IMG/VR virus record: IMGVR_UViG_2767802067_000002
Coordinates: 47,332-111,331 of that record
Reading direction: 5' to 3' (one strand)
DNA length: 64,000 nt
DNA from: a virus
Taxonomy: Duplodnaviria > Caudoviricetes
Shown: piece by piece, positions 1 through 64,000 of the stretch
How positions within the stretch are numbered: position 1 is the first letter of the stretch
How the letters are laid out: each line of letters opens with the position of its first letter
Translations under genes and position numbers: made by a program
Notes under the pieces: model-generated
Told to the model about the DNA's origin: nothing
Database searches by the model: none
What the model saw: only the letters and a program-made list of their open reading frames with translations

Positions 1-423
1 GGCGAGGAGCTGGAGCACGTCGTCGTCCAGGCCGGAGTAGGCCCGCCAGTCGACGTCCTCGATGGCGTCGTACAGCTGCTTGAGGGTCGCCGGGTCGTCC
101 TTGCCGGTGATGGCGTTGTGGGAGAGCTGGCGGGCGATCAGCTCGTCCTTGTGCTGCGGGTCGGAGATCAGCATGACGTCGATCTCTTCGAGGCCGGCGG
201 CCACCGAGGCGTCGCAGCGGTGGTTGCCGGACAGGACGAGCTCGCGGCCTTCCTCGTACTCGCCGGCGCCGCCGTAGATCAGGGGGACGCTGGTCAGGCA
301 GCCGTCGGCCTTGACGTTGGCCACCAGCCGGTCGAACTCCTCCTTCGTCTGGTAGTGCGCGTTCACCTGGAGGCGGGTGAGGAGCCGCGGGTCGCGGCGG
401 ACCAGGCGGGGCTTGATCGTCAT
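1..423 (-). CDS. ParB/Srx-like N-terminal domain protein (runs off the window edge)
   Basis: Hand translation from ATG at 423: MTIKPRLVRRDPRLL...NAHYQTKEEFDRLVANVKADGCLTSVPLI...VLSGNHRCDA...QLSHNAITGKDD. Has the ParB-type GxHR motif. Start overlaps the upstream stop (ATGA). Confidence 0.8.
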   Translation of the reverse strand, partial: MTIKPRLVRRDPRLLTRLQVNAHYQTKEEFDRLVANVKADGCLTSVPLIYGGAGEYEEGRELVLSGNHRCDASVAAGLEEIDVMLISDPQHKDELIARQLSHNAITGKDDPATLKQLYDAIEDVDWRAYSGLDDDVLQLLA

Positions 424-1778
424 CGGTTGAGGTCCTTTCCGTGCTTGCGCTTCCACAGGTCGAGGGCGCCGTCGAGGTCGTAGGTGCCGAGGGGGCCGCC
501 GTACTGCAGCTGGTAGGCGTGGATGCCGTCGCCGGGGTCCTTCGCGCTGGCCTGGGTGCGCTTCTGGAGCTTCACGCCGGGGATGCCGCGGCCGTACTTC
601 GCCGAGTTGGGCCGGTCGGTGAACGCCGTGGTGGACCAGGCGTCGATCCGCTTGGACAGGGACCGCTGAACGAGGAGCTGCGCCTCCTTTGTGGAGGCGG
701 CCATGACGATCAGCTTGGCCAGGCGCCGGTACCGCGACCACGACACCGGGAAGTCGGACATCAGGTAGGCGCAGTTCGGGTCGAACTTCGGCGGCAGGTA
801 GGCGAACGCGCCGATCAGCTTGCCGTCGACGGAGACGCCGCAGGCGAGCAGCGGGCTGCCGGGCAGGATGCTCTTGGACATGAACTGCGAGCGGATCGCG
901 GCGAACTGGCCGCCGGTCAGGACGTGCAGGGCCATCCGCTCGCCCAGTTCCTCGTCCTGGCCGATCTTCGGCATCTTGATCGTCTCGATGGGCTGGTGGG
1001 GCCGGACGATCCGGCGGGGTCCGGAGGCGGCGTACACGTAGATCGGCAGGCCGCGGTTGGCGGTCTGGACGACGCCGGCGAGCTGCGGGCGCAGCTCCGG
1101 GCGTTCGATGTGCAGGCCGAGGACCCAGTGCGGCCGGTCCTGGACCTGCTCGATGATCCGCTCCTTGCCTTCCTCGGTGAGGTCGCCGAACGTCGGCTCG
1201 GGCCAGGCGAACGCGGCGTCGATCGGGGCGAACTGGGCCTGGTAGTCGCCCGAGTAGAACGGCGGGAACATCACCACCGGCGCCTCGGGCGGCACCTCCT
1301 GGTCGAGGTAGTCGCGGACGTCGCCGGCGAAGAACCCGCCGAGCTTCGTCTGCAAGCCCTTGAGCTTGGTGGCGGTCTTCTCGTGCATCCGGGGCCACTG
1401 GTCCTGCGTCGCGGCCATCATCCGCCGGTAGTAGGCGCCCTCCTTGCCGACGAACTGGAGGAAGCGGGTGCCGAGCATCAGCGTCGCCATCAGGTCGGTG
1501 CGGTCATCCAGGTACGGGTGGAGCCAGCCCAGCTCGTCCTCGTACTCGGGGCGCAGCGTGAACTCCAGCGGCTGCCCGGCGAGGAACCAGCCGAGGGAGC
1601 ACGAGTACGCCTGGATGTCGTTGCCGTGGACGCGGCGGGCGTCGCCGAAGCGGGAGTGGAGCACCCGCTCGATCGTGAAGTTGCCGGAGCAGCCGACGTA
1701 GATGTCCTCCCCGGGCCACTCGCCGGCGTGCTCGTAGATGATCGAGCGGAGCGGGGCGGGGATCGAGCCACGGAACAC
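420..1778 (-). CDS. DNA modification protein: N-terminal adenine-MTase-like fold fused to C-terminal GNAT/Mom-like domain
   Basis: GTG at 1778 with GGAGG RBS. N-half has IYVGCSGNFTIE, VHGND, FAGDV and VMFPPFY (motif I-IV-like). C-half has GVSVDGKLIGAFAY...YLMSDF...RYRRLAKLIV...STTAFT (GNAT-like strand/helix order). Confidence 0.6.
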   Translation of the reverse strand: MFRGSIPAPLRSIIYEHAGEWPGEDIYVGCSGNFTIERVLHSRFGDARRVHGNDIQAYSCSLGWFLAGQPLEFTLRPEYEDELGWLHPYLDDRTDLMATLMLGTRFLQFVGKEGAYYRRMMAATQDQWPRMHEKTATKLKGLQTKLGGFFAGDVRDYLDQEVPPEAPVVMFPPFYSGDYQAQFAPIDAAFAWPEPTFGDLTEEGKERIIEQVQDRPHWVLGLHIERPELRPQLAGVVQTANRGLPIYVYAASGPRRIVRPHQPIETIKMPKIGQDEELGERMALHVLTGGQFAAIRSQFMSKSILPGSPLLACGVSVDGKLIGAFAYLPPKFDPNCAYLMSDFPVSWSRYRRLAKLIVMAASTKEAQLLVQRSLSKRIDAWSTTAFTDRPNSAKYGRGIPGVKLQKRTQASAKDPGDGIHAYQLQYGGPLGTYDLDGALDLWKRKHGKDLNR

Positions 1779-1849
1779 GTCGGCCTCCTGGTGCGCCTGG
1801 GGAAGGGCGCCGGCCAGCGGCTGACCTGCACCGGCCCGCGCGGCCAGGA

Positions 1850-1867
1850 ATGATGACACATCAGACG
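1850..1867 (-). promoter_or_regulatory. Motif CGTCYGATGTGTCATCAT, copy upstream of the modification gene
   Basis: 17/18 identical to 2098-2115. Confidence 0.55.
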
Positions 1868-1947
1868 TGGGCGGACGTTACTGGACAGTCCTGGACGGTT
1901 CCGGACGATCGTGGACGCCCGGCGCCGGTCGCCGCGGCCCGGAACGG

Positions 1948-1979
1948 GCGAAGCCCCCGCCGCGGGGCGGGGGCTTCGC
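1948..1979 (-). terminator. 14-bp perfect stem-loop just downstream of tRNA-Gly
   Basis: GCGAAGCCCCCGCC-GCGG-GGCGGGGGCTTCGC. Confidence 0.7.
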
Positions 1980-1984
1980 TGGGG

Positions 1985-2056
1985 AGCGCCAGCCAGGATT
2001 TGAACCTGGGCCTCTCAACCTGGAAGGCGAGCGTGCTCACACTGCACTACCGGCGC
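1985..2056 (-). tRNA. Atypical tRNA-Gly (anticodon TCC)
   Basis: Acceptor GCGCCGG/CTGGCGC plus discriminator U. D-stem GTGC/GCAC. Anticodon loop CTTCCAG. T-arm CCAGG-TTCAAAT-CCTGG. D-loop lacks GG, anticodon stem is bulged, no encoded CCA. Confidence 0.8.
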
Positions 2057-2097
2057 ACGCCCGGCTGCGACGCTGCACGCTCAGCCGGACAGGACAG

Positions 2098-2115
2098 ATG
2101 ATGACACATCGGACG
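2098..2115 (-). promoter_or_regulatory. Motif CGTCYGATGTGTCATCAT, copy upstream of tRNA-Gly
   Basis: 17/18 identical to 1850-1867; lies about 40 nt before the tRNA 5' end. Confidence 0.55.
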
Positions 2116-2363
2116 GTGGGGCCGGTAACGGATCACGTACGGAGCGTGTCCGGCGGGCCCTGTGGCGGCCTGTCGGGCGGGTCGTGGGAGGGGGGAGGGC
2201 ATCGGGGGGTGGCACTCTTAGACGTGCCGGAGGGGCCTTGCGGGGGCTTCACCCCTCCGATCCGGGCCGGACCTTCTGGGCAGTCGGGCGGCGCGGGAGC
2301 TGGAGAAGGCCGAAGGGCCAGGGCGCTCGGTCCACCCTGGCCCTTCGCCGCGCTCGGCGCCGG

Positions 2364-4379
2364 TCAACCCTCCCAGCAGGCGACCACCATCCCGGCCGCC
2401 GGGGCGGGTGCGGTCGCGGCCTCGGCGATGATCTCGGCCATGCTCACGTCCAGGCGGAAGCGGTGGCCGGTCATCTCCTCCGCGAGGGCATAGCGGGCGG
2501 CCAGCGCGGGCTGCAGGTGGGCGGCACGCACGAGCGCGGCCCGGGAGGCCAACACGCAGTTGCCCGTCATCAGGTCCTCGGCCAGCGCGAACGCCTGGGC
2601 GCCGGGGACGACCGCGCAGTACACCTCCTCGACCCGATCGGTCGGGGTCACCTCGTCGACCACCCACAGCCTGTCGTGCGCTTCGCGGACGGTGGCCTTC
2701 TCGGCAATCCGGTCGCGGTGGGCGTCGATCTTCCAGAACCAGTCCGGCAGGTCGGTGGCGTCCAGCGTGATCGTGTAGAGCGGCGTGGCCGCCTTGCCCG
2801 TCCCGACCCGCATCGACGTCCTCACCGGCCCGTACCCGACGCCGCACACCGCGGCGACATCCCGGATCACCTGCATCGACTCCTTGCTCGCCGAGGCCAT
2901 CCGGGCGGAGCCGTGCTCGGTCACGGTTCCGTCGGCCGCGAAGTAGCCAGCGAGCCAGGACAGCAGGAACGACCGGGACTCCCGCAAGTCCGGGCCTTCC
3001 TTCCAGAGCCGGGGCAGGCCGTAGATCCTCAGTGCGTCCTTGCCGTTCAGCCTGGTCGGCTTGGGCCGGTGCGCGGCGAAGTAGGGCAGGATCGCACCGT
3101 CCTTCTCAGCCAGGTGGATGTCGAGGCATGCGGGGCGGTCGCCCGACCCCTTCGTCCCGTCGCCGTACACGAAGCCCTGCGCGACCGCGAACGGTACTTC
3201 CCCGCCCTGGGCCAGCGACTGCGCCTTCACGCTGCGCAGCCTGGTGCCCAGGGTCAGCTCGCTGGTGACCAGCTCGACCGTCACGTCCTCGTAGCCGTTG
3301 TGGCGGCCGTCCTTCTTCGGCGGCCGCAGCTTCCGGTCCCAGGTCAGCCACCGGTGCTCGGCGGTGGCGTGGACGATCCGGGTCTGCCGCCCGCGGTGCA
3401 TCGTGATGCGCCACAGCCGCTGGACGCCGAACGCTCGGACTTCCACCTCCTTGAACGATCCGGCCCCGCTCAGCCCGTACGGAGTGACCTTCGGGATCAG
3501 CAGCTCATGTCGCCCGCCGGCGAGCTCCGCGATCGGGCGCAGCCCGGCCCGGGTCACGACCTCGGTCTCACCGGCGAGGCAGAACACGCAGCTCAGGCGC
3601 GGCATCCCAGCCTTGTAGGCGGGGTGCGGGCGGGTGCCCGCGACGAAGATCGCGGCCCAGACGTCCGCCGTTGACCAGCCGTGGATAGGCAGCCAGGTGT
3701 CCACCCACCGCAGGGTGTTCGACGCACCGTGCTGCATCCGGTCCTTGGCCGGGATCTTCTTCGGTTTGAGCCCGGCGGCCTCGGCGGCCTTGGCGGCCTC
3801 CTTCGCGGCCTCGGTGGCCTTCCGGCGCCGCTGGCACTCCGCGCACGGGCAGGTCTTCGAGCCGTCGTGGCAGAAGGGCACGAGCTTGCGCCGGGCGGCG
3901 CTCTCGTCCGCGCGCAGGCCCATCACGTTGAGGATCCGGACCACGCCGACGTGGCCGGCGGCCCGGGCCTCGTTCACCAGCATGGTGATCAGCTTCCGGA
4001 TCGGCCCGCGCTTAAAATCCGATGTACACCACCTGTTGTCGGCCGAAGGCCACATGCCGCGTTCTTCGACGCGCTCGATCAGGTTGGAGCCGACCCGCTG
4101 CACCGTCTCGAACCGCAGGCCGTAGTGCCGGGCGTGCTCCTCGGCGAGCTCCCGCACCCCGGGCCACTCGACGATCCCGAGGTCCGCGTGCACCACCACG
4201 ACCCGGTCCGCGACGCCGGCCGCCGTGGCGTGCAGCATCAGCTCCGCGAGCATCGCCTGCGAGTCCTTGCCCCCACTGACGTTCGCGATGATCCACCGGT
4301 ACGAGGCGAGGTCCGGCACCTCGGGGCGCAGCTCGACCAGGTCGAACGCGGCCTGCCCGGGGATGACTCGTCGCGCCAT
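2364..4379 (-). CDS. PAPS reductase family (PP-loop) protein interrupted by an intein
   Basis: ATG at 4379 with AGGAGG RBS. Motifs ANVSGGKDS, RWCTSDFKRGPI, GLRADESAAR, LPIHGWS, HPAYKAGMPRLSCVF. Confidence 0.9.
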   Translation of the reverse strand: MARRVIPGQAAFDLVELRPEVPDLASYRWIIANVSGGKDSQAMLAELMLHATAAGVADRVVVVHADLGIVEWPGVRELAEEHARHYGLRFETVQRVGSNLIERVEERGMWPSADNRWCTSDFKRGPIRKLITMLVNEARAAGHVGVVRILNVMGLRADESAARRKLVPFCHDGSKTCPCAECQRRRKATEAAKEAAKAAEAAGLKPKKIPAKDRMQHGASNTLRWVDTWLPIHGWSTADVWAAIFVAGTRPHPAYKAGMPRLSCVFCLAGETEVVTRAGLRPIAELAGGRHELLIPKVTPYGLSGAGSFKEVEVRAFGVQRLWRITMHRGRQTRIVHATAEHRWLTWDRKLRPPKKDGRHNGYEDVTVELVTSELTLGTRLRSVKAQSLAQGGEVPFAVAQGFVYGDGTKGSGDRPACLDIHLAEKDGAILPYFAAHRPKPTRLNGKDALRIYGLPRLWKEGPDLRESRSFLLSWLAGYFAADGTVTEHGSARMASASKESMQVIRDVAAVCGVGYGPVRTSMRVGTGKAATPLYTITLDATDLPDWFWKIDAHRDRIAEKATVREAHDRLWVVDEVTPTDRVEEVYCAVVPGAQAFALAEDLMTGNCVLASRAALVRAAHLQPALAARYALAEEMTGHRFRLDVSMAEIIAEAATAPAPAAGMVVACWEG
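2559..3581 (-). mobile_element. Intein (341 aa) with LAGLIDADG homing endonuclease
   Basis: Begins CLAGETEV. Block B HATAEHRW. LAGLIDADG-like AQGFVYGDG and LAGYFAADG. Ends EEVYCAVV...MTGN, followed by Cys+1. Confidence 0.92.
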
Positions 4380-4438
4380 CTGCTCCTCCTTCGGGGTGGG
4401 GGCCGGGACCTTACGGCCCCGGCCCGGCTGTCGGTCGG

Positions 4439-4735
4439 TCAGCTCGCCTGGTAGGCGGTCAGGTCGCTGTCGGGGGCCAGCGCGAGGCCCAGGCGGGCGA
4501 GCAGCCGGTCGACGGCCTCGCGGGCGGTGGCGCCCCGGGCCGTGTCGACGCGACCGAGGGCGTCCATCGCTTCGACGCCGAGCTCCTCGAGGACCCGCGC
4601 GCGCCGGACCGGGTCGGTCGGAGCGGGCGCGGCGTCCCACAGGGTGTAGCCGGCGCCGTCGCGGCCGACGATGACGAACTCGCGCTCGCCGGGGTCGGCG
4701 GTGCCGGTCGCGGGGGTCTGGGCGGTGGTGCTCAT
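4439..4735 (-). CDS. hypothetical protein (98 aa)
   Basis: AAGGAG RBS; GC3-rich frame. Confidence 0.75.
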   Translation of the reverse strand: MSTTAQTPATGTADPGEREFVIVGRDGAGYTLWDAAPAPTDPVRRARVLEELGVEAMDALGRVDTARGATAREAVDRLLARLGLALAPDSDLTAYQAS

Positions 4736-4768
4736 CGGGCTCTCCTTCGTGGTGGTGGGTGGGGGTCG

Positions 4769-4800
4769 GGGCGCGGCCGGATTCCCGCCCGGCCGCGCCC
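4769..4800 (-). repeat. Intergenic hairpin family H1 (loop GCGGGAAT). Copies also at ~6575-6606, 7118-7149, 9042-9078, 10503-10539, 28370-28404.
   Basis: Core GGA(T/C)TCCCGCCC on the + strand inside inverted repeats, each just after a stop codon. Confidence 0.85.
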
Positions 4801-4807
4801 GGCGCGG

Positions 4808-5281
4808 TCAGGCCGCGGTCGCCAGGCAGGCGGCCAGCACCTCCCGCGCGGTCTCGTCGACCGAGGTCGCGATCAGGTCGGTGACCGTCTCGGGGCACAG
4901 CGGGTACGGGTACTCGCCGCCGGTGTACCGGTCGCCCTTGCCGAGCAGCCGGTCGGCCTCGTCGCTGGTCAGCGCGGTGCCGTCCGCCAGGTTCCAGGCC
5001 CACAGGCCGTGCGCGCCGTCGTCGTTGACGTCCGGGACGGTCACGGCCACGACGGCGGGCGCGTCGTCGTCCAGCGCGGTGGCGATCGTGTCGAGCAGCC
5101 GGCCGAGCTCCAGCCGGTCGAAGCCGACCTCCCACTCGGGGCCGAGCTCGCCGACGGCCTGGGCGAAGCCGCCGCGCTCGGCGATGACCGCGAGGGTGAT
5201 CCGGGCGTCGTCTTCGAAGACGACGTTGAACGCGGCGGTGACGACCTGGGCGGCCCGGGCGATGGTGGAGGTGCTGCGCAT
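4808..5281 (-). CDS. hypothetical protein (157 aa)
   Basis: MRSTSTIARAAQ start with GAGGG RBS. Confidence 0.75.
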   Translation of the reverse strand: MRSTSTIARAAQVVTAAFNVVFEDDARITLAVIAERGGFAQAVGELGPEWEVGFDRLELGRLLDTIATALDDDAPAVVAVTVPDVNDDGAHGLWAWNLADGTALTSDEADRLLGKGDRYTGGEYPYPLCPETVTDLIATSVDETAREVLAACLATAA

Positions 5282-5421
5282 CGTGATCCCTCTCTGGGTG
5301 GTCGTGTGGGAGGCTGTGGGGGTCGCGTTCGCCTGGGGTCGAGGTACCTGGTGGGGCGGGCGCGACCAGCGCGGCCGACGGATTCCCACGCTTTTGCGCC
5401 CGTCGGCCGCGCACCTGCCGG

Positions 5422-6540
5422 TCAGGCCGCGGCGGCCTCGTCGCCGTTCTCCTCGGCGGCGAACATCGCGTCGAGCTGTCCCAGCTGGTCGACCTGCTCG
5501 GCGGTGAGCGCACCGTCCGGGTCGCCGACCGTGTCGTACAGTTCGACCGCCGTGCGCAGCGCGCCGCGCACTCCGAGCCCGCCGACCAGGCGCAGCGGGC
5601 CGTCGAGGTCGCCGTCGTAGTCGGCGAACAGGCCGGCGAGCTTGGTCACCTGCCCGACCTGTGCGCTGCTGAGCTGGTCGTACGGGTCGCCGTAGGAGCC
5701 CAGCAGCTCGACGGCCGCGCGCACCGCGCTCAGCACGCCCACCGCGCCGAGCAGTTCGAGCGCCCCGGCGATCGGCCGGGTGGTCGCGGCGCGCGGGGTG
5801 CCGGGCAGGGCGACGGTGAACACCCCAGTGCCGCGCCCCTCCTCCTCCCAGCCGAAGTCGCCCAGGATCTCCTCGTCGGTCCGGACGAAGGTCAGGGTGT
5901 CGGTCAGGTAGCCGTTCGCGTCGAAGGCGAGCTTGTCGAACGCGCCGTCCTGGGGCTCCGTCCACACGGTCTCGGTGCCCTGGTGGACGGCGGCCAGGGC
6001 CAGGCCCTTGGTGCGGACCGTGATGTCGGTCGCGTCCGGGTACTGCTCGCGGACGGCCATGCCGATCATCGCGAGCCCGGCCTTCATCATGGCCTCGCGG
6101 GCGCGCTGCGCGTCCTCGAACGCCCACTCGTAGCTGCCGGTGATGTCGTCGGCCTCCGCCTGGGCAGGGGCCGGGGCGGCGGCCGCGGCCTGCTGGACGC
6201 GGTTGGCGGCGTTCCGCCGCCGGATGCGGGCGATCTCCGCGACCGCGCTCCGGACTGCGCTGCGCCGGGTGTGGCCGGTGGCCCACACCTTCTTGAAGCC
6301 GTCGACGTCCCGGACCTCCCAGCCGCCGAACGACCGGTAGACGGTCACCTGCCAGTCGGTGGCGTCCTCCGCCGGCGGGACGTCCGCCGGGAAGTCGGCG
6401 GGCACGGTGAACAGGTAGCCCTCGCGGCCGTACAGGGCGTCCGTCTCGATCGGGGCCGGGCCGGGCCGGTTCGGGCCGTACTTGGTGAGCTTGACGGCCA
6501 GGTCGATGCCGTCGGCGGTGGTGGTGGTGATGGTGGTCAT
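5422..6540 (-). CDS. hypothetical multi-domain protein (372 aa); middle domain paralogous to 6614-6985
   Basis: AGGAG RBS; shared AIHQGxETVW and DxExLxDFGWE...VFTVxLP. Confidence 0.8.
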   Translation of the reverse strand: MTTITTTTADGIDLAVKLTKYGPNRPGPAPIETDALYGREGYLFTVPADFPADVPPAEDATDWQVTVYRSFGGWEVRDVDGFKKVWATGHTRRSAVRSAVAEIARIRRRNAANRVQQAAAAAPAPAQAEADDITGSYEWAFEDAQRAREAMMKAGLAMIGMAVREQYPDATDITVRTKGLALAAVHQGTETVWTEPQDGAFDKLAFDANGYLTDTLTFVRTDEEILGDFGWEEEGRGTGVFTVALPGTPRAATTRPIAGALELLGAVGVLSAVRAAVELLGSYGDPYDQLSSAQVGQVTKLAGLFADYDGDLDGPLRLVGGLGVRGALRTAVELYDTVGDPDGALTAEQVDQLGQLDAMFAAEENGDEAAAA

Positions 6541-6613
6541 CGGGTTCTCCTCTTGGCTGGTGGCTTGGGGGTCGGGGCGCGGCCGGATTCCCGCCCGGCC
6601 GCGCCCGGGGCGG

Positions 6614-6985
6614 TCAGGCCGCGGTCGGCAGGGGGACGGTGAACACCTCCACCTGGTGCTCGTCCTGCTCCCAGCCGAAGTCGCACAGGGTCTCGTCGTC
6701 GCCGTCCCGGACGAAGCCCAGGAGGTCGGCCAGCATGCGGTGGACGTCGTCGGCGAGCAGGTTGAAGACCTTGGGGTCGTGGGCCCACACGGTCTCGCCG
6801 CCCTGGTGGATGGCGGTCAGCGTCGCGTTCGCGGCGTGGATCGTGATGCCGGTCGCGCCGGGGTGCTCGGCGCGGATGGCCTCGGCGATCATCGCGACGC
6901 TGGCGGTCGCCAGGGCTTCGCGGGCGTGGAGCGCGGCGGCGTAGGCCGCTTCGCTGGCGGCGATGAGGGCGGTGGTGATGCGCAT
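6614..6985 (-). CDS. hypothetical protein (123 aa)
   Basis: GAGGAG RBS; first gene after an A-type promoter. Confidence 0.8.
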   Translation of the reverse strand: MRITTALIAASEAAYAAALHAREALATASVAMIAEAIRAEHPGATGITIHAANATLTAIHQGGETVWAHDPKVFNLLADDVHRMLADLLGFVRDGDDETLCDFGWEQDEHQVEVFTVPLPTAA

Positions 6986-7006
6986 CGGGTTCTCCTCTGG
7001 CGGTCT

Positions 7007-7053
7007 TAGTGGGTAGGCACTATGTTCAACGCCGGGGCGTCCCTGGAGTACCG
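7007..7053 (-). promoter_or_regulatory. A-type element: CGGTAC-N16-CGTTGA promoter followed by TAGTG-N6-CACTA operator
   Basis: Same architecture at 13221, 14887, 21219 and 24991. Confidence 0.8.
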
Positions 7054-7157
7054 GGGTGACGCCGGGTATTTTCAGAAAATCGCAGCTCAGCGGGCATTTG
7101 TCCTCACCCGGAGCCGGGGGCGCAGCCGGACTCCCGCCCGGCCACGCCCGGTGCGGG

Positions 7158-9002
7158 TCAGGCCGCGAGGGCCAGCCAGGGGCGCCCCTGGCCCGGCGCG
7201 TACCGGCTGATCTCCTCGCCGGTGATGCACTCGGTCAGGGCGCACATCAAGATCTCGGCGACGTTGGGCGTCACCGCGTTGCCGTACTGCTTGACCCGGG
7301 CCCTCTTCGAGCCGAGCACGATGTAGTCGTCCGCGAAGCTCATCGCGCGGCCGATCTCGTGGGGCTGGAGCATCCGGAACAGGACCCGCGAGAGGTCCCA
7401 CTCGCCGTCCGGGGTGATGAACGCGAACCTGTCGCGGGTCGACTGGGTGCCCATCGGCTCGCTCACCGGCTTGGCCCGGCCGTTGCCGTAGTACGGGACG
7501 AGGAGGCCGTCCCCGGGGGTCACCAGCGACTGGTGGCCCGCCGCGGTCAGGGTCCGCAGCGGCTCGCTGACCGGGGTGCACATCTGACCGGGATCGCCGT
7601 TCGGGGTGTTGTTCCGCATCACGAACGCGGAGGTCACCAAGCCGTGGTGGTTGCCGCCGGCCGACACGGTGTGCAGCGGCTCCCGGATGTGCCTGGCCTT
7701 CTCCAGGTCGCCGCCGCCGCGCATCGGGATGATGAACGGCGCGTAGGCGAGGGCCGTCTCCAGCCTGGTCGTCTGGGTGCGCAGCGGGTCGTCCAGGCGC
7801 ATCGCCTTCTTCCCGTCGCGGCCCTCGCAGGGAATCAGCAGCGGCGGGATCACCAGGCCGTCGCTCTCGCGGGTGGTGCGGGTCGCCATCGGGTCGCAGA
7901 CGCTCGCGGCGCCGTTCCGCCAGGTGCCGCCGGTCGGGACGAGCAGCGGGCCCGGCTGGCCGCCGGTCAGATCGTCGCCGAACAGCGCACCCTGCTGGTC
8001 CCCGAGCGGGCCGCCGGGGGTCGGCCAGAACTTCTCGACCCCGGCCCGGATGCGGGCCATCGTGTTCGGGGCCAGCCCTTCCGGGCACTCCTCGGACTTC
8101 GGCCGGTCACCGATGGGCGTTCCTTCGATCCCCCAGTCGATCGCCGCGGCGGCCGGGAGGACGTCGGGCTCGACGACCTGGCCGCACGAGGACTTCGGGC
8201 ACCGGTAGGTGTAGCTGGCGCGGTACCGGCCCATGTCCTGGCCTGGCTTGTTGAACACCTGCATCGAGTCGACCCACTCGGCGCAGTTGACGCAGAACGC
8301 CTTGGGGCGGAGCCACTTGTCCCAGTCGGGGTGGCGGCCAAGGGACTTGTGCCAGTACGCGACGTACAGCCGGTCGCGGCTCTGCGGGGCACGGTGCACG
8401 CTGCGCGGGTCGGCGTGCATCGAGTTCAGCGCGATGACCCGCACGAAGTAGCCGAGCTTGCGGATCTCGTTCAGCCACTGGTCCCAGTCGACCCAGCTCC
8501 TGACGTCCGTCACGTTCTCGACCACTCCGGCCTTGACCAGGCCGCCGCGCTCGATCACCCCGCGCAGGTAGAGCGGCACCTCCTCCATCAGGGCCCGCGA
8601 CTCTTCCTCCTCCTTCGTGGGGCCGACCGGCTGCCCGTTCTCGTCGAGGAGCGCGGCCTCCTGCTCGGCGTACAGGCTCAGCAGGTCACCCTGCATCGCC
8701 TTGTCGAAGTCCCGCTTCTTGCCCTTGGCGGATGACCAATTGGTGCACTCTGGGGAGGCCCAGAACAGGTCCGTAATCTCCCACGCCCAGACCGGGGCCT
8801 TGCGGATGTCGCCCCGGTAGTGGGCGACGCCGGGGAAGTTGGCCTCGTGGCTGTCGATGGCCTGCTTCCAGTGGTTCGCCGCGCGGGCCACCCGCAGGCC
8901 GGGCACCGCGTGCATGCCCTGGGACGAGCCGCCTGCCCCGCTGAACCAGTCTTGGACCGTGAGCTCGTTCTGGTCGGCCCACTTCGTCCGCATCGCTGCC
9001 AT
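7158..9002 (-). CDS. DNA (cytosine-5) methyltransferase
   Basis: DWFSGAGG (I), WASPECT (IV), VVENV (VI), PQSRDR (VIII), RMLQPHEIGRAMSF (IX), QYGNAV (X). Confidence 0.93.
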   Translation of the reverse strand: MAAMRTKWADQNELTVQDWFSGAGGSSQGMHAVPGLRVARAANHWKQAIDSHEANFPGVAHYRGDIRKAPVWAWEITDLFWASPECTNWSSAKGKKRDFDKAMQGDLLSLYAEQEAALLDENGQPVGPTKEEEESRALMEEVPLYLRGVIERGGLVKAGVVENVTDVRSWVDWDQWLNEIRKLGYFVRVIALNSMHADPRSVHRAPQSRDRLYVAYWHKSLGRHPDWDKWLRPKAFCVNCAEWVDSMQVFNKPGQDMGRYRASYTYRCPKSSCGQVVEPDVLPAAAAIDWGIEGTPIGDRPKSEECPEGLAPNTMARIRAGVEKFWPTPGGPLGDQQGALFGDDLTGGQPGPLLVPTGGTWRNGAASVCDPMATRTTRESDGLVIPPLLIPCEGRDGKKAMRLDDPLRTQTTRLETALAYAPFIIPMRGGGDLEKARHIREPLHTVSAGGNHHGLVTSAFVMRNNTPNGDPGQMCTPVSEPLRTLTAAGHQSLVTPGDGLLVPYYGNGRAKPVSEPMGTQSTRDRFAFITPDGEWDLSRVLFRMLQPHEIGRAMSFADDYIVLGSKRARVKQYGNAVTPNVAEILMCALTECITGEEISRYAPGQGRPWLALAA

Positions 9003-9094
9003 CGTTTCGCTCTCTTCCCGCTGGGGTCGGTGGTGGGTTGGCCGGCCGGGCGGGATTCCCGCCCCGCCCGGTCGGCGGGGGTGGTGAGGGTAGG

Positions 9095-9190
9095 TCAGCC
9101 GCGGCGCGCGGCGCTGGTCTGGACGACGCTTCCGCGCAGCCTCTCGGGGAGGCCCCCGAGGCTCGGGGCGCTGTCGCTGGTGGCTCGCAT
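9095..9190 (-). CDS. possible 31-aa peptide MRATSDSAPSLGG...
   Basis: GAAGGAAG RBS right after a B-type promoter; stop precedes an H1 hairpin. Confidence 0.4.
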   Translation of the reverse strand: MRATSDSAPSLGGLPERLRGSVVQTSAARRG

Positions 9191-9227
9191 GTTCTTCCTT
9201 CGCTGGTGGGTTGGTGTGTTGTTGATC

Positions 9228-9290
9228 TACTTCCATCATTCCCAAGTGGATTTGAGCTAACCCATTTGACCAAATGGATTTAGGAAAGAT
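9228..9290 (-). promoter_or_regulatory. B-type element: AT-rich, three ~12-bp CAAAT-NN-ATTTG-like boxes at 14-bp period plus AATGAT
   Basis: Boxes start at 9243, 9257, 9271; eight related elements in the window. Confidence 0.75.
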
Positions 9291-9352
9291 TCGGGGCTCG
9301 CAGGCGAACGGGCGGCGGGCATTGTGCCCGCCGCCCGCCTCCTGGCGCTCGG

Positions 9353-10471
9353 TCAGGCCGCGGCGCTGGTGCGGCGCTCGGCGCGGCGGGCGCGGTCGCG
9401 CTCGCGGCGGCAGGTGCGGCAGGTCCGGCGGCTCTTGTGCCGGTAGGTGTTCGCCTCGTCGTAGGCGTGGCCGTTCTTGCAGCGCTCGACCGGCTCCGGG
9501 TGCTGCTCGGCACCGCACTTCGGGCACTGCGCCTCGTGCGCCTCGGGGAACGCGCCGCAGTCGCAGGACCAAGTCTCGATGCACCAGGTCCAGCCGCTGC
9601 CGCCGCCGATGGCGTACAGGCCGTCGGCGTCGCGGGCGATGATCTCGACCGTGCGCTCCGGGTCGCGCTCGTCGTAGTGCTGCCAGCCGACGAGCATCAC
9701 GACGGCCAGGGCGTCGCCGCCGAGGCCGCCGTCGATGACGTGGACGGTATCGAAGGTGCCCGCGCCGTACTGCTCGTTCAGGCGGGCGGTGTCGGCCGCG
9801 AGCTGGCGAGCGGCGTCCAGGGTGAAGCGCGGGCTGACGTAACTGTTCCGGGTGGCGGGCGGGGTGACCCGGGCCGGTGCGCTGATGACGTCGGTGTCGA
9901 TGCACACCCGGGTGTCGATGTCGCCGGCGGGCTCGGGCTTCGCGGCCCGTGCGGCGGCCTGCTGCTCGGCGGCCTGGTTCGCGGCGTACTGCTCGGCCTT
10001 CTCGTCGGCAGGCATCTCGCAGTCCTCGCGGAGCTGGCCGCAGCCCGAGCAGTGGGTCTCGTGCCAGTCGGTGCCGTCGTCGCAGTCGACGCACCACCAG
10101 GACGCCGCGTACCAGCACCACTCCCAGCCGCCGATGCCGTACAGGCCGTCCTCGTCGGGCTCGATGATGTCCGTGCATTCCTCGGGGCCGGAGTCGGGGA
10201 GGTACTGCCAGGAGACCTTGGTGACGATCGCGCGCGGGGTGCCGTCCGGGTTGGTGCCGCCTTCGACGATGTGGACGGTGTCGACGCAGTCGCGGCCGAA
10301 CTCCTCGGCCTGCTGGTCGAGGAACTTGGCGAGCTTGCGGACGGTGGTCAGGTCGAAGCAGGGTGACAGCCAGCCGTTCCACCGGTTGGTCGGGTCGACC
10401 ATGGCCGGGAAGTCGGGGCCGTCGAGGGTCACGAGGGTGGCGACACGGTTGGGGTAGCGGGTGGAGGTCAT
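9353..10471 (-). CDS. hypothetical protein with two copies of a ~120-aa domain, Zn ribbons and a C-terminal CxxGH..CxxC motif
   Basis: PxFxLxxxR...DTVH...GLYxIGG..WxW occurs twice; RCKNGHAYDEANTY...CRTC. Confidence 0.8.
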   Translation of the reverse strand: MTSTRYPNRVATLVTLDGPDFPAMVDPTNRWNGWLSPCFDLTTVRKLAKFLDQQAEEFGRDCVDTVHIVEGGTNPDGTPRAIVTKVSWQYLPDSGPEECTDIIEPDEDGLYGIGGWEWCWYAASWWCVDCDDGTDWHETHCSGCGQLREDCEMPADEKAEQYAANQAAEQQAAARAAKPEPAGDIDTRVCIDTDVISAPARVTPPATRNSYVSPRFTLDAARQLAADTARLNEQYGAGTFDTVHVIDGGLGGDALAVVMLVGWQHYDERDPERTVEIIARDADGLYAIGGGSGWTWCIETWSCDCGAFPEAHEAQCPKCGAEQHPEPVERCKNGHAYDEANTYRHKSRRTCRTCRRERDRARRAERRTSAAA

Positions 10472-10553
10472 CGTTCGCTCCTGCTGGGGTCGGTGGTGGG
10501 TGGCCGGCCGGGCGGGATTCCCGCCCCGCCCGGTCGGCGGAGGTGAGTGGGGG

Positions 10554-11045
10554 TCAGGCGGTGGCGTCGGCGGGCGCGGCCTGGTCGTCGCGGGCGCGGC
10601 CGCAGTTCTCGCAGGTGGCGGTGTGCCACTCGTCGCGCAGGCCGCAGGCGCACTGCCAGGACGCCGTCTCCCAGGCCCAGTGGTTGCCGATCCAGTACCG
10701 GCCGGTGCGGTCCGGGGTGACGATGCGGGTCGCGGCTCGCGGGCTATTGACCGCGCGGTCCCAGGTGATGACCATGACGACGGCCATCGGGACGGACGGG
10801 TCCTCGTCCTCGTCCTCGTCGTCGAAGTCGCGGGGTGCGGGGTCGTTGCCGCTGTCGTCGCCGAGGACGTGGACGGTCACGGTGCCGTCGTGGCCGGCGC
10901 GCTCGGCGAGGGCCTGCGTGGCGGTGGCGAGGGCGCGGGCGTCGGCCAGGGAGAAGGCGTGAGCGCGGTCGGGGGCGTCGAGGTCCACTTCGGCGTTCAC
11001 GACCTGGTCGCCGTCCAGGAGGAGGCGGGTGGGGGTGAGGTGCAT
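10554..11045 (-). CDS. hypothetical protein, paralog of the 9353-10471 domain
   Basis: AFSLADARALA...TVHVL...GRYWIGNHWAW..CACG. Confidence 0.8.
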   Translation of the reverse strand: MHLTPTRLLLDGDQVVNAEVDLDAPDRAHAFSLADARALATATQALAERAGHDGTVTVHVLGDDSGNDPAPRDFDDEDEDEDPSVPMAVVMVITWDRAVNSPRAATRIVTPDRTGRYWIGNHWAWETASWQCACGLRDEWHTATCENCGRARDDQAAPADATA

Positions 11046-11109
11046 GGCGTTCTCCTCTGTCGGGGTCTGCGGTTGCTGGTGGGCTGTGCTGGATGGGGCT
11101 GGCGGTCGG

Positions 11110-11565
11110 TCAGAACAGGGCCGGCTGAGCGAGGGCCGGGGCGGGGGCGGGGCGGCGGATGCGCGGCTTGGCGCCGAGCTCGGGGACCTGCTGGCCGGTC
11201 CGCTCGGTCCACCAGCTCGCGAAGTGCTGGCGGTGGCAGAAGTTGCCGGGCTTGCTCAGAACGTCGAAGCACAGGAGGACGAGCGGGGTGTCTCCGGCGC
11301 CGATCGCGTCGCCGATGGCCTCCAGTTCGGCGCGGACCTTGGCGACGCCGACCTTGTCGAGCTGGTCGCGGTAGCGGAGCTCGTAGGCGTCCTCGGCGAG
11401 GTCCGCGGCGAGGAGCCCCCAGCTCGGGGTGAGGGTGCGGGCGTGCCCGGCGACCGGCTCGAAGAAGGACCGGGCCGCCCCGGCCGTGGTGCGCACGGGG
11501 ACGCCCATCGTGAGCCGGTACTCCTGGTAGGTGCAGGTCGCGAGGTTCAGCTGGCCAGGGAGCAT
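11110..11565 (-). CDS. DUF488-like protein
   Basis: LTPSW...YELRY...LVLLCFD...CHR motif. Confidence 0.7.
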   Translation of the reverse strand: MLPGQLNLATCTYQEYRLTMGVPVRTTAGAARSFFEPVAGHARTLTPSWGLLAADLAEDAYELRYRDQLDKVGVAKVRAELEAIGDAIGAGDTPLVLLCFDVLSKPGNFCHRQHFASWWTERTGQQVPELGAKPRIRRPAPAPALAQPALF

Positions 11566-11605
11566 CGCGCGTCCTTCCTGTCGGGGTCTGTGGTGGTTTG
11601 TGGTG

Positions 11606-11692
11606 CTACCAAGATCATTTCCCGTGGGGCCCTGGCTAACCCATTTGGCCAAATGAATTTGACAAAGAGTTCGCCAGGAACCCGCAGGTCAG
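11606..11692 (-). promoter_or_regulatory. B-type element with CTGACCTGCG motif
   Basis: Boxes at 11636 and 11650; GAAATGAT. Confidence 0.7.
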
Positions 11693-12075
11693 AGGGCTTC
11701 CGGCTCGAACGGGATCAGCGGGAACAGGCCGTCCGTCGCGTACCAGCACCACTCGTGGCCGCCGACCGCGTACCGGCCGTCCGCGTTCGGCCGCAGGATC
11801 TCGGCGGCCTCCTCGGCGCGCTCGCCGCCGAGGTACATCCAGCACACGACCAGCACGACCGCGTGCGCGGTGCCGCTCACGTCGCCGTCCAGCACGTGCA
11901 CCGTGTCCACCGAGCCGTGCCCGTACCGGGCGGCCTCCTCCTGGCTGGCGGCCGCGATCTCGCGCACGGTCTCCAGGTCGAACCAGGGCTTCACGTAGCC
12001 GTCGCGCTGGTCGGCGGGGTCCACCATCGCCGGGTACCGGTCGCGGTCGTTGCAGCACACCAGGGTCTGGATCAT
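11689..12075 (-). CDS. hypothetical protein, single-domain paralog of 9353-10471
   Basis: YPAMVDP...PWFDLETVR...DTVHVLDG...YAVGGHEWCWY. Confidence 0.8.
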   Translation of the reverse strand: MIQTLVCCNDRDRYPAMVDPADQRDGYVKPWFDLETVREIAAASQEEAARYGHGSVDTVHVLDGDVSGTAHAVVLVVCWMYLGGERAEEAAEILRPNADGRYAVGGHEWCWYATDGLFPLIPFEPEAL

Positions 12076-12151
12076 CGGTCTCTCCTCCGGTTATGGGTCC
12101 GGCCGGGTCCGGGGCTCGCGCCCCGGCCCGGCCGGCTGGTCTGGCGGTCGG

Positions 12152-12616
12152 TCAGTCGAGCGGCAGGGTCGCCGCGAGGCCCAGGTCGACCCGGTAGGCG
12201 GGGCGGCCGCCCCGGCTGGGCAGTGCGGTGCACACCGGGCGCCAGGTCGGCGCCGTCGACTCGTCCAGGTACTGCGTCCACTCGGTGACGTCGTGCAGGC
12301 CCACCTCGGCGTCCTCGACACCCGGGGTGGTCGCGAACGTCAGCTCCTCCCAGCCGCCCGTCCAGTAGCGGCCGGTCAGGGACAGCTCGCCGTCCGCGCC
12401 CTGGACCAGCTCGGCGTGCGCGGCGTCGAAGCCGGCGCCGGGCTCGCAGTTCGTCAGGATGTCGCGCACCGCGGCGGCCAGGACGACGAGCATCACGCGG
12501 CCCAGCCGCTGGCGGTCGCCCTGCTCCTCGATGAGAACGGCGTCGACCGCAGCGCCGATCGCCTCGCCGTCGGGCAGGTTGTAGGCGGGGGGCTGGGTGG
12601 GGCTGTGGGCGGGCAT
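12152..12616 (-). CDS. hypothetical protein (154 aa)
   Basis: MPAHSPTQ start with AGGAGG RBS. Confidence 0.75.
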   Translation of the reverse strand: MPAHSPTQPPAYNLPDGEAIGAAVDAVLIEEQGDRQRLGRVMLVVLAAAVRDILTNCEPGAGFDAAHAELVQGADGELSLTGRYWTGGWEELTFATTPGVEDAEVGLHDVTEWTQYLDESTAPTWRPVCTALPSRGGRPAYRVDLGLAATLPLD

Positions 12617-12702
12617 TGGGCCTCCTGTGCGGGGTCGGGTGGGGTGAGGGAAGCCGGCCGGGCCGGGGCGCCGCTTGGGGGTGCCCTGGCCCGGCCTGGC
12701 GG

Positions 12703-13146
12703 TCAGAGATCGAACAGGGTGGGCGGCGCGGCGGGCGCCTGCCGGGGCTGGGCGCCCAGCTCGGGGATCACCTCGCCGGTGACCTCCTCGTACCACCGCG
12801 AAAACTGGTTCCGGTGGCACCAGTTGCCGGGCTTGCTGAGCACGTCGAAGCAGAGCAGGACGAGCGGGGTGTCGCCCGCCCCGCTCCGGCGGGCGATGAA
12901 CTCCAGCTCGGCGCGGATCGCGTCGATGCCGGTCGCGTTGAGCATCCGCCGGTACTGGAGCTCGTAGGCGTCGGCCGGGAGGCCGTTGCGGGCGGCGTCG
13001 ACCAGGTCGCGGCTCGGGGTGATGCTCTGGGCGTGGCCGGCGACCGGCTCGGTGAAGAACCTGGCTCCTCCGACCGTGGTCCGGACCGCCAGGCCCATCG
13101 GGGGCCGGTACTCCTGGTAGGTGCAGGTCGCGAGGTTGAGGATCAT
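12703..13146 (-). CDS. DUF488-like protein, paralog of 11110-11565
   Basis: LNLATCTYQEYR and GDTPLVLLCFDVLSKPGNxCHR shared. Confidence 0.7.
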   Translation of the reverse strand: MILNLATCTYQEYRPPMGLAVRTTVGGARFFTEPVAGHAQSITPSRDLVDAARNGLPADAYELQYRRMLNATGIDAIRAELEFIARRSGAGDTPLVLLCFDVLSKPGNWCHRNQFSRWYEEVTGEVIPELGAQPRQAPAAPPTLFDL

Positions 13147-13220
13147 GCTGGGCGGTTCCTTTCGGTGCTGCTGGTGGTGGGGGGTCATCTTGGGGCCTTT
13201 CGCGGTTCGGGGTGGCGGTG

Positions 13221-13267
13221 TAGTGGGTAGCCACTATGGCCAACGCCTGAGCCGCCCTGTGGTTCCG
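13221..13267 (-). promoter_or_regulatory. A-type promoter/operator (CGGAAC-N16-CGTTGG)
   Basis: TAGTGGGTAGCCACTA at 13221-13236. Confidence 0.8.
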
Positions 13268-13309
13268 GGAGGACCCCGGGGGTTCGCTGCAAAACCGCAG
13301 GTCACCGGC

Positions 13310-14140
13310 TTACGCGGCGATGCCGAACAAGCCGAGCTGGAGCGGCTGGCGCTGGAGCCAGTCGTAGGTGCGGAGCGGGCCGCCCGCGTACCCGGGGATG
13401 AACACCAGGCAGGTCCGGACGTTCGTCCCGCAGACCGCGAAGCTGTCCTCGGGCAGAGCCTCGATCTCGCCGCCGACCTCCTCGACCATCGCGCGGAACT
13501 CGACCGAGGCGCGGTCGCTCCACCACATCAGGCCCTGGGACATCACGGAGACCAGGATCCCGTCGTCCTTCATGAACCCGATCGCGTGCTTGATGTGGTC
13601 CAGGCCCCTGGCGAAGGGCGGGTTCATCACGATCCGGTCGAAGCCCTCCGGGTAGTCCAGTGGGTCCAGGGAGAGGAAGTCGTCGCGGATCACCGCCCGG
13701 CAGTCGCCCTGCCGGCGGAGGACGTCGGCGCGCACGGGGTCGATCTCGACGGCGTCGACCAGGGCGCCGCGCCTGGCGAGCTCGGCGGTCAGGGCGCCCG
13801 ACCCGGCCGAGGGCTCCAGGACGGTCGTCCCGGCGTAGACGCCGGCGAGGTCGCAGATCTGCATGGTCAGGCTCGGCGGGGTCGGGAACCAGCCCTGCTC
13901 GGTGCGGGTGGGGAACTCGCCGGCCGTGAGGCACTGCCGCATGTGCTCCTCGACCCGGTACGGGAAGACGTGGGCTCGGACCGCCGTGCGGCTGTCCCAG
14001 CGGCCGCCCATCTCCTTGAGGACGCGGTCCACCTGCTCGTACACGGGGCGGTCGAGCTCGAAGGGGATGCGCACCCGGTCGTCGCGGATCTCGGTGCGCG
14101 GGTCGGTGAGGACGGCCAGGGCGTCGCTGGGGAATCGCAT
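13310..14140 (-). CDS. SAM-dependent amino (N6-adenine-type) DNA methyltransferase
   Basis: WFPTP, VLEPSAGSG, AVEID, DFL, IVMNPPF; C-terminal QLGLF. Confidence 0.88.
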   Translation of the reverse strand: MRFPSDALAVLTDPRTEIRDDRVRIPFELDRPVYEQVDRVLKEMGGRWDSRTAVRAHVFPYRVEEHMRQCLTAGEFPTRTEQGWFPTPPSLTMQICDLAGVYAGTTVLEPSAGSGALTAELARRGALVDAVEIDPVRADVLRRQGDCRAVIRDDFLSLDPLDYPEGFDRIVMNPPFARGLDHIKHAIGFMKDDGILVSVMSQGLMWWSDRASVEFRAMVEEVGGEIEALPEDSFAVCGTNVRTCLVFIPGYAGGPLRTYDWLQRQPLQLGLFGIAA

Positions 14141-14173
14141 GGGGCTCCGATCTCTCTCGGCTGGGGGTGGGGT

Positions 14174-14206
14174 GGGGCGCACCGCGGTTCGGTCGGGGTG
14201 CGCCCC
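14174..14206 (-). repeat. Intergenic hairpin family H2 (loop ACCGAAC on the minus strand). Copies also at ~14972-15004, 22898-22947, 47022-47060.
   Basis: CGGTTCGGTCGGG core within differing inverted-repeat stems. Confidence 0.75.
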
Positions 14207-14216
14207 TGGGTGGCCT

Positions 14217-14232
14217 TAGTGGCTACCCACTA
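14217..14232. promoter_or_regulatory. Stand-alone A operator (inverted). Others at 15018-15033, 20307-20322, 21722-21737, 22283-22298.
   Basis: TAGTGGCTACCCACTA. Confidence 0.8.
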
Positions 14233-14240
14233 TGTGAGGG

Positions 14241-14858
14241 TCAAGCGGAAATCCGGGTGTAGACGAGCTGCCAGAACTTGTCGACCGGAATGCCGTACTG
14301 GGCGGCCCGGGCGTACCCGAGGGTGATGGTGCCGGGGGCGACCTTGAGCTGCTGGAAGTCGGCCGGGAACTGGGCGTCGACCAGTTCGGCGAGATCGGCG
14401 CCGGCGATGGTGCCGACCTGCTCGGGCTCGACGTGGCGCTCCTTGCGGAACGCCACGGTCTCGATCTTGTAGGTGGCGTCCGTGTCGACGTCCAGAATCG
14501 GGGTGCTGACCTTGGTGTAGATGCGCCGGCGGGTCATCTGGCCGTTCTTCTTGCTGGGCAGCGTCCAGCGCACGGTGATGGTGGAGGAGCCCTCCTCCTG
14601 CTCGATCACGTTGTAGGGGGCCACGAGGCAGGCGTAGAGCTCGGCGCGGAGGTCGGCGCCGGACACGTACTGCTCTCCGCTGGAGTCGCTCTTGCCGTCG
14701 AACCACACCTCGCCCTGGGAGAGGTAGACCGCGGCGGTGTCGATCGCGTAGCTCTCCAGGACGGCTTCGACCATCTCGCGGATGCCGGGGCGGCCGACGG
14801 CCGAGCGGGGGATGGTGTGGCGGATGATGGCGGCCGCGGCGGGAGTGGTGGTGCGCAT
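14241..14858 (-). CDS. hypothetical protein (205 aa)
   Basis: AAGGAG RBS; follows an A-type promoter. Confidence 0.8.
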   Translation of the reverse strand: MRTTTPAAAAIIRHTIPRSAVGRPGIREMVEAVLESYAIDTAAVYLSQGEVWFDGKSDSSGEQYVSGADLRAELYACLVAPYNVIEQEEGSSTITVRWTLPSKKNGQMTRRRIYTKVSTPILDVDTDATYKIETVAFRKERHVEPEQVGTIAGADLAELVDAQFPADFQQLKVAPGTITLGYARAAQYGIPVDKFWQLVYTRISA

Positions 14859-14886
14859 TGGGGCTCCTTGGTGAGGCGGGATGGCT

Positions 14887-14933
14887 TAGTGGGTAGCCAA
14901 TATGACTAACGCTTGAGGGGGCTTGTGGTGCCG
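14887..14933 (-). promoter_or_regulatory. A-type promoter/operator (CGGCAC-N16-CGTTAG)
   Basis: TAGTGGGTAGCCAATA at 14887-14902. Confidence 0.75.
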
Positions 14934-15041
14934 GGTGGATCGCGGTGAATTCGCAGGGGAGGGCGGGTGGTGGGGCGCGCCCCGGTTCGGTCGGGACGCA
15001 CCCCGTGGGGCCACTCATAGTGGCTACCCACTATCAACAGG

Positions 15042-16253
15042 TCAGGCGGCGGCCAGCTCCGGGTTGATCCGGATGATGGAGCCCTCGCGCACCGAGGCGA
15101 TGGCCTCGGCCTTCCGCATGTTGGCCTGCGCCTTGGAGATGACGTCGGCCAGGTGCTTGAGGCGCAGCGAGTAGCCGCCGACTCCGCCGGGGGTGCCGGC
15201 GAGCAGCAGGGCCAGCTCCTCCGGGTCGGCCGCGGCCAGGTCGGCGAGCACCTGGCCCGCGCCGCTCATGCTGTCGACCCGGCCGACGAGCTTCTTGCGC
15301 TCGCCCTGGATGCGCTCGCGCTCGGACTCGGGGAGGTGCGCCGCACCTCCGGGCAGCAGCTCGCCCTGCTGGTCCTTCGTCTGCCGCGGGGCCTCGTCGG
15401 CGAGGACGAAGAAGCTGCCCTGGTCGGCCTGCCGCTTCTCCTCGGAGTGGGCGGCCTGGGCGAACGCCTCGGCGTCGCGGACGGTCTTGAACTCGCCGCG
15501 CGCCCACTTCCCGAGGAACCGCTGCTGGTTGTCGGGGCTGAGCTGCGCGACGTACCAGGAGAGGCCGACCGGCAGGTGGCCCTTGGCGAGGGCGTCCTGC
15601 GCGGCGTCGCTGAGCTTGAGGAGGTCGATCCGCCAGCCCACGTACTGGACGGACTTGCCGACCATCTTCGCGACCTGGGCGGGCTCGTAGCCGTGCTCGT
15701 CCACGAGGCGCTTGAAGGACTTCGCCTCCTCCATCGGGGTCATGTCCGCGCGGGCCGCGTTCTCGGCGACCTGCTCGGCCAAGGTCTTGCCCGCCTCGGC
15801 CTCCCCGCCGCTTCGGACGACGGTCTTCATGTGGGTGAGGCCGGCGAGCTGCGCGGAGTGCCACCGTCGCTCGCCCACCACGATCACGTAGCGCTTGACG
15901 CCGATCTTGCGGACGGTGATCGCCTGGAGCTGGCCGAGCTCCTTCATCGACTCGGCGAGCTCCTGGATCTTGACCGGGTCGAACTCCTCGCGGGGCTGGT
16001 CCGGGTCGGGCTCGATCTGCTCGATCGGGATCAGCTTGTGCGTCTCGCGCACCTCACTGGCGGCCGCTTCGACCTTCTCGGCGGCCACCTCGCGGCGCTT
16101 CTGGACCCGGGTGGGCTCGATCGGCTCGGCGGCCTTCTTCGCGGCGCGCGGCTTGGCGGGGGCCGCCTTCTTCGCGGCCGCCGGCTTGGCGGGCGCGGCG
16201 GCCTTCTTCGCGGCGCGGGGCTTGGCGGCCTTGGTGGCAGGGGTGGCGGTCAT
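15042..16253 (-). CDS. ParB/RepB/Spo0J-family protein (403 aa; shortest in-frame unit of a 1183-aa frame)
   Basis: IEPDPDQPR, GQLQAITVR, IVVGERRW, ENAARADMTPMEEA, HTH; Lys/Ala-rich N-tail; own RBS and B-type promoter. Confidence 0.88.
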   Translation of the reverse strand: MTATPATKAAKPRAAKKAAAPAKPAAAKKAAPAKPRAAKKAAEPIEPTRVQKRREVAAEKVEAAASEVRETHKLIPIEQIEPDPDQPREEFDPVKIQELAESMKELGQLQAITVRKIGVKRYVIVVGERRWHSAQLAGLTHMKTVVRSGGEAEAGKTLAEQVAENAARADMTPMEEAKSFKRLVDEHGYEPAQVAKMVGKSVQYVGWRIDLLKLSDAAQDALAKGHLPVGLSWYVAQLSPDNQQRFLGKWARGEFKTVRDAEAFAQAAHSEEKRQADQGSFFVLADEAPRQTKDQQGELLPGGAAHLPESERERIQGERKKLVGRVDSMSGAGQVLADLAAADPEELALLLAGTPGGVGGYSLRLKHLADVISKAQANMRKAEAIASVREGSIIRINPELAAA

Positions 16254-16928
16254 GGCGCTGGCCTTCTGGGTGGGGTGGTGGGTGGCTACACCATCATCAT
16301 TTCCGGAAGTCGACTTGTCCAAACCAATTTGAGCAAAGTAGTTGCCGCAAATCCGCAGGTCAGAGGCCGCGCCAGCCCCCTGCTCGACCTCGTCGGCGGG
16401 CTCCTCGATCGGCTCGACCAGGGTCGGTTCACCGGCGGGCACGCGGAAGAGCTGGCCGTTCGGCCGGACCGCCCAGTCCTCGCCGTCCGCGAGGCCGAGC
16501 TGCGCCATGTTCACCGGCTTCCCGCAGGCGTCGCAGCCGAAGTCGCCGCGCTCGCGGGCGCGCACCGGGGCGCTCTCGTCGCAGTGCGCACAGACCATCG
16601 GGACCAGGTCGTCGCGGTCCTCGCCGGGTCGTGCGGCCGGGGCCGGCTGGGCGGCGCCCACCGCGACCGCGTAGGCGTTCGCGTAGGGGGCCAGCTTGTT
16701 GCGGGAGTCGTTGCCCCGATAGAGGGAGCGGATCGGGTCCTGCCGGAAGCCCTTCACCCAGACTTCCAGCGGCTCGGGCGCGTAGTGGCCGTCGGTGCCG
16801 CCGAGCTCGTAGGAGACGTGGCCGCTGTACGCGGCGCGCTCGAACTCCTCGGCGCCCATGGCCAGCGGCTTGTTCTCGCCGAGCAGGGCCTGGAACCAAT
16901 CCGCGTAGGGGGTGGTGGCGTTGGGCAT
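15042..16928 (-). CDS. Internal-start form: hypothetical Zn-ribbon domain fused in frame to ParB (628 aa)
   Basis: GAAGGCCAGCGCC-ATG behind a B-type promoter; CAHC...CDAC; no stop before ParB. Confidence 0.6.
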   Translation of the reverse strand: MPNATTPYADWFQALLGENKPLAMGAEEFERAAYSGHVSYELGGTDGHYAPEPLEVWVKGFRQDPIRSLYRGNDSRNKLAPYANAYAVAVGAAQPAPAARPGEDRDDLVPMVCAHCDESAPVRARERGDFGCDACGKPVNMAQLGLADGEDWAVRPNGQLFRVPAGEPTLVEPIEEPADEVEQGAGAASDLRICGNYFAQIGLDKSTSGNDDGVATHHPTQKASAMTATPATKAAKPRAAKKAAAPAKPAAAKKAAPAKPRAAKKAAEPIEPTRVQKRREVAAEKVEAAASEVRETHKLIPIEQIEPDPDQPREEFDPVKIQELAESMKELGQLQAITVRKIGVKRYVIVVGERRWHSAQLAGLTHMKTVVRSGGEAEAGKTLAEQVAENAARADMTPMEEAKSFKRLVDEHGYEPAQVAKMVGKSVQYVGWRIDLLKLSDAAQDALAKGHLPVGLSWYVAQLSPDNQQRFLGKWARGEFKTVRDAEAFAQAAHSEEKRQADQGSFFVLADEAPRQTKDQQGELLPGGAAHLPESERERIQGERKKLVGRVDSMSGAGQVLADLAAADPEELALLLAGTPGGVGGYSLRLKHLADVISKAQANMRKAEAIASVREGSIIRINPELAAA

Positions 16929-18593
16929 GGCGCTGGCCTTCCGGGTGGAGTGGTGATTGGTTACACCTCCATCCTTTCCGGAAGTCGACTTGTCCAAACC
17001 AATTTGAGTAAAGAAGTTACCGCAAATCCGCAGGTCAGAGGCCATCTCCGGCTCCGGCTCGGCCTTCGCGGCGGGCTCCTCCGTGACGGGCTCCGGCTCG
17101 ACCGGCGGGACGTCGGGCGCAGCCGGCTGCCCGGCCGGGACCGGCTCCGGCGCCTGCTGCTCGGCCGCCGCCGGGACCGGCTCGATGGCGCACACGATGC
17201 CCTGGCCCGGCGAGCCCTTCCAGCTTCCCCGGTGCCGGTAGCCGTGCTCGGCCAGCACCGCGGTCACCTGGGCCAGCAGGGCGCTCGACCACACCGACTC
17301 GGTGTACTTCCGTCCCTCCGCCGCCCGGATCGTCACCGGCTCGTGCGCGCCGTGCGGCTTGCCCACCCCGTTCAGCCAGGACAGCGCCGCCTCCGTGGCG
17401 TCCCACCGGCACTCGACCTTCACCCGCTTTGGCACCTTCGGGTCGGCCCGCTTCTTCGGCGCCTTCGGCTTCGCCGCTGCGGCCTCGCGCAGGGCGCTCG
17501 CCGGGTGCGCCGCCGACGCCTCCCGGGCCGTCTTGAGGCCGGGGACCTTCCCGTCCGCCATGTAGGCGTCCATCGTCGCCTCCGGGCACCGGCCCTTGAC
17601 CTTCGTGTAGTCCGCCGTGTGCGTGCCGACCAGGCCGTCCTGCGTGGCGTCCGCCACGGTCAGCACGTTGCCGGACAGTCGCAGGTTCCACGCGATCGAC
17701 AGCGACTTTGCGTTCACCCGGGCCACCTGGTGCCAGGTGCCGATGTAGCAGACGTAGTCGCCCGGCACGAAGTCCTCCGGGCGCCAGATCTTGGCGCCGG
17801 CGGCCTCGGCGTCGGCGACGACCCGCCGCCAGTAGCCGAGCTCGTCGGCCAGGTCCAGCAGGTCCAGGTCGTTCGCCGCGAGGACGTCGACCAGCACCTC
17901 GGGCCCGATCTTCCCCGCGATGGCGCTCTTCACTGCCTTGCTCTGCTGGCGGTGCAGCCCGCGCTCCTCGGCCTCCAGCTTGGCGATCCGGCGCAGGGTG
18001 ACGCCCGGGTCCTTGCGGTGCTGCTCGTAGTGCTCGGCGGACACCGCGCGGTCCGCCCAGTGCCGGAAGCGGTCGGCCGCCTCGATCGACTTCCGCATGT
18101 GCGAGTCGATCCGCTCGGCGTCCTTCTCGGCGCGGCGCTGGCTGTGGTGGCCGACGAGGATCGGCTGCCCGAAGGGGATGTGGCGCACGATGTCCCCGGC
18201 CGCCTTGTGGCGGGCGTCGGACTCGGCGGCGGCCCGGCCCGCGTAGCCCTCGAAGCGCTCGGCGCGGTCCTCGGCCCGCTCGGTGCGGTCGTCCTCGGCC
18301 TCGGCGAAGGACCGGCGCACGTACTCGTCGACCTCCACCGTCACCGGGTAGCCGGCGGCCTCCAGGGCCCGCTGGATCTCGTTGATCTTCCAGCTGGCCC
18401 GCTTGTCGCGCGAGTTCCGCAGGTACAGGCCGACCGTCCTGGACGAGCGGACGCCGAGCGGGTGGACGATCTCCCAGACGCCGTCGCCCGGGCTGGAGCC
18501 GTCCAGCAGGGTGCCCGCCTCGCGGGTGTGCGTGATCGTGATGTGCGGCTTCGGCCGGGCGCTGTCGGCCGGGGTCTTCTCGGTGCTCTCCAT
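15042..18593 (-). CDS. DUF3560-domain protein reading in frame through to ParB (1183 aa)
   Basis: MESTEK start with GAGGAAG RBS; ERAEDRAERF...IPFGQPILVGHHS is the DUF3560 signature; no stop codon until 15042. Confidence 0.7.
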   Translation of the reverse strand: MESTEKTPADSARPKPHITITHTREAGTLLDGSSPGDGVWEIVHPLGVRSSRTVGLYLRNSRDKRASWKINEIQRALEAAGYPVTVEVDEYVRRSFAEAEDDRTERAEDRAERFEGYAGRAAAESDARHKAAGDIVRHIPFGQPILVGHHSQRRAEKDAERIDSHMRKSIEAADRFRHWADRAVSAEHYEQHRKDPGVTLRRIAKLEAEERGLHRQQSKAVKSAIAGKIGPEVLVDVLAANDLDLLDLADELGYWRRVVADAEAAGAKIWRPEDFVPGDYVCYIGTWHQVARVNAKSLSIAWNLRLSGNVLTVADATQDGLVGTHTADYTKVKGRCPEATMDAYMADGKVPGLKTAREASAAHPASALREAAAAKPKAPKKRADPKVPKRVKVECRWDATEAALSWLNGVGKPHGAHEPVTIRAAEGRKYTESVWSSALLAQVTAVLAEHGYRHRGSWKGSPGQGIVCAIEPVPAAAEQQAPEPVPAGQPAAPDVPPVEPEPVTEEPAAKAEPEPEMASDLRICGNFFTQIGLDKSTSGKDGGVTNHHSTRKASAMPNATTPYADWFQALLGENKPLAMGAEEFERAAYSGHVSYELGGTDGHYAPEPLEVWVKGFRQDPIRSLYRGNDSRNKLAPYANAYAVAVGAAQPAPAARPGEDRDDLVPMVCAHCDESAPVRARERGDFGCDACGKPVNMAQLGLADGEDWAVRPNGQLFRVPAGEPTLVEPIEEPADEVEQGAGAASDLRICGNYFAQIGLDKSTSGNDDGVATHHPTQKASAMTATPATKAAKPRAAKKAAAPAKPAAAKKAAPAKPRAAKKAAEPIEPTRVQKRREVAAEKVEAAASEVRETHKLIPIEQIEPDPDQPREEFDPVKIQELAESMKELGQLQAITVRKIGVKRYVIVVGERRWHSAQLAGLTHMKTVVRSGGEAEAGKTLAEQVAENAARADMTPMEEAKSFKRLVDEHGYEPAQVAKMVGKSVQYVGWRIDLLKLSDAAQDALAKGHLPVGLSWYVAQLSPDNQQRFLGKWARGEFKTVRDAEAFAQAAHSEEKRQADQGSFFVLADEAPRQTKDQQGELLPGGAAHLPESERERIQGERKKLVGRVDSMSGAGQVLADLAAADPEELALLLAGTPGGVGGYSLRLKHLADVISKAQANMRKAEAIASVREGSIIRINPELAAA
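16254..16368 (-). repeat. B-type element embedded in coding frame; near-identical copy at 16929-17043
   Basis: Shared TTTCCGGAAGTCGACTTGTCCAAACCAATTTGAG..CGCAAATCCGCAGGTCAGAGGCC. Confidence 0.9.
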
Positions 18594-18658
18594 CGTCTTC
18601 CTCTCGCTCGTGGCATGGGGCGGCCCGGCCCCCGGGCTGGGGCCGGGCCGGTGGCCGG

Positions 18659-19042
18659 TCAGAACAGCGGGTCCTGCCCGTCGGACGGGGCCGGGCCGGA
18701 GGGGGCCGCGTCGAGCCGGGCCCGGTCGAGCTGGGCGCGCATCTCGCGGATCGCCGCGGCGACCCGCTCGCCGAAGGCCGCCAGGTCCTCGCCCTCCTCC
18801 GGGCGCATGTCCCGGCTGGTGCTGAGGTTGCCCTTGGCGACGGTCACCCCGATCAGGTCCTCGTCGAGGGCGTCGTCGTAGATGCCCGCGAAGATGACCT
18901 CCAGGACGCCGTCCTCGATGACCTCGCGGTGTCCGAGCTCTCGGCCCGTCCAGCTGGGGCCGAGGAGGCGGGCGACGTAGGGGGCCAGGTCGCACAGGTA
19001 GAAGGTGGTCGCGGCCGGGTCGGGCGTGGCGGTGGCGGTCAT
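18659..19042 (-). CDS. hypothetical protein (127 aa)
   Basis: GAAAGG RBS; ends QDPLF. Confidence 0.75.
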   Translation of the reverse strand: MTATATPDPAATTFYLCDLAPYVARLLGPSWTGRELGHREVIEDGVLEVIFAGIYDDALDEDLIGVTVAKGNLSTSRDMRPEEGEDLAAFGERVAAAIREMRAQLDRARLDAAPSGPAPSDGQDPLF

Positions 19043-19106
19043 GGCGGGGCCTTTCTGGGCTAGTGGGCAGGGGCCCGGCCCCCGAGGTGGGGGCCGGGCG
19101 GGCCGA

Positions 19107-19544
19107 TCAGAGCTCGATCGGGGCGTCGATCCAGGTCGCGCTGGTCGTGGGGGTCAGGCCGAGCGCGTCGGTCGCGACCCGGAGGCGGGCGTCCCACGCG
19201 GGGTCGACGGCCGGCTCGTCGTCGTCCATCTCGATCTGGCTGGCGACCAGGAAGTAGCCGGTGCCCAGGCCCGGGATCTCCATGAACCCGACCTGGACGC
19301 CGACCCGGGCGTCCGCCTCGCGCACGCGGGCCCAGTAGCCGGCCCAGTCGCCCGTCACCTCGGGCATGGCCTCGGTGAAGCTGGCGAGGCGGGCGCGGAG
19401 GGCAGCCTGCATGGCGTCCACCAGGTCCTCCTCCTCGTACCAGTCGGTGGCCAGGTCGCCGCTCTCGGTGGTCTCGGCGGCCTTCCAAGCTCCGGGGCCG
19501 CCGAGGTAGATCGCGTAGCTCTTGGTCTCGGTCGCGTAGCGCAT
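19107..19544 (-). CDS. hypothetical protein (145 aa)
   Basis: MRYATETK start with AAGGAG RBS, after a B-type element. Confidence 0.75.
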   Translation of the reverse strand: MRYATETKSYAIYLGGPGAWKAAETTESGDLATDWYEEEDLVDAMQAALRARLASFTEAMPEVTGDWAGYWARVREADARVGVQVGFMEIPGLGTGYFLVASQIEMDDDEPAVDPAWDARLRVATDALGLTPTTSATWIDAPIEL

Positions 19545-19581
19545 GGGGGCTCCTTGGCTCTTGGGGTGGTGGCTTGTTGTC

Positions 19582-19658
19582 CTACTTTCATCATTTCCGG
19601 AAATCCATTTGGCCAAACCAGTTTTACAAAATGGATTTCCGGAGTTTTCGCAGGTCAG
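19582..19658 (-). promoter_or_regulatory. B-type element
   Basis: Boxes at 19600, 19614, 19628; GAAATGAT; CTGACCTGCG. Confidence 0.75.
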
Positions 19659-20284
19659 GCCGCCTGTCCGGGCTCCTCCGGTGCGGTCAGCCAGTCTGCG
19701 ATGTACTCGACGCAGGCGGGCACCCCGGTCTCGATCGGGGTGGACAGGGCCAGGCGCTCCGCGTGGTCGCGGCCGACGGCCAGGACGAACCACTCGCTCC
19801 CGCCCAGCTCCGCGAGCGGCATGTCCACGCAGGTGTCCGGCAGGTCCCAGCCCTCGGCCGCCGAGGTGTCCACGTAGATCACCGCGTAGCTCCCACCCGG
19901 CCCGTCGACCTCCAGCCAGCTGTTGCCGACGTCCTCGCCGTGCTGGGCCGTGATCCCGTACTCGGCGAGGGCCAGGCGCATCACGTCCGCCGGGGTCCGC
20001 AGCATCGCCCGGTCGGCCGCGAACTCGGCGCGGGCCTGGCCGGCCGCGGCGTCCGCGCTCACGGCCGCGTACTCCAAGACCTGGAGGTTGCCCTGCTCGG
20101 TCACCGCCTGGTCGAGCAGTTCCTGCTTGCGCTCGGCGCGGGTGGCCGGGTCGGCCGGGGCGGCCTCGACGTGGAGCACGTCGCGCTCCGGCTCCCGGAG
20201 CCCGAGCCAGAAGTCCGGGTGGGTCGGCTCCTCGTCGTTCACCACGAGGAGGAACGTGCAGGGGGCCTTGGTCATCTCGCGCAT
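19655..20284 (-). CDS. hypothetical protein (209 aa)
   Basis: GAGAGG RBS; A operator upstream. Confidence 0.75.
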   Translation of the reverse strand: MREMTKAPCTFLLVVNDEEPTHPDFWLGLREPERDVLHVEAAPADPATRAERKQELLDQAVTEQGNLQVLEYAAVSADAAAGQARAEFAADRAMLRTPADVMRLALAEYGITAQHGEDVGNSWLEVDGPGGSYAVIYVDTSAAEGWDLPDTCVDMPLAELGGSEWFVLAVGRDHAERLALSTPIETGVPACVEYIADWLTAPEEPGQAA

Positions 20285-20391
20285 GGGGTGCGCCTCTCTC
20301 TGGGCTTAGTGGGTAGGCACTACGTCCGCCGCGTGGCTGGACGCAGGGAATCGCGGCCCGGGCCGGTCGCCCGGGCCGCCGGTGCTGCGCC

Positions 20392-20856
20392 CTACTCGGC
20401 GGGGCGCTCGCAGTCGTCGTGCCGGTCGCACCGGCAGGACCCGCAGCCGACGCACATCTCGATCGCCTGGGTGTCGCAGGCGGGGCACCCGCCGGTGGCC
20501 TCGGTCTCGGCCTCGTCCTCGGCGAGCAGGCGGTCGATCTCCGCCTCGCGCGCGGCGGCCCTCTCGCGGACCACCTCGTCCTGGGCCTCCAGCGCGGCCT
20601 TCGTCCAGGTCTCGATCAGCATCTTCCCGGCCGCGGCGGCGGCGTCGCCGGGGGTGAGGCCGTCGGCCAGGCCGCGGGTGTACACCGCCGCGATGGCGGC
20701 CACCGAGTGGTCGTTGGTGAAGTGCTCGGTCAGCATCTCCCGCGACAGGTTCGGGTTCAGCTCGTTCAGCCACTTCGCGGTCCAGCCGGCGATGCGGCCC
20801 ACGGCGTCGCCGAGCTGGGCGGGGTCGGTGGGGAAGGCGATGGTGCTCGCGGTCAT
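20392..20856 (-). CDS. hypothetical protein with Cys-rich C-terminus
   Basis: CPAC...CVGCGSCRCDRHDDC. Confidence 0.75.
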   Translation of the reverse strand: MTASTIAFPTDPAQLGDAVGRIAGWTAKWLNELNPNLSREMLTEHFTNDHSVAAIAAVYTRGLADGLTPGDAAAAAGKMLIETWTKAALEAQDEVVRERAAAREAEIDRLLAEDEAETEATGGCPACDTQAIEMCVGCGSCRCDRHDDCERPAE

Positions 20857-20922
20857 GGTGCGCGTCCTCTCTGGGTGGGGCCGGCCGGGCGGGCGCCCGG
20901 CCGGTCGGGGTGCGGGCTCGGG

Positions 20923-21192
20923 TCAGAGCACGCGGGTGGCGGCCATCGCGGCCTCGACGATCTGGATGGTCTGGCCCCAGGCGGCCGGGACGTCCAGGAA
21001 CTCGGTGTTGCCCCAGGCCGCGCAGTAGGTGATCCGGGCCCGGCCGGGCTGGTCGCCGGCGGGCAGCTCGATCGTCCAGTCGTAGCCCTCGTGGCTGACC
21101 ACGGTGCGCGGCCCGAGGTTCGTCCGGATCCAGTAGGTGGAGCTCGCGGCGGCGGCGAACACGGCGGTGGCGGTCTCGGCGGTGACGGTCAT
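20923..21192 (-). CDS. hypothetical protein (89 aa)
   Basis: Follows an A-type promoter; paralog of 21289-21663. Confidence 0.75.
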   Translation of the reverse strand: MTVTAETATAVFAAAASSTYWIRTNLGPRTVVSHEGYDWTIELPAGDQPGRARITYCAAWGNTEFLDVPAAWGQTIQIVEAAMAATRVL

Positions 21193-21218
21193 GGCGCTGG
21201 CCTCTCGGACTTGGGGCT

Positions 21219-21265
21219 TAGTGGGTAGGCACTATGTTCAACGCGGAACCCGCCCTGGAGTACCG
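21219..21265 (-). promoter_or_regulatory. A-type promoter/operator (CGGTAC-N16-CGTTGA)
   Basis: Near-identical to the 7007 copy. Confidence 0.8.
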
Positions 21266-21288
21266 GGGTGACGCGAAGAAATCGCAGG

Positions 21289-21663
21289 TCAGGCCATGTT
21301 TTCGGCGACCAGCCCGGCGCGCCGCTGGCCGGGCAGCAGGCCGCGCGCGGAGGCGGGCCGCTCGCCGGCGGCCAGGCTCGCGACGATCGCTGCCGCCTGC
21401 TCCCCGGTGGCCCGGACGTCGACGGGCTCGCAGCCGCCGAGTCCCTGCCGGTGGGTGATGCGGGCCTGGGCCGGGATCGCGCGGCCCTTGCGGTCGGTGC
21501 CCGCCGGGACCAGGGCGACCGTCCAGCCGTAGCCGTCGCGGCCGACGATGGCTTCCAGGCCGCCGTCGACCGGGCGCCAGGTGCCGCGCGCGGCGGCCGC
21601 GGCGAGGACTGCGGCGGCGGTGGCGATGTCGACCCGGGTGCGGCGGGGGGTGGGGATGCGCAT
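21289..21663 (-). CDS. hypothetical protein (124 aa), paralog of 20923-21192
   Basis: AVxAAAA...GYxWT...ARIT...DVxA shared. Confidence 0.7.
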   Translation of the reverse strand: MRIPTPRRTRVDIATAAAVLAAAAARGTWRPVDGGLEAIVGRDGYGWTVALVPAGTDRKGRAIPAQARITHRQGLGGCEPVDVRATGEQAAAIVASLAAGERPASARGLLPGQRRAGLVAENMA

Positions 21664-21755
21664 GGTGCTGTCCTCTCGGCTGGAACGGGGCCGGCCGGGC
21701 ATGATGCCCGGCCGGAGCCTTTCGTGGCTACCCACTACGCGGTGGGCGCGCAGAA

Positions 21756-22124
21756 TCAGTCGGCGTCGATCTCGAAGTTCTCCGTGGCGACCAGGAAGCG
21801 GCGCTGCCCTTCCAGCTCGGCCAGGGACGCCGCGGTGACCACCAGGCTGGTGCTGGAGGAGAACCCGCAGCCGATCACGGCCTCCGTGGCCTCCTGGCGC
21901 GTCTTTGCCAGGGCCTCGCGGATGCCCATGCGCTCGGCCCGCTTGCTGAGCTTGATCCACGGCTTGGCCTTCGCCTCGGCGGCCAGCACCTCGTCCATCA
22001 GGCCGGGCAGGAAGGCGCCGGGCGCGGCCAGCGCGGTGGTCAGGCGGGCGCGGGCGTCGGCCGCGGCGGTGAAGGCGCGAGCGCCGAGGGTGGCGATGCG
22101 GTCGGTGGCGGTGGTGACGTTCAC
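21756..22124 (-). CDS. hypothetical helical protein (122 aa)
   Basis: GTG with AAGGAG RBS after a B-type element. Confidence 0.75.
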   Translation of the reverse strand: MNVTTATDRIATLGARAFTAAADARARLTTALAAPGAFLPGLMDEVLAAEAKAKPWIKLSKRAERMGIREALAKTRQEATEAVIGCGFSSSTSLVVTAASLAELEGQRRFLVATENFEIDAD

Positions 22125-22161
22125 GGCTGACTCCTTGGTCGGTGCTTGGTGGCTTGTTGTT

Positions 22162-22238
22162 CTACTTTCATCATCCCCGGTGACCCATTTGACCAAACCA
22201 GTTTTACCAAATGAGTTTCACGTATTTTCGCAGGTCAG
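22162..22238 (-). promoter_or_regulatory. B-type element
   Basis: Boxes at 22180, 22194, 22208; closely resembles the 19582 copy. Confidence 0.75.
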
Positions 22239-22308
22239 CGACGCTGCGCCCGGTCGCGCCGCCCCGCGTCGGCCCCTGCGCATAGTGGGTGCCCACTATG
22301 CTGGCCGC

Positions 22309-22578
22309 ATGGCCTCCACCCCCCTGCCCGAGCCGTTCGCCGCCCTCGCCGAGCTCATCGCCGGCGGCCCCACGATGCACACCGCCGCCCAGCTCGGCGA
22401 AGCCCTCAACGCCGTTCCGCAGCTCCAGCGCTGGCTGCGCGAGCAGCGACAGGACGTCTTCCAGGCGCTCAAGACCACCCACTCCAACGGTGAGATCGCC
22501 ACGCACCTCGGCCTCACCACGCAGCGGGTCGCGGACATCGCCTCCGGGCACTCCCACACCAAGGCGCCGAAGCGCTGA
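22309..22578 (+). CDS. small HTH regulator (89 aa), probably leaderless
   Basis: SNGEIATHLGLTTQRVADIASG HTH; TATGCT -10 (22297-22302) lies 6 nt before ATG and overlaps an A operator. Confidence 0.8.
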   Translation: MASTPLPEPFAALAELIAGGPTMHTAAQLGEALNAVPQLQRWLREQRQDVFQALKTTHSNGEIATHLGLTTQRVADIASGHSHTKAPKR

Positions 22579-22629
22579 CCGCTGCGCGCCGCACCGGCCC
22601 AGGCCCGGACGCTTCGTAGGCTCGGGCCC

Positions 22630-22884
22630 ATGAAGGACACGACCGCATTCGTCCTGGCCTGTGGGATCGCCGGCGCGTCCGGCGTCCTCTGGAAACTGAT
22701 CATCACCTGGGGCCAGGTCCGCATCACCCGGGTGGAGACCGACAACATCCACGCCCGCGCGGACCTCGCGCGGGCCGACCGGCCGGCCCCGCCGGTACCT
22801 GGCCGCTACGCCCCGCCGCAGAGCGGCGGCGACCTCGAGTCCGGTCCGCTCTCCAACGTCCGCATCACCCGCCCCGGGGACTGA
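22630..22884 (+). CDS. small membrane-anchored protein (84 aa)
   Basis: N-terminal hydrophobic helix; TAGGCT -10 just upstream of ATG. Confidence 0.65.
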   Translation: MKDTTAFVLACGIAGASGVLWKLIITWGQVRITRVETDNIHARADLARADRPAPPVPGRYAPPQSGGDLESGPLSNVRITRPGD

Positions 22885-22964
22885 CCCCGGCACGGAGAAG
22901 CGCCCGCCTCCGCCCCCGGTTCGGTCGGGGTGGTGGCGGGCGCTTCGCTGTCGCCGGCGGCCGG

Positions 22965-23405
22965 TCAGATCAGGGCGGCCACGGCGGCCCGGAGGGCGGC
23001 GACGTCCTCGTACACGATCTCGACGCAGCCGAGGCGGCCGTCCTCGCGGCCCTCCTCGTAGCGGTACAGCTCGGCGGTGATGACGAGGCGGCCGTCGACG
23101 CCCTCGGCGCGGGCGGTGGTGCGCGGCTCGCCGCCCTCGGCGATCCAGCGCGGGTAGCCGGGGTGGCCGAGGATCTGGTCCAGCATGGCGATGAACGCCT
23201 CGGGCGTGCCGGGGACCTGCGTCCTCTCGGCGTCGACGATCACCCAGGAGGCGTCCAGCTCCTCGGGGGTGGCCACGCCCTCCTCGAAGCGCTCGCGGCT
23301 GGTCGCCGCGTTGTAGACCGTCGCGTAGAGGTACGCGGACTCGCCGCGCATCTCGATGTTCCACCAGGGGGTCATCGCGGGGGTGGGGTCCAGGCAGGCG
23401 CCCAT
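22965..23405 (-). CDS. hypothetical protein (146 aa)
   Basis: AAGGAG RBS. Confidence 0.75.
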   Translation of the reverse strand: MGACLDPTPAMTPWWNIEMRGESAYLYATVYNAATSRERFEEGVATPEELDASWVIVDAERTQVPGTPEAFIAMLDQILGHPGYPRWIAEGGEPRTTARAEGVDGRLVITAELYRYEEGREDGRLGCVEIVYEDVAALRAAVAALI

Positions 23406-23446
23406 CGGGTTCTCCTTCGGTCGGGCGTGATCAGGCTATCGGTGGG

Positions 23447-24973
23447 TCAGGCGGCGATCAGGTCGAACAGGCCAAGCTGCTCCGAGCCGCTGGGGACGGC
23501 CGGGAGCGGTGCGCGCTCCGGCCGGGCCGGGGTGCGCGGGTTTGGCAGGGCCGGGCGGGGCTCCGGGTTGGCGGCTTCCTCGCGGAGCTCGCGGACCACG
23601 GTCGGCGCGAGGCCGTGCCGCGCGGCCTCGTCGTCAGTGGGCGCCCAGCCGGCCGGGCGGGGCGCGACCGGGTTGCGGATGCCCTCGACCTTGGCCCAGG
23701 CGGCGCGCATCCGGGCCTGCCGCTCCTCCCAGGTGAGGAGCTGGTCCAAGGCGTCGTGGAACGCCTGGCTGGTGGCGTCGCGGGCGGCGTCCTCCTCGCG
23801 GCGCTCGCGGTCCCGGCAGAGGGCTTCCTGGCCGCCGAAGAGCGGGACGAGCGGCATCAGCTCCTCGTACCAGGGGCGGCGGGGCTCCTTGTTGGCCTCC
23901 CAGCGCTTCCAGACCTCCACGGCGCGGCGGCCGTCGGCGGTGAGGGCGACCGGCCTGCAGCCCGCCGCGTCGGCCGGGGCGGTGGTCAGGAATCCGGCGC
24001 GGGTGAGCGGGAGGAGGCGGCGCAGGTCGAGGCGGCGGCCGGGGCGGCCGGGCGCGGACATGTGGCGCAGGACGTCGCCGGGGTCGATGCGGAGCTGGCC
24101 GCCTGCGGCGGTGAGCATCAGGTCAGCCTGCGTGCTGGTCCAGTTGAGCGCTTCGGCCTGGCGCCGCTCCATCCGCTCCCGGGCCTCCTGGATGACCGCG
24201 GCCTTGCGCCGGTCCTCCTCCTGGCCGCCGATGAGCGGCTGGAGCTCCGTCCGCTCCTTGATGGCCGGGTCGGGCCGCCAGCGCCTCCACAGCTGGAGTG
24301 CGTGCCGTCCGTCCTCGGTGGTGCTGATGCGCTTGCTGCCGGGGCCGTACGGCTCGGTGATGGCGAGGAACCCGGCGTCCACGAGCGGGGCGACGCGCTC
24401 GTCCTCGACGACCCGTCCGATCTCGCCGGGCACCGGGCAGTGCCGCAGGGCGCCCTGCTCGTCGCGGTCGTAGAGGAGCCGCACCGAGCCGGCCGCGTCC
24501 ATCAGGGCGGCCTGGCCGATCGACCAGTCCAGGGCGTACGCCTGACGGCGCTCGGCGATGGCCATCGCGGTGAGTCCGGCGTCCGGGTCCGGCTGCGCCT
24601 CCGGCTCGGCCGCGGCAGGCACCTCGGCGGTCGAAGCGGTCACCGGCTCGGCCTCGGCCGCTGGCGGGGTGTCTCGGATGCGGGAGCCGTAGTTCGCGAT
24701 GGTGGCGAACGGCCGGGGCTTGCCGTCGATGTAGCGCACCGAGACGCGGAACGAGAAGCCGTCCTCGTTGGCCAGCTTCTCGATCTCGTCGGCGTGCTCG
24801 GTGGCGACCTCGTCCGCGCGGCGGGTGAGGAGCAGGGCGAAGGTGCCGATGCGCTCGCCGTTGCGGTACTCGCCCGTGACGCGGAAGTCGCCGCCCTTGC
24901 CCTGGGTCAGGCCGAGGGAGCGCAGGACGCGGGCGAGGGCCACGGCCGGGGTCTTGGGAGGCTGGGGGGTCAT
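23447..24973 (-). CDS. hypothetical protein with an internal ~110-aa duplication (winged-helix-like)
   Basis: ERRQAxALxW...PLxxAGFL...TxDGRxAxxxWxRW occurs twice; ends EQLGLFDLIAA. Confidence 0.8.
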   Translation of the reverse strand: MTPQPPKTPAVALARVLRSLGLTQGKGGDFRVTGEYRNGERIGTFALLLTRRADEVATEHADEIEKLANEDGFSFRVSVRYIDGKPRPFATIANYGSRIRDTPPAAEAEPVTASTAEVPAAAEPEAQPDPDAGLTAMAIAERRQAYALDWSIGQAALMDAAGSVRLLYDRDEQGALRHCPVPGEIGRVVEDERVAPLVDAGFLAITEPYGPGSKRISTTEDGRHALQLWRRWRPDPAIKERTELQPLIGGQEEDRRKAAVIQEARERMERRQAEALNWTSTQADLMLTAAGGQLRIDPGDVLRHMSAPGRPGRRLDLRRLLPLTRAGFLTTAPADAAGCRPVALTADGRRAVEVWKRWEANKEPRRPWYEELMPLVPLFGGQEALCRDRERREEDAARDATSQAFHDALDQLLTWEERQARMRAAWAKVEGIRNPVAPRPAGWAPTDDEAARHGLAPTVVRELREEAANPEPRPALPNPRTPARPERAPLPAVPSGSEQLGLFDLIAA

Positions 24974-24990
24974 CTGGCTCCGTTCATGGT

Positions 24991-25037
24991 TAGTGGGTAG
25001 GCACTATGTCCAACGCTGGGGACACCCTGGGGTACCG
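24991..25037 (-). promoter_or_regulatory. A-type promoter/operator (CGGTAC-N16-CGTTGG)
   Basis: TAGTGGGTAGGCACTA at 24991-25006. Confidence 0.8.
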
Positions 25038-25063
25038 GGGAATCGCGGTGGATCGCGGGCCGC

Positions 25064-25268
25064 CCGGACACGGTGTCCGGACATGTCCGCCGGTGTCCGC
25101 CGGACATCTGCGGACACTGTCCGCGCTGCGCCCGTTTCCGCAGGTCAGGCGTGTCCGGACACTGTCCGGACAACCGGCGCCCGGGTGTCCGCCCGGGCGC
25201 CGGCCGCCCAGGCGTCAGCCCGAGGCGCGGACACTGTCCGGACGTCCGGCGTCCGCGTGTCCGGACAC
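25064..25268. repeat. TGTCC/GGACA cluster. Other clusters at ~27292-27331, 39966-40016, 41639-41872, 42374-42484, 53962-54174.
   Basis: Dense TGTCCGGACA and GGACAC(T/GG)GTCC in both orientations. Confidence 0.85.
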
Positions 25269-25787
25269 GTCGAAGAGGGCGAGCGGTCCGGTCGGCGGGA
25301 GCGGCTGGTCCTGCGGGGCGGGGCCCTCGACGTCCCACTCGATCCGGGCGTCCTTCCAGCCCATCTCGCGCATCTCGGCGAAGGAGAAGGCGGACCGCCA
25401 GCGCTGGCCGCCCATGTCCATCGTGAGCTTGCCGCAGGGCCACAGGTGGCAGTCGACGGCCTGGCCGCCGACCGGGTGGACGCGGAACCGGCGGGTGCCC
25501 TCGGGCAGCTCGGGCGCGACGCGCACCGGGGCGGGGCGGCGGATCTGGAACACCTCGCCGGCCGGGTAGGAGCGCGGGTCGCAGGTGTCGAAGGCGAGGA
25601 TCACCCAGCCCGGGTGCTCCGGGTCCGTGGTGGGGTCGGCGAGCAGGATCGACAGGGCGCCGGCGGCGGACACGGTGTCGCCCTTGCGCATGTCGGCGGC
25701 CGGGGTGCAGCGCTCGTCGGGGAAGTGCTCGCCGCGCGGGGCGATGCAGCGGGGGGTGCAGGGTCCGAGCGCGAGGTAGACGGTCAC
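25215..25787 (-). CDS. hypothetical protein (190 aa)
   Basis: GTG with AAGGAG RBS. Confidence 0.7.
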   Translation of the reverse strand: MTVYLALGPCTPRCIAPRGEHFPDERCTPAADMRKGDTVSAAGALSILLADPTTDPEHPGWVILAFDTCDPRSYPAGEVFQIRRPAPVRVAPELPEGTRRFRVHPVGGQAVDCHLWPCGKLTMDMGGQRWRSAFSFAEMREMGWKDARIEWDVEGPAPQDQPLPPTGPLALFDVSGHADAGRPDSVRASG

Positions 25788-25855
25788 GGCTGGTGGCTCC
25801 TTGCTGGTGGTGGTCCGGGCGCCCGGGCCGGCTGCCCGGGCGCCGCGAGGGGTGG

Positions 25856-26497
25856 TCAGGCGGACAGCACGGCCTCGGCGTGGCGGGCGGTCTCCTGGCT
25901 GTTCACGAGCCGGGCCCGGGTGGCGGCGGTGAGCGCCGCGTCCAGGTACAGGCCCTTGAGGACCCGGGTGTTCAGGCCCTCGGTCGCCGCGTACCGGTGG
26001 GCCATGGCCATCCGTCCGGCCGTCGAGATCCACACCCGGTCGCTGTACGGCTGCTCGGCCAGCCAGCCGCGCTGGAGCAGGATCTCCGTCTGGACGCGCG
26101 GGATCGCGCAGAGGCCGGCGAGGATCTGCACCGGGTGCCCGTGCCCGTCGCGGACGACCCGGGCGCGGTGCTCGCTGCGGGCGATGATCTCCAGATCCTC
26201 GGCCTGGCGGCCGGTCAGCTTCCGGGCGTGCGCGACGACGTCCAGGCGCACGAAGCTGCCGGGGCGGCGCTCGCTGTGGATCGTCAGGGCACCGGTCACG
26301 TCCGGGACGATCCGCTGGCCGCGGTTGCGGGCGATGTCCACCCGCAGGTCCGTCTCCCGGCCGGTCAGGTAGCCGAAGTCGTAGCTGCCGCTGGCGGTGA
26401 ACGGCGACTCCTTGAACGCCGCTCCGGTGAACCCGGTCGGGGCGTACGAGCGCGGGGTGAGGATGTGGGTCCGCTTGAACCTCGTGTTGGGGTGCAT
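25856..26497 (-). CDS. hypothetical protein (213 aa)
   Basis: MHPNTRF start with AGGAG RBS. Confidence 0.75.
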   Translation of the reverse strand: MHPNTRFKRTHILTPRSYAPTGFTGAAFKESPFTASGSYDFGYLTGRETDLRVDIARNRGQRIVPDVTGALTIHSERRPGSFVRLDVVAHARKLTGRQAEDLEIIARSEHRARVVRDGHGHPVQILAGLCAIPRVQTEILLQRGWLAEQPYSDRVWISTAGRMAMAHRYAATEGLNTRVLKGLYLDAALTAATRARLVNSQETARHAEAVLSA

Positions 26498-26514
26498 GGT
26501 GGTCGGTCTCCTGT

Positions 26515-27204
26515 TCAGCGGCTGGTGTAGGGCTTGAGGGCCCTGTCGGCGGTCTTCGTGAGGTGGGCGGCGGTGCGCTGGCCGGGCAGGGCGCCGGAGA
26601 CCCGCAGGACGTCGGCGATCCGGTCGGCGGGGACGATGCGCACGCCGTCGACGGTGAGCTCGCGCACGGCCTGGCCGTTCGCGCCGACGAGCGGCGCGCC
26701 GTCCATCACCGCGATCGGCGTGACCGGGACGCCGAGGACGCCGGCGACCGCGCGGGCCTCGTGGCGCAGGCCGTCGAGTCGGCCGGTGACGTCGCGGTCG
26801 CCGTGGAACAGGCGTCCGCCGCTCACGGTCACCGGGTAGTGCCTCGACCAGCGCTTGGCGTCCGGGAGGAACACCCGGCCGGTCGGGCTGATGGCCAGGC
26901 AGTCGACGTTCGCCCGGCCAGTGGGCAGCGCGCGGTCGAAGCGCAGCGTCCACTTATCGCGGATGAGCGGGGCGAGGCGGTCGGCAACGCGGCGTTCGCC
27001 TTCGGCTCCGGCCGCCCAGCGGGCGGCCTGCTTCCCGGCGTCGGTCTGGATGCCGAGTGCGGCGGCCAGGCGCACGCGCAGGGTCCGCAGCTCGCGGGCG
27101 CGGGCGGCGGCGGAGGCTCCGGCACCGGTCCCGCCGCTCTGGCCGTACCGGTGCCAGGCCCAGACCGCCGCGGCGATCAGGGCGAGCACGAGCAGTCCTG
27201 ACAT
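26515..27204 (-). CDS. NERD-domain (PD-(D/E)XK-like) protein with N-terminal TM helix
   Basis: GAEGERRVA...ANVDCLAISPTGRVFLPDAKRW. Confidence 0.82.
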   Translation of the reverse strand: MSGLLVLALIAAAVWAWHRYGQSGGTGAGASAAARARELRTLRVRLAAALGIQTDAGKQAARWAAGAEGERRVADRLAPLIRDKWTLRFDRALPTGRANVDCLAISPTGRVFLPDAKRWSRHYPVTVSGGRLFHGDRDVTGRLDGLRHEARAVAGVLGVPVTPIAVMDGAPLVGANGQAVRELTVDGVRIVPADRIADVLRVSGALPGQRTAAHLTKTADRALKPYTSR

Positions 27205-27336
27205 GGGCGTCTTCCTCTTTTCGGGGGTCGGCTGAGGGGCCCTGGCCGGGCCCCTCACCGGGGTGGGTGGTCAGGTGGGTTGTCCGTGGGTTGTCCGGGA
27301 CGCGGGGCGGACACTGTCCGCCCCGTGTCCGGGCGG

Positions 27337-27699
27337 TCAGTTGCGGTCGGGGTCCTCGCCGCCGTGGGCCTCGATCAGGGCGCGGACCGCGTCGACCGGG
27401 ACGGTGAGGAACAGGCGGCCGTCGATCTTCGCGGTGATGTGCGCGGCGACCAGCACCGCCGTGTCGACCTCCGTGCGCCAGTCGGCGCCGGCCGGGGCGT
27501 CCAGGCCCGGGAAGAGGTAGACCTCCAGGCTGGTGAACGGGCCCGCGTAGTCGTCGGGCACGCCGTTCTCGCCGGGGGCGGGCTCGCAGGCCGCGCGCGG
27601 ACCGGCGGCGAGGGACAGGCTGTTGCCGTCCGCGAGGCGGATCGTGCGGGCGCCGTAGCCGGTGCCCTGGGCGGCGGTCAGGTTGAGGAGCTGGGTCAT
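27337..27699 (-). CDS. hypothetical protein (120 aa)
   Basis: GGAG RBS. Confidence 0.72.
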   Translation of the reverse strand: MTQLLNLTAAQGTGYGARTIRLADGNSLSLAAGPRAACEPAPGENGVPDDYAGPFTSLEVYLFPGLDAPAGADWRTEVDTAVLVAAHITAKIDGRLFLTVPVDAVRALIEAHGGEDPDRN

Positions 27700-27733
27700 C
27701 GCGGGGGTCTCCGTTCTGCGGGGTGAGGGCAAG

Positions 27734-28342
27734 TCAGCGGGCGGCGACGGTGACCGCGTTGATGAAGGCGGGCGCGAGGCGGTCGACGAACTGGGCGGCC
27801 TGCTCGCGGACGTGCGCGCGAGCGGCGAGGCGGGCGGCCTGCTGGTCGCCGCGCTCGTCGACGTGGCCGCAGGTGCAGCGGGCGGCGGTCTTGACGGCCT
27901 CGGCGTAGTGGGCGGCGGCGACCAGGCCGAGGCCGCCCGCGAGGGTCAGGCGGACCTTGCGGTGCGCGCCGTACTCGGCGACCAGGCCGCGGGCCAGCAG
28001 GCGGGCGGTCGCGCCGGGCGCGATGGAGTTCATGAACGTGTGGATCGCCTCGCCGCTCGCGCCGCTCTCGATCCAGGCGTCGCCGGTGGCGACGATCGCG
28101 AGGTAGGGCAGGACCGTGGCGTCCAGCGGTTCGGGGGTCGCGGCCGGGGTGAGCTCGATCGAGCGGATCGCGACCGCGCCGCCGCCCGCCGGGCGGGACC
28201 AGGTGATCCGGGCGCCGCCCTCCGGGGTGGCCTCGATCGCGGCGTCCTGCTGGCGGGCGCGCCGCAGCAGCATCAGGGCGTGGGCCTCGGCGGCGATGCC
28301 GGGGGTGGAGCCTCCTGCGTGGGTGACGACCTCGACGAACAT
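27734..28342 (-). CDS. hypothetical protein (202 aa)
   Basis: AGGAG RBS; C-terminal CxC...H motif. Confidence 0.75.
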   Translation of the reverse strand: MFVEVVTHAGGSTPGIAAEAHALMLLRRARQQDAAIEATPEGGARITWSRPAGGGAVAIRSIELTPAATPEPLDATVLPYLAIVATGDAWIESGASGEAIHTFMNSIAPGATARLLARGLVAEYGAHRKVRLTLAGGLGLVAAAHYAEAVKTAARCTCGHVDERGDQQAARLAARAHVREQAAQFVDRLAPAFINAVTVAAR

Positions 28343-28420
28343 GGCGTTCTCCTGTCCTGGTGGGGGTGGCCGGCCGGGCGGGATTCCCGCCCCGCCCGGC
28401 GGCCGGGGGGTTGGTGGGGG

Positions 28421-28840
28421 TCAGGCCGCGATGCCCAGGGCGATCGGGGCGCTCTGCTCGGCGGTGGCCCGCACGGTCAGGGCGATCACCGCGATGCGGT
28501 GCTTGCACATGTGCTGGCCGCGCAGCCCGGCCTTGCAGGTGCAGGCGGCGCGCGCGGTGCGGTAGGTCTGGCTGCCGTCCTCGCTGACCACGAGGAAGAC
28601 CTCGTTCTTGCCGCTCTTGCGGAGCGGCTGGACCGCGCCCTGCTCCAACATCTCGACGGCCTTCTCGACGAGGGCCGGCTTGAAGGCGGCCATCGCGGGC
28701 GCCTTGGTGGCCTTGCGGACCCGGCCCCTGCACTTGGGGCCGAGCCCGTCCGGGCTCGCGTTGCGCAGGATCCGGTGGCACTTGATGCAGCGCTGCTGCT
28801 CGGGCTGGGCGGGGGCCTTGGTGGTCGCGGTGCTGGCCAT
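28421..28840 (-). CDS. Zn-finger protein (CxxC..GxGPxC domain plus SWIM-like finger)
   Basis: CIKCHRIL...GLGPKC; CTCKAG...CKH. Confidence 0.78.
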   Translation of the reverse strand: MASTATTKAPAQPEQQRCIKCHRILRNASPDGLGPKCRGRVRKATKAPAMAAFKPALVEKAVEMLEQGAVQPLRKSGKNEVFLVVSEDGSQTYRTARAACTCKAGLRGQHMCKHRIAVIALTVRATAEQSAPIALGIAA

Positions 28841-28881
28841 GTGGGGGCCCTCGCTCTCTTGGGGTGGGGTGGCGTGTGGTT

Positions 28882-28951
28882 CTATTCACATCATTTCCGG
28901 AAGTCGATTTGACTAACCCAGTTTTCCCAAGTTGGTTTGGCAAAGAGTTGG
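28882..28951 (-). promoter_or_regulatory. B-type element
   Basis: Boxes at 28900, 28913, 28928; GAAATGAT. Confidence 0.75.
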
Positions 28952-29048
28952 CAAAGGCTCTCCGGGTCGGGCATGACGGAGCCCCGCCCCCGGGGTCGGG
29001 GACGGGGCTCCGTCGGCCGCCGCACGGCGGCCGGTGGCTGGCGCGCGG

Positions 29049-29429
29049 TCAGGCGAGCGCGGCGGCCAGGGCGGCCTCGTCCTCGCAGCCGAAGATCGGG
29101 CGGACCACGCACGTCCCGTCGCAGTAGTCGGTCTCGCCCAGGCCCACGTCCGGGTTGTCGTCGTGGCCCTCGCACTCCTCCCAGTCGCCGCGGGCGGTGC
29201 TCATGACCCGCACGGTGACGCCTCGGACGTCGAGCACACCGACGCCCTCGATGTCGGCGCGGGAGCGGAGGTCGCCGACCTCGTGGACCATCTCGCGGTC
29301 CTCGCCGTCGCCGATGGGCTGGCCAGCGGCACGGGCGACGGCCCAGACCAGATTGCGGAGCTCGCCGCCGTCCTTCGCGGTGAAGGTGCGGCTGATCAGG
29401 GCGGGGTGGCTGACGCGGATCTCGTACAT
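29049..29429 (-). CDS. hypothetical protein (126 aa)
   Basis: AGGAGG RBS; ECEGH...YCDGTC motif. Confidence 0.75.
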   Translation of the reverse strand: MYEIRVSHPALISRTFTAKDGGELRNLVWAVARAAGQPIGDGEDREMVHEVGDLRSRADIEGVGVLDVRGVTVRVMSTARGDWEECEGHDDNPDVGLGETDYCDGTCVVRPIFGCEDEAALAAALA

Positions 29430-29497
29430 GGGGGTTCCTCCTGGTGGGATGGGGCGGGCCGCCGGGCGGGCGCCCGGCGGCCGGTGGGCGGGGCCGG

Positions 29498-30994
29498 TCA
29501 GGCGCGGGTGCTGGCGCCGGTGAAGGCGCGGATCCAGGCGTCGACCTCGCGGGCGATGCGCTCGGCGTCGGCGCGGGCGTCGAGGTGGCCGGAGAAGTTC
29601 GGGCCGATCTCGGTGACGTAGTCGCCGTCGGCGCCGTGGAGGTGAGCGGACCAGGGCTCGTCGTGCTCGGCGGTGGGTCGGTCGGCCTGCTCGCCGGCGT
29701 AGATCAGGATGTGCGGGCCGCCGAGCGCGTCGCCGTGGTCGTCAACCTGCCGGTCCAGGGCGACGACCAGATGGGTCATGCCGGTGCCCTCGTCGTTGAG
29801 CCAGCAGCGCCGGTCGAGCTTGGCGAGCTCGGCGATGACCAGGTCGCCTTCGGTCGGCGCGGCGGCGCGCTGGGCGGTGACGAAGAAGCCGTCCGAGTGG
29901 GCGGTCCAGCCCGCGGCGGTGAACTTGGCGGCCATCGCGGTCAGGCGCATGCCTCCGGTGGCACCGCGCCGGACGTTGGCGAGCTGGCCGGCCTCCATCC
30001 AGAACCCACGGACCTCGCCTTCGGCGCGGGGCTCGACGAAGAAGCCATGGACGTCCGGCCCGGCATCCTCGGGGTCGAAGTCGTCGTCGAGCCGGGCGGG
30101 GGGCATGGGCAGGAGCGCGGCGCGGGCGGCGACCACGTCGGGGTGGGTGTCGTGGCGCGGGTAGGTGCCGAGCGCGGCCGGGGCCGGCTGCGGCTGCTGG
30201 AACGCGAGCTGCCAGTGGTTCGGGGCGAGCGGGATGTCGACCTTGGCCATGCTCGGCTCCACCCGGTTGGCGAAGGCGTCGGCGAGCGCGTCGAGAACGG
30301 ATTCGCCGCGCCGCCCGCCGGCCGGGGTCCAGTGCGGTTCGGGCATCGGCGAGGCGGTCAGGGCGGGCAGGTGGGCCAGCGCCGGGTGCGCGGCCGGGGC
30401 CTGGGCGGTGACGTCGCGGACCGCGCTGGCGGTGAGGCCGTAGCTGGCGGCGTGCTGGACGGCCAGGTCGCGGCTGTGGAAGCTCGGCCAGTGCTCCTCG
30501 GAGCCGACCATGGCCAGGTATCGGCCGCGGGTGGTGGTCCCCTCGTCGGGGTCGGCCGGGGCGGGCAGGTGGCGGGCGTCGATCGGGAAGCCGTACTGAC
30601 CGGCGAGTTCGGTCGCGCGGCCCAGGCTCCGGCCGTATCGCTCGGCGTCGATCGGGCCGGCCGGGAGGTTCAGGTCGCCGCGCTCCTGGGTGATGGCGAC
30701 CGGCCGGTTCCCGATCAGGACGCCGATGACGCCCTCGCTGGGGATGACCAGGACGTCGCGGTCGCTGATGTCGGTGCGCCGCTCGATGTCGGCGCGCATC
30801 TCCTTGCTGCTGCCGAAGAAGTGGGTGTTCGGCATGTCCGCGTACGCGGCGTCGATCTCGGCCTCGGCTTCGGCCAGGGCGCGCTCGGCGTCGACCTCGG
30901 CGACGGTCTCGCCGAAGAGGAGGGCGGCCTTCGCGAGCGGGGAGTGCGCGGCCAGGTACTCGGCGTAGCTCGCGCGGTCGGTGCGGTCGGTCAC
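29498..30994 (-). CDS. hypothetical multi-domain protein (498 aa)
   Basis: GAGAGG RBS; first gene of the cassette array, behind a B-type element. Confidence 0.78.
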   Translation of the reverse strand: MTDRTDRASYAEYLAAHSPLAKAALLFGETVAEVDAERALAEAEAEIDAAYADMPNTHFFGSSKEMRADIERRTDISDRDVLVIPSEGVIGVLIGNRPVAITQERGDLNLPAGPIDAERYGRSLGRATELAGQYGFPIDARHLPAPADPDEGTTTRGRYLAMVGSEEHWPSFHSRDLAVQHAASYGLTASAVRDVTAQAPAAHPALAHLPALTASPMPEPHWTPAGGRRGESVLDALADAFANRVEPSMAKVDIPLAPNHWQLAFQQPQPAPAALGTYPRHDTHPDVVAARAALLPMPPARLDDDFDPEDAGPDVHGFFVEPRAEGEVRGFWMEAGQLANVRRGATGGMRLTAMAAKFTAAGWTAHSDGFFVTAQRAAAPTEGDLVIAELAKLDRRCWLNDEGTGMTHLVVALDRQVDDHGDALGGPHILIYAGEQADRPTAEHDEPWSAHLHGADGDYVTEIGPNFSGHLDARADAERIAREVDAWIRAFTGASTRA

Positions 30995-31026
30995 TGGGGG
31001 CCTCTCGGTGGGGTGGTGTGGAGTGG

Positions 31027-31146
31027 TACACCTCCATCATTTCCTCAAATCCATTTGGCTAACCCAGGTTTCCCAAGTTAATTTTCCGAACTTCTCTCGA
31101 ACCTGCATCCCAAAGCGGGTTTGCCCAAGCCGGTTCGTGGCACACT
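31027..31146. promoter_or_regulatory. Divergent control region with about five B-type boxes
   Basis: CAAATCCATTTG at 31046, plus boxes at 31059, 31074, 31111, 31126. Confidence 0.7.
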
Positions 31147-31152
31147 CCAGGC

Positions 31153-31683
31153 ATGCCGACCGATCACGCCACCACCGCCCCGCCGTACGAGCCCAGCGCC
31201 GCCCTGACCGGCGCGCTCAAGGCGTGGCACGACTCCGTCGAGGAGGAGGAGCGGCTTCGCCATGCCGCCCGCAAGGCCGTCGCCGACGACCTCCGCGAGT
31301 ACCGCATCCCCGTGGCCGAGATCGCCGAGCACGTCCCGTGGACCACCGCGACGATCCACGGCATCACCAACGAGTACGGCGTCGGCGACCTCATCCGCAG
31401 CAACGCCCCTGGCCACGCCGACCGCCCGAAGTACAAGCCCAGCCCCGCGCTGGCCGCCGCGCTCAAGGCGTGGGCTCAGTCCGTCACGGACGAGGAGATC
31501 GCGCGCAAGACCGCCCGCGAGGCCGTCGCCGACGACCTCAAGGCGTCGATGATCTCCAACTCGGAGATGGCCGAGCACGTCCCGTGGACCGAGGAGACCG
31601 TGCGCGTCATCGCCAAGGAGTACGGCGTCCCGGGCGGGCGCCGCCGCAAGACGCGGACGCTGCGCTCCAAGCTCGCCGGCTGA
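31153..31683 (+). CDS. tandem-duplicated HTH regulator (176 aa)
   Basis: Two repeats YxPSxALxxALKAW...AVADDL...ExAEHVPWT.....I..EYGV; CACACT -10 lies 6 nt before ATG. Confidence 0.8.
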   Translation: MPTDHATTAPPYEPSAALTGALKAWHDSVEEEERLRHAARKAVADDLREYRIPVAEIAEHVPWTTATIHGITNEYGVGDLIRSNAPGHADRPKYKPSPALAAALKAWAQSVTDEEIARKTAREAVADDLKASMISNSEMAEHVPWTEETVRVIAKEYGVPGGRRRKTRTLRSKLAG

Positions 31684-31695
31684 CCCCGGGCAGCA

Positions 31696-31736
31696 CGAAG
31701 GGCCGTACCCCTAACCGTTAGGGGTGCGGCCCTTCG
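31696..31736. terminator. bidirectional hairpin between convergent genes
   Basis: CGAAGGGCCGTACCCCTAAC-C-GTTAGGGGTGCGGCCCTTCG. Confidence 0.75.
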
Positions 31737-31758
31737 TCGCGACCGGCGCGGCCCGCGG

Positions 31759-31998
31759 TCAGCCGAAGACGTGGTGCCAGACCCAGGAGGCGGCGAGGAG
31801 CGCGACGACCGCGAGGACGGCCTTCCACTCCTGGGAGGTCTGCGGGAGGAACGGCTCGTTCGCGACCAGGCACTCGCCGTCCGGGAAGTCGCCGCCGTGG
31901 GCGCGGGCCCGGTGCTCGGCGCCGTGCTCCCGGGCTCCGGCGGCCGTCAGGAACGCGCGTGACGTGAGACCGCACTTCTCGCAGCGGTAGGCCGGCAT
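31759..31998 (-). CDS. small C2H2-type Zn finger plus TM protein (79 aa)
   Basis: YRCEKC...HGAEH; C-terminal hydrophobic helix. Confidence 0.7.
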   Translation of the reverse strand: MPAYRCEKCGLTSRAFLTAAGAREHGAEHRARAHGGDFPDGECLVANEPFLPQTSQEWKAVLAVVALLAASWVWHHVFG

Positions 31999-32228
31999 TG
32001 CTGCTCCCCCCTTCTCCGGGGCGTGATCACTCCGTGTGACTCCACGATAGCGCGCTGCGCAAGAGGGAAGGGGCGCTCTGGCCGCGAGAGCTGAGGCCGG
32101 AGCGCCCCTTCCGGGGTGGTCGCCGGGGTGGTCGCCGGGCAACCGGAGGCGGTTGATGCCGTCAACCGGCAACGGTAGATGCGCAGGTCAGGGGCCATGG
32201 TCGATGGGGCAACCGGGTCCGATCGGGC

Positions 32229-33497
32229 TCACGCGACCTGGTCGGGGGAGGGGCCCTTGACGAGGTGCAGAATCCGGGCCATCGCGGGCTGCTCGGCGGC
32301 CGGGACGGGGGCCTCTGCGAGGGGTGCCGCGGGGGCCGGGACGGGGGCCTCTGCCGGGGGTGCCGCGGGGGCCGAGACCGGGGGCGCGGCAGGGGCCGGG
32401 GCGGGGGCCACGGGGGCGGCCGGAACGGGGGCCGGGGCGGGGGCCACGGGGGCGGCCGGAGGGGCTGCGGGGGCGGCCGGGGCGGGTGCCCCGGGGGCGG
32501 CCTGGGCGGGTGCCCCGGGGGCCGGCGGGACGGCGGCCCGAGCGGCCACCTGCTCGGGCCAGAAGGAGGTGCCGATGAGGTGCGGCCCGGGGGCGTCGGC
32601 GAACATGGCCAGACACTCCTCCGGGGACCGGCTGAGGGCGCGCTTCAAGGCGTCGATGTGGATGCCCCAGGTGTTGCCGAACCCGCGGATCTGCATCTTC
32701 TGGACGGGGATGCGGTAGCGGGCGAGGACCATGCGCAGCAGGGAGACGTCCCACCCTGGGGGCATGGCCTCGACCAGGGCGGAGAGGTGCACGCCCTTCC
32801 GGCCGGCCGCGACGGCGGCCAGGACCTCGGAGAGGGCGTGCCGCATCAGGGCCTCCTCGGCCTGCGCGAAGGTGAGGGCCGGGACCGCGGGGGAGTGGCA
32901 CTCCCCCGCCGCTTCATGATCGTTTTCGGCGTCGGCCTCCTCCTCGTCGTAGTACTCCCACTCCCCGTCCTCGTCGCCCTCCGCGTCTTCCTCGGTGTCC
33001 TCCTCCTCGGCCTCCTCCTCCTCGTCCTCCTCGGCAGCCCGGGTGCGCGGCTGGCTCAGGCTGACGCCGGCGGCGGCGAGGTACCAGGCGACGATCAGCA
33101 CGCCGATGATGTAGCCGTGCCAGGGAGTGAGGAGCGCCCAGAGGAGGCCGCCGAACGCGCCGCCGGTGCCGACCGCGGCGGCGACGCACAGCGCGGCGAT
33201 CCCCAGGCCCTCCAGGGTGTCGGCGATGGACTTCCCCTTCGCCTTCGCCTTGCCCTTTCCCTTGGCGGCCTTCGTCTTCGGCTTGCCCTCCTCCCCGTCC
33301 TCCTCCTCGGCCGGCTTGTCCTCCTGCTGCATGTTGGCCGCGGCCCGGAGCGCGCGGATCAGGAGCAGCAGGAGCAGCTTGGCCAGGACGACGGAGCCGC
33401 GGAGAACGGCGATCGGGCCGAGGGCCCGGAGGACGGCGCGGGCGTCGAGCTCGTCCTCCGGTGCAGCCTCGGTGGTGGTGGTCTCCCCCTTCGTCAT
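32229..33497 (-). CDS. membrane protein with acidic linker and Pro/Ala-rich tail (422 aa)
   Basis: About three hydrophobic segments; follows 33501 closely. Confidence 0.75.
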   Translation of the reverse strand: MTKGETTTTEAAPEDELDARAVLRALGPIAVLRGSVVLAKLLLLLLIRALRAAANMQQEDKPAEEEDGEEGKPKTKAAKGKGKAKAKGKSIADTLEGLGIAALCVAAAVGTGGAFGGLLWALLTPWHGYIIGVLIVAWYLAAAGVSLSQPRTRAAEEDEEEEAEEEDTEEDAEGDEDGEWEYYDEEEADAENDHEAAGECHSPAVPALTFAQAEEALMRHALSEVLAAVAAGRKGVHLSALVEAMPPGWDVSLLRMVLARYRIPVQKMQIRGFGNTWGIHIDALKRALSRSPEECLAMFADAPGPHLIGTSFWPEQVAARAAVPPAPGAPAQAAPGAPAPAAPAAPPAAPVAPAPAPVPAAPVAPAPAPAAPPVSAPAAPPAEAPVPAPAAPLAEAPVPAAEQPAMARILHLVKGPSPDQVA

Positions 33498-33500
33498 GGG

Positions 33501-33911
33501 TCAGCCCAGCTTTCCGGACATCTTGATGATCGCGTTCACGGCCGTGCCGCCGAGGCCACCGGCGGCTTGGGCCGAGACGGCCATGCTGATGCCGAGGACG
33601 GCAGGGACGATCATCTTCTTCCACTTGAAGCAGAGCGCGGTGATCCCGAGGCACAGGACGACGCCACCGGGCCCGACGTTGCCGACCCCGCCGTCTCCGA
33701 ACACGGAGGAGGGGATCTCGTTGACGTTGTTGGCGAAGTCCAGCCACATGCTCCCCGCGGCGATCCAGAGACTCCCGGTGACGAAGCCAAGGCCGGTAGC
33801 CGTGTCCCGCTTGAGGCTGATCCGGTCGCTACCGCGCAGTCCGGCGATGAGTGCGAGGGAGGACCCGGCGGCGAAGCCGGTGGAGGTGATCGCGCCGATC
33901 ATCTGGCTCAT
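33501..33911 (-). CDS. small multi-TM membrane protein (136 aa)
   Basis: MSQMIGAI start with GAAAGG RBS; Gly-rich hydrophobic helices. Confidence 0.75.
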   Translation of the reverse strand: MSQMIGAITSTGFAAGSSLALIAGLRGSDRISLKRDTATGLGFVTGSLWIAAGSMWLDFANNVNEIPSSVFGDGGVGNVGPGGVVLCLGITALCFKWKKMIVPAVLGISMAVSAQAAGGLGGTAVNAIIKMSGKLG

Positions 33912-33925
33912 GGTGCGGGTGCCTT

Positions 33926-35245
33926 TCAGAGGGTGGGGCCGGGGGCGTACAGGAGGGTGGCGACGGCGGCCGTGGCGAGGGGGATGCGGAGGATGAAGCG
34001 GACCAGGGCGCCGCGGTGACGGACCCTCCGGTCCACCAGGAAGTACAGGCCGCCGTTGACGATCCCGGCGGTGAGGATCAGGGAGACGGCGTTGGGGCCC
34101 AGGCCCCATTCGGTGCCGTACTGGTTGACCCAGCGGACGCCGACCGGGGCGAGGTTGCGGGCGAGCTCCCCTGCGGCGAGGGTGCCGACGAACCGGGCGA
34201 TGAACGGGTACGGGAGGACGTGCTGCACGGCCTGGTGGCCGAGGAGCTTCCACGCGCCGTACCAGCCGGCCAGGTTGAAGGCGAGGCCGAAGGTGCCGAC
34301 GATGCCGTGCTCGGCGGCGGGCATGAAGCCGGAGACGTAGTCGGAGCCGCCGACGCCGTAGCCGATCGCGGCGGCGGCGCCGTTGAACAGCACGAACCGC
34401 GTGCGCTTGTCCTTCGGCTTCCAGCTGCCGCCCGTCTTCGACTCGGACTTCGCGGCCGGGGCGGCGGGGGCGCCGGCGGTCGGGGGCTGGCTCGGCTTCG
34501 GCGGGACGGGCGCGCCCGGGGCCTGGCCTCCGTCCGGGGGCGCCGGGGTGGCGGAGGGGGCGTTCTTCGCGAACGCCTTCACCTTGACGGAGGACCACCA
34601 GGGGAAGACGGCCTCCGGCTCCTGCTGCTCCTCCTCGGGCTCCTCGTCGTCGTCCGGCTCCGGCTCCGGGGCGGGGGCGGGGGCGGGGGCGGGCTCCGGC
34701 TCGGGCTGCGGGGTCAGGTCGACGGTCTCCCCCGGGCGCGGGTACCGGCCGCCGCCGACGATGTGCCCCTCGGGAAGGTCGTACTTCTGGGTGCGCACCT
34801 CGGCGGGCGGCTCGGTGGGCTGCGCCGGGATGACCGGGGCCGGGGCCGCCGGGGGCTCCTCCTCAACGGCGGCCGGCTCGGCGGCCTCCTCTTCGGCGGG
34901 CTGAGCCGGGACCGCGGGCAACTCGGCGGGCTGAGCCGGGACCGCGGGCAACTCGGCGGGCTGCGCCGGGATGGCCGGGGCCGCCGAGGGCTCGGGGTCG
35001 ACCACGATCATCGGGCCGAAGGCGTCGCCGACGGCGTCGTGGAAGGCGTCCGTCGCGTCGGCCGCCACCATGCTGGTCAGCAGGGCATCGACCTCGATCG
35101 GGACGGCCCGGGCCGTCCCGACGGCCTGCTCGACGACCGTAGCCGCAGCCTCGACGACGGCCAGGTCCGCGGCGGCGTCCGCCGCGTCGTCCTCGGCCAT
35201 CCCGGCGAGCAGGTCGTTCACGTCGCTGGGCGGGGTGGCGCTCAT
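33926..35245 (-). CDS. Pro/Glu-rich protein with C-terminal multi-TM domain (439 aa)
   Basis: PAQPAELPAV repeats; 4-5 hydrophobic helices at C-terminus. Confidence 0.75.
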   Translation of the reverse strand: MSATPPSDVNDLLAGMAEDDAADAAADLAVVEAAATVVEQAVGTARAVPIEVDALLTSMVAADATDAFHDAVGDAFGPMIVVDPEPSAAPAIPAQPAELPAVPAQPAELPAVPAQPAEEEAAEPAAVEEEPPAAPAPVIPAQPTEPPAEVRTQKYDLPEGHIVGGGRYPRPGETVDLTPQPEPEPAPAPAPAPEPEPDDDEEPEEEQQEPEAVFPWWSSVKVKAFAKNAPSATPAPPDGGQAPGAPVPPKPSQPPTAGAPAAPAAKSESKTGGSWKPKDKRTRFVLFNGAAAAIGYGVGGSDYVSGFMPAAEHGIVGTFGLAFNLAGWYGAWKLLGHQAVQHVLPYPFIARFVGTLAAGELARNLAPVGVRWVNQYGTEWGLGPNAVSLILTAGIVNGGLYFLVDRRVRHRGALVRFILRIPLATAAVATLLYAPGPTL

Positions 35246-36414
35246 GCCGTCTTGCTCCTCTTCTTCGGAGTCGGGTTCTCGATCCGGCGGCGGGTGCGCG
35301 GCACGGTCTCGGCGTAGGTCCGGCTGGGGCCGTGGACGCTGGCGACGTGCGCGATCAGGTCGTCGTCGCTGATGGCCGGGTTGACCGCGAGGGCGGCGCG
35401 GATGGTAGCCGCGACGGACGGGGTCCCGCCGACGGCCTGGAGGGGCGGTGCGGCCGGGGCCGGCTGCGGCGCGGGCGCGGCCGGGGCGGGCGGGGCCGCC
35501 GGAGCGGCGGGCGCGGCCGGGGCAGCGACCGAAGCGACCGGCGCCGGAACCTGCGCGGCCGGAACGGGCGGAACGGGCGGGGCGGGCGGCGCGGGCACCG
35601 GAGCCGGAGCGGCGGGCGCCGCCGGTGCCGGGATGGCCGGTGCCGGGACGGGCTGGAGCTCGGGCTGCGCCGGGATCGGCGCGGCCTCGAGTACCGCCGG
35701 TGCGGCAGCCGGGAGCTCCGGCGCCGGGGCGGGCCGGGGCGGCTCGATGGCCCGCGCGGCCTCCGGGCCGTAGACCGCGGCCAGGTACGCCTGGACGCCG
35801 TCGAGGCGCTGCTGCTCCCCCAGCACGACCCGGTTGACGGCCAGCTCCTCGCGCTTCTGCTGGAGGAAGGAAGCGGCGCCCTCACCGAGCGGCACCGCGA
35901 ACATCCGCATCACCACCAGCCACATCCCCTTCGCGAGGATGCTGACGCCGCCGCCGATCACCCCGGCCGCGACCTTCTCCTTGCCCACGCCGTGGGTGAT
36001 GACCGAGGCGACGACGACCGCCAGCGCGAGGAAGCCGCCGACCATCGCCGGCTTCGCACGCGCAGGGTCGTAGCGCAGCAGCCACTCGATCACCTGGAGA
36101 CCGATCCACGTCAGCTCGAAGAGAGCCGCCGCGCCGTAGGCGATCCAAGGCGTCACCACCCCGGACAACTGGTCGCCGATGCTCGCCGTCGACCAGGCCA
36201 CCGACACGGCGGTCATACCGACCGCGAGGCCGACGACCGCCCGCAGCCCGATCGCGTCGAAGTTGCGCGGCGGTACCGGCTCCCACTCCTGGTAGGTCTG
36301 CGGGGTGAGCCGGGTCTCGCCGCCGATCGTCGTCTCGACCATCCGCTGCCGGGTCACCAAGCGGTACTTCACGCCAGGGACGCGGGGCTGCTCGGTCGGG
36401 GTCTCGGTCGTCAT
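35242..36414 (-). CDS. SpdB2/DUF2637-like membrane protein (4 TM, Pro-rich linker, C-terminal helical domain)
   Basis: SVAWSTASIG...AYGAAALFELTW...GGGVSILAKGMW architecture. Confidence 0.6.
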   Translation of the reverse strand: MTTETPTEQPRVPGVKYRLVTRQRMVETTIGGETRLTPQTYQEWEPVPPRNFDAIGLRAVVGLAVGMTAVSVAWSTASIGDQLSGVVTPWIAYGAAALFELTWIGLQVIEWLLRYDPARAKPAMVGGFLALAVVVASVITHGVGKEKVAAGVIGGGVSILAKGMWLVVMRMFAVPLGEGAASFLQQKREELAVNRVVLGEQQRLDGVQAYLAAVYGPEAARAIEPPRPAPAPELPAAAPAVLEAAPIPAQPELQPVPAPAIPAPAAPAAPAPVPAPPAPPVPPVPAAQVPAPVASVAAPAAPAAPAAPPAPAAPAPQPAPAAPPLQAVGGTPSVAATIRAALAVNPAISDDDLIAHVASVHGPSRTYAETVPRTRRRIENPTPKKRSKTA

Positions 36415-36507
36415 GCTGCTGCGCCCTTCGCGCTCGGTCCTACAGGGTGCGGCCGGGCCCACGGGGGTGGGCCCGGCCGGTGAACAGGGCGGGCAGGCCG
36501 GGAAGCG

Positions 36508-36729
36508 CTACCGGCCGCCGAAGCGGCGCTGCTCGCCCGCCTGGTGCGCCGCGCGACCCGCGCGGTCCGCCGCGCCGACCGCCTTGGAGCGGCGCCGGTT
36601 CTCCTTGGTCTCCCGCGCCTGGCGCTTCTCGCGGTCCTTCCGGGTGGCCCGGTCGGAGGCGGACTCACGGCCGGAGTAGGCGGTGGCCGCGGTCTCGCCG
36701 TCGTTGCCGCCGAACAGCCAGTCGAGCAT
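36508..36729 (-). CDS. small basic protein (73 aa)
   Basis: YSGRESASDRA; TGATG coupling with the upstream gene. Confidence 0.7.
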   Translation of the reverse strand: MLDWLFGGNDGETAATAYSGRESASDRATRKDREKRQARETKENRRRSKAVGAADRAGRAAHQAGEQRRFGGR

Positions 36730-36887
36730 CAGAGACCCACCGATCCGGCGGCCTCGTTGCCGTGGCTCTGCGCGCCAGCGAGCTGATCGCGCGCGTCCAC
36801 CGACCGCTGCTCGCGCTGCTCAGGGGTGCCGTACGCCTGACGGGCGAGCTCGTGCTCGCGGGCCGCGCCCTCGGTGATGTCCGCCAT
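36729..36887 (-). CDS. small protein (52 aa)
   Basis: MADITEGAARE; TGATG coupling on both sides. Confidence 0.6.
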   Translation of the reverse strand: MADITEGAAREHELARQAYGTPEQREQRSVDARDQLAGAQSHGNEAAGSVGL

Positions 36888-37336
36888 CAGGCCGCCACCT
36901 CCGCGCGCGGGCCCTTCGAGCCACCGGGGGCGGGCTGGTCCTTCGGACCGCGCGGGCCCTCCGCCAAGTCCTCCGGGCCCTTCGCCGGCTGCTCCTTGCG
37001 CGGGTGCGGGAACCCGGGGATCGACGGGATCACCGGCTCGTTGTCCGCCTCGGTCCACTCGTAGCCGGCCGCGCGGGCCGCCTTGAGGAGAACCAGCGCG
37101 TACTCGCCGCGGGTGATGCCGCCCGTGATCTCCGGGAGGAGACGGAGGGCGATCTGCGCGAGCAGCCCGGCCTCCGCCTCGGCGTCGACCGCCTTGTACG
37201 CCTCGGCGAACAGCAGGCCGTACACCGAGCCGCCCAGCGCGGCACCCGGGTACGCGGTGCGCAGCGTCTCGGCGACGCGCGCCAGAACGGCACCGGCCGC
37301 CTCTTCGGGGGGCGTGATCACATCGGTAAGGTTCAT
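36887..37336 (-). CDS. hypothetical protein (149 aa)
   Basis: AGGAG RBS; first gene of the membrane operon. Confidence 0.75.
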   Translation of the reverse strand: MNLTDVITPPEEAAGAVLARVAETLRTAYPGAALGGSVYGLLFAEAYKAVDAEAEAGLLAQIALRLLPEITGGITRGEYALVLLKAARAAGYEWTEADNEPVIPSIPGFPHPRKEQPAKGPEDLAEGPRGPKDQPAPGGSKGPRAEVAA

Positions 37337-37376
37337 GCGTCTGCTCCTGGTGACTCAGGGGTGGACGTCCCGGCCC

Positions 37377-37471
37377 GTGTGCAACCACGGGGCGGGGTTG
37401 TTAGGCGCTGCCCGGTGTGCAACCACCGGGCAGCGTCGTTTTCAGCGACCCTGGCCTCCGTGTGCAACCAC
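37377..37471. repeat. three direct repeats GTGTGCAACCAC in a divergent intergenic region
   Basis: Copies near 37377, 37415 and 37460. Confidence 0.85.
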
Positions 37472-37551
37472 GTCGGCCGGGGTGACCGCTGATGAGTACG
37501 AGACTACCCACCTGCTTGCGCTGGCGCAAGCAGGTCTGAGAGGATGGAGCC

Positions 37552-37869
37552 GTGTCCGACTCCCCGAACGAGCGTCAAGCCGGGGCCGAAGAGGCGCAGT
37601 TGAAGCTCTGCACCATCCCGGAGATGCCCGATCTCCTGGCGGAGGCCGGTCTCAAGCGCCTGACCGAGGCGCGCATCCGGCAGCTTGCCGCCACCCCCGA
37701 GTTCCCTGGCCCCGTCTGGGAGCGGGGCAACCTGCGCCTGTTCAACTGGCCCCCAGTGCTCGAGTACTTCCGCGAGCGCAAGCTGCGCCCCGGGGAGCGG
37801 ACTGACCTCAAGCGAGATCAGGAGGCTCCCCCCAGCGATGAGCACCACGACAAGGCAGGACCCCAGTAG
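37552..37869 (+). CDS. AlpA/MerR-like HTH protein (105 aa)
   Basis: LTEARIRQLAATPEFPGPV...RLFNWPPVLEYF. Confidence 0.72.
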   Translation: MSDSPNERQAGAEEAQLKLCTIPEMPDLLAEAGLKRLTEARIRQLAATPEFPGPVWERGNLRLFNWPPVLEYFRERKLRPGERTDLKRDQEAPPSDEHHDKAGPQ

Positions 37870-38467
37870 CGAGACGAGGCGCGCGGCGGTGTACCGGCTG
37901 TACGCCGCCGACGGCGCGCTGCTCTACATCGGCTCCTCGTACGACCCCGAAGGACGCTGCAAGGGCCACCAGCGCACAGCGTGGTGGCCCTTGGTCGAGC
38001 GCCGCACGGACGAGTGGTACGACAGCCGTGACATCGCGTACGGGGAGGAGCGCCGCGCGATCAAGGAGGAGAACCCGGCGTACAACTTCGCCTGCACCGA
38101 CCAGCACACCGGCCCGGCGCAGGTCCAGGTCGTGCGCCAGGCCGGGGCCGCCGAGGAAGAGGCGCAGCGCTTCATGGCCGCCGTAGAAGTCCTCAAGCAG
38201 ATGAAGGACCCGGCGGCGCAGGCACGCGCCATCACCCAGGTCTTGCAGGCCCAGCCCGGCGCAGTGAAGGCCCTCAAGGGGATTCGGCGCGAGTACGTCC
38301 TCAGGCAGCGCGCCGCCAAGATCACGTTCCGGGCCATCGCGGCCGACCTCGGCGTCTCCGTCGGCACCGTCCAGGACATCGTGCGCGGCTACTCCGGCTC
38401 GTACCAGGACCGGCCCCGCACGGGGGCCGGGAAGGTGTCGGCGTCCGAGACGCCGCCGTCCAAGTAG
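37838..38467 (+). CDS. GIY-YIG domain plus C-terminal HTH protein (209 aa)
   Basis: AVYRLYAADGALLYIGSS...R...E...ENPAYN; TFRAIAADLGVSVGTVQDIVRG. Confidence 0.82.
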   Translation: MSTTTRQDPSSETRRAAVYRLYAADGALLYIGSSYDPEGRCKGHQRTAWWPLVERRTDEWYDSRDIAYGEERRAIKEENPAYNFACTDQHTGPAQVQVVRQAGAAEEEAQRFMAAVEVLKQMKDPAAQARAITQVLQAQPGAVKALKGIRREYVLRQRAAKITFRAIAADLGVSVGTVQDIVRGYSGSYQDRPRTGAGKVSASETPPSK

Positions 38468-38567
38468 TTCACCACCTCGGCGGCGTCGACGCCGCCCGGC
38501 GCGGCCCCGGCATGCCCAGTGGCCGCTACCCTCTGCACCCACCTCAGCACAGAGAGCAGGTTCCACC

Positions 38568-39071
38568 ATGCGCAGGATCACCGCCGCGGTGCTCGCGGCC
38601 GCCGTCTCCGTCGGTCTGCTGGCCGGCTGCAACGGCGCGAAGCCGAGCAAGTCGAAGCCGTCGTCGTCCGCGTCGAAGAAGGCGAAGCCGGCGCCGTCGA
38701 AGTCGAAGGCGAAGTCGAAGGCGAAGTCGAAGGCGAAGCGGGCGTTCAAGCCCGGGGAGGTCGGCGATGACGACGGGTTCGCCTCGGTGGTGTCGGCCGG
38801 GTACCAGGATCATGCGGTGTGGGGGGCGCACGCCTACGTCGTGCAGTGGTCGATCACGTCGACGGACGACGACACCGAGTCGTACATGGCGAAGCTGACG
38901 TTCGCCGATCGGGACGGGAACACGCTCGGCAGCACGGCCGTGACCGCCTTGGACTTGGCGGCGGGTGCGACCGCGGAGGGCGAGACGGCGCCGCTGGGTG
39001 CGGAGATCCAGTCGGGCCGGGCCGGGGACATCGTCTCGGTGCGGGTGACGCACATCGAGGAGCTGACCTGA
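38568..39071 (+). CDS. lipoprotein
   Basis: Signal peptide with LAGC lipobox, Lys/Ser linker, beta-rich domain. Confidence 0.8.
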   Translation: MRRITAAVLAAAVSVGLLAGCNGAKPSKSKPSSSASKKAKPAPSKSKAKSKAKSKAKRAFKPGEVGDDDGFASVVSAGYQDHAVWGAHAYVVQWSITSTDDDTESYMAKLTFADRDGNTLGSTAVTALDLAAGATAEGETAPLGAEIQSGRAGDIVSVRVTHIEELT

Positions 39072-39382
39072 CGTGGATGTCGACTGGGTGGAGGTGGTCT
39101 GTGCTGGCCGGCGGCGGGTGCTGTCCGGTGCGTCTGGTGAGGCGGTGGACGAGGTAGCGGCGCTGGTGCAGGGCCTTGCTGGTGGTCGCGGCCCGGGCGG
39201 CGTGGACGGCCGCCCGGGCGGTACGGCCCAACCGGCTGGGGAGAGTACCTGATCCGGCCGTCCATGCATTCGAGAGTGGCCCCTGCCCTTCTGGGCGGGG
39301 GCCACTGGCGTTTCCGTCGCGGGGTGTCCGCGCTGGTCGGGGCGGGCTCCGGGTGTGCTGGGCGGCCCTAGACTGATCACTC

Positions 39383-39919
39383 ATGAGCAATGACCGGGAC
39401 GCCCTGCTGGCGCAGATCAAGGACAAGGCCGTCGTGCACGGCAAGGTCACCCTCTCCTCCGGCCTGGAGGCTGATTACTACGTGGACCTGCGCCGGATCA
39501 CGCTGGACGCGGAGGCGGCGCCGCTGGTCGGCAAGGTGATGTTGGACGCGGCGGCGGACCTGGAGTTCGACGCGGTGGGCGGGCTGACTCTGGGCGCGGA
39601 CCCGGTGGCGGCGGCGATGCTGCACGCGGCGGCGGCGCGCGGTCGGAAGCTGGACGCGTTCGTGGTGCGGAAGGCGGGCAAGGCGCACGGGTTGCAGCGC
39701 CGGATCGAGGGCCCGGACGTGAAGGGCCGCCGGGTGCTGGCGGTGGAGGACACCTCGACGACCGGCGGTTCGGTGCTGACCGCGGTGGAGGCGCTGCGCG
39801 AGGCGGGCGCCGAGGTGGTGGGTGTCGCGGTGATCGTGGAGCGCGGCGCGGCCCCGGCGATCGCCGAGACGGGCCTGCCGTACGTGACCGCGTACACCTT
39901 GGACGACCTGGGGCTGTGA
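39383..39919 (+). CDS. pyrE: orotate phosphoribosyltransferase
   Basis: VTLSSG..DYYVDLR, VVRKAGKAHG, PRPP loop VLAVEDTSTTGGS; TAGACT -10 near ATG. Confidence 0.95.
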   Translation: MSNDRDALLAQIKDKAVVHGKVTLSSGLEADYYVDLRRITLDAEAAPLVGKVMLDAAADLEFDAVGGLTLGADPVAAAMLHAAAARGRKLDAFVVRKAGKAHGLQRRIEGPDVKGRRVLAVEDTSTTGGSVLTAVEALREAGAEVVGVAVIVERGAAPAIAETGLPYVTAYTLDDLGL

Positions 39920-40000
39920 GCCCGGGTCGGCGGCCCCCTCCCCTTCCGGGGTGGGGGCCGCTGTCGTGTCCGGACACTGTCCGGACGGTGTCCGTGCTGG

Positions 40001-40480
40001 TCAGGCGCGGTGTCCGGGCCCGGCGGCGACGGCGGCGGCGAGGGCGATCCATCCCTTGTGCCACGCCTGGTCGAGGAGGGCTCCGGCGCGGTGGTCGCGG
40101 GTGAGCCATCCGCCCTTCCCCGCGCGGTGGGCGGCGCGGACGAGCAGCGGGGCGTCGGGGCCGGTCTCGGCCCAGTGCCCGGCGCAGCGGTCGGCGGCGT
40201 AGTGCGTGAGCGCCGAGACGGCCAGGCCGGCGGCGGCCCGGGCCGGGCTGATGCCGAGGCCGAGGTAGCGGTTCGCGGCCCAGAGGGCGAGCGCCTGGGT
40301 GGCGGTGTAGCTGGCGACGTGGCGTGCGCAGGCGGCGGCGCCGGCCGGGCCGCGGTGGCCCTTCGCGGCGGCGTCCTCGTCCCGCTGGACCAGGTAGTCA
40401 CCGATCTCGTGGGCGGCGGTCAGGGCGGCGTACGCGGCGGCGGCGCGGGTGGCCGCGGTGGTGGTGGGCTGGGCGGGCAT
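40001..40480 (-). CDS. DUF3307-like membrane protein
   Basis: AHEIGDYLVQ...AKG...HVASY...HYAAD...DQAWH. Confidence 0.75.
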   Translation of the reverse strand: MPAQPTTTAATRAAAAYAALTAAHEIGDYLVQRDEDAAAKGHRGPAGAAACARHVASYTATQALALWAANRYLGLGISPARAAAGLAVSALTHYAADRCAGHWAETGPDAPLLVRAAHRAGKGGWLTRDHRAGALLDQAWHKGWIALAAAVAAGPGHRA

Positions 40481-40673
40481 GGTGGCTCCTTCGAGCTGAC
40501 GTGTCATCAGTTTCCCGGCTGCTGCCGGGTGGTGGTGCCCAGTGCTGGGCGCTGGGGGCGTGGCGGGGCTCACGCGGAGTTGGGCCGGGCTTCTGCGGCA
40601 GATGGCGCAGAAGCGGCCTTGACTCGTGACGGCGGGTCAGGGAGATTGGCCGTAGCGTGATCACTTCTTGCTC

Positions 40674-40757
40674 GGGCGAGTGGCGGAACCGGCAGACGCA
40701 GCGACCTTAAAAGTCGCGGCCGCTCGCGGCGTGTGGGTTCGACTCCCACCTCGCTCA
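40674..40757 (+). tRNA. tRNA-Leu (anticodon TAA), bldA-type specificity
   Basis: Acceptor GGGCGAG/CTCGCTC plus A73; anticodon arm GCGAC-CTTAAAA-GTCGC; long variable arm GCCGC-TC-GCGGC; T-arm GTGGG-TTCGACT-CCCAC. Confidence 0.93.
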
Positions 40758-40774
40758 CGGCTCCCGGAAACGGT

Positions 40775-40812
40775 GAGAGGCCCCCGCAGGCGGCGGGGGC
40801 CTCTCGCTTTTT
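40775..40812 (+). terminator. intrinsic terminator after tRNA-Leu
   Basis: GAGAGGCCCCCGC/GCGGGGGCCTCTC stem followed by a T run. Confidence 0.8.
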
Positions 40813-40860
40813 GGTGCCGCTGACCTGCGGCTTTGTAGGGGCGGTTCTACTTTTGGGCCC

Positions 40861-41451
40861 TCATTTGAGGGGGTTCCAGCCGGGTGGCGGGGGCGGGGTG
40901 CTGGTCTGGGCGACGACCATCAGGGCGTGCGGGCCGACCGGCGGGCCGTCGCCGTGCGGGCCGGTGCCCCAGGTGTTCGTCGCGATGGTGCGGCAGTGGA
41001 GCAGCAGGCGGTCCGGGTTGGGGACCAGCTCCACTTCGTGGGTGAGGCCGGGGAAGAGGAGGTGCGTCCACGCGCCCCGGGTGGTGGAGGGCAGCCACAT
41101 CTCGGCGGCGATGAGGCGGACCGCGGGCGGGATGCCGGGGGCGGTGTCGGTGACGCAGGCCGCGAGGAGGCGGGTGCCGTCGGCGGTGGGGAGCGGGATG
41201 CGCAGCGCGGTCATGCGCTGGCCGGCGAGCGGGCGGCCGAGCTGGTCGTAGCTGCCGGAGAGGTGCGCGGCGTCCGGGGGGACGGACCGGCCGCGGATCG
41301 TCCACGGGTCGCTGCCCGGCGTGGAGAACGGCTCCCTGGGCGGCGCGTGGAAGGTGAAGGCGGGCGGGGCGTCGGGCTGGAGGACGGTCAGGCGCAGGGC
41401 GTCCGGCCGGAAGTGGAGCGGCGTCTCCTCCTCGTCGGTGGGGTGGGTCAT
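40861..41451 (-). CDS. hypothetical protein (196 aa), paralog of the middle domain of 41448-42983
   Basis: RPxAxRxTVL...PFxTPxxDPW...DGxRLL...ExWxP...GxWxH. Confidence 0.72.
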   Translation of the reverse strand: MTHPTDEEETPLHFRPDALRLTVLQPDAPPAFTFHAPPREPFSTPGSDPWTIRGRSVPPDAAHLSGSYDQLGRPLAGQRMTALRIPLPTADGTRLLAACVTDTAPGIPPAVRLIAAEMWLPSTTRGAWTHLLFPGLTHEVELVPNPDRLLLHCRTIATNTWGTGPHGDGPPVGPHALMVVAQTSTPPPPPGWNPLK

Positions 41452-42983
41452 TCGAACCCTCCTGTGGTGTCGCAGGCCGACGGGCCGGCGTCGTGGGCGG
41501 GTGCCGGGTCGCACGCGGGCGGGACGGCCTCGGTGGGCCCGGCGATCAGGTCGACGGGGATCTCCAAGGCGGCGGCAAACGCGGCGGCGAGCTGTCGGCG
41601 GCGGGTCTCGTCCTCGAGTCCGCTGGTGTTGATCACGATGTCCGGACACTGTCCGCCGCCGTGTCCGCCGGTGTCCGGACACCGGTTGTCCGCCGTGTCC
41701 GGGCGGCAGGTGTCCGGGCAGTCCGGGCCCGCGTCCGGACACGGTTGTCCGGGCGGTGTCCGGGCGGTGTCCGCCCTGGTCGGGAACGTGCAGCCGGTCC
41801 CGCCCTCGCCGATCACGGGCAGGCTGCGGACATGTCCGCCGGTGGCGTGTCCGGTGTCCGGGCGGGTGTCCGTGGCCGACGGGATCGCGGCCGCCACGGT
41901 GGTCAGCGGCCCCGTGCGGGGGCCGACCGGTGCCGAGCACTGGAACCGCATCAGGTCGTCGTCGATCTCCGGTCCGGACGGGCCGGAGAGCCCGCCGAAC
42001 GTCGCGTGGACCCACTCGCCGGGCAGCTCGGCGGGAGCCCAGAGCTCCACGCTGACCATCCGCATCTTCGGCGGGTAGTCGGCGCCGGGGACGGTGCACA
42101 TGTCCAGCAGGCGCAGGCCGTCGTCGACCGGGAGGGCGATGTCGAGGACCACCGTCATGTCGCCGGCCGTCGGTGCGGGCCGGGTGAAGGCGTCGGCCGG
42201 GGCCCGGGTGACGACACGGCCCGCGGTCGCCCACGGGTCGGTCTCCGGCGTGGTGAACGGGTCGGGCTCCGGGAGGTGGACGACGAGGGCGGTCGTCGGC
42301 GAGCCGTCGGTGCCGAGGACGGTCACCCGGACAGCGGTCGGCCGGTGTCGGAACGGGAGCCGGAGCGCTCCGTTGTCCCGGCGCTGCGTCCGGACGGTGT
42401 CCGCCCTGGTCGCGGGCAGGGCGCGGGCGTGTCCGCCGGGGGCGTGTCCGGCTGTCCGGACGCTGTCCGCCGCCGTGTCCGGACGCGGCGGCTTCGCGTA
42501 CGAGGACTGGTAGCCGAGGGCGACGAGCGCGGCGTCGACGGCGTGCCAGATCAGGCTGTTGCGGGCGACGCCGTGAACGGCGCCGGAGGCGTCGCGGGGC
42601 AGCGTGCCGATCATGGCGAAGACCGCGTCCCACGCCGGCTGGCGCGGGTCCTGGCCGCGCGCGGAGATCGTGGCGGCGCTCGGGCCGGTGCGGCGGACGG
42701 GCTCGACGGCCTGGGCGAGGACGTCGAGCGCGGCTTCGGCTTCCCGGCGCCTGCGGGACGGGACGCCGGTGTCGCAGCACGCCTCCCGGCCCCAGGCGAA
42801 CCGATCGGGGTCGAGGCGGGCGCCGTGGTAGCGGCAGGCGGCGGGCAGGTCGCCGAGGGCCTGGCGCAGCAGCGGCATGGCGTGCCGGGTGCAGGCCGCC
42901 GCCGCCTCGGCGGATTCCAGCCGGTCGTAGAGCTCGTCGAGCTGGTCGCTGGTGAGGTCGTCGAGCGGGATGCGGCCGGTCAT
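41448..42983 (-). CDS. hypothetical multi-domain protein (511 aa)
   Basis: MTGRIPLDDLTSDQLDELYD start; ATGA coupling. Confidence 0.7.
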   Translation of the reverse strand: MTGRIPLDDLTSDQLDELYDRLESAEAAAACTRHAMPLLRQALGDLPAACRYHGARLDPDRFAWGREACCDTGVPSRRRREAEAALDVLAQAVEPVRRTGPSAATISARGQDPRQPAWDAVFAMIGTLPRDASGAVHGVARNSLIWHAVDAALVALGYQSSYAKPPRPDTAADSVRTAGHAPGGHARALPATRADTVRTQRRDNGALRLPFRHRPTAVRVTVLGTDGSPTTALVVHLPEPDPFTTPETDPWATAGRVVTRAPADAFTRPAPTAGDMTVVLDIALPVDDGLRLLDMCTVPGADYPPKMRMVSVELWAPAELPGEWVHATFGGLSGPSGPEIDDDLMRFQCSAPVGPRTGPLTTVAAAIPSATDTRPDTGHATGGHVRSLPVIGEGGTGCTFPTRADTARTPPGQPCPDAGPDCPDTCRPDTADNRCPDTGGHGGGQCPDIVINTSGLEDETRRRQLAAAFAAALEIPVDLIAGPTEAVPPACDPAPAHDAGPSACDTTGGFE

Positions 42984-43615
42984 GCGGTCGCCGCCGGGCG
43001 GAGGTGGACGATGGCGTGCGCCAGGAGGACGTCGGCGGTGTCGGCGAGGGTGCTCCGGCCTTCCACGTACATGTCCGGCAGGACCACGCCCAGGATCTTG
43101 GCGACGTCCTCGCGGGTGGCCCGGGTCGGCCAGCCTCCGGCCGGGGGCTCGCTGTCCCACCGCGGGTAGATGTCGGCCTGGGCGATGAGCCGGCCCGCGA
43201 GGTCCCGGTGGTGGGCCGGGTCCAGGCGGTCCGCCTCCGGGCAGCGCTCCAGCATGGCGAGGACGTCCTCCTCGATGGCCGGGGGCCGCTCGATCGCGGG
43301 CGTGATGAGCAGCGGCACCGGGATGGCGTCCGGGTGGGCGAGGAGCTGGGCGACCTGGTCGGCGGGGTCGGCCAGGGCCTCGTCCCAGCGGTAGTCGCAG
43401 CGGGAGCAGCAGCGCTCCAGGCGTTCGGGCAGGGGGCCGCGCTGGTCGGTGCGGCCGTTGAACTCGGAGCGCTGCCGGGGCAGGGGCGGCCGGTAGTAGG
43501 TCAGGGCTCCGGCCCAGCGGCACTTCGGGCAGGGCGGCTCGTCGCCGCTGAACGGCGGCAGCGGCACGGCGGCCTGGTCGGCGCGGTCCGGCGCGGTGAG
43601 GAGGATCTGTTCCAC
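42980..43615 (-). CDS. Zn-ribbon protein (211 aa)
   Basis: CPKC...LERCCSRCDYRW. Confidence 0.75.
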   Translation of the reverse strand: MEQILLTAPDRADQAAVPLPPFSGDEPPCPKCRWAGALTYYRPPLPRQRSEFNGRTDQRGPLPERLERCCSRCDYRWDEALADPADQVAQLLAHPDAIPVPLLITPAIERPPAIEEDVLAMLERCPEADRLDPAHHRDLAGRLIAQADIYPRWDSEPPAGGWPTRATREDVAKILGVVLPDMYVEGRSTLADTADVLLAHAIVHLRPAATA

Positions 43616-43669
43616 GGGGTTCTCCTTGCGGGGTGGGCCCGGCCGCGGTGCGCGGCCGGGCTCGGGTGG

Positions 43670-43894
43670 TCAGTTGTCGGTGAGGGTGACGCCGTTGCGG
43701 GCGAACGCCCGGACCACGGCGGGGTGGTCGGCGAAGTGGGCCAGCGAGTCGTACTCGGTGTCCCAGTCCTCTTCGCGCAGCACGCCGATCACCTGGGCGA
43801 GGACGTCCTCCGTGCGCTTGGGCTCGGCGCCGGTGTCCACCAGGAGCCGGGCGATCGGGTCGAAGAGCTTGGGTCCGGCGGAGCTCCATCCCAT
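43670..43894 (-). CDS. hypothetical protein (74 aa)
   Basis: MGWSSAG...EEDWDT; GGAGG RBS. Confidence 0.75.
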   Translation of the reverse strand: MGWSSAGPKLFDPIARLLVDTGAEPKRTEDVLAQVIGVLREEDWDTEYDSLAHFADHPAVVRAFARNGVTLTDN

Positions 43895-43897
43895 GGG

Positions 43898-44239
43898 TCA
43901 GCCCTCCATGGGGGTGTGGACGGACTCCCGCAGGTGGCGGGCGGCGAACTGGACGGCGTCGCGGACCTCGCGGCTGGTCCACTCCTCGGGGCCGACCTTC
44001 CCCTCGCGCATCGCCTGGGCGACCTCGTCCATGTGGTCGGCGTTGGCCGGGGTGACGTACCGCCAGATCGCGGCGGCGGCGGCGCCCCAGGCGCGCTGGA
44101 TGGCCTCGGGGAGGTCGCCCCAGGCGGGCATCGGGTCGCCGAGGAAGTTCCGGCCGCCGGTGGCGTTGCCGTAGGCGGCGTAGGCGAGCGCGGCGGCCGT
44201 CGCGAGGTCGGCGGGGACGGGCTGGGCGGTGTCGGTCAC
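43898..44239 (-). CDS. hypothetical protein (113 aa)
   Basis: AYAAYG...MPAWGDLPEAIQRAW. Confidence 0.75.
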   Translation of the reverse strand: MTDTAQPVPADLATAAALAYAAYGNATGGRNFLGDPMPAWGDLPEAIQRAWGAAAAAIWRYVTPANADHMDEVAQAMREGKVGPEEWTSREVRDAVQFAARHLRESVHTPMEG

Positions 44240-44242
44240 GGG

Positions 44243-44806
44243 TCAGTTCTCCTTGAGGGCGGTGTCGATGGCGTGGCGGGCGTCCCACTGGGCGTCTTCC
44301 ATGCCGCGGGTGTACTGGTAGTTGCCGGGGTCGAGCTGCCGGTGGCGGGCGTCCCGCTCGTCCTCGGTCTCGCCGGGGTGCTGGTCGAGGGCGCGCACGG
44401 CGGCGACGGCGGCCCGCAGGCGGGCGTTCTCGGCTTCCGCGGTGGCGGCGCGGCGGGCCTGGTGCCCGACGTTGTCCCGGGTGGTCAGGGCGCGGCGCTT
44501 CCACCGGGCGGCCTGCTTGAGGACCGCGGTGATCTCGCGGCGGTGGCGGTGGTAGGTGTCCAGCAGCCGGCCGTTGTGGCGCAGGAGGCGTTCGGTGCGG
44601 CCGTCGGGGTCCGGGTTCTGGCGGTCGGTGAGGTAGCCGTCGCGGTCGAGGGCGGCGAGGGCGTAGTGGAGCAGGTCGCGCAGGTCCGGGATGCCGTCGG
44701 TGGCGTCGAGGGCGTCGGCGGCGCCGGTCACGGCGGAGTCGAGGGCGCCGTCGGGCAGCTCCGGCAGGGGCGGTGCGGCGTGGTCGAGGGTGCTGGGGCG
44801 GGTCAT
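44243..44806 (-). CDS. hypothetical coiled-coil protein (187 aa)
   Basis: ATGA coupling; AAGGAG RBS. Confidence 0.7.
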   Translation of the reverse strand: MTRPSTLDHAAPPLPELPDGALDSAVTGAADALDATDGIPDLRDLLHYALAALDRDGYLTDRQNPDPDGRTERLLRHNGRLLDTYHRHRREITAVLKQAARWKRRALTTRDNVGHQARRAATAEAENARLRAAVAAVRALDQHPGETEDERDARHRQLDPGNYQYTRGMEDAQWDARHAIDTALKEN

Positions 44807-45108
44807 CCGGAGTTCTCCTTGGCGGTCATGACCGGGCAGTCGTGGTCGTGGAGGGTGCCGCAGCTGGTCCACCAGCGCTCGCAGGCGCAGGAGCGGGCCA
44901 TGAGGGAGGCCACCAGCAGGTCGAGGTTCAGCTGTTCGGGGATGCGGGGGCGGCGTCCGTTGGTGGCCATGCGCGGCTTCGGGCGGGCGGGCGGCCGTTG
45001 GGGGATGGCGTACCGGCCGAGGGCGAAGAACAGCCAGCCGGCGGCGCGGTGCGCGGCGGCGAGCAGGAGTCGGGGAAGGGCCGCTGCGGCGCGGGTGAGG
45101 GCGTTCAC
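44803..45108 (-). CDS. hypothetical protein (101 aa)
   Basis: GTGA coupling; SCACERWWTSCGTLHDHDC. Confidence 0.65.
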   Translation of the reverse strand: MNALTRAAAALPRLLLAAAHRAAGWLFFALGRYAIPQRPPARPKPRMATNGRRPRIPEQLNLDLLVASLMARSCACERWWTSCGTLHDHDCPVMTAKENSG

Positions 45109-45533
45109 GGGGCGACGGCCGCGGCCAGGCCGTTGCGGGCGGCGGCCTCGTGGATGAGGCGGGCCAGGTTCAGCGTGTGGACGTTCTCCCGGGCGGCGAG
45201 CCAGTCGCGGCGGCGGGTCTCGTCGTGGGGGAAGGTCGCGGCGACGCCGGCGACGGCCGCCTGGTAGGCGTTCAGCTCGTCGTCGAGCATCGCGGCGACC
45301 GCGAGGCCGAAGTCCGGGTTGGCGAGGGCGAGGTAGGGCAGGTCGACGTCCTCGCCCGGCTGGTCGGCGGAGCGGTCGGCGACGATGTTGCCGTTCTCGG
45401 CGTACAGGACGTCGCCCTGGTCGGCGGGCCCGGTGCGGTCGATGGCCCACGGGGTCGGCGCGGGCACCTTCGCGGCGCGTGCGGCGGCGCGGAGCAGGTC
45501 GGCGGCGGAGGCGATGCTGTCGGCGTAGTCCAC
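45105..45533 (-). CDS. hypothetical protein (142 aa)
   Basis: GTG with GAAGGG RBS; TPW...YLALANP motif. Confidence 0.7.
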   Translation of the reverse strand: MDYADSIASAADLLRAAARAAKVPAPTPWAIDRTGPADQGDVLYAENGNIVADRSADQPGEDVDLPYLALANPDFGLAVAAMLDDELNAYQAAVAGVAATFPHDETRRRDWLAARENVHTLNLARLIHEAAARNGLAAAVAP

Positions 45534-45593
45534 GGTGTGGTTCCCTTCGTGCGGGGCGGCCACCGCCCGGTGCGGGCGGTGGCCGCATGGGGG

Positions 45594-46286
45594 TCAGGAC
45601 GGGTCGGCGGCCGGGGCGGGCTCGGTGCCGGGGGTGAGGGCTTCGCGGCAGGCGCGGCACAGCGGGTGCTTGGCGTCGTGCTCGGCGGAGATCGGGCCGG
45701 TGGCCGGCACGCGGCAGACAGTGAGGCCGTCGTCCTCCAGGACGTGCTTGGTCTGGGGGAAGGCGGCGGTGGCGTCGTGGACACGCATCCGCTCGGGGGC
45801 GGGCTCGGGCAGGTACGCGAGGACCACGAGCGGCCTCTCGCCGGAGCCGTCGCAGCGGCGGCCGTACAGGTCCGGGCGGTGGACGGGGAGCCGGCCGCGC
45901 TTCGTCAGGTGAAATCCCTGGGTCGGGCCCATCGGGCAGCGGTCCCCCTCGGGGCAGACCCCGAGGCCGACGAACGCCGGGTAGTCGGTGAACCCGGCCT
46001 CCATCATCGTGCGGATCCTGGCCCGCTCGATCTCGCCGCGGTCCGGCCCAGGCAGGGGCGGGAACTGGAGGACGGGGGTGCCGTAGGCGGCCAGCCGCTC
46101 GCGGGCCTCGGCTAGGAGCGTGGTCAGCAGGTCCACCTCGGCGAGGAGCTTGACGGCGTGGACGTCGGCGACGCGCATCCCGGCGGCGAACCGCTCCCCA
46201 CCGGCGGGGACGCCGGTCCACTTCCCGGAGACCGCGAGTTCCACGTCGGCGCGGATCGCGGCCAGTTCTTCGGCGGTGAGTCCCAT
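45594..46286 (-). CDS. hypothetical protein (230 aa), Cys/His motifs
   Basis: TGATG coupling. Confidence 0.72.
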   Translation of the reverse strand: MGLTAEELAAIRADVELAVSGKWTGVPAGGERFAAGMRVADVHAVKLLAEVDLLTTLLAEARERLAAYGTPVLQFPPLPGPDRGEIERARIRTMMEAGFTDYPAFVGLGVCPEGDRCPMGPTQGFHLTKRGRLPVHRPDLYGRRCDGSGERPLVVLAYLPEPAPERMRVHDATAAFPQTKHVLEDDGLTVCRVPATGPISAEHDAKHPLCRACREALTPGTEPAPAADPS

Positions 46287-46489
46287 CAGCTCTCACCTCG
46301 GGCGGCGGCAGTGGTGACGTCGACCAGGGCGGCGACGAACGCCTGCAGTCCGGTGGCGGGGATCACGATGCCCGCCGGGGTGGTTGTGACGCGGACACCG
46401 GGGCCCATGCCGGTGTCCGGGACGGGGGCGAGGCCGATGGTGCCCCCGTCGGGGCCGGTGCAGGACCAGTCCGGGACGAGGCCGCTCAC
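46286..46489 (-). CDS. hypothetical protein (67 aa)
   Basis: GTGA coupling; resembles the repeats of 46486-46992. Confidence 0.62.
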   Translation of the reverse strand: MSGLVPDWSCTGPDGGTIGLAPVPDTGMGPGVRVTTTPAGIVIPATGLQAFVAALVDVTTAAARGES

Positions 46490-46992
46490 CGGGCACCGCC
46501 CTGGTGCTGCTCGGCGGCGCGGGCGGTGGTGAGGAGCCAGCCGGTGACGAGGGGCAGGGCCGCGAGCGGGATCGAGCAGCCCGCGGGGCTCGTGACGACG
46601 TGGACGGCCGGGGTGCCGTCCGGGAGCGCGGACCACTTCATGCGGACGACGTCCTTGTCCGCGTCCACGTAGTGGTACCCGGTGAGCTTGCTGTACGGGC
46701 CGGGCTCCGGCTCGCCGATCTCCACCGGTCCGTGCTCGTCGGCGCCGGTGGCGCTCTGGCCGACGGTGCGCAGCTCGCGGACGAACCAGCCCGCGGCTTC
46801 GGCGGGGATCAGGCAGCCGGCCTTGCGGGTGACGATGTGGATGCCGGGGCCGAGGGCGGGGATCACGGCGGTGAACACCGCCAGCTTGTCGCCGTTGGCG
46901 TCGGTGTAGGCGTAGGCGGGCCCGCCGGTTCGGGGCGGGATGACGGCGATCAGTTCGGTGGTGCGGCCTTCGCCGTCGGTGACGCGGATCAT
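46486..46992 (-). CDS. hypothetical protein with two internal repeats (168 aa)
   Basis: YxDAxxD...PxxHxVT..AGCxIP occurs twice. Confidence 0.72.
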   Translation of the reverse strand: MIRVTDGEGRTTELIAVIPPRTGGPAYAYTDANGDKLAVFTAVIPALGPGIHIVTRKAGCLIPAEAAGWFVRELRTVGQSATGADEHGPVEIGEPEPGPYSKLTGYHYVDADKDVVRMKWSALPDGTPAVHVVTSPAGCSIPLAALPLVTGWLLTTARAAEQHQGGAR

Positions 46993-47063
46993 GCGGTGCT
47001 CCGGGGTCGTGTGGTTGGCTGGGCGGGCGCCCGCCCCGGTTCGGTCGGGGCGGGCTGCCTCGT

Positions 47064-47903
47064 TCACGGGGTGGCGGGCTGGACGAGGAAGACGCGGTCG
47101 TGGCTGATCCAGACCTCGTCGCCCGGGCCGGGGCGCAGGCTGCCCGCGCTACCGGTGGTGCAGCGGACCTTCACCCGGTCCTTGCCGAGCTTGATGACGG
47201 GGCCGAGGATCGTGGCCTGGTAGCGGCCGGACGTGGTCCCGCCGACGGTGTCGCCCTCGTATCCGGTGCGGCCCGCGGCGTCCCGGAAGGACGGCCGGGG
47301 CGCGGGCTCCGAGGTGACGGGGAGCCGGTGCATGTGTTCCTTGCAGTCGGCGCAGCGGCGGCTCTGCCAGCGCTGCCCGTCTTCCTCGTACTCGGAGGTG
47401 ATCTCCCACGACTCGTGGGGGCACGGGAGCTCCGCGCCGATCTCCTTGGCGTACTGGGCGAGGAGGGCGGCGGCCCACTCGCGGGCGTCCTCCGGGTGCG
47501 CGCCGGTCTCCTCGTAGAGGTCGACGAGGCGCTGCACCGCGGTACGGTCCGCGGCCTGCTCCTCGGGGTCCTCGTAGTGCGCCTCGACGGGCCGCCACGC
47601 GGTGACGACGATCGGGACCTCCTCGACCTCGACGGCGGTGACGGTGTCGCCGGTCCAGCCGTGGTTCTCCGGTGCGCCGCCGCCGACCTCGAAGTCCCCG
47701 AGGTCCAGCTCGGCCTCGTAGGTGACGGTGTAGGTCCGGTTGTCGCCGTCGGCGTCGCGGAACACCACGGCGCGCTCCTGGCTGTACTTGAGCGTGTAGA
47801 GCTTCTGGTCGTCGAGGATGACGTCGCCGTCGATGTCGTCCGGGCTGCCGGGCGGGACGCCGAGGGCGCCGAGCTCGGCGTGGGTGAACTCTCGGGTGAT
47901 CAC
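47064..47903 (-). CDS. hypothetical multi-domain protein (279 aa)
   Basis: GTGA coupling; GAGGA RBS. Confidence 0.72.
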   Translation of the reverse strand: MITREFTHAELGALGVPPGSPDDIDGDVILDDQKLYTLKYSQERAVVFRDADGDNRTYTVTYEAELDLGDFEVGGGAPENHGWTGDTVTAVEVEEVPIVVTAWRPVEAHYEDPEEQAADRTAVQRLVDLYEETGAHPEDAREWAAALLAQYAKEIGAELPCPHESWEITSEYEEDGQRWQSRRCADCKEHMHRLPVTSEPAPRPSFRDAAGRTGYEGDTVGGTTSGRYQATILGPVIKLGKDRVKVRCTTGSAGSLRPGPGDEVWISHDRVFLVQPATP

Positions 47904-48118
47904 GGTTGGTTGTCCTCTCGGTCGGGGTGCTGCTCGGGCTGGCAGGGCGGCGTCTTGTCGCCCTGGAGGGTGTTCCAGGACTGCTCGCCGCGGGTCCACT
48001 CGGTCCACCACTGGCGGCCGTAGGGGTTCGGGCGGCGGATGGCCAGCAAGTCGCAGGCACCGCAACGCTTGCGGTGGCTGCCGACCTCGGCCCAGCGGTG
48101 GCGGGTCGCGGCGGTCAC
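47900..48118 (-). CDS. small Cys-containing protein (72 aa)
   Basis: HRW...CGACDL...TPPC; GTGA coupling. Confidence 0.65.
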   Translation of the reverse strand: MTAATRHRWAEVGSHRKRCGACDLLAIRRPNPYGRQWWTEWTRGEQSWNTLQGDKTPPCQPEQHPDREDNQP

Positions 48119-48507
48119 CGGCCGGCCGCCGGGGAGGTGCAACCACGTCCGGTCTTCTGGCAGGTGCGGGCGGCGAGCAGGACGTCGCCGGCGGCCACCC
48201 ACTCCTGGTAGCGGGCCTCGTCGGAGGGGCGCCGCTCGTCCTCGTCGATCGCCTCCAGCCGGCGGAGGGCTTCGCCGCCGATCAGGTCGGCGCCCTCGGC
48301 GAGGATCGCGTCGCGGAACGCGACGTCCTCCGGGCGTTCGGGGGCGGTGACGGTCGGGGCGGGCGGTGCGGTGGGCTCGGGCCAGCCGAGGACGTCGCGG
48401 ATCTCGTACGCCGAGTAGCGCTGCTCGGAGACGAGGCGGCCGTTCTCCCAGGTCTGGCCGGCGGCGAGGAGCGCGGCGAGGGCGTTCAGCCGGTTTTCGG
48501 TGGTCAT
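48115..48507 (-). CDS. hypothetical protein (130 aa)
   Basis: AAGGGAG RBS. Confidence 0.7.
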   Translation of the reverse strand: MTTENRLNALAALLAAGQTWENGRLVSEQRYSAYEIRDVLGWPEPTAPPAPTVTAPERPEDVAFRDAILAEGADLIGGEALRRLEAIDEDERRPSDEARYQEWVAAGDVLLAARTCQKTGRGCTSPAAGR

Positions 48508-48532
48508 CTTCGTGGTCTCCCTTGGTGGTTGG

Positions 48533-49426
48533 TCAGGCCGCCGCGTGGCGGCCTCGGGTCCGCCGGAGCCCTTCGGCGTCTCGGCGGCAGATCGCGCAGT
48601 TCGCGGAGCCGTCCGGCTGGAGGCGGAGCGCGGCGCCGAGGACGTGCCCGCGGGTGCAGGTGTCGCGGACCTCGCCCTTGCCGAGGAGGTAGCGGACCTG
48701 GAGGCGGACCTCGGTGCGCCCGGCGGCGTCGTCGAGGTGATCGGGGGTCAGGCACCCGCGGTAGCCGCACTCGGGCAGGACGCTGCCGACCGGGGCCCGG
48801 CCGTTGGCCCACTCGAAGCCGAGGCGTGCGGGGGAGGTGCAGCGGCCCCGGATCCTGAGCGTCGGGGAGCCGCCGGGCCGGTAGCGCGGGCCGTTCCACT
48901 CCATGTGGCCGCCGTCGACGAGGACCAGGTGCTCGGCCCAGCGCTCGGTGACCGACCTGGTCTTGCGGGGCTGCTTGAACTGAATGCCCGTCGCGACGCG
49001 GATCCGGCTGACGACGGTCTTGTCCACGCCGAGCTCGGCGGCGATCTGGATGTTCGTCGCGCGGCCGAGGCGGGCCACGATCGCGTCGTGCTTGCGGTGC
49101 CGGCGGGTGCGGTCGGGCAGGATCGTCGCCGGCCCGAACTTGCCGAGGCGGCGGTAGCGGCGGACGGTGTCCGTGGCGGCGCCGGTGCGCCGGTGGATCT
49201 CCGCGTTGGTGTAGCCCTCATCGAGGAGCAGCCGGATCAGCCGTCCCTGCGGGTGGTCGATCCGGCCCCGGTACTCGGCTTGCGAGACGTCCGGGATGCC
49301 GTGGGCACGGCGGATCCGGCCGACCCGGGCACGCCCGGCGCCGGTACGGCGGGCGATCTCGGCGTTGGTCAGCCCCTGGCCGATCAGCGTCAGGATGTCG
49401 GCCTCGGGGACGTCTACGGTGCTCAA
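48533..49426 (-). CDS. triple-HTH protein with a degenerate HNH-like/Zn domain
   Basis: TNxxIxxxxG HTH three times; GHMEWNG...ECGYRGCLTPDHL; CTRGH...CAIC. Confidence 0.72.
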   Translation of the reverse strand: MSTVDVPEADILTLIGQGLTNAEIARRTGAGRARVGRIRRAHGIPDVSQAEYRGRIDHPQGRLIRLLLDEGYTNAEIHRRTGAATDTVRRYRRLGKFGPATILPDRTRRHRKHDAIVARLGRATNIQIAAELGVDKTVVSRIRVATGIQFKQPRKTRSVTERWAEHLVLVDGGHMEWNGPRYRPGGSPTLRIRGRCTSPARLGFEWANGRAPVGSVLPECGYRGCLTPDHLDDAAGRTEVRLQVRYLLGKGEVRDTCTRGHVLGAALRLQPDGSANCAICRRDAEGLRRTRGRHAAA

Positions 49427-49546
49427 CTGCGGTTTCCTCCTCTGCGGGGCTGGTCGTTGATCGGCTCGTGTGGGGTGCCGGTGGGGCTCTCGCGGCCCCG
49501 ACGCCCGGGGCGGCCCCCGGGCGTCGGACCGGAGGCTGACGGGTCG

Positions 49547-49978
49547 TCATACGGCCTCCCGCGGGGGCCCGGTGTCCTCGCCGGCCGGGCGCACCGACGG
49601 GTGCCGGGTCCGGTTGGCGAGCGCCCGGGCCAGGGCGCGCGCGCCGTACCGCTCGGCGGCGGCCTGCTCGCCGTGCTCGTCGACCAGGGCGAGGACCATC
49701 TCGGTGGTGACGCCCTCCGGGGTCGGCGGGGCCGGGCGGCGGGCGGCTGCTCCGCACAGCAGGCAGTTGCTCGGCGCGGTCGGGTCGACCGGGCCGGCCG
49801 GGTGCCGGGCGCAGCTGTTCGTCCGGGCGGCGCCGCGCACGACGGCGACCAGGCCCCGGCAGCGGTCCAGCTTCTCGGCGATCTCACCGAGGGTGCCGTC
49901 GGTCAGCTCGTGCTGGTCCGGGATCGCGCCCAGCTCCCGCAGGGCTGCGGCCAGTGCCGGGATGTGGTCGGGGTTCAT
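49547..49978 (-). CDS. hypothetical protein (143 aa)
   Basis: CARHP...CLLCG; AAGGAG RBS. Confidence 0.72.
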   Translation of the reverse strand: MNPDHIPALAAALRELGAIPDQHELTDGTLGEIAEKLDRCRGLVAVVRGAARTNSCARHPAGPVDPTAPSNCLLCGAAARRPAPPTPEGVTTEMVLALVDEHGEQAAAERYGARALARALANRTRHPSVRPAGEDTGPPREAV

Positions 49979-50036
49979 GGCCTCGCTCCTTCGTACGGGT
50001 CGGTCGTCGAACGGGTCGTCAGGGGCGGTGCGGGGG

Positions 50037-51329
50037 TCATCCGGTCACCGCTGCGTCGCTGGTCCCGTACCGGCAGCGCTGGCAGCAGTAGTCGTGCTCG
50101 TCGGCGGGCCGGTAGGTGCCGCCGCAGCCGACGCACGTCTGCTCGCCCTCGGCCAGGCCGCCCGCGAGCAGGCCGAGCAGCGGCCTCTGCCCAGGCACCT
50201 GGCCCTTCGCCGGCCGGGCCGGACGGCCCTCGCCGCGCACCGACGTCAGGGCGGGCCGCTGGGCGTCGTCCTGGGGCTCCCAGCCGGGGTACTCGTCGGG
50301 CTCGATGAGCTCGCCGGACGGGCCCCACAGCGGCAGGTCGGCTTCCGGATCCACCGGGGTGGCCGGAGCGGCCGGAGCAGGGGCGGCCGGGGCCGAGGCG
50401 GGCTTGTCGCCGCCCAGCACCAACGCCGCGCTCTCGTTGTCCCGGCGCAGTTGCTCGGCCCGCCGCCGTTCCTGCTCGGCCCGGCTCTCGGCCTCGCGTT
50501 CGTCCCGGAGGCACCCGCCGCAGCGGTCACGGTCCGCCCGGACGATCCGGCCCTTGCCGCAGGCGCAGACCCGCACGGCCGTCGCCTGCTCGGCCGGGGC
50601 CGCGCCAGCGGCTCCCGTGCCGAGCCCACCCGCCACCGGCTCGTTCTTCCGCTGACGAGAGATCAAATCGGTTTGGCCGTGAGCCTCGCTCGCGCGGAGG
50701 GGTTGCTGACCAACTACATCAGCCATCTCCCTGTTGTTCTCCTGGGAACCCCCTGTGTTGTTCGGACCACCGTGGTCCGAACCGGTCGTGCCACTGTGGT
50801 CCGAACTCGGTCGTGCCACTGTGGTCCGAACTTCTTCCGGGGTTCCCTGCGGAAGTTCAGGCCACTGTGGTCCGAACTCCGAGTTCGAGCCACTGTGGTC
50901 CGAACTTCCCGCCGGGGCATCGCCTTCGTCGTCCTTCGGCGTGCGAGCGGTCCCCTTGAGGTAGACCAGCGCGGCCTCCCAGTTCGGGAAGGGGCACAGC
51001 ACGAGCATGTAGAGCGTCGACTTGCCCCGCTTGCTCTCACCGATGACCACGACGATCCCGGCCAGCACGCCGGCCTGGAGCATCCGGCGCATGTCCGGCT
51101 CGCGGAGCCCGCACCACTTCGCCATGTCCTGGATGCGGTACGCCTTGCCGTCCCGGTGGCGCAGCTCGCCGCTCTTGTGCGCCACGGCGCGGAGCTGGGC
51201 CATCACCCCCGCGAACTTGTACTTCTTCAAGGCAGCGGGCATCGCGGGAGTCCAGTGCTGCAACAGCCTCAGGCCGAAGGTGTGCACGGGGCACCCGTCC
51301 TTCTGCTGCTGATCTGCATTGGTGCTCAA
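50037..51329 (-). CDS. phage replication initiator (N-terminal winged helix, internal iterons); start uncertain
   Basis: YRIQDMAKWCGLREPDMRRMLQAGVLAG..GKSTLY; repeated SDHSG peptide encoded by the iterons; TTG with GAGGA RBS. Confidence 0.72.
   Translation of the reverse strand: MSTNADQQQKDGCPVHTFGLRLLQHWTPAMPAALKKYKFAGVMAQLRAVAHKSGELRHRDGKAYRIQDMAKWCGLREPDMRRMLQAGVLAGIVVVIGESKRGKSTLYMLVLCPFPNWEAALVYLKGTARTPKDDEGDAPAGSSDHSGSNSEFGPQWPELPQGTPEEVRTTVARPSSDHSGTTGSDHGGPNNTGGSQENNREMADVVGQQPLRASEAHGQTDLISRQRKNEPVAGGLGTGAAGAAPAEQATAVRVCACGKGRIVRADRDRCGGCLRDEREAESRAEQERRRAEQLRRDNESAALVLGGDKPASAPAAPAPAAPATPVDPEADLPLWGPSGELIEPDEYPGWEPQDDAQRPALTSVRGEGRPARPAKGQVPGQRPLLGLLAGGLAEGEQTCVGCGGTYRPADEHDYCCQRCRYGTSDAAVTG
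50761..50905. repeat. putative replication origin: five CCAC(T/C)GTGGTCCGAAC iterons, the first in a palindrome
   Basis: Copies near 50767, 50791, 50816, 50862, 50890; palindrome TTCGGACCAC-C-GTGGTCCGAA at 50761-50781. Confidence 0.85.
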
Positions 51330-51376
51330 GGGGTCGATTCCTCTGCTTGGGCTGGGCGGTGGGCAGTAGGGCGGGG

Positions 51377-51883
51377 TCACTCGCCGGGGAGCCTCGCGGG
51401 CGGCGGCGGGGCCGGCCTGGGGAAGCTCCCCGGTGCCGCCAGCAGTTCCGCGAGGGCCGCCACGAATCCCGGGTCCGCCTGAGCGTGGATCAGCTCAGCG
51501 GCGTCCCTGACGTCTCCATGCAGCGGAAGGCGCACGTACGCCGGGCCCCGGACGCTCTGCGTGTTGAAGCGGGGGCGCTCGTTCCGCAGGGCGGTCCGCT
51601 CCGGTTCCACCGCCGAGCCGTACGCCCCGTAGAAGGACAGGGCGATGTACTCCGCCAGCGACCACCACTTCGAATCGCGCCGGTGGGCCTTGAGGCGGGT
51701 CGACACCGTGGAGGTCTGGCCGATGTAGAGGGCCTGGCGGCTGGCGTCGTACACGCGGTAGAGCACCGCTGCGCACTGGGCGCCGTCAGGGATGTGCAGC
51801 GAGGCCACCGGGTCCTCGCGGTCCAGCCGTTGGAGCGGCATGTGCACCGGCATCCAGGCAGGCGTATCCGCGTTCTCGATCAT
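51377..51883 (-). CDS. GIY-YIG domain protein (168 aa)
   Basis: VLYRVYDASRQALYIGQT...RLKAH...ERPRFN; TACAAT -10 lies 6 nt before ATG. Confidence 0.8.
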   Translation of the reverse strand: MIENADTPAWMPVHMPLQRLDREDPVASLHIPDGAQCAAVLYRVYDASRQALYIGQTSTVSTRLKAHRRDSKWWSLAEYIALSFYGAYGSAVEPERTALRNERPRFNTQSVRGPAYVRLPLHGDVRDAAELIHAQADPGFVAALAELLAAPGSFPRPAPPPPARLPGE

Positions 51884-51961
51884 GCTCGAATTGTACAACA
51901 CGACGCATACGCAAGTACGACGGACATTCACGTCCGCCGGGCAGGCATGTACGCTTGCGTT

Positions 51962-52162
51962 ATGAGTCAGTCGCAGGAAGACCGCATGGGCGTATCCGAC
52001 GCCCGCGCCAACCTCACCGAGGTCATCGCCAAGGCACGGCTGCTGGACCAGCGCATCGTGCTCACCCGCCGGGACAAGCCCCAGGCCGTCCTCGTGTCCC
52101 CCGAGTTCTACGAGCGCGCCTTGGCGGCCCTCGGTGAGAAGCCCGAGGGCCAGGCCGACTGA
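51962..52162 (+). CDS. Phd/YefM-family antitoxin-like protein (66 aa)
   Basis: MGVSDARANLTEVI...LTRRDKPQAVLVS; TACGCT -10 lies 6 nt before ATG. Confidence 0.88.
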   Translation: MSQSQEDRMGVSDARANLTEVIAKARLLDQRIVLTRRDKPQAVLVSPEFYERALAALGEKPEGQAD

Positions 52163-52221
52163 CTCTCCGCACGCCACAGGCCGCCCCCAGCGAGGGCGGC
52201 CGTTTCGGCATGTCCTGGTGC

Positions 52222-52692
52222 TCACCGGCGGTTGAGCTGGCGCGGGATGCCCATGCCCTCGCGGCGCGCCGCGACCTCCAGGGCCGCCCACCGGCGGTCG
52301 AGCTGGCGGCGCTCCTTGGGCGTGAGCCGCACCGCCCGGTCGATGACCTGGACGACGACGGCCGCCGAGCAGATGAAGGTGTCGAAGGCGTCCTCGGTGC
52401 TGCGCACCACCTCGCCCTCGGGCTCGACCCGGTACAGGTCGCCGAGCCACCGCATCGAGGCGTAGTAGCGGGCGTACAGCTTGTCCGTGCTGATGTAGAC
52501 CTTGTCGGGCTGGCCGGTCGGCGGTTCGCTGAGTCGACCGTCGGGCAGCCGGATCTGCACGCCGGCGGCGCGGGCCTTGCACTCCGGGCAGTTCGGGTGC
52601 GCGATCAGGGGCGGCTTGGGCACGAGCCGGTCGCCGACCTGGAGGCCGGCCGCCCCGCCGTGGAAGTAGCGGGTGCGGGTGTCGTTCGTCAT
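52222..52692 (-). CDS. Arr-like ADP-ribosyltransferase fold protein
   Basis: YFHGGAAGLQVGDRL...VYISTD..YA..YA...LYRVEPEG...D. Confidence 0.7.
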   Translation of the reverse strand: MTNDTRTRYFHGGAAGLQVGDRLVPKPPLIAHPNCPECKARAAGVQIRLPDGRLSEPPTGQPDKVYISTDKLYARYYASMRWLGDLYRVEPEGEVVRSTEDAFDTFICSAAVVVQVIDRAVRLTPKERRQLDRRWAALEVAARREGMGIPRQLNRR

Positions 52693-52790
52693 CAGGGCTC
52701 CGGAACTGGCGGGGCCCGGGCACCACGGCGGTGCCCGGGACGGGGACTTCGGGGAGGGCCGGACGGCCGGGAGCCGGCCGCCCGGCCGGG

Positions 52791-53036
52791 CTACTCCGCG
52801 GCCGGGCGCTTCTCGTGCGACCCGCGCGCACCGCCGCGGTTGCGGAAGGTGACCTTCATGTCCCCGAGGAGGCGGTGCATCGCGCCATAGGACAGGTCGT
52901 AGGTCTCCGCGAGGGACCGGATCGACGCGCCGCCGTCGTACGACTTCGCGGCGGCCTTGCCGACCTTCTCGCGCTTCTCGCCGGTCAGCCGGTTGTACTT
53001 CTTCGGCCCGGGACGGGCGACGCCAGCGTTCGACAT
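52791..53036 (-). CDS. small HTH DNA-binding protein (81 aa)
   Basis: YDGGASIRSLAETYDLSYGAMHRLL...RNRGG. Confidence 0.85.
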   Translation of the reverse strand: MSNAGVARPGPKKYNRLTGEKREKVGKAAAKSYDGGASIRSLAETYDLSYGAMHRLLGDMKVTFRNRGGARGSHEKRPAAE

Positions 53037-53145
53037 GGGTGGTGTCCTCTTCTCTTCTACTGGGGAGGCCGGCCCGCCGGGGGGCGGGACGACCACGGGT
53101 GCGTGTTCCAGCCCCGACCCGGGCCGGACTTCCAGGTAGGGGCGC

Positions 53146-53322
53146 TCACCGGGCCGCCGGGCCGGGCAGCCGGTCCAGGGCGTCGCCGAGCTCGTCCGCG
53201 ATGCCGCGGCGGCGGTCGGCGAGCTCCGGCGCGTCCGGCTCGACCACCGCGGCGCCCAGCAGCAGGCAGTCGACGATCTCGACCACCTCCGCCACACCGA
53301 GGCCCTTCACGGTCGCGGCCAT
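53146..53322 (-). CDS. hypothetical protein (58 aa)
   Basis: MAATVKGLGVAE by hand translation; GAGGAG RBS. Confidence 0.55.
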   Translation of the reverse strand: MAATVKGLGVAEVVEIVDCLLLGAAVVEPDAPELADRRRGIADELGDALDRLPGPAAR

Positions 53323-53334
53323 CTCGGCTTCTCC

Positions 53335-53574
53335 TCACATCTCGTCGGGTAGGGCTGTCCTCGAGTACGCGGCGACCTGCGCCGCGACGTTCTTCGCGGC
53401 GGCCCGCTCGGCGCACACCTTGTGAGCCGGCCGCCGTTCCTCGTCCCGCAGGTGGGTCAGGTCCCCGCAGTACCGGCAGGGCGCGACGCGGTCCGACCAG
53501 TGCCGCGCGGCCCGCCAGTCCAGGAGCACGGACTGGGCGGGCGGCTCAGGCGGCCGCCGCCGTGGCGAGGGCAC
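53335..53574 (-). CDS. small Zn-binding protein (79 aa)
   Basis: LLDW...PCRYCG..T.LRD...AHKVCAE. Confidence 0.7.
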   Translation of the reverse strand: MPSPRRRPPEPPAQSVLLDWRAARHWSDRVAPCRYCGDLTHLRDEERRPAHKVCAERAAAKNVAAQVAAYSRTALPDEM

Positions 53575-53959
53575 GCGCCCCCTCCTCGTCGTCGTCGCCG
53601 TCGGCCTGGTCCTCGCCGTCGTCCTGCTCGGCCTCCTCGGTGACCGGCGGGATGTACGGGCGGCCGTCCGCCACCGCGGCGGCCCACTGGGCGGCGTCCG
53701 GGCGGCGCTTCACGAGCGCGCGCCGCTCCGGCTCGGACATGCCGCCCCACACCCCGTGCCGCTCGCCCCGCTCCAGGGCGCCGGCGAGGCAGCGCAGCGA
53801 CACCGGGCACACGCTGCACTCGGCCTTGGCCTCCTGGATGTCGGCCGCCGTATCGCCGAAGAACAGGTCGGGGTACTCGGAGTCCCGGCACACCGCCTTC
53901 TCCGACCAGTGCGCGGGCCGCGGCAGGTTGTCCGGCGCGTACTTGTTCCGCCTCGACAT
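53546..53959 (-). CDS. WhiB-family transcription factor
   Basis: C..DLFF..AKAECSVCPVSLRC..GVWGGMSEPER; GGAGG RBS. Confidence 0.93.
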   Translation of the reverse strand: MSRRNKYAPDNLPRPAHWSEKAVCRDSEYPDLFFGDTAADIQEAKAECSVCPVSLRCLAGALERGERHGVWGGMSEPERRALVKRRPDAAQWAAAVADGRPYIPPVTEEAEQDDGEDQADGDDDEEGARALATAAAA

Positions 53960-54270
53960 CAGGACACCTCCCCGCCGTGTCCGGACACCGGCCCACGGCC
54001 GTGTCCGGACACGCCCCGGACAGTGTCCGTGCAGGTCATCGGGTACTCGGCGGACGGCATCCGCCGCCTGTCCGGACATCCGCGCGCGCTGCGGACACGC
54101 CTGTCCGGACACCTTGCGTACGTCCGGACATCGCTGTCCGGACGTGTCCGGGCCGGTGTCCGGACCGTCCGGACGATCAGCAGCACGCTGACGACGACGG
54201 CGACCGGCGCCCACCACGGCCAGATCGCGACGGCCGAGATCCCGACGAAGACCAGGTCGATCAGCCGCAC
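53959..54270 (-). CDS. small membrane protein whose tail is encoded by a TGTCC/GGACA cluster
   Basis: Hydrophobic N-terminus; TGATG coupling to whiB. Confidence 0.5.
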   Translation of the reverse strand: MRLIDLVFVGISAVAIWPWWAPVAVVVSVLLIVRTVRTPARTRPDSDVRTYARCPDRRVRSARGCPDRRRMPSAEYPMTCTDTVRGVSGHGRGPVSGHGGEVS

Positions 54271-54533
54271 GACGTCACCCCCGCCTGCTGCTCCTCCGCT
54301 TGCAGCCACCAGCGCGTCACCGTCCGGTCCGCGACGCCGATCCGCTCGGCGATCGCCGGCCCGGGCACGCCCGTCCGCGCCGCCTCCACCACGGCGTACC
54401 GCTGCTCCTCCTCGGACAACTCCGGGCACGGGCCGCGCATCGACAGCGCCCGCCGCACCGCGACCAGGTCGACGCCCCGGTGCCACGTCGCCCCCTCCGG
54501 GACCTCCCACCACATCGGCCGGCTGGCGCTCAC
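54261..54533 (-). CDS. small HTH protein (90 aa)
   Basis: VDLVAVRRAL...AIAERIGVADRTVTRW. Confidence 0.75.
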   Translation of the reverse strand: MSASRPMWWEVPEGATWHRGVDLVAVRRALSMRGPCPELSEEEQRYAVVEAARTGVPGPAIAERIGVADRTVTRWWLQAEEQQAGVTSCG

Positions 54534-55123
54534 TGGCACACCCCGCCCGGCGTCAGCCGCCACAGGCGGATCGTGCAGCCTGCGGTGTCCAGCACCCCGG
54601 GGACCGCCGGGTGGTCGGTGACGTACCGCTTCTCCAGCCGCACGTAGCCGACCAGCAGCGCGTCGTCCCGGTACACCTGAGCCGTCGTCAGCGCGTCCTC
54701 CGTGCTCCGCGCCAGCTTGCTGAGGTCAGGGGTGACGTCCGGCATGAGCGGCGCCGACGGGCGCAGCAGCTCCGAGTTCCGGCCGGTGCCGTAGTGCCCG
54801 CGCGGCCTCGGGAAGCTGAACACCATCTCGGCCAGCAGCGGCCCGGACAGCGTCACCAGGCCCGCCCGCCGCCGGGCGGCCGACGCCGTCCACGCCACCG
54901 CGTCCCGCCACGGCTTGACCTTTGCCGACGACTCGATCATCCGGCCGCCGCCCTTGTGCGTCTTCGAGCCCTGCGGCCCCGGCAGGCCGACCACGGCCAC
55001 CTCGAAGACCGGCGCCCACGGCGGCGGCGTCGGCGCCCACAGCGCCGTCGGCGCGACCGGCGCGGCGGCCTCCTCCGTCGGCTGCCCGGTCACGTCGAAC
55101 ATCGGGATCGTGTCGATGCTCAC
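54530..55123 (-). CDS. rusA: RusA-family Holliday junction resolvase
   Basis: GLPGPQGSK...KPWR...FxFPRP..PDLSKLARSTEDALT...YRDDA. Confidence 0.9.
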   Translation of the reverse strand: MSIDTIPMFDVTGQPTEEAAAPVAPTALWAPTPPPWAPVFEVAVVGLPGPQGSKTHKGGGRMIESSAKVKPWRDAVAWTASAARRRAGLVTLSGPLLAEMVFSFPRPRGHYGTGRNSELLRPSAPLMPDVTPDLSKLARSTEDALTTAQVYRDDALLVGYVRLEKRYVTDHPAVPGVLDTAGCTIRLWRLTPGGVCQ

Positions 55124-56013
55124 CGGCCGCCCTCCTCGCCGATCGCGGCCTGCGGGGCCTCCGCCAGCGGCATCACGGCCGCCGTCTCGGTGAGCGCCTG
55201 GCCGTCGCCGGCCGGGGGAACCACCGCCACCGGGATGACCGCCGCCGGGATCCCGCCGAGCACCTCCACCACGGGCAGGACCGCCGTCGGGGCCTCCGAC
55301 GCCGGGACCGGGGACAGGGCGTCGTCCACACGCCCGGTGCCCTTCTCGGCGACGACCGGCGGGGGGAGCAGCCGAATTCCCGTCAGGACGACGTCCTCCA
55401 CCGAGCCCGGCAAGTTCGTCATCACCGCCAGCGGCCGACCGACCAGCTCCTCCGCCGTCAGCTCCGTTGCCACGAGGAGCTGGTCGAGCAGCACCGTCAC
55501 CAGCTCCGGGCCGATCGCGTACACCATCACCTCGGCCGTGCGGGTCGTCGAGTCGACCGCGACGACCGACGCCGCCGACTCGACCCGCTCCTCCTCCAGC
55601 GCCCGCAGGTAGACCGCGCCGAGCTCGGTCAGCTCCGGGTGCGACCCGACCATGCCGACGAACCGGCGGGCGGCCAGCGCGAACACCTGCTCCTGCGACT
55701 CGACCGGGTCGCCGAGGTCAGCGACCAGGCGCAGCACCTCGACCTGGTCGTCCGGGAGCCGACGCTCCTCGTCCAGGGCGAGCTGCGTCACCCGCAGCCG
55801 CCCGGCCCGCCACGCCGCGGTGCCCGGCGTCTCCTCGCTGCTGCACGGGCACCCGGCGACCGTGGCCCGGGTCTCCGGGGCGGCAGTGCACCCCAGGCAC
55901 TCCAGGATGGTCGTCGCGCCCCGCGCGCACAGGGCCTCGGTGCAGCACTCGCAGTGCTCGCACTCCTTCCGCGCGGGCCGAACGTACTCAGGACCGAACG
56001 TCTCCACGCTCAT
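55120..56013 (-). CDS. hypothetical protein with Cys-rich N-terminus (297 aa)
   Basis: CEHCECCTEALC...GCPCS; ATGA coupling. Confidence 0.75.
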   Translation of the reverse strand: MSVETFGPEYVRPARKECEHCECCTEALCARGATTILECLGCTAAPETRATVAGCPCSSEETPGTAAWRAGRLRVTQLALDEERRLPDDQVEVLRLVADLGDPVESQEQVFALAARRFVGMVGSHPELTELGAVYLRALEEERVESAASVVAVDSTTRTAEVMVYAIGPELVTVLLDQLLVATELTAEELVGRPLAVMTNLPGSVEDVVLTGIRLLPPPVVAEKGTGRVDDALSPVPASEAPTAVLPVVEVLGGIPAAVIPVAVVPPAGDGQALTETAAVMPLAEAPQAAIGEEGGR

Positions 56014-56294
56014 CGCGCGCCTCCAGGGGTAGTGGTGTGCCCGCAGTCCCAGCAGCGCCGGGAGCCGTCCAGGCTCACCGCGTGCGCGGTCCGGCGCCCC
56101 TCGCGCGGGCAGTCGAAGAAGTCGGCCAGTTCGAGTTCGGCCTCCGGCAGCACCAGCACGCGGCCTCGCGCCCGCACCGGCACCGGCGCCATCCGCATCG
56201 CCCGGCGGGCAGGCAGCACCAGGACAGCCAGCAGGAACAGCACCGCGCCGACCGTCACCATCCCGACGACGGCGAACGCCCCGGTGGCCGTCAT
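56010..56294 (-). CDS. small TM plus Zn-ribbon protein (94 aa)
   Basis: CPRE...H...CWDCG. Confidence 0.68.
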   Translation of the reverse strand: MTATGAFAVVGMVTVGAVLFLLAVLVLPARRAMRMAPVPVRARGRVLVLPEAELELADFFDCPREGRRTAHAVSLDGSRRCWDCGHTTTPGGAR

Positions 56295-57037
56295 GCCGCC
56301 ACCCCCGCCGGGATCAGCGGCCACTCGGTGCGCACCGTGTCCGCCCGCCGACCGTCACCGTCCTGGCGCCGGAAGTACGACGCCAGGGACAGCGCCTGGG
56401 ACCGCGCCCACCCGACCTGCATCTCGTGCAGCCGGTCCGGCTCGATCCGACCCAGCCACTGGTGCCGGTGGGCGAGTTGCAGCGTCACCTCGACCGCGGC
56501 CAGGGCGTCGGCGTCCGCGTGGTGCGCGCCGTGGTGCTGCACCTCGTAGTGGCGGCACAGCATGCCCAGCGTGCGGGGGCCCGTCCGGTACGGGTCGACC
56601 TGCTTGTCCAGGACCCGCAGGTCCAGGATCAGCGGCCGGTACTCCCGCTCCGACAGCGGCACAACGCCGTGCCGCCGGGCCTCCCGGTCCAGCAGCGACA
56701 GGTCGAACGGCGCGTTCATCGCCACCAGCGGCCGGCCGTCCTGCGCGCACTCGGCCAGCGCGGTGACGATCTCCTCCACGACCCGGGCGGCCGGATCGCC
56801 GGACTCCCGCGCGACCTCCGTCCGGATGCCGTGGATCGCCGATGCCTGCTCCGGGATCACCGCCCCGTCCAGGTCCGACAGCCAGGTGCGCGTCCTCACC
56901 GGCCCGCCCCCGCCGAGGTGCAGCACGCACCCCGTCACGATCCGGTCCGTCTCCACGTCCACGCCGGTGCTCTCCAAGTCGAAACCAGCGAGCGGGCCGT
57001 TCGGCCATGGCCCCGGCGACTGCTTCTTCGTGGGCAA
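56291..57037 (-). CDS. DnaQ-like DEDDh 3'-5' exonuclease
   Basis: FDLESTG, NAPFD, AHHADADA. Confidence 0.92.
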   Translation of the reverse strand: MPTKKQSPGPWPNGPLAGFDLESTGVDVETDRIVTGCVLHLGGGGPVRTRTWLSDLDGAVIPEQASAIHGIRTEVARESGDPAARVVEEIVTALAECAQDGRPLVAMNAPFDLSLLDREARRHGVVPLSEREYRPLILDLRVLDKQVDPYRTGPRTLGMLCRHYEVQHHGAHHADADALAAVEVTLQLAHRHQWLGRIEPDRLHEMQVGWARSQALSLASYFRRQDGDGRRADTVRTEWPLIPAGVAA

Positions 57038-57115
57038 CTCGTTCTCCTCCTCACGGTTGACGCCCGAGCCCCGGGCCCGACGAGCGGGCCCGGGGCAGGC
57101 AGGGAAGGGGCTGGG

Positions 57116-58108
57116 TCAGCGGCGTGCGGGCTTCCGGCCGCCGCGCGGCCTCTTGGGCTTCGAGCGGCCCGGCTTCTTCGCCACCCACGGCGTCACCGGC
57201 ACTGCCGGGACGTCCTGACCGGCCTCCGCCGCCGCGGCGGCCTGCTCGGCCTCGGCGACGAGCACCTGGTCCGCCCCGGTCGGCGCGTGGAGGATCTGCA
57301 CCTGCCCGGCGTCACCGGCGTCCTCCGCCGCGGTGAGCATCCGCAGCTCCGGGCTGGTCGGCACGACCTTCGCCAGGCGGCGCAGCGCCGTCTTCGCCCA
57401 CATGTCGTCGAAGTGCGTGTGCCAGAAGCTGTCCTTCGCGCCGTTCTCCTCGGCCCGCCGGTACGCCTCGCTGTACTCGTCGCGGACCGCCTCGGCCTCC
57501 TCGCGGTTCAGCACGACGACCTGCGACCGGGAGCCGTTGAGCATCCACGCGAAGGCGTAGGCCAGGACGACCGGGCCGCGCTTCGCCAGCGGCTCCTTGA
57601 CCTCGGGCTTGTGCACCAGGTCGAGCGGGGACGGGGCGGTCGGCTCGAAGGCGAACTCGTCGTGCTCCCGCACGAACCCGACGTGCACCGACCCGACCCG
57701 GCCCGAGCGGTACATCAGGTCGATGTAGCCGCGGTACATCGGCACCCACACCGCCAACGGGCCGTCCGCCTTGAGCACCGAGTGCACGCCGTCCGGCACC
57801 AGGCCGAACTGAGCGGCCGTCAGCACCGACTGGAGCAGCGACGCCGGCGTGCACCGGGCCAGCCCCGGCAGCGCCGCCTTCACCGCCGCCAGGAACACGG
57901 CGGGCTCGATGCAGTCCGGCAGGGCCGCGGTGATGTCCTTGCGGTACCGCTCCAGCCAGCCCATCACCACGTCGGCGGCCTGGCCGCCGTCGGCCTGCTG
58001 CGCGGCGTGCAGCTCCTCCGCCGTGGCGCCCTCCACGACCTCGACCACGGGGGCCGGGACGGTGGGCGCGGTGGCCGCCTTCACGCGGTCCTTGAGGGAC
58101 AGAGCCAT
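57116..58108 (-). CDS. recT: RecT-family recombinase
   Basis: CTPASLL..AAQFGLVP..YRGYIDLMYRSG..W.THFDDMWAKTALRRLAK..P. Confidence 0.9.
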   Translation of the reverse strand: MALSLKDRVKAATAPTVPAPVVEVVEGATAEELHAAQQADGGQAADVVMGWLERYRKDITAALPDCIEPAVFLAAVKAALPGLARCTPASLLQSVLTAAQFGLVPDGVHSVLKADGPLAVWVPMYRGYIDLMYRSGRVGSVHVGFVREHDEFAFEPTAPSPLDLVHKPEVKEPLAKRGPVVLAYAFAWMLNGSRSQVVVLNREEAEAVRDEYSEAYRRAEENGAKDSFWHTHFDDMWAKTALRRLAKVVPTSPELRMLTAAEDAGDAGQVQILHAPTGADQVLVAEAEQAAAAAEAGQDVPAVPVTPWVAKKPGRSKPKRPRGGRKPARR

Positions 58109-58110
58109 CG

Positions 58111-59190
58111 TCAGATCTCCTTCGTGGGGACGCGCAGCGTGCGGGCCCGGTAGGCGGCGTACAGCTCGGGCTGCTCGACCTTGAGGCGGTCGACGTCCAG
58201 CTCTTCGACGGTGCGGACGTACTCCGCGGCGAGCTCCGGGTGCTCCTTGGCGAAGCGCGACCCGGCGAAGGTGCCGTTGGCCTTCCACGTCCAGGCCACG
58301 GACTTGCCGACCTTCACGGTCTCGGCGGCGCCAGCCACCAGGCGCATCTCGTTCTCGACGGCCGCCAGCTCCGCGCCGAGGGCCTTCTCCTTCTCCTTGA
58401 GCTCCGCCCGGCGGGCCCGCAGAGCCTTCGCCTTGGCCATGTCGACCTCGGCGATGTCGTCCGGCTTCACCTTCCACAGGCGGCCCAGCAGGTTCTTCGT
58501 GTCCTCCAGGCCGTCCGGCGGCGGCGGGAAGCCCTCCACCACGTGCCGCTGGAACCAGCGCCCGCAGTGCTCGACGATGTCGCCGATCAGCTCCTGGTCG
58601 CGCTCCAGCCGGTGGTAGCGCAGCTTGTTGCCGCCGACCAGCGCCGCCACCCAGGCGTGCGACCAGCCGCCGACGGCCATGTACCAGTACGACTGGAGAG
58701 CCGGGCCGTCGGGGACGCCGTCCTCCCAGTCGTCGATCTGGAACTCGGAGCGGTTCTTGCACTCCAGCGGCGCGACGACCAGGCCGGTCGCCGGGTCGAG
58801 GACGTACCGGTCGACGTTCGCCCGCATCCACGAGTGCTCGACGTGGACCAGCGTCCCCGGTGGCATCCCGATCGGCAGCCCCGAGCGCTTCGCGAACAGC
58901 CGGGCGATGAAGTCTTCGATTTCGCGGCCGACTTCGGCGTACTCGGTGTCGACGTCGCCGGCCACCTTCCGGCCGTGCTTGGCCTCGAAGACCCGGCGCG
59001 GGCTGTTGTACTTCCCGGCCAGGCCGAGGATCGCGGCGACGTCGCTGCCGCCGATCCCGGAGCGGCGCACCGCGTGCCACTCCTCCTCGGGCGCGCCGTT
59101 CGGCAGCAGCAGGCGGGCGGTCGGAGCGTCCAGGCGCTCGACGGTCTCGCCGGCGAGGTTGAACAGCGGGGTCTCCAGGACGGCGGTCAT
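58111..59190 (-). CDS. YqaJ-like (lambda exonuclease family) recombination nuclease
   Basis: WHAVRRSGIGGSDVAAILG...RANVDR...LECKN...QSYWYM. Confidence 0.92.
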   Translation of the reverse strand: MTAVLETPLFNLAGETVERLDAPTARLLLPNGAPEEEWHAVRRSGIGGSDVAAILGLAGKYNSPRRVFEAKHGRKVAGDVDTEYAEVGREIEDFIARLFAKRSGLPIGMPPGTLVHVEHSWMRANVDRYVLDPATGLVVAPLECKNRSEFQIDDWEDGVPDGPALQSYWYMAVGGWSHAWVAALVGGNKLRYHRLERDQELIGDIVEHCGRWFQRHVVEGFPPPPDGLEDTKNLLGRLWKVKPDDIAEVDMAKAKALRARRAELKEKEKALGAELAAVENEMRLVAGAAETVKVGKSVAWTWKANGTFAGSRFAKEHPELAAEYVRTVEELDVDRLKVEQPELYAAYRARTLRVPTKEI

Positions 59191-59735
59191 CAGCCGATCA
59201 CCTCGACCGGCCGGGACGGAGGCGCGACAGGCAGCGGCCGCAGCCGGGCCTCTCGCAGCACCGCCGCGAACATGTCCACGTGGCCGCAACCGTTGGTCCA
59301 GGTGTCGACCCCGTACCAGGCGCCGTCCTCGCAGGTCCAGTTCGGCCTGACGGTGTCCCAGCCGCGCGGGCCGCCGCACTCGGCGCACGTCGCGGCGATC
59401 GTCACGGTGACGACCTCCAGGCCGACGTAGCCGCGGGTGCCGTCGCCGCGGTCGGCGACCCGGACGGTCATCCGGTCGGGCAGCGGCGCCACCGGCTCGC
59501 CGTGGCCGATGTACCGCACCCAGACCGACTCCTGGTCCCCGGCGGGGGCGGCGTACGCCTCCCAGGCACCGGCAGGCTGGTACGCCGGGTAGTTCGGGAG
59601 GCGGCCGGAGCTGATGTTCCGGGCGACGGACTTGGCGGTCAGGCTGCTCGGGAAGTTCCCGGCGAAGGTCCACTTGCCGGGCAGCGCCCGCGCGGCGGCC
59701 GCGGCGGCGGCGTGGTCGTTTCGGGTGCGTCCCAT
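59190..59735 (-). CDS. hypothetical protein with C-terminal Zn ribbon (181 aa)
   Basis: CAECGGPRG...WTNGCGHVD; TGATG coupling. Confidence 0.72.
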   Translation of the reverse strand: MGRTRNDHAAAAAAARALPGKWTFAGNFPSSLTAKSVARNISSGRLPNYPAYQPAGAWEAYAAPAGDQESVWVRYIGHGEPVAPLPDRMTVRVADRGDGTRGYVGLEVVTVTIAATCAECGGPRGWDTVRPNWTCEDGAWYGVDTWTNGCGHVDMFAAVLREARLRPLPVAPPSRPVEVIG

Positions 59736-59905
59736 CACCGGCCGCCCTTCCGGGTCTGGCGCGGCAGGGCGGAGAGGGCGGCCCGGGCGGGCTGCTGGGA
59801 CGGGTGGCGCAGGGGCGCGCAGAGGCGGCAGCCCGCCGCCCGGTGCGCCGCGTGCGCCCCCTCGGGGTGGTCGTGGCTTCCCGAGTGATCTGTACTCTGG
59901 CTCAC
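59735..59905 (-). CDS. small protein (56 aa)
   Basis: GTG with GAGGA RBS; CRLC..LRHPS. Confidence 0.5.
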   Translation of the reverse strand: MSQSTDHSGSHDHPEGAHAAHRAAGCRLCAPLRHPSQQPARAALSALPRQTRKGGR

Positions 59906-59985
59906 TGTTCCTCGATTCCGAGAGTTGAGGGACTGGTGACAGGGCTGCCTGTCGACCCGGCACGGTCCGGGCGGCCCTGTTGCCG

Positions 59986-60261
59986 TCATCCGGCGTGGCG
60001 ATTCCTGGCCCTGGAGGGGCGGAGGGCGCGGAGCCGGTCGGCGGAGGGGTTGTCGTCGGCCGGCGGCGCGACGACGGTCAAGTGCCGCACCTCGGCGGGG
60101 ACTTCGACGGTGAACATCTCCTGCATCGCGCGGAGATCGCACTCGCAGAAGGAGATCGACCCGCCGACCTTCATGTGGGGCAATTTCTTGATCTGGTCGC
60201 GCAGGAAGCGGGCCTTGCACCGCAGCTTCGCGGCGGCCTCGTCGCAGTCGTACGCCTGCAC
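59986..60261 (-). CDS. excisionase-like HTH protein
   Basis: YDCDEAAAKL...LPHMKVGGSISF...DL; follows the Cro-like gene. Confidence 0.72.
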   Translation of the reverse strand: MQAYDCDEAAAKLRCKARFLRDQIKKLPHMKVGGSISFCECDLRAMQEMFTVEVPAEVRHLTVVAPPADDNPSADRLRALRPSRARNRHAG

Positions 60262-60296
60262 AACTACGCATGTGCAGTGCGGTCGTTGACGCCGCA

Positions 60297-60563
60297 TCAG
60301 GACTTCGAGCCGTTCTGCGGAGCCGGTTTCTTGGCTTCCAGGACGACCATGGGGCAGCCCAGCGCGTCGGCCATGGCCTTGAGCCGGGGAGGGGTGGCGT
60401 TGCGGCGGCCGGCCTCGATGTCGCACATCAACTGCTCGGAGATCCCGAGCTGAGCCGCCAGCGCCCGCTTCGTCAGCCCGGCCTTCTCCCGGGCGTAGGT
60501 CACGGCCGCGGGGGCGTGGTTCATCGGGGCACCCCGTGGGCGCCGCTTCGACGGGTGATCCAT
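60297..60563 (-). CDS. Cro-like XRE HTH regulator
   Basis: AREKAGLTKRALAAQLGISEQLMCDIEAGRRN; TAGCGT -10 lies 6 nt before ATG (alternative start 60524). Confidence 0.88.
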   Translation of the reverse strand: MDHPSKRRPRGAPMNHAPAAVTYAREKAGLTKRALAAQLGISEQLMCDIEAGRRNATPPRLKAMADALGCPMVVLEAKKPAPQNGSKS

Positions 60564-60714
60564 AGCTGCACGCTAGCGCGTAGTAGCGCTAGTAGCAACT
60601 ACTTCAAGTTAGTGGCGCTAGTCGGGGCGTGACTACGCCTTCGCGCGACACAAATGCGCCTTAGCGCCTAGCCCTAGTAGCGAAGTAGCGCGTAGTACTG
60701 CGAAACTGAGCTAC
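60564..60714. promoter_or_regulatory. divergent immunity switch region with repeated TAGCGCGTAGTA / CTAGTAGC boxes
   Basis: TAGCGCGTAGTA near 60574 and 60686; low-GC interval between divergent HTH genes. Confidence 0.75.
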
Positions 60715-61179
60715 ATGGACATGAGCACGCGACCCGCCCCACCCCCGGAGGCCGCGGCCCTCAAGGCGGGGCTCAGCCGCTCCGGGCTGACGGCCAAACA
60801 GGCCGCGCTGGAGTCGGGCCTCAGCGACGCCAGATGGCGGCAGATCGTCAGCGGCTACCAGTCAGTTGGGGGCGTCCCCGTCCCCGTGAAAGCCCCGACG
60901 GAGACCCTCGCCCGGATGGCGCTCACCGTCGGCGTCACCCCGGACGAACTCCGGGAGGCCGGCCGCCACGACGCCGCCGACGAGCTAGCGCGACTACGCC
61001 CCGCGCGCCCCCAGGGCCCCGGCCTGGAAGCGACGCGCCCGACCATCAACGCCGTCGCCACCCTGCTGGCCGGCCTCCCGCCAGAAGCTCAAGACGAGGT
61101 TCTGCGCCTCATCGGCAGGGAGGTACCCGACCGACCCGGGCAAGACAACGGTCGGGAGCACTGGAAGCACACCGCCTGA
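60715..61179 (+). CDS. CI-like immunity repressor (XRE HTH)
   Basis: GLTAKQAALESGLSDARWRQIVSGY...TLARMALTVGVTPDELREAGR; divergent from the Cro-like gene. Confidence 0.85.
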   Translation: MDMSTRPAPPPEAAALKAGLSRSGLTAKQAALESGLSDARWRQIVSGYQSVGGVPVPVKAPTETLARMALTVGVTPDELREAGRHDAADELARLRPARPQGPGLEATRPTINAVATLLAGLPPEAQDEVLRLIGREVPDRPGQDNGREHWKHTA

Positions 61180-61287
61180 GCGAAGGTCACGGAATGGTCA
61201 CATTCTGTTTCTTCTCGTGAAAGTGCGCATATGCCGCGAGAAGGATTGGCCCCTCTTAAAGCACCCGAACGAACCAAAGGGGCCAAC

Positions 61288-62001
61288 GTGGTGCACCTGG
61301 CTGACGTCGTCCTGGCTGCAATCCTCGGGGCTGCCGTCCTCGCAATCGTCCTACTGGCCCGCTCGCACGCCCGTCACGCGAAGTTGATCAACGAGCTCCG
61401 CGCCGAGGTGACCGCCCAGAAGATCCTGGCGCTCACCTCGGCCGCCGCTCTCCCCGCAGCCACCGCTGGAGGCGAGGGCGAGATCACCGAGCCCTGCACC
61501 TCCCGCGCCAAGGCCAAGGGCCACCTTGCGCTCGTCGCCCACGAAGCCGACGCCGCCCCCGCCGTGCCCCGCCACCGGCTCCGCGCGTCCTGGGCAGCCC
61601 GGCGCCGCGCCCTCACCGTCGGCGTCACCGCCGCGACCGTCCTCGTCGGCGGCACCGCCGCCGCCATCGTCACCACCGGCACCACCGGGCGCCCCGCCGA
61701 CCCCTCCTCGGTCACCGTCCCGGCCGCCCCGCCCGCCCCCGGCAAGAAGAAGCAGCCGCCGATGGACTCCCGCAGCACCGAGGCCGACGAGTGCGAGCAC
61801 GACAAGCCCAGCACGCAGGTCCCCGAGGCCACGCCCGCACCCTCCATGTCCAGCGACAGCAGGCCCCGCCTGGCCGCGACCCGCGCCCACCAGGCGGACG
61901 GCCAGGTGCGCCACCCGAGGCTCCGCGCCGCCACGCCGGCCAGACAGACGCTCCGGGCCTCCGGAACCCTCCGTGCCCCGGCGCTCGGGCTCGCAAGCTG
62001 A
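61288..62001 (+). CDS. two-TM membrane protein in the immunity module
   Basis: GTG after AAAGGGG; hydrophobic segments separated by a coiled coil; Pro-rich tail. Confidence 0.65.
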   Translation: MVHLADVVLAAILGAAVLAIVLLARSHARHAKLINELRAEVTAQKILALTSAAALPAATAGGEGEITEPCTSRAKAKGHLALVAHEADAAPAVPRHRLRASWAARRRALTVGVTAATVLVGGTAAAIVTTGTTGRPADPSSVTVPAAPPAPGKKKQPPMDSRSTEADECEHDKPSTQVPEATPAPSMSSDSRPRLAATRAHQADGQVRHPRLRAATPARQTLRASGTLRAPALGLAS

Positions 62002-62015
62002 CGGCACCGCACGCA

Positions 62016-62050
62016 GAAGGGCCCCGGCGCGCACCGCGCCGGGGCCCTTC
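62016..62050. terminator. bidirectional hairpin between convergent genes
   Basis: GAAGGGCCCCGGCGCG-CAC-CGCGCCGGGGCCCTTC. Confidence 0.8.
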
Positions 62051-62056
62051 GCCCGC

Positions 62057-64000
62057 TCACACCTCCGCGCTGGCCGCCGCCGGATTGCTCCCACACTTCT
62101 CCAGCGCCTCGACCCGGGCCCGCCCGTACGCTTCCAGCACCGCGTCCCGGTCCGTTCCCCACGCCTCGGCGGTCGTCGCGCCGGTCGGCCGCCACTCCGC
62201 CTGGGGAATGCCGAGTTCGTCGGTGAAGCCGTCCTCCCAGTCCCAGAAGAAGCGCCCCACCGGCTCGCTCACGGCGGAGGGCAGCACGTACTCCGAGCCG
62301 TCACGGCGGTACATCGCCGGTCCGACGTACCAGACCTGCTCCCGCTCCGGCATCTCGGAGCGCACCGCGTTCAGCCCGCCCGGCACCTGGCGCGTCCACC
62401 AGGCCGCCGACCACACCTCGACCCGGGCCGGCTTGCCCCGGTCCACCTCCCACTGCGCCGCGACGGCCTGGGCGTGGCCCAGGTCCCAGAACCCGAGCGG
62501 GCGCCCGTCCACGTGCACCGCGTACACCCGCCGCCCGTCGCCCTGCTCCGGCGGGACCGGCGCGACGTCCGCCACCACCTGGCTCCCGGCGGGGCGGTGC
62601 CCGGGGCCGCGGCCGCCGGACAGCGCCCACTCGACCGTCTCCATGGCGTCGTCGTCCGCCTGCGGCAGCAGATGCCCGTACGTGTCCGACGTCGTCTGGA
62701 TGGACTCGTGGCCCAGGCGCCGCTGCACGTAGGTCAGGCTCCGGCCCGCGGTGATCAGCGCCGCCGCGTGGCCGTGCCGCAGGTCGTGGATCCCCGGGTC
62801 CTTGTCCGGGTCCAGGCCGACGGACTCCACCAGCGCCGCCGCGGTCAAGAACTCCTCGAACTTCGCGAACATCTCGGCGCTGTCCTCGTCGGCGCCCATC
62901 CCCACCGGCGAGTCGTAGCCGAGCAGCGCCAGCTCGTGGAACTCCACCGTGCTGGCGTCCCACTTCCTCTTCGCCTTGTCGACCGCCGCGATCCACCGGT
63001 CGTAGAACGTCGAGTACGGCAGGCGGTCGCCCTCGCCGTTGTGGAACAGCAGAGCGCCCGGGGACAGCTTGAGGAAGCCCGACTCGACTAGCTCGCGCCA
63101 GATCGTCTCGGGCAGCCTGATGACGCGCCTCGACGCCTTGCTCTTGGGCGTGCCGAGGTAGTAGCCCTTCTCCGGCGCCCACTTCCACGCACGGGCCACC
63201 CGCACCTTGACCTTGCCGTCCCGCGGGTCGCGGAAGATGTGCCGGCGCGTCAGCGCGGACAGCTCTCCCCAGCGCAGGCCGGTCGCGTACCCCAGCCGCA
63301 CGAGCAGCTTGTCCTCCGGCCGCTGGAGCTCGCCGACGATCGCCTCGACCTCGCGCGGCGTCAGGTAGCACCGGTCCTCGTCGTCGGAATCCTCGTCCGC
63401 GTCCACACCGGAGTCGTCCGTGCGCGGCAACGACACCAACTTGAACGGGTTCCTCGACCGGAGCGGCGGCTCCTCGTTGGTGGCCTCCTCCAGGATCGAC
63501 GACACCAGCCCGTGGATGTTCCGCAGCGTCTTCGGCGACATCGGCTTCTGCGTCGCGCCCCGCCACACCATCGTCTTCGACAGCACGAGGTCCCAGGCCG
63601 CCACCGTCGACTTGGAGAAGTCGGCGGCGGAGCGGATGTCGCAGTTCCCGAACGTGGGGAAGGCGTAGGTGCGCAACTCCCTGATGCACTGCTGCTTGTA
63701 CTTCCCGCCGACCCCGCCCCGGCGCTCGATCGACGCCAGCGCGTACGTCTCGAAGCGGTACTGCTCGGCGTCCTCCTCGGGCTCCGCCGCCGACTCGACC
63801 GGGTCGACGTACCCGACGCCCTTCACCCAGTTCTTGGGCCACTGCCAGCCGGCCGCCTCGACCTCGTCCCGGAACACGCCGGCACCGGGCTCGTCGGTGA
63901 ACGACTCGGACTGCCAGGGCCCGGTGCCGCCCAGGCGCCACTTCACCTGGTACGAGATGACCTCGCCGGCCCTGTTCTTGCGGGGGTAGACGCCTTTCAT
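62057..64000 (-). CDS. int: tyrosine integrase with C-terminal extension
   Basis: TGLRWGE (R), TPKS (K), HDLRH, LGH, TYGH (Y); N-terminal YQVKWR arm-binding-like segment. Confidence 0.93.
   Translation of the reverse strand: MKGVYPRKNRAGEVISYQVKWRLGGTGPWQSESFTDEPGAGVFRDEVEAAGWQWPKNWVKGVGYVDPVESAAEPEEDAEQYRFETYALASIERRGGVGGKYKQQCIRELRTYAFPTFGNCDIRSAADFSKSTVAAWDLVLSKTMVWRGATQKPMSPKTLRNIHGLVSSILEEATNEEPPLRSRNPFKLVSLPRTDDSGVDADEDSDDEDRCYLTPREVEAIVGELQRPEDKLLVRLGYATGLRWGELSALTRRHIFRDPRDGKVKVRVARAWKWAPEKGYYLGTPKSKASRRVIRLPETIWRELVESGFLKLSPGALLFHNGEGDRLPYSTFYDRWIAAVDKAKRKWDASTVEFHELALLGYDSPVGMGADEDSAEMFAKFEEFLTAAALVESVGLDPDKDPGIHDLRHGHAAALITAGRSLTYVQRRLGHESIQTTSDTYGHLLPQADDDAMETVEWALSGGRGPGHRPAGSQVVADVAPVPPEQGDGRRVYAVHVDGRPLGFWDLGHAQAVAAQWEVDRGKPARVEVWSAAWWTRQVPGGLNAVRSEMPEREQVWYVGPAMYRRDGSEYVLPSAVSEPVGRFFWDWEDGFTDELGIPQAEWRPTGATTAEAWGTDRDAVLEAYGRARVEALEKCGSNPAAASAEV

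What the first reader, a model, noticed from the sequence alone, without database searches (positions are those of the whole stretch)
1..2115. Candidate new system: dedicated atypical tRNA-Gly plus Mom-like GNAT/MTase fusion plus ParB-like gene, possibly aminoacyl-tRNA-dependent DNA hypermodification
Seen: a tRNA-Gly(UCC) (1985-2056) lies directly upstream of, and on the same strand as, a gene with a degenerate adenine-MTase-like N-half (motif IV reads FPPFY, no catalytic D/N) and a GNAT-like C-half. That gene is ATGA-coupled to a ParB-like gene. The tRNA and the enzyme gene are each preceded by the same 18-nt motif. The tRNA keeps glycine identity elements (G1-C72, C2-G71, U73, C35C36). It lacks D-loop G18G19 (loop AGUGUGA), has A51-U63 in the T-stem and has a bulged anticodon stem. 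Known: phage Mu Mom is a GNAT-fold adenine-modifying enzyme reported to use Gly-tRNA(Gly) as donor. Staphylococcal non-proteinogenic tRNA-Gly used by Fem ligases also lack G18G19 and have weak EF-Tu-binding T-stem pairs. Inference: the phage supplies a tRNA that is charged by host GlyRS but kept out of translation, to glycylate phage DNA bases as anti-restriction.
Basis: partly seen in the sequence, partly recalled or inferred. Interest (0 to 1): 0.93.

Follow-up and report, generated by a model that had tools for sequence, protein, structure and literature searches.

The report
Phage DNA-modifying enzyme with private tRNA
This prophage carries an odd glycine tRNA that keeps the marks needed to be loaded with glycine but has lost marks needed by ribosomes, right in front of a methylase-like/acyltransferase fusion enzyme; the unit recurs across many phages (with lysine, arginine or proline tRNAs in a second branch), which suggests an untested system that puts tRNA-carried amino acids onto phage DNA.

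Summary
Observation confirmed. The tRNA-Gly(UCC) (1985-2056), the 452-aa Dam-like/GNAT fusion (Pfam PF22555+PF22559) and a ParB-like gene sit directly before terminase in a prophage. A tRNA-Gly lies within 700 nt upstream in 106 of 136 non-redundant homologous loci (115 within 4 kb), from Streptomycetaceae to Bacillota and cultured mycobacteriophages. The tRNAs keep the GlyRS identity set with compensatory stem changes, but the wobble base is free, 32-38 is a C-G/G-C pair (88% vs 6% in host tRNAs), and 3 of 107 are fully canonical (host 42 of 48). A distant clade (about 20% identity, NPPTY motif) carries equally odd Arg, Lys, Gly or Pro tRNAs that track the enzyme tree. The GNAT domain lacks the acetyl-CoA motif; Mom is among its closest folds, tied with ordinary GNATs; it is not a Mom family member. 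Correction: the methylase-like half is not dead (SAM motifs invariant, dN/dS about 0.25, intein target). Best reading (0.65): private aminoacyl-tRNA donor for Mom-like modification of phage DNA. No paper found; nothing tested at the bench. This scan noted the same unit before on other DNA.

The parts
1985..2056 (-). Atypical tRNA-Gly(UCC): full bacterial GlyRS identity set; no D-loop GG, C32-G38 pair possible, bulged anticodon stem, A51-U63, no encoded CCA
   Evidence: the closest relative (93% enzyme identity) has the same bulge, a compensatory stem change and anticodon ACC
420..1778 (-). 452-aa fusion enzyme: Dam-like SAM-binding domain plus GNAT domain
   Evidence: Pfam, PHROG 7858, AF2 pLDDT 92, fold searches
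963..1775 (-). Dam-like domain (PF22555); motif I GCSGN, D54, D153 conserved; motif IV FPPFY
   Evidence: best folds M.CbeI, EcoDam, T4Dam, DpnM, Z 11.1-11.5; conservation; dN/dS 0.24-0.28
438..941 (-). GNAT domain (PF22559) without the acetyl-CoA binding motif A
   Evidence: Mom 8bv8 rank 2 of 48161, Z 10.8, 141 residues, 3.1 A, tied with ordinary GNATs; motif A absent in 119 of 119
1..423 (-). ParB-like gene, 320 aa (runs to window position -539; G000:C11:229100-230062), ATGA-coupled to the enzyme and to terminase small subunit
   Evidence: directly downstream in at least 53 of 60 and 47 of 53 clusters
2098..2115 (-). 18-nt repeat copy 1, 41 nt before the tRNA; probable extended -10 promoter (TG-N-CATCAT)
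   Evidence: a TGn(T/C)AnnnT motif lies 5-75 nt before 31 of 109 linked tRNAs against 3 of 109 in a control window; the sigma-70 scan found no full site
1850..1867 (-). 18-nt repeat copy 2, before the enzyme gene; probable second promoter
   Evidence: variants at both places in the closest relative
1948..1979 (-). Perfect 14-bp GC hairpin just 3' of the tRNA, terminator-like (no U tail)
   Evidence: -33.4 kcal/mol, z -5.9; similar hairpins follow the tRNA in relatives
2058..2091 (-). Leader hairpin directly 5' of the tRNA, with a loop motif (GAGCAGCGGC-like) conserved in about 30 close relatives
11110..11652 (-). DUF488-like gene, possibly a detached fourth member of the unit
   Evidence: matches an HMM built from the DUF488 genes of homologous loci, E 2e-29; such genes lie upstream in 32 of 45 and 44 of 49 clusters
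12703..13188 (-). Second DUF488-like gene
   Evidence: same HMM, E 9e-26

Best explanation
A phage DNA-hypermodification unit placed next to terminase. The phage transcribes its own tRNA-Gly; host enzymes add CCA and host GlyRS charges it (inferred from the conserved identity set). Its altered anticodon arm, D/T loops and T-stem keep it away from ribosome and EF-Tu, so it is a private pool of activated glycine (inferred from sequence). The GNAT domain takes glycine from the tRNA instead of using acetyl-CoA and puts it on an exocyclic amine of phage DNA, most likely adenine N6, as Mom does (inferred from fold and context). The Dam-like domain binds SAM, flips the base, and probably methylates the base or the attached amino acid (SAM binding inferred; product unknown). 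The ParB-like protein is an activator or loader, as shown for phage T-dioxygenases. The purpose is protection from restriction. Other clades do the same with Arg, Lys or Pro tRNAs. Shown here: anatomy, linkage, selection on tRNA structure and identity, folds. Not shown: expression, charging, transfer, target.
For: Linkage: 106/136 clusters at 97% (plus 3 divergent, 6 within 4 kb); 27/40 at 60% identity; 108 xCC cloverleafs in 114 kb upstream against 8 in 2.9 Mb elsewhere; cluster W mycobacteriophage Argie has tRNA-Gly, enzyme, ParB as genes 73-75; Gordonia phages Soos and Clawz carry unannotated copies with a destroyed T-loop. Selection for charging, not decoding: invariant columns are the GlyRS determinants of PMC9976931 plus C61; 18 of 22 pairs show compensatory change; anticodons UCC 68, CCC 24, ACC 13, GCC 2; U33 73%, purine 37 85%, 32-38 C-G/G-C 88%; fully canonical 3/107 against 42/48 host tRNAs. 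A six-pair stem with five-base loop and a UGC T-loop are features of staphylococcal non-proteogenic tRNA-Gly (PMC7826273); 21 of 115 linked tRNAs have UGC. Second clade: Arg, Lys, Gly, Pro tRNAs, each with its synthetase determinants and each broken in a different ribosome-facing feature; 4 type changes on the tree against at least 17 in shuffles; the GNAT beta4 and beta5 motifs differ by tRNA type. GNAT: motif A absent 119/119; Mom rank 2; nearest named ESM cluster is Mom PF25680, 0.89, a lead only. Mom uses Gly-tRNA-Gly on dsDNA adenine (PMC13219725). ParB-dependent phage DNA modifiers are established (PMC13229309); ParB-terminase loci are predicted DNA-modification sites (PMC4738411).
Against: No experiment; no donor, product or target seen. 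Mom's structural match is tied with ordinary acetyltransferases, no member hits the Mom Pfam family, and Mom's catalytic residues could not be mapped. 21 of 136 clusters (13 of 40 at 60%) have no tRNA in the fetched flanks even with filters off, so the tRNA is accessory or lies elsewhere; Mom itself works with host tRNAs. D-loop GG is kept in half of the family and A51-U63 is present in half, and 13 of 48 host tRNAs also have A51-U63, so EF-Tu exclusion is not uniform. Clade II Gly tRNAs have C1-G72, against the G1-C72 determinant of bacterial GlyRS. The role of the conserved methylase-like half is unexplained by Mom chemistry.
Confidence: 0.65

Rival explanations
1. The tRNA is a private aminoacyl donor for the GNAT domain, but the acceptor is not plain adenine N6: it is a base first changed by the Dam-like domain or another enzyme, cytosine N4, or a protein (ParB, terminase, virion protein).
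For: Same linkage and tRNA evidence; GNATs that use aminoacyl-tRNA on peptides and proteins are common (PMC13219725); the best N-domain folds include RNA and protein N-methyltransferases at similar Z; motif IV lacks the D/N/S that contacts adenine N6 in clade I.
Against: Fusion to a Dam-type fold (top matches EcoDam, T4Dam, DpnM) in every full-length member, basic conserved residues and the place in a ParB-terminase locus point to dsDNA; Mom is the nearest named family.
Confidence: 0.17
2. The GNAT is a TacT/AtaT-type acetyltransferase that acetylates aminoacyl-tRNA with acetyl-CoA; the phage tRNA is its substrate, decoy or antidote.
For: TacT acts on Gly-tRNA-Gly and is a GNAT (PMC13219725); tRNA type tracking the enzyme clade would also fit.
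Against: The acetyl-CoA motif R/QxxGxG/A is absent in 119 of 119; no antitoxin gene; always fused to a Dam-like domain; TacT-type structures are not among the top 50 folds; a tRNA unfit for translation cannot replace host tRNA.
Confidence: 0.07
3. The tRNA serves translation (codon supplement or replacement after host anticodon nucleases) and merely travels with the enzyme.
For: Phages often carry tRNAs (general knowledge); a few linked copies are canonical (3 of 107); 19 of 61 clade I clusters lack it.
Against: GGA is 4.1% of glycine codons in the prophage against 5.0% in the host, and the host has its own tRNA-Gly(UCC); wobble base changes at least 13 times on the tree, including ACC, even between loci 93% alike; U33, purine 37, T-loop and D-loop decay; it is the only tRNA of cluster W phages (PMC5356062) yet always beside this enzyme.
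Confidence: 0.05
4. Pseudogene or remnant of an integration site.
For: Bulged anticodon stem, no encoded CCA, ARAGORN cannot name it.
Against: Compensatory changes in all stems; bulge shared with a relative together with a compensatory change; sequence unlike host tRNA-Gly; lies inside the prophage before terminase, also in phages without integrase; promoter-like and terminator-like flanks.
Confidence: 0.02

Closest known systems
Phage Mu Mom (PDB 8bv8; Pfam PF25680; PMC13219725)
   Same: GNAT fold, phage-encoded, no standard acetyl-CoA motif, link to Gly-tRNA-Gly, presumed action on dsDNA adenine against restriction
   Different: Mom is a stand-alone dimer with an HTH-like insertion that uses host tRNAs; this enzyme is fused to a Dam-like domain, needs or travels with ParB and DUF488 genes, has its own tRNA, shares 11% identity, and has clades with Arg, Lys and Pro tRNAs
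Staphylococcal non-proteogenic tRNA-Gly (NP1-NP3) used by FmhB/FemA/FemB (PMC7826273)
   Same: Full GlyRS identity set, six-pair anticodon stem with five-base loop, A51-U63, UGC T-loop in part of the family, dedicated to a GNAT-fold transferase
   Different: Host chromosomal, staphylococci only, cell-wall acceptor; A49-U65 and U50-A64 are not present here (C49-G65, C50-G64); here phage-borne with free wobble base; independent origin
Pfam PF22555 DAM-like-phage1 plus PF22559 GNAT-phage-like (named 'putative antirestriction adenine methyltransferase' in NCBI/UniRef)
   Same: This protein is a clear member of both families
   Different: The families are predicted only; no function, donor or linked tRNA is on record in what could be searched
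ParB-terminase DNA-modification loci and ParB-dependent T-dioxygenases (PMC4738411, PMC13229309)
   Same: Modifier gene, ParB-like gene without ParA, terminase
   Different: Different chemistry; no tRNA described in those loci
Dam-family N6-adenine methyltransferases (EcoDam, T4Dam, DpnM)
   Same: Fold of the N-half, motifs I-III
   Different: Motif IV is FPPF(Y/F/W) in clade I and NPPTY in clade II, not DPPY; fused to a GNAT

Membership tests
Mom family | GNAT fold | tested here: met
   Z 10.8, 141 residues, 3.1 A to 8bv8, tied with ordinary GNATs
Mom family | Sequence match to Pfam Mom (PF25680) or to the Mom chain | tested here: not met
   no hit for the protein, for 104 homologs or to PDB sequences; only an ESM feature score of 0.89
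Mom family | Catalytic residues H58, Y59, R111, S124, D149, R151, Y159 and HTH-like insertion | tested here: inconclusive
   no residue-level alignment available; family invariants are R296, D342, T383, K394, Y395, R397, Y426
Mom family | Glycyl transfer from Gly-tRNA to adenine N6 in dsDNA | not testable with these tools
   needs biochemistry
PF22555+PF22559 fusion family | Both domains above the gathering score | tested here: met
   342 and 186 bits against 27
Acetyl-CoA-dependent GNAT | Motif A R/QxxGxG/A between beta4 and alpha3 | tested here: not met
   0 of 119
Dam-type N6-adenine methyltransferase | Class I fold with SAM-binding motifs I-III | tested here: met
   G32 99%, D54 100%, D153 98% of 229
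Dam-type N6-adenine methyltransferase | Catalytic motif IV (D/N/S)PP(Y/F/W) | tested here: not met
   FPPF; F or Y at the first place in 96% of clade I; clade II NPPTY
GlyRS substrate (bacterial tRNA-Gly identity) | U73, G1-C72, C2-G71, G3-C70, C35, C36 (PMC9976931) | tested here: met
   all present in the window copy; invariant in the alignment
Non-proteogenic tRNA-Gly, staphylococcal type | Six-pair anticodon stem with five-base loop | tested here: met
   32-38 paired in 38 of 38 with compensatory changes; 93% in the full set
Non-proteogenic tRNA-Gly, staphylococcal type | UGC/UGU T-loop and A49-U65, U50-A64, A51-U63 | tested here: not met
   window copy has UUC, C49-G65, C50-G64, A51-U63; UGC in 18% of the family
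Non-proteogenic tRNA-Gly, staphylococcal type | Charged but weak EF-Tu and ribosome binding | not testable with these tools
   needs biochemistry
ParB-like | ParB N-terminal domain | tested here: met
   PHROG ParB-like nuclease E 1e-7; 42-47% identity to phage genes annotated ParB-like; Pfam ParB_N not reached

The most novel reading that the evidence does not exclude
A widespread phage enzyme family writes different amino acids (Gly, Arg, Lys, Pro) onto DNA bases, each clade supplying its own ribosome-excluded tRNA as the donor, with a second SAM-dependent step in the same protein; this would give several DNA bases not yet described and a natural set of orthogonal tRNA-enzyme pairs.
Probability: 0.45. 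Interest if true: 0.95.

Novelty: new variant of a known kind. Interest (0 to 1): 0.86.

Why it matters
Mom is the only known enzyme that modifies DNA with charged tRNA, and staphylococcal NP tRNAs are the classic dedicated non-translational tRNAs. Here both ideas meet in one phage unit that is common in soil and gut phages and is present in cultured phages (cluster W mycobacteriophages, Gordonia Soos/Clawz, ValentiniPuff, FP_Brigit), so one LC-MS run on virion DNA can test it. It gives a non-translational answer to the open question of why some phages carry a single tRNA, assigns a donor to two Pfam families of unknown function, and predicts amino-acid-bearing DNA bases beyond glycine.

Tried and rejected
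NCBIfam: no match. Sequence search of PDB with the family profile: only noise. No RNA holder listed for the locus; this is no evidence on expression. Sigma-70 promoter and terminator scan found nothing. The 18-mer core is not found at 2 mismatches before other family members, so it was rejected as a system-specific element. Codon compensation rejected. Attachment-site remnant rejected. Ten literature searches found no paper that links a phage tRNA to this enzyme or reports DNA modification in these phages; the 2013 NAR paper of Iyer et al. on predicted DNA-modification systems, from memory the likely source of the two Pfam families, was not held, so what it says on these loci is unchecked. TacT-type and Fem-type structures were not in the top 50 folds, which does not exclude them. 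A strict cloverleaf descriptor missed real copies and was replaced by a covariance model. Caveat: the descriptor preselects part of the acceptor stem; ARAGORN, which does not, returned the same Gly-type genes, and the 32-38 pair was not preselected.
Full report
Observation. The window is part of contig C11 of a Streptomycetaceae genome (the nearest homolog, 93% identical, is from Kitasatospora). The tRNA at 1985-2056 (-) scores 49.9 bits to Rfam tRNA and folds as a cloverleaf. It has G1-C72, C2-G71, G3-C70, U73 and C35C36, a D-loop without GG, A51-U63, a bulge in the anticodon stem and no encoded CCA. It differs widely from the host's three canonical tRNA-Gly types, one of which is UCC. The ORF at 420-1778 is PF22555 plus PF22559. 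The ParB-like gene (320 aa) continues left of the window and overlaps the terminase small subunit gene by ATGA; terminase large subunit follows. The locus is therefore the modifier slot of a ParB-terminase prophage locus (PMC4738411).

Linkage. In loci from IMG/VR, GTDB and GenBank a tRNA-Gly lies on the same strand within 700 nt upstream in 106 of 136 clusters at 97% identity, divergent in 3, within 4 kb in 6, and is not found in 21; at 60% identity the numbers are 21, 2, 4 and 13 of 40. A descriptor blind to the anticodon found 108 xCC cloverleafs in 114 kb of upstream sequence and 8 in 2.9 Mb elsewhere. Hosts include Streptomyces, Micromonospora, Nonomuraea, Dormibacterota, Chloroflexi and Bacillota. 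Mycobacteriophage Argie has tRNA-Gly, enzyme and ParB as consecutive genes; this is the only tRNA of cluster W phage Taptic (PMC5356062). Gordonia phages Soos and Clawz carry copies that annotation missed because the T-loop is destroyed. The family is rare per genome (6 of 301 in the order). Members without a tRNA in the flanks are real, including Salmonella and Peribacillus prophages.

What selection keeps in the tRNA. In 38 diverse copies the invariant columns are G1, C2, G3, C35, C36, C61, C70, G71, C72 and U73, that is the bacterial GlyRS identity set (PMC9976931) plus one. Stems are 97.5% paired with compensatory change in 18 of 22 pairs, so these are not pseudogenes. Ribosome-facing features are not kept. 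Among 107 unique copies the anticodon is UCC 68, CCC 24, ACC 13, GCC 2; U33 73%, purine 37 85%, U8 69%, D-loop GG 50%, UUC T-loop 75%, C-G or G-C at 32-38 88%. Host tRNAs give 100, 100, 94, 98, 96 and 6%. Three of 107 are canonical on all counts against 42 of 48 host tRNAs. The wobble base changes at least 13 times on the enzyme tree; the closest relative has ACC, the same bulge and a compensatory stem change. The six-pair stem with five-base loop and the UGC T-loop are features of staphylococcal non-proteogenic tRNA-Gly (PMC7826273). GGA codons are not enriched in the prophage.

The enzyme. The AF2 model (pLDDT 92) has an N-half whose best matches are M.CbeI, EcoDam, T4Dam and DpnM (Z 11.1-11.5) and a GNAT C-half. 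Folded alone, the GNAT matches Mom at rank 2 of 48161 (Z 10.8, 141 residues, 3.1 A), tied with ordinary acetyltransferases. The nearest named ESM cluster is Mom (0.89, a lead). No member hits the Mom Pfam family. The acetyl-CoA motif A is missing in all 119 representatives, which fits a donor other than acetyl-CoA. The N-half is not a relic: G32, D54 and D153 are 98-100% conserved, 17 homologs have an intein-type insert right after motif IV (named Hint proteins), dN/dS is 0.24-0.28 against 0.19-0.34 for the GNAT half, and a SAM synthetase gene lies upstream in 8 clusters. Motif IV lacks the D/N/S of N6-methylases in this clade, so its acceptor may be something other than free adenine N6.

A second clade. 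Searching with the ParB gene led to Faecalibacterium phage FP_Brigit and Microbacterium phage ValentiniPuff, whose upstream genes belong to the same two Pfam families at 18-21% identity and have NPPTY. Of 58 clusters in this clade, 22 have an Arg-type tRNA upstream, 16 Lys, 7 Gly, 3 Pro (one doubtful), 7 none, 3 too short (ValentiniPuff was labelled by hand). All have C1-G72. Each keeps its synthetase marks (Arg: GGA D-loop with A20, C35, G/U36; Lys: U35 U36, A73) and loses a different canonical feature (Arg: U33 in 24%; Lys: intact T-stem in 1 of 25; Gly: UUC T-loop in 2 of 15). Types need 4 changes on the tree against at least 17 in shuffles; kin share labels, so this shows tracking, not causation. 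GNAT beta4 and beta5 motifs differ by type, with bulkier residues in the Gly subclade and a conserved Glu in the Arg clade, one event each. Repeated, independent decay of ribosome-facing parts with synthetase marks kept is the strongest argument that these RNAs are amino-acid carriers for the neighbouring enzyme. Unexplained: clade II Gly tRNAs lack the G1-C72 determinant.

Other parts. ParB follows directly in at least 53 of 60 and 47 of 53 clusters; a DUF488-like gene lies upstream in 32 of 45 and 44 of 49; this window has two such genes 9-11 kb away. Phage ParB proteins that activate a DNA modifier are established (PMC13229309). The 18-mer is unique in the genome and looks like a duplicated extended -10 promoter; a 14-bp hairpin after the tRNA would end its transcript, which explains why the enzyme gene has its own copy.

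Mechanism and standing. Most likely the phage makes a charged tRNA that translation cannot drain, and the GNAT domain moves its amino acid to phage DNA as Mom does with host Gly-tRNA-Gly (PMC13219725), with a SAM-dependent second step and ParB as activator (0.65). Rivals are another acceptor (0.17), a tRNA acetyltransferase (0.07), translation (0.05) and a pseudogene (0.02). It works like Mom plus a staphylococcal-type private tRNA, but is a member of neither family. No paper on the unit was found. Earlier notes of this scan reached the same reading on other genomes; they are unchecked AI notes and not counted as evidence. The Gly linkage and the Lys/Arg/Pro types were found here before reading them; the DUF488 link came from one of them and was tested here.

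Noticed in passing
window 2058-2091 (-); L001-L033 upstream of the tRNA: Conserved leader hairpin directly 5' of the tRNA with a GAGCAGCGGC-like loop and varying, pairing stems in about 30 close relatives; could be a processing signal or protein-binding site.
   Followed up: partly
L010:5821-5892 and L011 upstream of the enzyme gene: Gordonia phages Soos and Clawz carry an unannotated tRNA-Gly-like gene with no recognisable T-loop (CCC in Soos, UCC in Clawz).
   Followed up: partly
P0012, P0018, P0124, P0157 and others: Inteins inserted directly after motif IV of the Dam-like domain in 17 homologs; long forms also occur in clade II.
   Followed up: partly
L172:1-654 and 7 further clusters: S-adenosylmethionine synthetase gene 1.6-3 kb upstream of the enzyme, mostly in the FP_Brigit group.
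   Followed up: partly
L249-L254, L283, L286, L292, L303, L317: Clade II tRNA-Gly with C1-G72, a separate sequence type nested next to the Lys group; conflicts with the G1-C72 GlyRS determinant.
   Followed up: partly
L114:320-388: Linked tRNA with a Gly-type acceptor stem but an anticodon loop without CC.
   Followed up: no
L126:about 1480-1626: Two tandem copies of the private tRNA-Gly(CCC) before the enzyme.
   Followed up: no
window 2364-4382 (-): PAPS-reductase-family gene with a LAGLIDADG intein-like insert directly upstream of the tRNA; a further candidate DNA-modifying enzyme.
   Followed up: no
window 7158-8960, 13310-14182, 15042-18995 (-): C5 cytosine methylase, a second amino-methylase-like gene, and a 1317-aa DUF3560 plus ParB_N plus HTH_ParB protein in the same prophage.
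   Followed up: no
window 40674-40758 (+): The genome's only tRNA-Leu(UAA) (bldA type) lies next to a pyrE-like gene between two phage-like stretches; may mark an integration site.
   Followed up: no
L415 (Salmonella plasmid record), L416 (Peribacillus): Enzyme, ParB and terminase without a detectable tRNA; the Peribacillus locus keeps DUF488.
   Followed up: partly

Follow-up and report, generated by a model that had tools for sequence, protein, structure and literature searches.

Our analysis points to a repressor-operator regulon in a large prophage of a Kitasatospora-like actinomycete, in which a small protein, Rep, would act on a family of 16-bp palindromes, and the ECF-type promoters attached to these palindromes are most likely read by an ECF sigma factor of the host; we regard this reading as probable. 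The regulated block spans 18 kb of early or accessory genes within the window, by which we mean the whole 64,000-nucleotide stretch of DNA analysed here. Its cargo consists mostly of unknown proteins, together with two orphan DNA methyltransferases, a DUF3560-ParB protein and HNH proteins.

A pattern search of the window for CGGNAC-N16-CGTTRR returned five matches, all on the minus strand (7026-7053, 13240-13267, 14906-14933, 21238-21265 and 25010-25037), while shuffled sequences averaged 0.19 matches and five were reached in none of 100 shuffles. This bears out an earlier note on this DNA, which had described five minus-strand promoters with a spacer of exactly 16 nt, variable in sequence, and a palindrome that begins 3 nt past the -10; both distances hold in all five promoters. 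The operator, TAGTG-N6-CACTA, is present in eight exact copies in the window against none expected, and a mismatch-tolerant search adds sites at 14887 (TATTGG...) and 21722 (...CCACGA), which recovers all ten sites that the note had named. This operator is thus a 16-bp near-palindrome with one mismatch in two of ten copies, and the statement that it follows each promoter is exact for four of the five, the fifth having one mismatch. When the whole 8.78-Mb assembly was searched, the palindrome family was confined to window positions 7007-25006, and the promoter pattern without an operator gave 17 scattered matches elsewhere, approximately the chance level.

All five promoter-operator units lie on the minus strand. 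Unit 1 (24991-25037) comprises a -35 CGGTAC (25032-25037), N16, a -10 CGTTGG (25010-25015), 3 nt, and the operator TAGTGCCTACCCACTA (24991-25006), which ends 17 nt before the ATG of a 508-aa gene (23447-24973); this gene matches phrog_15616 and has kept a unit 1-type promoter in six elements. Unit 2 (21219-21265; CGGTAC-N16-CGTTGA-ACA-TAGTGCCTACCCACTA) precedes an 89-aa gene (20923-21192) and then 20392-20856. Unit 3 (14887-14933; CGGCAC-N16-CGTTAG-TCA-TATTGGCTACCCACTA), whose operator has one mismatch, is upstream of a 205-aa gene (14241-14858), and unit 4 (13221-13267; CGGAAC-N16-CGTTGG-CCA-TAGTGGCTACCCACTA) heads an operon running from 12703-13188 to 7158-8993, the last gene of which encodes a C5 DNA methyltransferase. 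Unit 5 (7007-7053; CGGTAC-N16-CGTTGA-ACA-TAGTGCCTACCCACTA) is upstream of 6614-6985 and 5422-6540, and has an A/T-rich palindrome, ATTTTCTGAAAAT, directly upstream of its -35. The -35 core is GGTAC in three units and GGAAC and GGCAC in one each, so that a strict AAC core is found in one of the five. An A/T-rich, partly palindromic element is conserved at about -40 to -55 of the promoter units; an activator could bind there, and HMM searches may miss a non-sigma activator as well as a very divergent phage sigma factor.

The remaining five operators had been described as stand-alone sites. They are real, and fall into three kinds rather than one class: three lie past stop codons beside GC hairpins, one lies behind a decayed promoter, and one is Rep's own. 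The three post-stop-codon operators, at 14217, 15018 and 21722, are in inverted orientation, 8-18 nt past a stop codon, and adjoin strong GC hairpins. The first terminator-side site (14972-15033, minus strand) has the operator TAGTGGGTAGCCACTA at 15018-15033, 8 nt past the stop of the DUF3560-ParB gene, and a hairpin at 14972-15004 (-48.9 kcal/mol, z -4.6), with a matching arrangement behind the homologous gene in L017 and L038. The second (14174-14232, minus strand) combines an operator at 14217-14232, 8 nt past the stop of 14241-14858, with a hairpin at 14174-14206 (-38.1 kcal/mol, z -4.65), and the third (21691-21737, minus strand) combines a one-mismatch operator at 21722-21737, 18 nt past the stop of 21756-22124, with a hairpin at 21691-21715. 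The operator at 20307-20322 (minus strand) is in promoter orientation, 22 nt ahead of the ATG of 19655-20284. Because the promoter copy ahead of it (repeat family D14) has both its -35 and its -10 mutated, this operator is probably an internal site of the unit 2 operon.

Public genomes scanned for exact matches yielded clusters of the same operator in Streptomyces sp. DT224, Embleya sp. AB8, S. carpinensis, Streptomyces sp. NPDC055692, Actinobacteria bacterium OV450 and one IMG/VR viral contig, and three further elements were reached through Rep homologues. From nine Streptomycetaceae genomes we collected 40 distinct units with the layout GG(A/T)AC, a 16- or 17-nt spacer, (C/A)GTT and a 3-nt gap. 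The -35 is GG(A/T)AC in 38 of the 40, with a strict AAC core in half, and the -10 is CGTT in 35 and AGTT in five. Spacers are 16 nt in 27 units and 17 nt in 13, never the 15 or 18 nt that the search also permitted, and the gap between -10 and operator is 3 nt in all 40 (2-4 nt permitted). The spacers vary in sequence, unlike the two hexamers. These comparisons suggest a layout common to related large temperate phages and prophages of Streptomycetaceae. In Embleya the same operator is attached to a different promoter, and operator and promoter are therefore separable modules. In some relatives the untranscribed spacer between -35 and -10 holds another operator copy in inverted orientation, either partial or close to complete. 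Gene content behind the units partly differs between elements, but several first genes are conserved and their orthologues keep their unit across genomes, so the earlier description of the regulated genes as accessory cassettes is only partly apt.

The gene rep (22309-22578, plus strand) is divergent from the five minus-strand operons and encodes a candidate palindrome-binding repressor of 89 aa. Rep is confidently predicted (pLDDT 83.6) to fold as one small five-helix domain whose C-terminal part forms a helix-turn-helix (HTH), NGEIATHLGLTTQRVADIASGH; the final 40 residues can be aligned with DNA-binding domains of the HTH type. Structural matches are weak (Z<5), among them 6jhe (Z 4.4), with a resemblance to region 4 or GerE-type HTHs, and 7tz1 (Z 4.3), a generic HTH. 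Among curated families, the best Pfam match, HTH_28 (E=2e-3), is under the cut-off, and NCBIfam gave none that was significant (best TIGR02985, E=0.18). Homologues carry the name sigma-70 family sigma factor at NCBI, an assignment that we rejected for Rep: the combination of region 2 and region 4 is not found in its 89 residues, and genome-wide six-frame searches with PF04542, PF08281 and TIGR02937 had zero matches at the rep locus. Upstream of rep, a predicted autoregulatory operator (22283-22302, plus strand) places TAGTGGGTGCCCACTA at 22283-22298, its final two bases opening the -10 TATGCT (22297-22302). This -10 is 6 nt from the rep ATG and there is no Shine-Dalgarno sequence, which suggests a leaderless promoter.

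Three comparisons argue that Rep is probably the palindrome-binding protein. In all 12 Rep homologues examined, the operator is followed by TAnnnT, 6-7 nt and the ATG, and thus overlaps the gene's own promoter. The homologues sit within operator clusters, and the two co-occur in every related element examined. Finally, distant homologues with another recognition helix have another palindrome at the equivalent position, giving three helix variants for three palindrome variants: QRVADIASGH pairs with TAGTGGGTACCCACTA, PERASGIARGA with TAGCGGGTACCCGCTA, and SRARAQQIAEGR with GTAAGGGGACCCCTTAC. The divergent HTH gene with its own operator, its co-occurrence with the operators and the co-variation of helix and palindrome lend good comparative support to the proposal that a phage repressor gates the promoters.

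We propose that a leaderless promoter of housekeeping type (TAnnnT) drives rep and that Rep would limit its own synthesis, because that promoter has an operator in its spacer and -10. Probably as a dimer, which the near-palindromic sites suggest, Rep would bind the 16-bp near-palindrome, the ideal form of which is TAGTGGGTACCCACTA. A conserved unit heads each of the five operons on the other strand and consists of an A/T-rich stretch, -35 CCGG(A/T)AC, 16 nt, -10 CGTT(G/A)N, 3 nt and the operator. Since 3 nt separate -10 and operator, the operator is expected to span about +1 to +16, where bound Rep would prevent either initiation or the escape of polymerase from the promoter. Operators past stop codons or inside an operon most likely serve as roadblocks or insulators, or aid cooperative binding. 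The module would be on only when the host sigma factor is active and Rep, which has no evident sensor in its 89 residues, is absent or scarce. The earlier note had the genes switched on by a host stress or developmental sigma factor; because the element is a prophage, "switched on" could instead mean a brief burst after entry. The timing we prefer is brief expression immediately following DNA entry or induction, shut off again as Rep builds up.

The promoters have ECF-type anatomy, with an AAC-type -35, a CGT-type -10 and a 16/17-nt spacer kept in 40 copies, and it is by such -35 and -10 elements that ECF promoters are defined (SigE, PMC6767563; BldN and SigR, PMC2375139). No sigma gene had been visible in the window, and a search with four HMMs (PF04542, PF08281, TIGR02937 and TIGR01637) likewise revealed none on the prophage part of its contig (C11, 68-318 kb); PF04542 also had zero matches on a 103.5-kb contig with a related regulon (G231:C4). 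As the element has no detectable sigma gene and its promoters are of ECF type, a host ECF sigma factor is their most likely reader. The host genome has about 45 sigma genes, but when the host genome and the regions upstream of its sigma genes were scanned with a PWM of the extended phage motif, neither a clear regulon nor an autoregulated sigma gene stood out, so we do not name one of them. The BldN motif, to which the earlier note had compared these promoters, was correctly cited as CGTAAC-N16-CGTTGA, and that for SigR is GGAAT-N18-GTT (PMC2375139); the SigE motif is AAC...CGTCT (PMC6767563). BldN shares the spacer and, in two window copies, exactly the -10 CGTTGA, but the phage -35 has an invariant G at position 3 where BldN has T. 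In SigR style the phage motif reads GG(A/T)AC-N17/18-GTT, ending its -35 in C where SigR has T, and relative to SigE the AAC-type -35 and CGT-type -10 are alike whereas the -10 is CGTT rather than CGTC. The phage motif falls between the three, with SigR or SigE fitting about equally well.

A different reader can be envisaged while the repressor part stands as proposed: a phage factor invisible to HMMs, either a divergent sigma factor or an activator at the A/T-rich element, rather than a host ECF sigma factor alone. In a genome scan, high-scoring copies of the promoter motif were confined to the prophage and each was accompanied by the operator; none of the host sigma genes is preceded by a closely matching promoter, and most module genes lack a known function. 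The conserved element at about -40 to -55 counts in the same direction, as does the precedent of phiC31, whose early promoters are phage-specific in sequence. On the other side, the four sigma HMMs were empty on the prophage side of C11, as was Sigma70_r2 on the related contig, and AAC/CGT hexamers at 16-17 nt are what canonically marks an ECF promoter, so that ECF sigma factors of the host could read them unaided. We consider such a phage factor unlikely.

The palindromes might instead work as RNA, forming stabilising stem-loops at 5' ends and the stem-loops of terminators at 3' ends. With the usual ECF start, the palindrome would be the first 16 nt of the mRNA and could form a 5-6 bp hairpin; moreover, three sites adjoin terminator-like hairpins, and in relatives and phiC31 some palindromes cap a longer one. 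But the palindrome hairpins are weak and do not exceed shuffled sequence in stability (z -0.25 to -1.4), loop bases are conserved as well as the stem and compensatory changes were not seen. Copies are also found in untranscribed promoter spacers and, in either orientation, at the divergent rep promoter, and the palindrome co-varies with the Rep recognition helix, which together make an RNA role very improbable. That the units are boundaries of mobile cassettes (recombination sites or a small mobile promoter element) with no working regulon is hardly credible either: units do flank genes in inverted fashion (14241-14858 lies between an upstream copy on its promoter side and a downstream copy on its terminator side), gene content varies behind them and the block has several paralogous gene pairs (families D4, D9, D12 and D19), but only hexamers and operator are conserved between copies (flanks 62-74% identical at best, family D2), the searches run found no recombinase within the block, the fixed 3-nt register to the -10 and constant distance to ribosome-binding sites indicate transcription control, and orthologous genes retain their unit across genomes.

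The regulon proposed here resembles the phiC31 system, and the nearest parallels to it are the conserved inverted repeats (CIRs) of phiC31, the mycobacteriophage stoperators and the IncN CUP/ArdK system. The CIRs are reportedly bound by the phiC31 c repressor. As here, they are many near-identical palindromes spread through intergenic regions of a Streptomyces temperate phage, with one at the repressor gene. In phiC31 (AJ006589) we found 15 copies of CCTACTCACGTGAGTAGG, many of them 7-30 nt past a stop codon and some capping or adjoining hairpins that resemble terminators, while one copy precedes the repressor gene and another falls within its reading frame; the window has ten palindromes in 18 kb, with one at the rep promoter. 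The operator sequences are unrelated, the CIR motif being absent from the window and our operator from phiC31. The c repressor, at 683 aa, has no BLAST similarity to the 89-aa Rep (E=8.7), and tblastn detected no c homologue in the window and contig C11. In addition, phiC31 lacks the ECF-type promoter motif to which the operator is fused here at a fixed 3-nt register.

In cluster A mycobacteriophages such as L5 and Bxb1, one repressor acts at the early lytic promoter and at many genome-wide stoperators, where elongation is stopped (PMC9283540; PMC6550527), and the post-stop-codon and within-operon sites here could act alike. Stoperators are asymmetric, in a single orientation relative to transcription and bound by a monomeric two-domain repressor (PMC9283540), whereas the sites here are near-palindromic and in both orientations; stoperators span the whole genome, whereas these sites are confined to an 18-kb module. 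No test run showed homology between Rep and the stoperator repressor, the only structural match being the generic HTH 7tz1 (Z 4.3). On IncN plasmids, according to Delver and Belogurov (1997, cited in PMC6289460), a CUP (conserved upstream) repeat with a site for the ArdK repressor lies ahead of several establishment or anti-restriction genes and of the repressor gene. This arrangement, described for the pKM101 leading region, shares with ours a repeated upstream element and an autoregulated repressor, and the orphan methyltransferases and ParB/DUF3560 protein here are typical establishment functions. CUP/ArdK differs in belonging to a plasmid of Gram-negative hosts; neither its sequences nor its proteins are related to those here, and it lacks an ECF-type promoter. 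An entry burst is only presumed for our element. More tentatively, this prophage family may tie an establishment or anti-restriction module to a SigR/BldN-type host ECF sigma factor, with a region-4-like mini-repressor gating at +1 and at terminator roadblocks; if true, such wiring would couple phage gene expression to host stress or development.

If the model of a Rep-gated, host-read regulon is right, the 16-bp operator, the 89-aa Rep and the portable promoter of ECF type would together make a compact regulatory kit for use in Streptomyces. The arrangement known from phiC31, with operators in intergenic regions and at terminators, would extend to an unrelated repressor family, which suggests that this layout is a recurrent actinophage solution. 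Because the cargo is mostly unknown and lies beside orphan methyltransferases and a ParB-like protein, the module is a reasonable place to seek anti-defence genes. The prophage would also be a clear example of how a temperate actinophage hands many genes to an alternative sigma factor of the host instead of to the housekeeping sigma factor or a factor of its own, and prophage gene expression would thereby be linked to the stress response or development of the host.

In the window, the promoter pattern CGGNAC-N16-CGTTRR occurs five times against a mean of 0.19 in shuffled sequence, and every copy lies on the minus strand with the exact 16-nt spacer, as the earlier note had described. The resulting promoter-operator units lie at 24991-25037, 21219-21265, 14887-14933, 13221-13267 and 7007-7053. 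The palindrome TAGTG-N6-CACTA, which we term the operator and name by its start position, is present in eight exact copies where none is expected, and allowing mismatches adds the copies at 14887 and 21722 for ten sites. The earlier note placed one such operator 3 nt past each promoter; this gap from the CGTTRR hexamer is exact at all five, although the operator at 14887 fits the pattern only with a mismatch. On the coding strand the five promoter-linked operators read TAGTG(C/G)CTACCCACTA, with the imperfect half adjoining the -10, and each ends 17-32 nt before an ATG that is preceded by a ribosome-binding site. Scanning the whole assembly, we found the palindrome family restricted to window positions 7007-25006, while the bare promoter pattern has 17 further scattered matches, roughly as chance predicts. 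At C13:11-26, C13:86896-86911, C110:74-89 and C110:11016-11031, near contig ends and outside the prophage, the perfect palindrome TAGTGCCTAGGCACTA resembles the operator; it is probably a piece of terminal repeat from an insertion sequence or a comparable repeated element.

An exact-match operator scan of one genome per species revealed clusters of 2-8 copies in Streptomyces sp. DT224, Embleya sp. AB8, S. carpinensis, Streptomyces sp. NPDC055692 and Actinobacteria bacterium OV450, and single matches in unrelated phyla that look like chance. Three further elements were found through homologues of Rep, the 89-aa helix-turn-helix (HTH) protein that is our candidate repressor. The IMG/VR viral contig UViG_2639763148 has the same regulatory system by exact-match operator scan, and no isolated phage carrying it was found among 50,697 phage records (megablast of the 18-kb block; tblastn of Rep). 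One related regulon has a 103.5-kb contig (G231:C4) to itself, which may represent the whole of such a phage, either extrachromosomal or assembled separately; locus L072 on it contains a tandem pair of rep paralogues at 9745-10233.

Nine genomes yielded 40 distinct promoter-operator units. The -35 is GG(A/T)AC, preceded by CC, in 38 of the 40, and the -10 is CGTT in 35 and AGTT in five. Spacers of 16 nt (27 units) outnumber those of 17 nt (13 units), and the -10 and operator are always 3 nt apart, in a search that permitted 2-4 nt. G-30, C-26 and GCGTT show little or no variation, whereas the spacer sequence is free. One nucleotide of play in the spacer, combined with a rigid register between -10 and operator, would be expected if the operator covers the start site of the promoter. 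The -35 is immediately preceded by an A/T-rich, partly palindromic element (consensus GATTTC..GAAA), which could be UP-like or serve as a second site for a protein.

Which sigma factor reads these promoters? The earlier note saw no sigma gene in the window, and extending the search along the host contig, C11, from 68 kb to 318 kb with Sigma70_r2, Sigma70_r4_2, the ECF model TIGR02937 and the phage ArpU model also found none; nor did a Sigma70_r2 search of G231:C4. A 297-aa multi-HTH protein encoded at 48533-49426 matches Sigma70_r4_2 weakly, and we rejected it because PHROGs identifies it as an HNH endonuclease. Since no sigma gene was found in the part of the prophage searched, the simplest reading, and a plausible one, is that a host ECF sigma factor reads the promoters. 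The earlier note's comparison with BldN holds as a resemblance, but not as a specific one: the phage motif, GG(A/T)AC-N17/18-GTT in SigR notation, resembles the motifs of BldN (CGTAAC-N16-CGTTGA) and SigR (GGAAT-N18-GTT) (PMC2375139) and SigE (AAC...CGTCT, 17-nt spacer) (PMC6767563), and is identical to none. A search for a host partner upstream of 46 sigma genes, by whole-genome PWM scan and at hrdB-like and bldN-like genes gave nothing convincing. These scans returned a few loose GGAAC-N16/17-CGTT matches (C11:55180, C4:34716, C56:2477) and a SigR-type promoter at an hrdD-like gene. CGTAAC-N16/17-CGTT has nine matches genome-wide, one of them just downstream of a bldN-like gene, and the pattern used found no BldN-type motif upstream of seven chaplin domains. 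A ShbA/hrdB-type promoter was also considered and set aside, in want of a reference for comparison. The promoters may instead be read by a cryptic phage factor.

All five operators that the earlier note called stand-alone are present, but they do not form one class. The operator at 20307 has the orientation and ATG distance of the promoter-linked sites, and the promoter before it has lost both hexamers, so that it is now probably internal to the operon starting at 21265. Those at 14217, 15018 and 21722 lie 8-18 nt past stop codons, in the opposite orientation to the promoter-linked sites, and each is directly followed by a strong GC hairpin (-38 and -49 kcal/mol at 14217 and 15018, z about -4.6). 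Because these hairpins lack U-tails, a consensus terminator scan returned nothing relevant. The fifth, at 22283, lies between two divergent genes and covers part of the promoter of one of them, the plus-strand gene rep.

Two other repeat families occur in the window. A repeat of ~99 nt in three copies (4760-4858, 6566-6664 and 7109-7207; 61-86% identical) covers the 3' ends of consecutive coding sequences along with a long GC hairpin (GGGGCGCGGCCGG...CCGGCCGCGCCC) that directly follows; these look like repeated terminator modules. A/T-rich elements of ~60-90 nt with palindromes of the CCATTTG(A/G)CCAAATGG type and TTGACC-like hexamers occur at 9256-9289, 11635-11668, 16290-16349, 16965-17024, 19584-19643, 22164-22223, 28884-28943 and 31030-31089. 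They are interleaved with the promoter-operator units upstream of minus-strand genes, with one copy between rep and the divergent gene at 21756-22124, and are probably a separate promoter/operator family, the "B type" of the earlier note.

The gene rep (22309-22578, plus strand) encodes the 89-aa Rep. Its operator (22283-22298) ends in TA, the first bases of a TATGCT hexamer, with the ATG 6 nt further on and no Shine-Dalgarno sequence; the arrangement resembles a leaderless promoter of the housekeeping type whose spacer and -10 contain the operator. Homologues 45-57% identical to Rep lie within every operator cluster examined, and all 12 homologues examined share the layout of operator, TAnnnT, 6-7 nt and ATG. 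The nearest are from Kitasatospora. Of 400 genomes sampled from the family, 10 (in 6 of 19 genera) have a homologue, as expected of a mobile element.

The predicted recognition helix of Rep varies together with the palindrome at the rep promoter. In the main clade a nearly invariant QRVADIASGH accompanies TAGTGGGTACCCACTA-type palindromes; in one related genome (G316) PERASGIARGA accompanies TAGCGGGTACCCGCTA, present twice; and in another (G307) SRARAQQIAEGR accompanies GTAAGGGGACCCCTTAC. A fourth genome, G360, has a further helix variant and a variant of the G307 palindrome. This co-variation is the strongest evidence that Rep would bind the palindromes. Together with the position of rep within operator clusters and the operator at its own promoter in all 12 cases, it supports the predicted gating of these genes by a phage repressor.

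AlphaFold confidently predicts five helices for Rep (pLDDT 83.6). In Foldseek and VIA-align comparisons, the last 40 residues align weakly (Z<5) to many HTH domains, among them GerE, SigW domain 4 on -35 DNA, XRE proteins and a cluster A2 mycobacteriophage repressor. As these structural matches are generic and sequence matches in Pfam, NCBIfam and the PDB sequence profile are sub-threshold at best, no family can be assigned. In NCBI the homologues carry the name "sigma-70 family RNA polymerase sigma factor"; Rep is far too short for one and matches no sigma model, so that the label can point to no more than a region-4-like HTH.

The palindromes could in principle act in RNA, but this is unlikely: the hairpins are weak, their loop bases invariant and compensatory changes absent, and copies also lie in untranscribed DNA. 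At four positions in Embleya sp. AB8 (L070 10326, 11581, 12401 and 14707) the operator, TAGTGCCTACCCACTA, follows another conserved unit, TTCACTC-N4-GAGTGA ... CACTGGGTCATA, and its TAGT completes a -10-like hexamer, TATAGT. Operator and promoter are thus separable, which favors DNA binding over a role in RNA, and this is a natural promoter swap with the operator retained. In three other related loci (L006 283-330 and 4253-4300; L037 3496-3540; L039 698-745) the untranscribed -35/-10 spacer contains the operator once more, inverted and either partial or near-complete (GGGTAGTCAC or TAGTGGGTAGTCAC), which also favors DNA binding and predicts two Rep sites per promoter. That the units are instead cassette-recombination elements is also unlikely, as conservation between copies is limited to functional positions and every copy keeps the same distance to the -10.

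The window (G000:C11:229640-293639 of a draft genome of 8.78 Mb and 72% G+C) contains a tyrosine integrase (62057-64000), RecT and YqaJ recombination genes, a Phd/YefM-type antitoxin gene (51962-52162, plus strand; Pfam E=4e-10), HNH and GIY-YIG endonucleases, a phage DAM-like/GNAT fusion and a PAPS-reductase-family gene, and is therefore part of a prophage. By codon-position G+C, the minus strand carries almost all genes from 1 to 31 kb. Cargo behind the promoters includes a C5 cytosine methyltransferase with a long insert (7158-8993, minus strand), a second methyltransferase (13310-14140), a 1183-aa DUF3560-ParB protein (15042-18593) and an HNH-domain protein; most remaining cargo genes are without known function, and no restriction partner for the methyltransferases is evident. 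The C5 family profile matches only residues 12-104 and ~497-590, and the ~390 residues between could be an inserted domain or intein. Paralogous segments in the block (11110-11565 and 12703-13188; 5962-6148 and 6785-6971; 10103-10216 and 11734-11847; 71-79% DNA identity) indicate local cargo-gene duplication. No called gene in the window has a TTA codon, and hence there is no codon-level link to bldA.

The nearest precedent is phiC31, whose genome (AJ006589) has 15 copies of CCTACTCACGTGAGTAGG, many just past stop codons or in or beside hairpins, one upstream of the repressor gene and another within its reading frame; that operator and the 683-aa phiC31 repressor are unrelated to those described here. 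Mycobacteriophage stoperators similarly let one repressor serve a promoter and many elongation blocks, but differ in being asymmetric sites bound by a monomer (PMC9283540), and the IncN CUP/ArdK regulon likewise has a repeated element upstream of establishment genes and of the repressor's own gene (PMC6289460).

The 35 units that could be scored are followed by first genes of 11 families, several of which keep their promoter across elements; two of the window's five first genes are unique. The "accessory cassettes" of the earlier note thus fit only in part, and the regulated block is a semi-conserved module, not a row of random cassettes. We conclude that the regulon, whose predicted repressor-operator part is well supported by these comparisons, is real, conserved and previously undescribed, and of a general kind already known.

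Follow-up and report, generated by a model that had tools for sequence, protein, structure and literature searches.

A probable nested gene in a temperate actinophage early region links a DUF3560 module to an orphan ParB through promoter-like cassettes

A single minus-strand reading frame in a 64-kb stretch of prophage DNA (64,000 nucleotides, hereafter the window) remains free of stop codons across 1183 codons. It encodes, in this order, a DUF3560 module, a 114-nt cassette, a 187-aa helical/zinc-ribbon unit, a second 114-nt cassette and ParB. The two linkers are cassettes of the kind found between other genes of the phage, frame, ribosome-binding site (RBS) and start codon are conserved across many prophages, and the fusion is specific to this locus. 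We think that a conserved nested gene, lying in the early region of a temperate actinophage, is the probable explanation; it is predicted to give isoforms of 1183, 628 and 403 aa with a common ParB C-terminus.

Results

An open frame with two internal starts

The features considered here are as follows.

15042..18593, minus strand: whole nested ORF, from ATG 18593 to TGA 15042, 1183 aa plus TGA, predicted 127.8 kDa
17043..18593, minus strand: unit 1 (DUF3560), residues 1-517, without a stop codon of its own; Pfam match and AlphaFold model (pLDDT 88)
16929..17042, minus strand: cassette 1 (B-type), residues 518-555; nhmmer 100 bits against the B-cassette model
16368..16928, minus strand: unit 2 (helical/zinc-ribbon), residues 556-742, start M556, without a stop of its own; model pLDDT 85
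16254..16367, minus strand: cassette 2 (B-type), residues 743-780; nhmmer 105 bits, same layout as cassette 1
16293..16321, minus strand: sigma-70-like hexamer pair TGGACA-17-GATGAT within cassette 2, a consensus match only
15042..16253, minus strand: unit 3 (ParB), 403 aa from M781; matches Pfam and PHROG ParB-like families
19548..19660, minus strand: nearest upstream intergenic B cassette, nhmmer 98 bits; its motif TGA is the stop of the gene ending at 19655

An earlier, sequence-only reading of this DNA had claimed that the DUF3560 frame has no stop of its own and continues to the end of ParB, and had predicted three proteins with a shared C-terminus. Translation of the ORF bears this out: besides ATG 18593, in-frame ATG codons at 16928 (M556) and 16253 (M781) open frames of 628 and 403 aa, and the predicted masses of the nested products are 128, 67.5 and 43.5 kDa. 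As a frame of 1242 codons is also open on the opposite strand of this DNA (GC 0.72 across the whole ORF), long open frames are by themselves weak evidence here, and the case for a real fused ORF stands on GC3 and on relatives. In the frame profile, GC3 in the ORF frame holds at 0.9-1.0 as far as each cassette, drops to 0.4-0.65 solely within the cassettes, and is again 0.95-1.0 from each internal ATG. Because it is unchanged up to each cassette, no hidden frameshift lies close to the junctions. Substitution counts by codon position between the window, L021 and L022 are uninformative: positions 1, 2 and 3 vary to a similar extent in these genes of extreme GC3, even in folded domains.

Cassettes read as linkers

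That the linkers are near-identical B-type elements, as first proposed from the sequence, is fully supported. Both are 114 nt long, they are identical at 103 of 114 bases (90%), and their GC contents (0.54 and 0.56) lie well below that of the whole ORF. Scored with an nhmmer model of the intergenic B elements, they reach 100-105 bits, equal to any intergenic copy, and the same repeat family precedes the genes at 19649, 22229, 11683, 28884 and 31030. Cassettes were located with nhmmer models, a scan for low-GC islands having also caught short intragenic dips; no Rfam family was found in 11000-23000 at E up to 0.1.

Cassette 1 contains CTGACCTGCG with its TGA out of frame and a conserved TGGTTTGGAC...TTCCGGAAAGGATG core; within it the ORF frame is stop-free and the other two frames have stops. 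RBS-like sequences precede both internal starts (GGAAGG 5' of ATG 16928, AGAAGG 5' of ATG 16253). The cassettes are translated as ASDLRICGN(F/Y)F(T/A)QIGLDKSTSG...KASA, followed by M, and the linker peptides predicted from read-through are ICGNYFAQIGLDK, ICGNFFTQIGLDK and STSGNDDGVATHHPTQK. With up to one mismatch allowed, there are 26 copies of the motif CGCAGGTCAG (reverse complement of CTGACCTGCG), where 10.9 are expected. Its TGA is the stop codon of the genes ending at 11689, 19655 and 21289, and at both junctions of the nested ORF (16354-16363 and 17029-17038) it is read as TCT GAC CTG CGG and is thus out of frame, exactly as noted earlier.

The hexamer pair in cassette 2 is the sole promoter-like site in 14800-22400 (shuffled sequences give 0.1); the counterpart of its GATGAT in cassette 1 is GATGGA, near 16965. 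Unit 1 has no cassette of its own and is preceded only by a GC-rich hairpin and an RBS. To judge from its sequence, the B cassette at 19548..19660 is likely to be the promoter for a transcript reaching unit 1 via the genes at 19544-19107 and 19042-18659. All three candidate promoters in the window are of one type (B), and differential timing is not evident.

The three modules

Pfam places DUF3560 (PF12083) at residues 103-219 of unit 1 with 110.6 bits (gathering threshold 27.2). In the AlphaFold model of this unit, an N-terminal alpha/beta domain precedes the long-helix bundle of DUF3560; a small beta-barrel and a helical part come next, and a C-terminal alpha/beta domain is followed by a tail rich in Pro and Glu. 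A Foldseek search of the PDB with this model gave no match at E up to 0.001; a wide VIA-align search gave only generic long-helix/coiled-coil matches (Z up to 10.9, residues 95-267), from which no function was inferred. DUF3560 is common in phage early regions and reportedly also in plasmid leading regions. In Streptomyces, proteins containing DUF3560 reach 2455 aa, and some of them include a C5 methylase.

Unit 2 combines a helical domain (YADWFQALL...GGTDGHYAPEP...LAPYANAY, about 90 aa) with a module that resembles a zinc ribbon and has the pattern CxxC...CxxC. In a search of representatives, the helical domain recurred as the C-terminal domain of many proteins of 90-230 aa, and the ribbon resembled the small proteins P0050 and P0053. 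A structure search with the unit 2 model gave nothing significant, the best match being a TFIIB zinc ribbon (E 0.96).

Unit 3 comprises a Lys/Ala/Pro-rich tail, a ParB_N CTPase fold with a GERRW motif, an HTH and a family-specific C-terminal domain ending in ...NPELAAA. Pfam recognises ParB_N (PF02195, residues 853-934 of the 1183-aa ORF, 78.0 bits for a cut-off of 26.3) and HTH_ParB (PF17762, residues 950-1047, 54.3 bits for a cut-off of 22.6), and ParB-like PHROG families are matched with E-values down to 3e-34. The GxxRxxA nucleotide-binding motif (GERRxRA) is present as VVGERRWHSAQLAG, and residues G127, E128, R129, R130 and W131 (numbered within the ParB unit) do not vary among 22 relatives. 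The stand-alone ParBs of loci L070-L072 begin with MTAT... at the residue equivalent to M781, and on sequence comparison this internal start is the native ParB start.

The neighbours of the ORF are small early-type ORFs and methylases. Pfam detected no ParA or CbiA among the ten neighbouring minus-strand genes, and there is none in the gene tables of L021 and L022. The canonical parS (TGTTTCACGTGAAACA) has no match at up to three mismatches in the window; a family-specific site is possible.

The frame is kept open in related prophages

The whole stretch is open in eight related prophage loci, via B-type, A-type or other cassettes. Two close relatives (P0002 and P0003, 73-76% identity) share the open frame: both linkers are in frame in P0002 (1232 aa), and linker 1 in P0003 (1189 aa), whose encoding is the same in an NCBI assembly as in the assembly of a separate Logan run. 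At about 50% identity, L024, L025, L026, L028, L029 and L030 carry single stop-to-stop frames of 917-1270 aa that read through A-type or other cassettes. A-type cassettes are translated as TASDL..PVPQG.SEVSHSVHPL..SERP.TM, and only one of their three frames can be open, which is the frame used.

When the window and nine loci are taken together, all 11 cassettes that lie between DUF3560 and ParB stay in frame without a stop, versus 0 of 29 between other same-strand genes (Fisher 4e-10, the cassette copies not being independent). As orthologous cassettes share descent, such counts overstate the number of independent events, which we estimate at five or more. All 12 in-ORF cassettes with DNA sequence end in a start codon (10 ATG and two GTG). 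The possibility raised from the sequence that cassette insertion fused the genes by chance is rejected by the open frames in the eight relatives and by this difference between loci.

Some relatives lack cassettes at particular junctions. Direct fusions with neither cassette nor start join the zinc-ribbon module to ParB in P0003/L022, the helical module to ParB in L026, and unit 1 to the helical module in L029. In these cases, the downstream part can only arise as a fusion. A programmed frameshift onto the motif TGA and non-stop/tmRNA decay were both considered as ways of ending unit 1; they are unsupported, and unneeded given these direct fusions.

ParB fusion is seen in 60 of 129 clusters of unit 1 orthologues; of the 59 such clusters that come from databases, 56 have one or two linker peptides that look cassette-derived. 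Such linkers are absent from the 28 clusters in which unit 1 is joined to a different region of about 400 aa and from the 16 in which it has a short extension. All indels of the variable Pro/Glu tails have lengths divisible by three. Stops at the junctions of relatives had been named beforehand as evidence against nesting: close relatives have none, in agreement with the nested frame, but ordinary stops occupy the junctions in L027 and L070-L072 and unit 1 stands alone in 25 of the 129 clusters. On the FastTree tree, at least 10 changes between the fused and split states are needed. The fused state is therefore favoured, not obligatory.

In a phage collection, a search for near-identical DNA found no match and tblastn found distant ParB matches only. 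A whole-protein search of 167 genomes of the genus returned only separate DUF3560 matches (38-48% identity) and chromosomal-type ParBs, and these DUF3560 loci have no ParB within 1.5 kb. The host of the prophage described here is a Kitasatospora/Streptomyces-type bacterium. Databases annotate these ORFs of 900-1230 aa as 'ParB/RepB/Spo0J family partition protein' only.

Discussion

Nested gene or tolerated read-through?

As dozens of related prophages share the layout, we regard it as a selected design and not as an accident. Under the nested-gene reading, one frame would encode a DUF3560 module, variable small modules and an orphan ParB, and the flexible linkers between them would double, at the DNA level, as promoter/operator/RBS cassettes like those between other phage genes. 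Transcripts started upstream, probably from the B cassette near 19600, would be translated without a stop into the 1183-aa fusion, and transcripts started inside cassette 1 or cassette 2 would be translated from M556 or M781 into the 628-aa or 403-aa protein. All three products would have the ParB HTH and C-terminal part in common. We infer from the arrangement of the sequence that the cassettes fire as promoters and that all three proteins accumulate. ParB proteins dimerise, and the isoforms are therefore expected to co-assemble. ParB assemblies on phage DNA would then include a minority of subunits bearing the DUF3560 and zinc-ribbon modules, perhaps in a cargo role; ParB-borne cargo moving along DNA is offered as a model, not as a finding.

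The most serious competitor, to which we give roughly one chance in four and thus clearly less credit than to the nested gene, is that read-through is merely tolerated: the locus would consist of three functionally separate genes, every one equipped with a promoter, an RBS and a start of its own. The stops of the first two would have been lost since the cassette TGA is out of phase and the cassette chances to be open, and the long products would be neutral by-products. Every unit behind a cassette does begin with an RBS and an ATG directly after it, units 1, 2 and 3 are each found as separate proteins elsewhere, and the fused and split states interchange repeatedly on the tree. Moreover, 24 of 52 intergenic cassette copies (about 46%) are open in the corresponding frame. 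With about half of them intrinsically open, part of the openness costs nothing. However, chance would account for only about 0.04-0.13 per junction, against 11 fused of 11 here, none of 29 elsewhere and ParB fusion in nearly half of the clusters, and different cassette families are in frame at the same locus. Direct fusions have no internal start from which a separate gene could be read, and the tail indels preserve the frame, though a shift would merely reach the motif TGA.

A less probable alternative, which we rate as improbable, is that the in-ORF cassettes are inactive as promoters, having been inserted in frame as a recombinogenic junction element that now serves as a linker only, so that the full-length protein would be the sole product of importance. 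The intergenic copy has a 15-bp inverted repeat (19600-19650) that is indeed degenerate in both in-ORF copies, and these fold no better than shuffled sequences (z -1.5 and -1.05, versus -2.3 for that intergenic copy). Yet the in-ORF copies fit the cassette model at least as well as the intergenic copies do, an RBS followed by ATG or GTG is retained without exception, and stand-alone ParB truly begins at the Met that follows the cassette. In addition, fusions of unit 1 to partners other than ParB have no cassettes, which would be expected were cassettes retained to allow production of ParB by itself. Finally, assembly or sequencing indels near 16365 and 17040 that joined three ordinary genes are scarcely credible, for although the genome is a 253-contig draft and the motif TGA is just one or two bases out of phase, there is no change of GC3 frame ahead of either cassette, independent genomes share the in-frame junctions, and P0003 is the same in two separate assemblies.

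Within the nested-gene reading, we tentatively suggest a more specific and rather doubtful scheme. The cassettes may be swappable, frame-compatible 'regulatory linkers', kept protein-readable by selection. Internal promoters would supply an excess of ParB scaffold, and sub-stoichiometric subunits covalently carrying DUF3560 and accessory modules would ride ParB assemblies along incoming or replicating phage DNA. If so, exchange of cassettes (A, B or others) would retune the ratio and timing of the isoforms with the domains untouched, a bacterial analogue of alternative-promoter isoform control made from dual-coding DNA.

Comparison with known systems

The repressor gene c of the Streptomyces phage phiC31 uses nested promoters to make three in-frame proteins that differ at their N-termini, and the transcript for the Tn5 inhibitor starts from a promoter within the transposase gene tnp. 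Like phiC31 c and Tn5 tnp/inh, the ORF described here is a single frame with in-frame internal starts after an RBS and a shared C-terminus, its internal promoters being candidates and co-assembly being expected. Unlike in those systems, the candidate promoters are portable cassettes of 114-140 nt, of the phage's intergenic promoter/operator/RBS kind; they coincide precisely with domain boundaries, are translated into linkers and have been exchanged between families with the frame kept; and what sets the isoforms apart would be entire folded modules instead of short N-terminal segments. T7 gp4A/4B, ClpB 93/79, IF2 alpha/beta and CheA L/S are in-frame internal-start pairs that form mixed oligomers; these rely on an internal ribosome-binding site on one mRNA, with no promoter in a linker.

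Fusions of the ParB CTPase fold are enriched in prophages (Kaljevic et al. 2025, PMC12704722). Our ORF resembles the orphan and fused ParBs of that study in its ParB_N and HTH, its prophage location, the lack of a ParA neighbour and a fused domain of unknown function; DUF3560/PF12083 is absent from the text and the examined supplements, which hold nothing on internal promoters or isoforms. The polyvalent proteins found in phages and conjugative elements (Iyer et al. 2017, PMC5512222) are multi-domain proteins in which ParB-superfamily domains are common and whose modules also occur alone and in variable order, as do those of the present ORF. They are marked by signature domains such as MPTase and SNF2 helicase-methylase in late-gene, virion or T4SS settings. 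Their ParB domains are DdrB-like, belong to late genes or the virion and are presumed to be injected (PMC5512222), unlike the canonical HTH ParB found here in an early-gene array, in an ORF with no MPTase or helicase. DUF3560, linkers and internal promoters are not mentioned in that paper.

The label under which these ORFs are filed hides both the predicted isoforms and the DUF3560 module, and the fusion, by tying the uncharacterised DUF3560 physically to an orphan ParB, offers a concrete way into the function of each. Intragenic promoters and in-frame isoforms are both already known; what distinguishes this locus, as far as its sequence tells, is that a portable regulatory unit, apparently made up of an upstream motif, -35/-10 or ECF-like elements, an operator palindrome, an RBS and a start codon, is also the translated linker between domains. 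This double use as regulatory unit and linker, preserved in 56 or more protein clusters from prophages of Streptomycetaceae, would make the locus a natural case of dual-coding DNA in which the protein and promoter codes can be tested separately.

A single open frame through DUF3560, a zinc ribbon and ParB

The window (G000:C11:229640-293639) lies within an 8.78-Mb, 253-contig actinomycete genome, and a search of the protein collection found the nearest relatives of its DUF3560-ParB locus in Kitasatospora strains. Small ORFs and DNA methylases surround the locus on the minus strand in a prophage array of the early type, as they do in the relatives' gene tables. The locus comprises the following features:

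18593-15042, minus strand: nested ORF, ATG 18593 to TGA 15042, 1183 codons in a single open frame
18593-17043, minus strand: unit 1, DUF3560 module (Pfam DUF3560, residues 103-219)
17042-16929, minus strand: linker 1
16928-16368, minus strand: unit 2, helical and zinc-ribbon module
16367-16254, minus strand: linker 2
16253-15042, minus strand: unit 3, ParB (Pfam ParB_N, residues 853-934; HTH_ParB, residues 950-1047)

The DUF3560 frame thus lacks a stop of its own and runs through to ParB, as the sequence-only reading had it. Open frames by themselves prove nothing in DNA this GC-rich. The antisense plus-strand frame at 15153-18881 (1242 codons) is not a gene but arises from the GC-rich pattern of the codons.

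Coding composition is broken by the two 114-nt linkers, which share 103 of 114 bases and have GC contents of 0.54 and 0.56, versus 0.72 across the whole ORF. In the ORF frame, GC3 (60-nt windows) is 0.9-1.0 before each linker and 0.4-0.65 within, and is back at 0.95-1.0 once the in-frame start codons, ATG 16928 and ATG 16253, are reached. Because GC3 remains at 0.9-1.0 right up to the linkers, the upstream units enter them in their own coding frame, and this profile reveals no hidden late frameshift. The indels suspected at the junctions therefore find no support, the junctions of relatives being in frame as well.

The ParB unit has an intact GERRW motif, an HTH and a conserved C-terminal domain. 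As no ParA was found among its neighbours and no canonical parS in the window, we group it with orphan prophage ParBs. Unit 2 is a composite of a helical domain (the first 90 residues), seen elsewhere at the C-terminus of 90-230-aa proteins, and a CxxC...CxxC part with matches among small proteins that stand alone. The helical domain (~85 aa; window 16660-16928, unit 2 residues 1-90; proteins P0004-P0030), usually C-terminal in small actinobacterial or phage proteins, is well conserved and has no Pfam or PHROG family (consensus W..F..LL...FE..AY.G..SYE.GGTDG.Y.PEP.E.WV..FR..P...LY.GND.R..LAP). The predicted model of unit 1 (pLDDT 88) contains two alpha/beta domains, a long four-helix bundle and a small barrel; structure searches matched only generic coiled coils, and the search with unit 2 (pLDDT 85) returned no significant match. 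The literature mentions DUF3560 only incidentally. The same genome has a further, distant DUF3560 gene on a different contig (G000:C110:7673-8695; 508-aa open frame, 37% identity to unit 1).

Two families of promoter-like cassettes

A repeat finder and alignment identified B-family cassettes ahead of the genes at 19649, 22229, 11683, 28884 and 31030, and both linkers belong to this family, as previously proposed. All B copies share the motif CTGACCTGCG, a core TGGTTTGG(A/C)C...TTCCGGAAATGATG, and a C/A-rich leader followed by a GGAG-like site and a start codon. With the nhmmer B model, the in-ORF copies of the window obtain the top scores (105 and 100 bits), both having been model seeds; in-ORF copies from relatives, which are not seeds, score 87-89 bits, versus 36-86 bits for the relatives' intergenic copies. 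A sigma-70-type consensus scan of 14800-22400 yielded one site only, TGGACA-17-GATGAT, in the second linker (0.1 in shuffles).

A second family, the A-type, combines CGGAAC...CGTT with a TAGTG-N6-CACTA palindrome. CTGACCTGCG marks the 5' edge of A-type and B-type cassettes alike (e.g. 11683, 16354, 17029, 19649, 21283, 22229, 25139, 32182). At other copies its TGA is the upstream gene's stop, while the two in-ORF copies of the window read it out of frame as TCT GAC CTG CGG, in agreement with the initial observation. The motif is retained even where its TGA serves no stop, and occurs in all three phases relative to the core (*PA, LTC, DLR), so that it has an independent role at the level of DNA or RNA; it may mark a recombination boundary or act as an upstream element.

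No Rfam family matches in 11000-23000 (E up to 0.1), and RNA folding of the in-ORF copies does not exceed that of shuffled sequence. At 19600-19650 (minus strand), the intergenic copy carries a perfect 15-bp inverted repeat, CCGGAAATCCATTT...AAATGGATTTCCGG, over the -35/spacer region (fold z -2.3). Most of this repeat is lost from the in-ORF copies (16290-16350 and 16965-17025), where a short AAGTCGACTT palindrome remains; either their operator is a different one, or translated regions do not tolerate a strong hairpin.

Conservation of the frame in relatives

Residues 500-800 were compared with a 5.8-billion-protein collection, keeping long proteins only. P0002 (1232 aa, Kitasatospora sp., 73% identity overall) carries both linkers in frame. 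P0003 (1189 aa, K. aureofaciens, 76%) has linker 1 and lacks linker 2: its zinc-ribbon unit passes straight into the Lys/Ala-rich ParB tail, with normal GC3 and no start codon there, and two assemblies, one from NCBI and one from a separate Logan run, give the identical gene.

A three-sequence alignment, scanned against genome and viral contigs, recovered more distant prophage loci (~50% identity). The expectation that relatives keep the frame open holds for P0002, P0003 and six of these loci, L024, L025, L026, L028 (same sequence as L082), L029 and L030, where unit 1 and ParB share one stop-to-stop frame of 917-1270 codons, but fails for four others. In L027, unit 1 stops at the TGA of CTGACCTGCG; L070, L071 and L072 have separate genes for unit 1 and ParB, unit 1 of L071 ending at a TAG immediately before CTGACCTGCG. 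The cassettes read through also vary: A-type in L024, L026, L029 and L030 (...TASDL(R/Q)..PVPQG.SEVSHSVHPL..SERP.TM), two A-variants in L025 (..LTCEN...TRNH...VVHSDSPL...) and a further kind, in frame, in L028. L026 has a cassette ahead of the helical middle module and none ahead of ParB, and L029 the reverse.

Full-length orthologues of unit 1, obtained by searching for longer and similar-length proteins, form 129 clusters, window included: unit 1 runs on into ParB in 60 and into a different ~400-aa region in 28, has a ~150-aa extension (often with a CPMC...CAHC ribbon) in 16, and stands alone in 25. With nine linker peptides as phmmer seeds, cassette-like linkers were detected in 56 of 59 database ParB fusions (one in 42, two in 14) and in no other class. 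Many are A-variants, ALTC(D/E)(F/N)SGNTRNH....S.YPL....QE.PAM, in which CGGAAC is read as TRNH and the GGAGG site as QE. NCBI names these proteins either 'ParB/RepB/Spo0J family partition protein' or 'DUF3560 domain-containing protein'. On a FastTree phylogeny of unit 1, the ParB-fused state occurs in both halves with at least 10 changes (at least six for the stand-alone state); fusion is therefore common, probably old and repeatedly lost.

P0071, P0165, P0092 and 25 others (~890-970 aa) form one clade of unit-1 orthologues, with the same Pro/Glu-rich tail joining unit 1 to a conserved ~400-aa region that lacks ParB (LRLQREQA..LGWS..., ending ..PEQLDLFA), DUF3560 being the sole Pfam family recorded. 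P0126-P0147 (Streptomyces, 1234-2455 aa) are far longer DUF3560 proteins, some of which include a C5 DNA methylase or DUF6197; the linker seeds detected no cassette-like peptide in them, and they may represent further read-through or polyvalent architectures.

Chance, tolerated or working fusion

Cassette insertion might have fused these genes by chance. Cassette openness alone is indeed cheap, as 24 of 52 intergenic copies are stop-free in the canonical frame (the codon phase of in-ORF copies over the core: GGA AAT GAT for B-type, CAT AGT G.. for A-type), compared with 11 of 11 in-ORF copies. In A-type cassettes at most one frame can be open, because the palindrome places TAG and TAA in two frames, and the in-ORF copies use that frame. 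Copies in the window and nine loci were classified with the nhmmer A and B models (E below 1e-8) and GC3-defined flanking frames. Ten were called fused, all of them between DUF3560 and ParB; the GC3 rule misclassified an eleventh (L025, 3526-3635), whose open frame places it in the same ORF. Among 29 cassettes flanked by two other genes on the same strand, none is fused. Fisher's exact test (11/0 vs 0/29) gives 4e-10, with copies related by descent and the independent events numbering closer to five (B pair, A ahead of ParB, A ahead of the middle module, A-variant pair, L028 type). The DUF3560..ParB locus alone combines an in-phase upstream gene with an in-phase start codon, the motif TGA being out of phase and any further stop absent. 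With the frame kept through several cassette families, chance is a poor account.

Three observations favour a working fusion rather than a tolerated one. Some relatives fuse directly without an internal start; cassettes are confined to ParB fusions, which fits a need for ParB on its own as well; and indels in the hypervariable Pro/Glu tails are all multiples of three, although a shifted frame would simply stop at the motif TGA.

Predicted products and known systems

The internal starts of the ORF appear to be true starts in other loci: stand-alone ParBs of L070-L072 begin MTAT(T/P)... behind GAGAGGACAGGCG, the same N-terminus as from M781 (MTATPATKAAK...), and in each of the 12 in-ORF cassettes with DNA sequence a purine-rich site precedes a terminal ATG (10) or GTG (2). 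Unit 1 lacks a cassette: upstream of it lie, in order, the stop GTTCTGACC (...CTGACC) of the gene at 18659-19042, a GC-rich inverted repeat at 18600-18665 (GGGGCGGCCCGGCCCC..GGGGCCGGGCCG, no T run) and an RBS. The transcript of unit 1 would consequently start at the putative promoter in the B cassette at 19548-19660. Ribosomes starting at 18593 would meet no stop before 15042 and make a 127.8-kDa protein, and initiation within the cassettes would give mRNAs for predicted 67.5-kDa and 43.5-kDa proteins. ParB-only chains should outnumber long forms, since promoter strengths would add along the locus. The most economical candidate model is one of mixed ParB assemblies on phage DNA, with a few DUF3560 and zinc-ribbon modules aboard.

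Nested in-frame isoforms from internal promoters occur in the phiC31 repressor and Tn5, and internal-start isoforms form mixed oligomers in T7 gp4 and ClpB. Phage 'polyvalent' multi-module proteins have ParB domains of DdrB type (PMC5512222, whose text mentions neither DUF3560, linkers nor internal promoters), whereas the ParB of the window carries an HTH. With neither a ParA neighbour nor a canonical parS, it falls among the orphan ParBs of prophages that Kaljevic et al. (PMC12704722) surveyed; DUF3560 is absent from their survey of ParB fusions. Linker cassettes have also been exchanged across families without loss of the frame. Nested isoforms and internal starts are thus known already; what appears to be new is the dual use of a complete, portable cassette, as predicted regulatory unit and as inter-domain linker.
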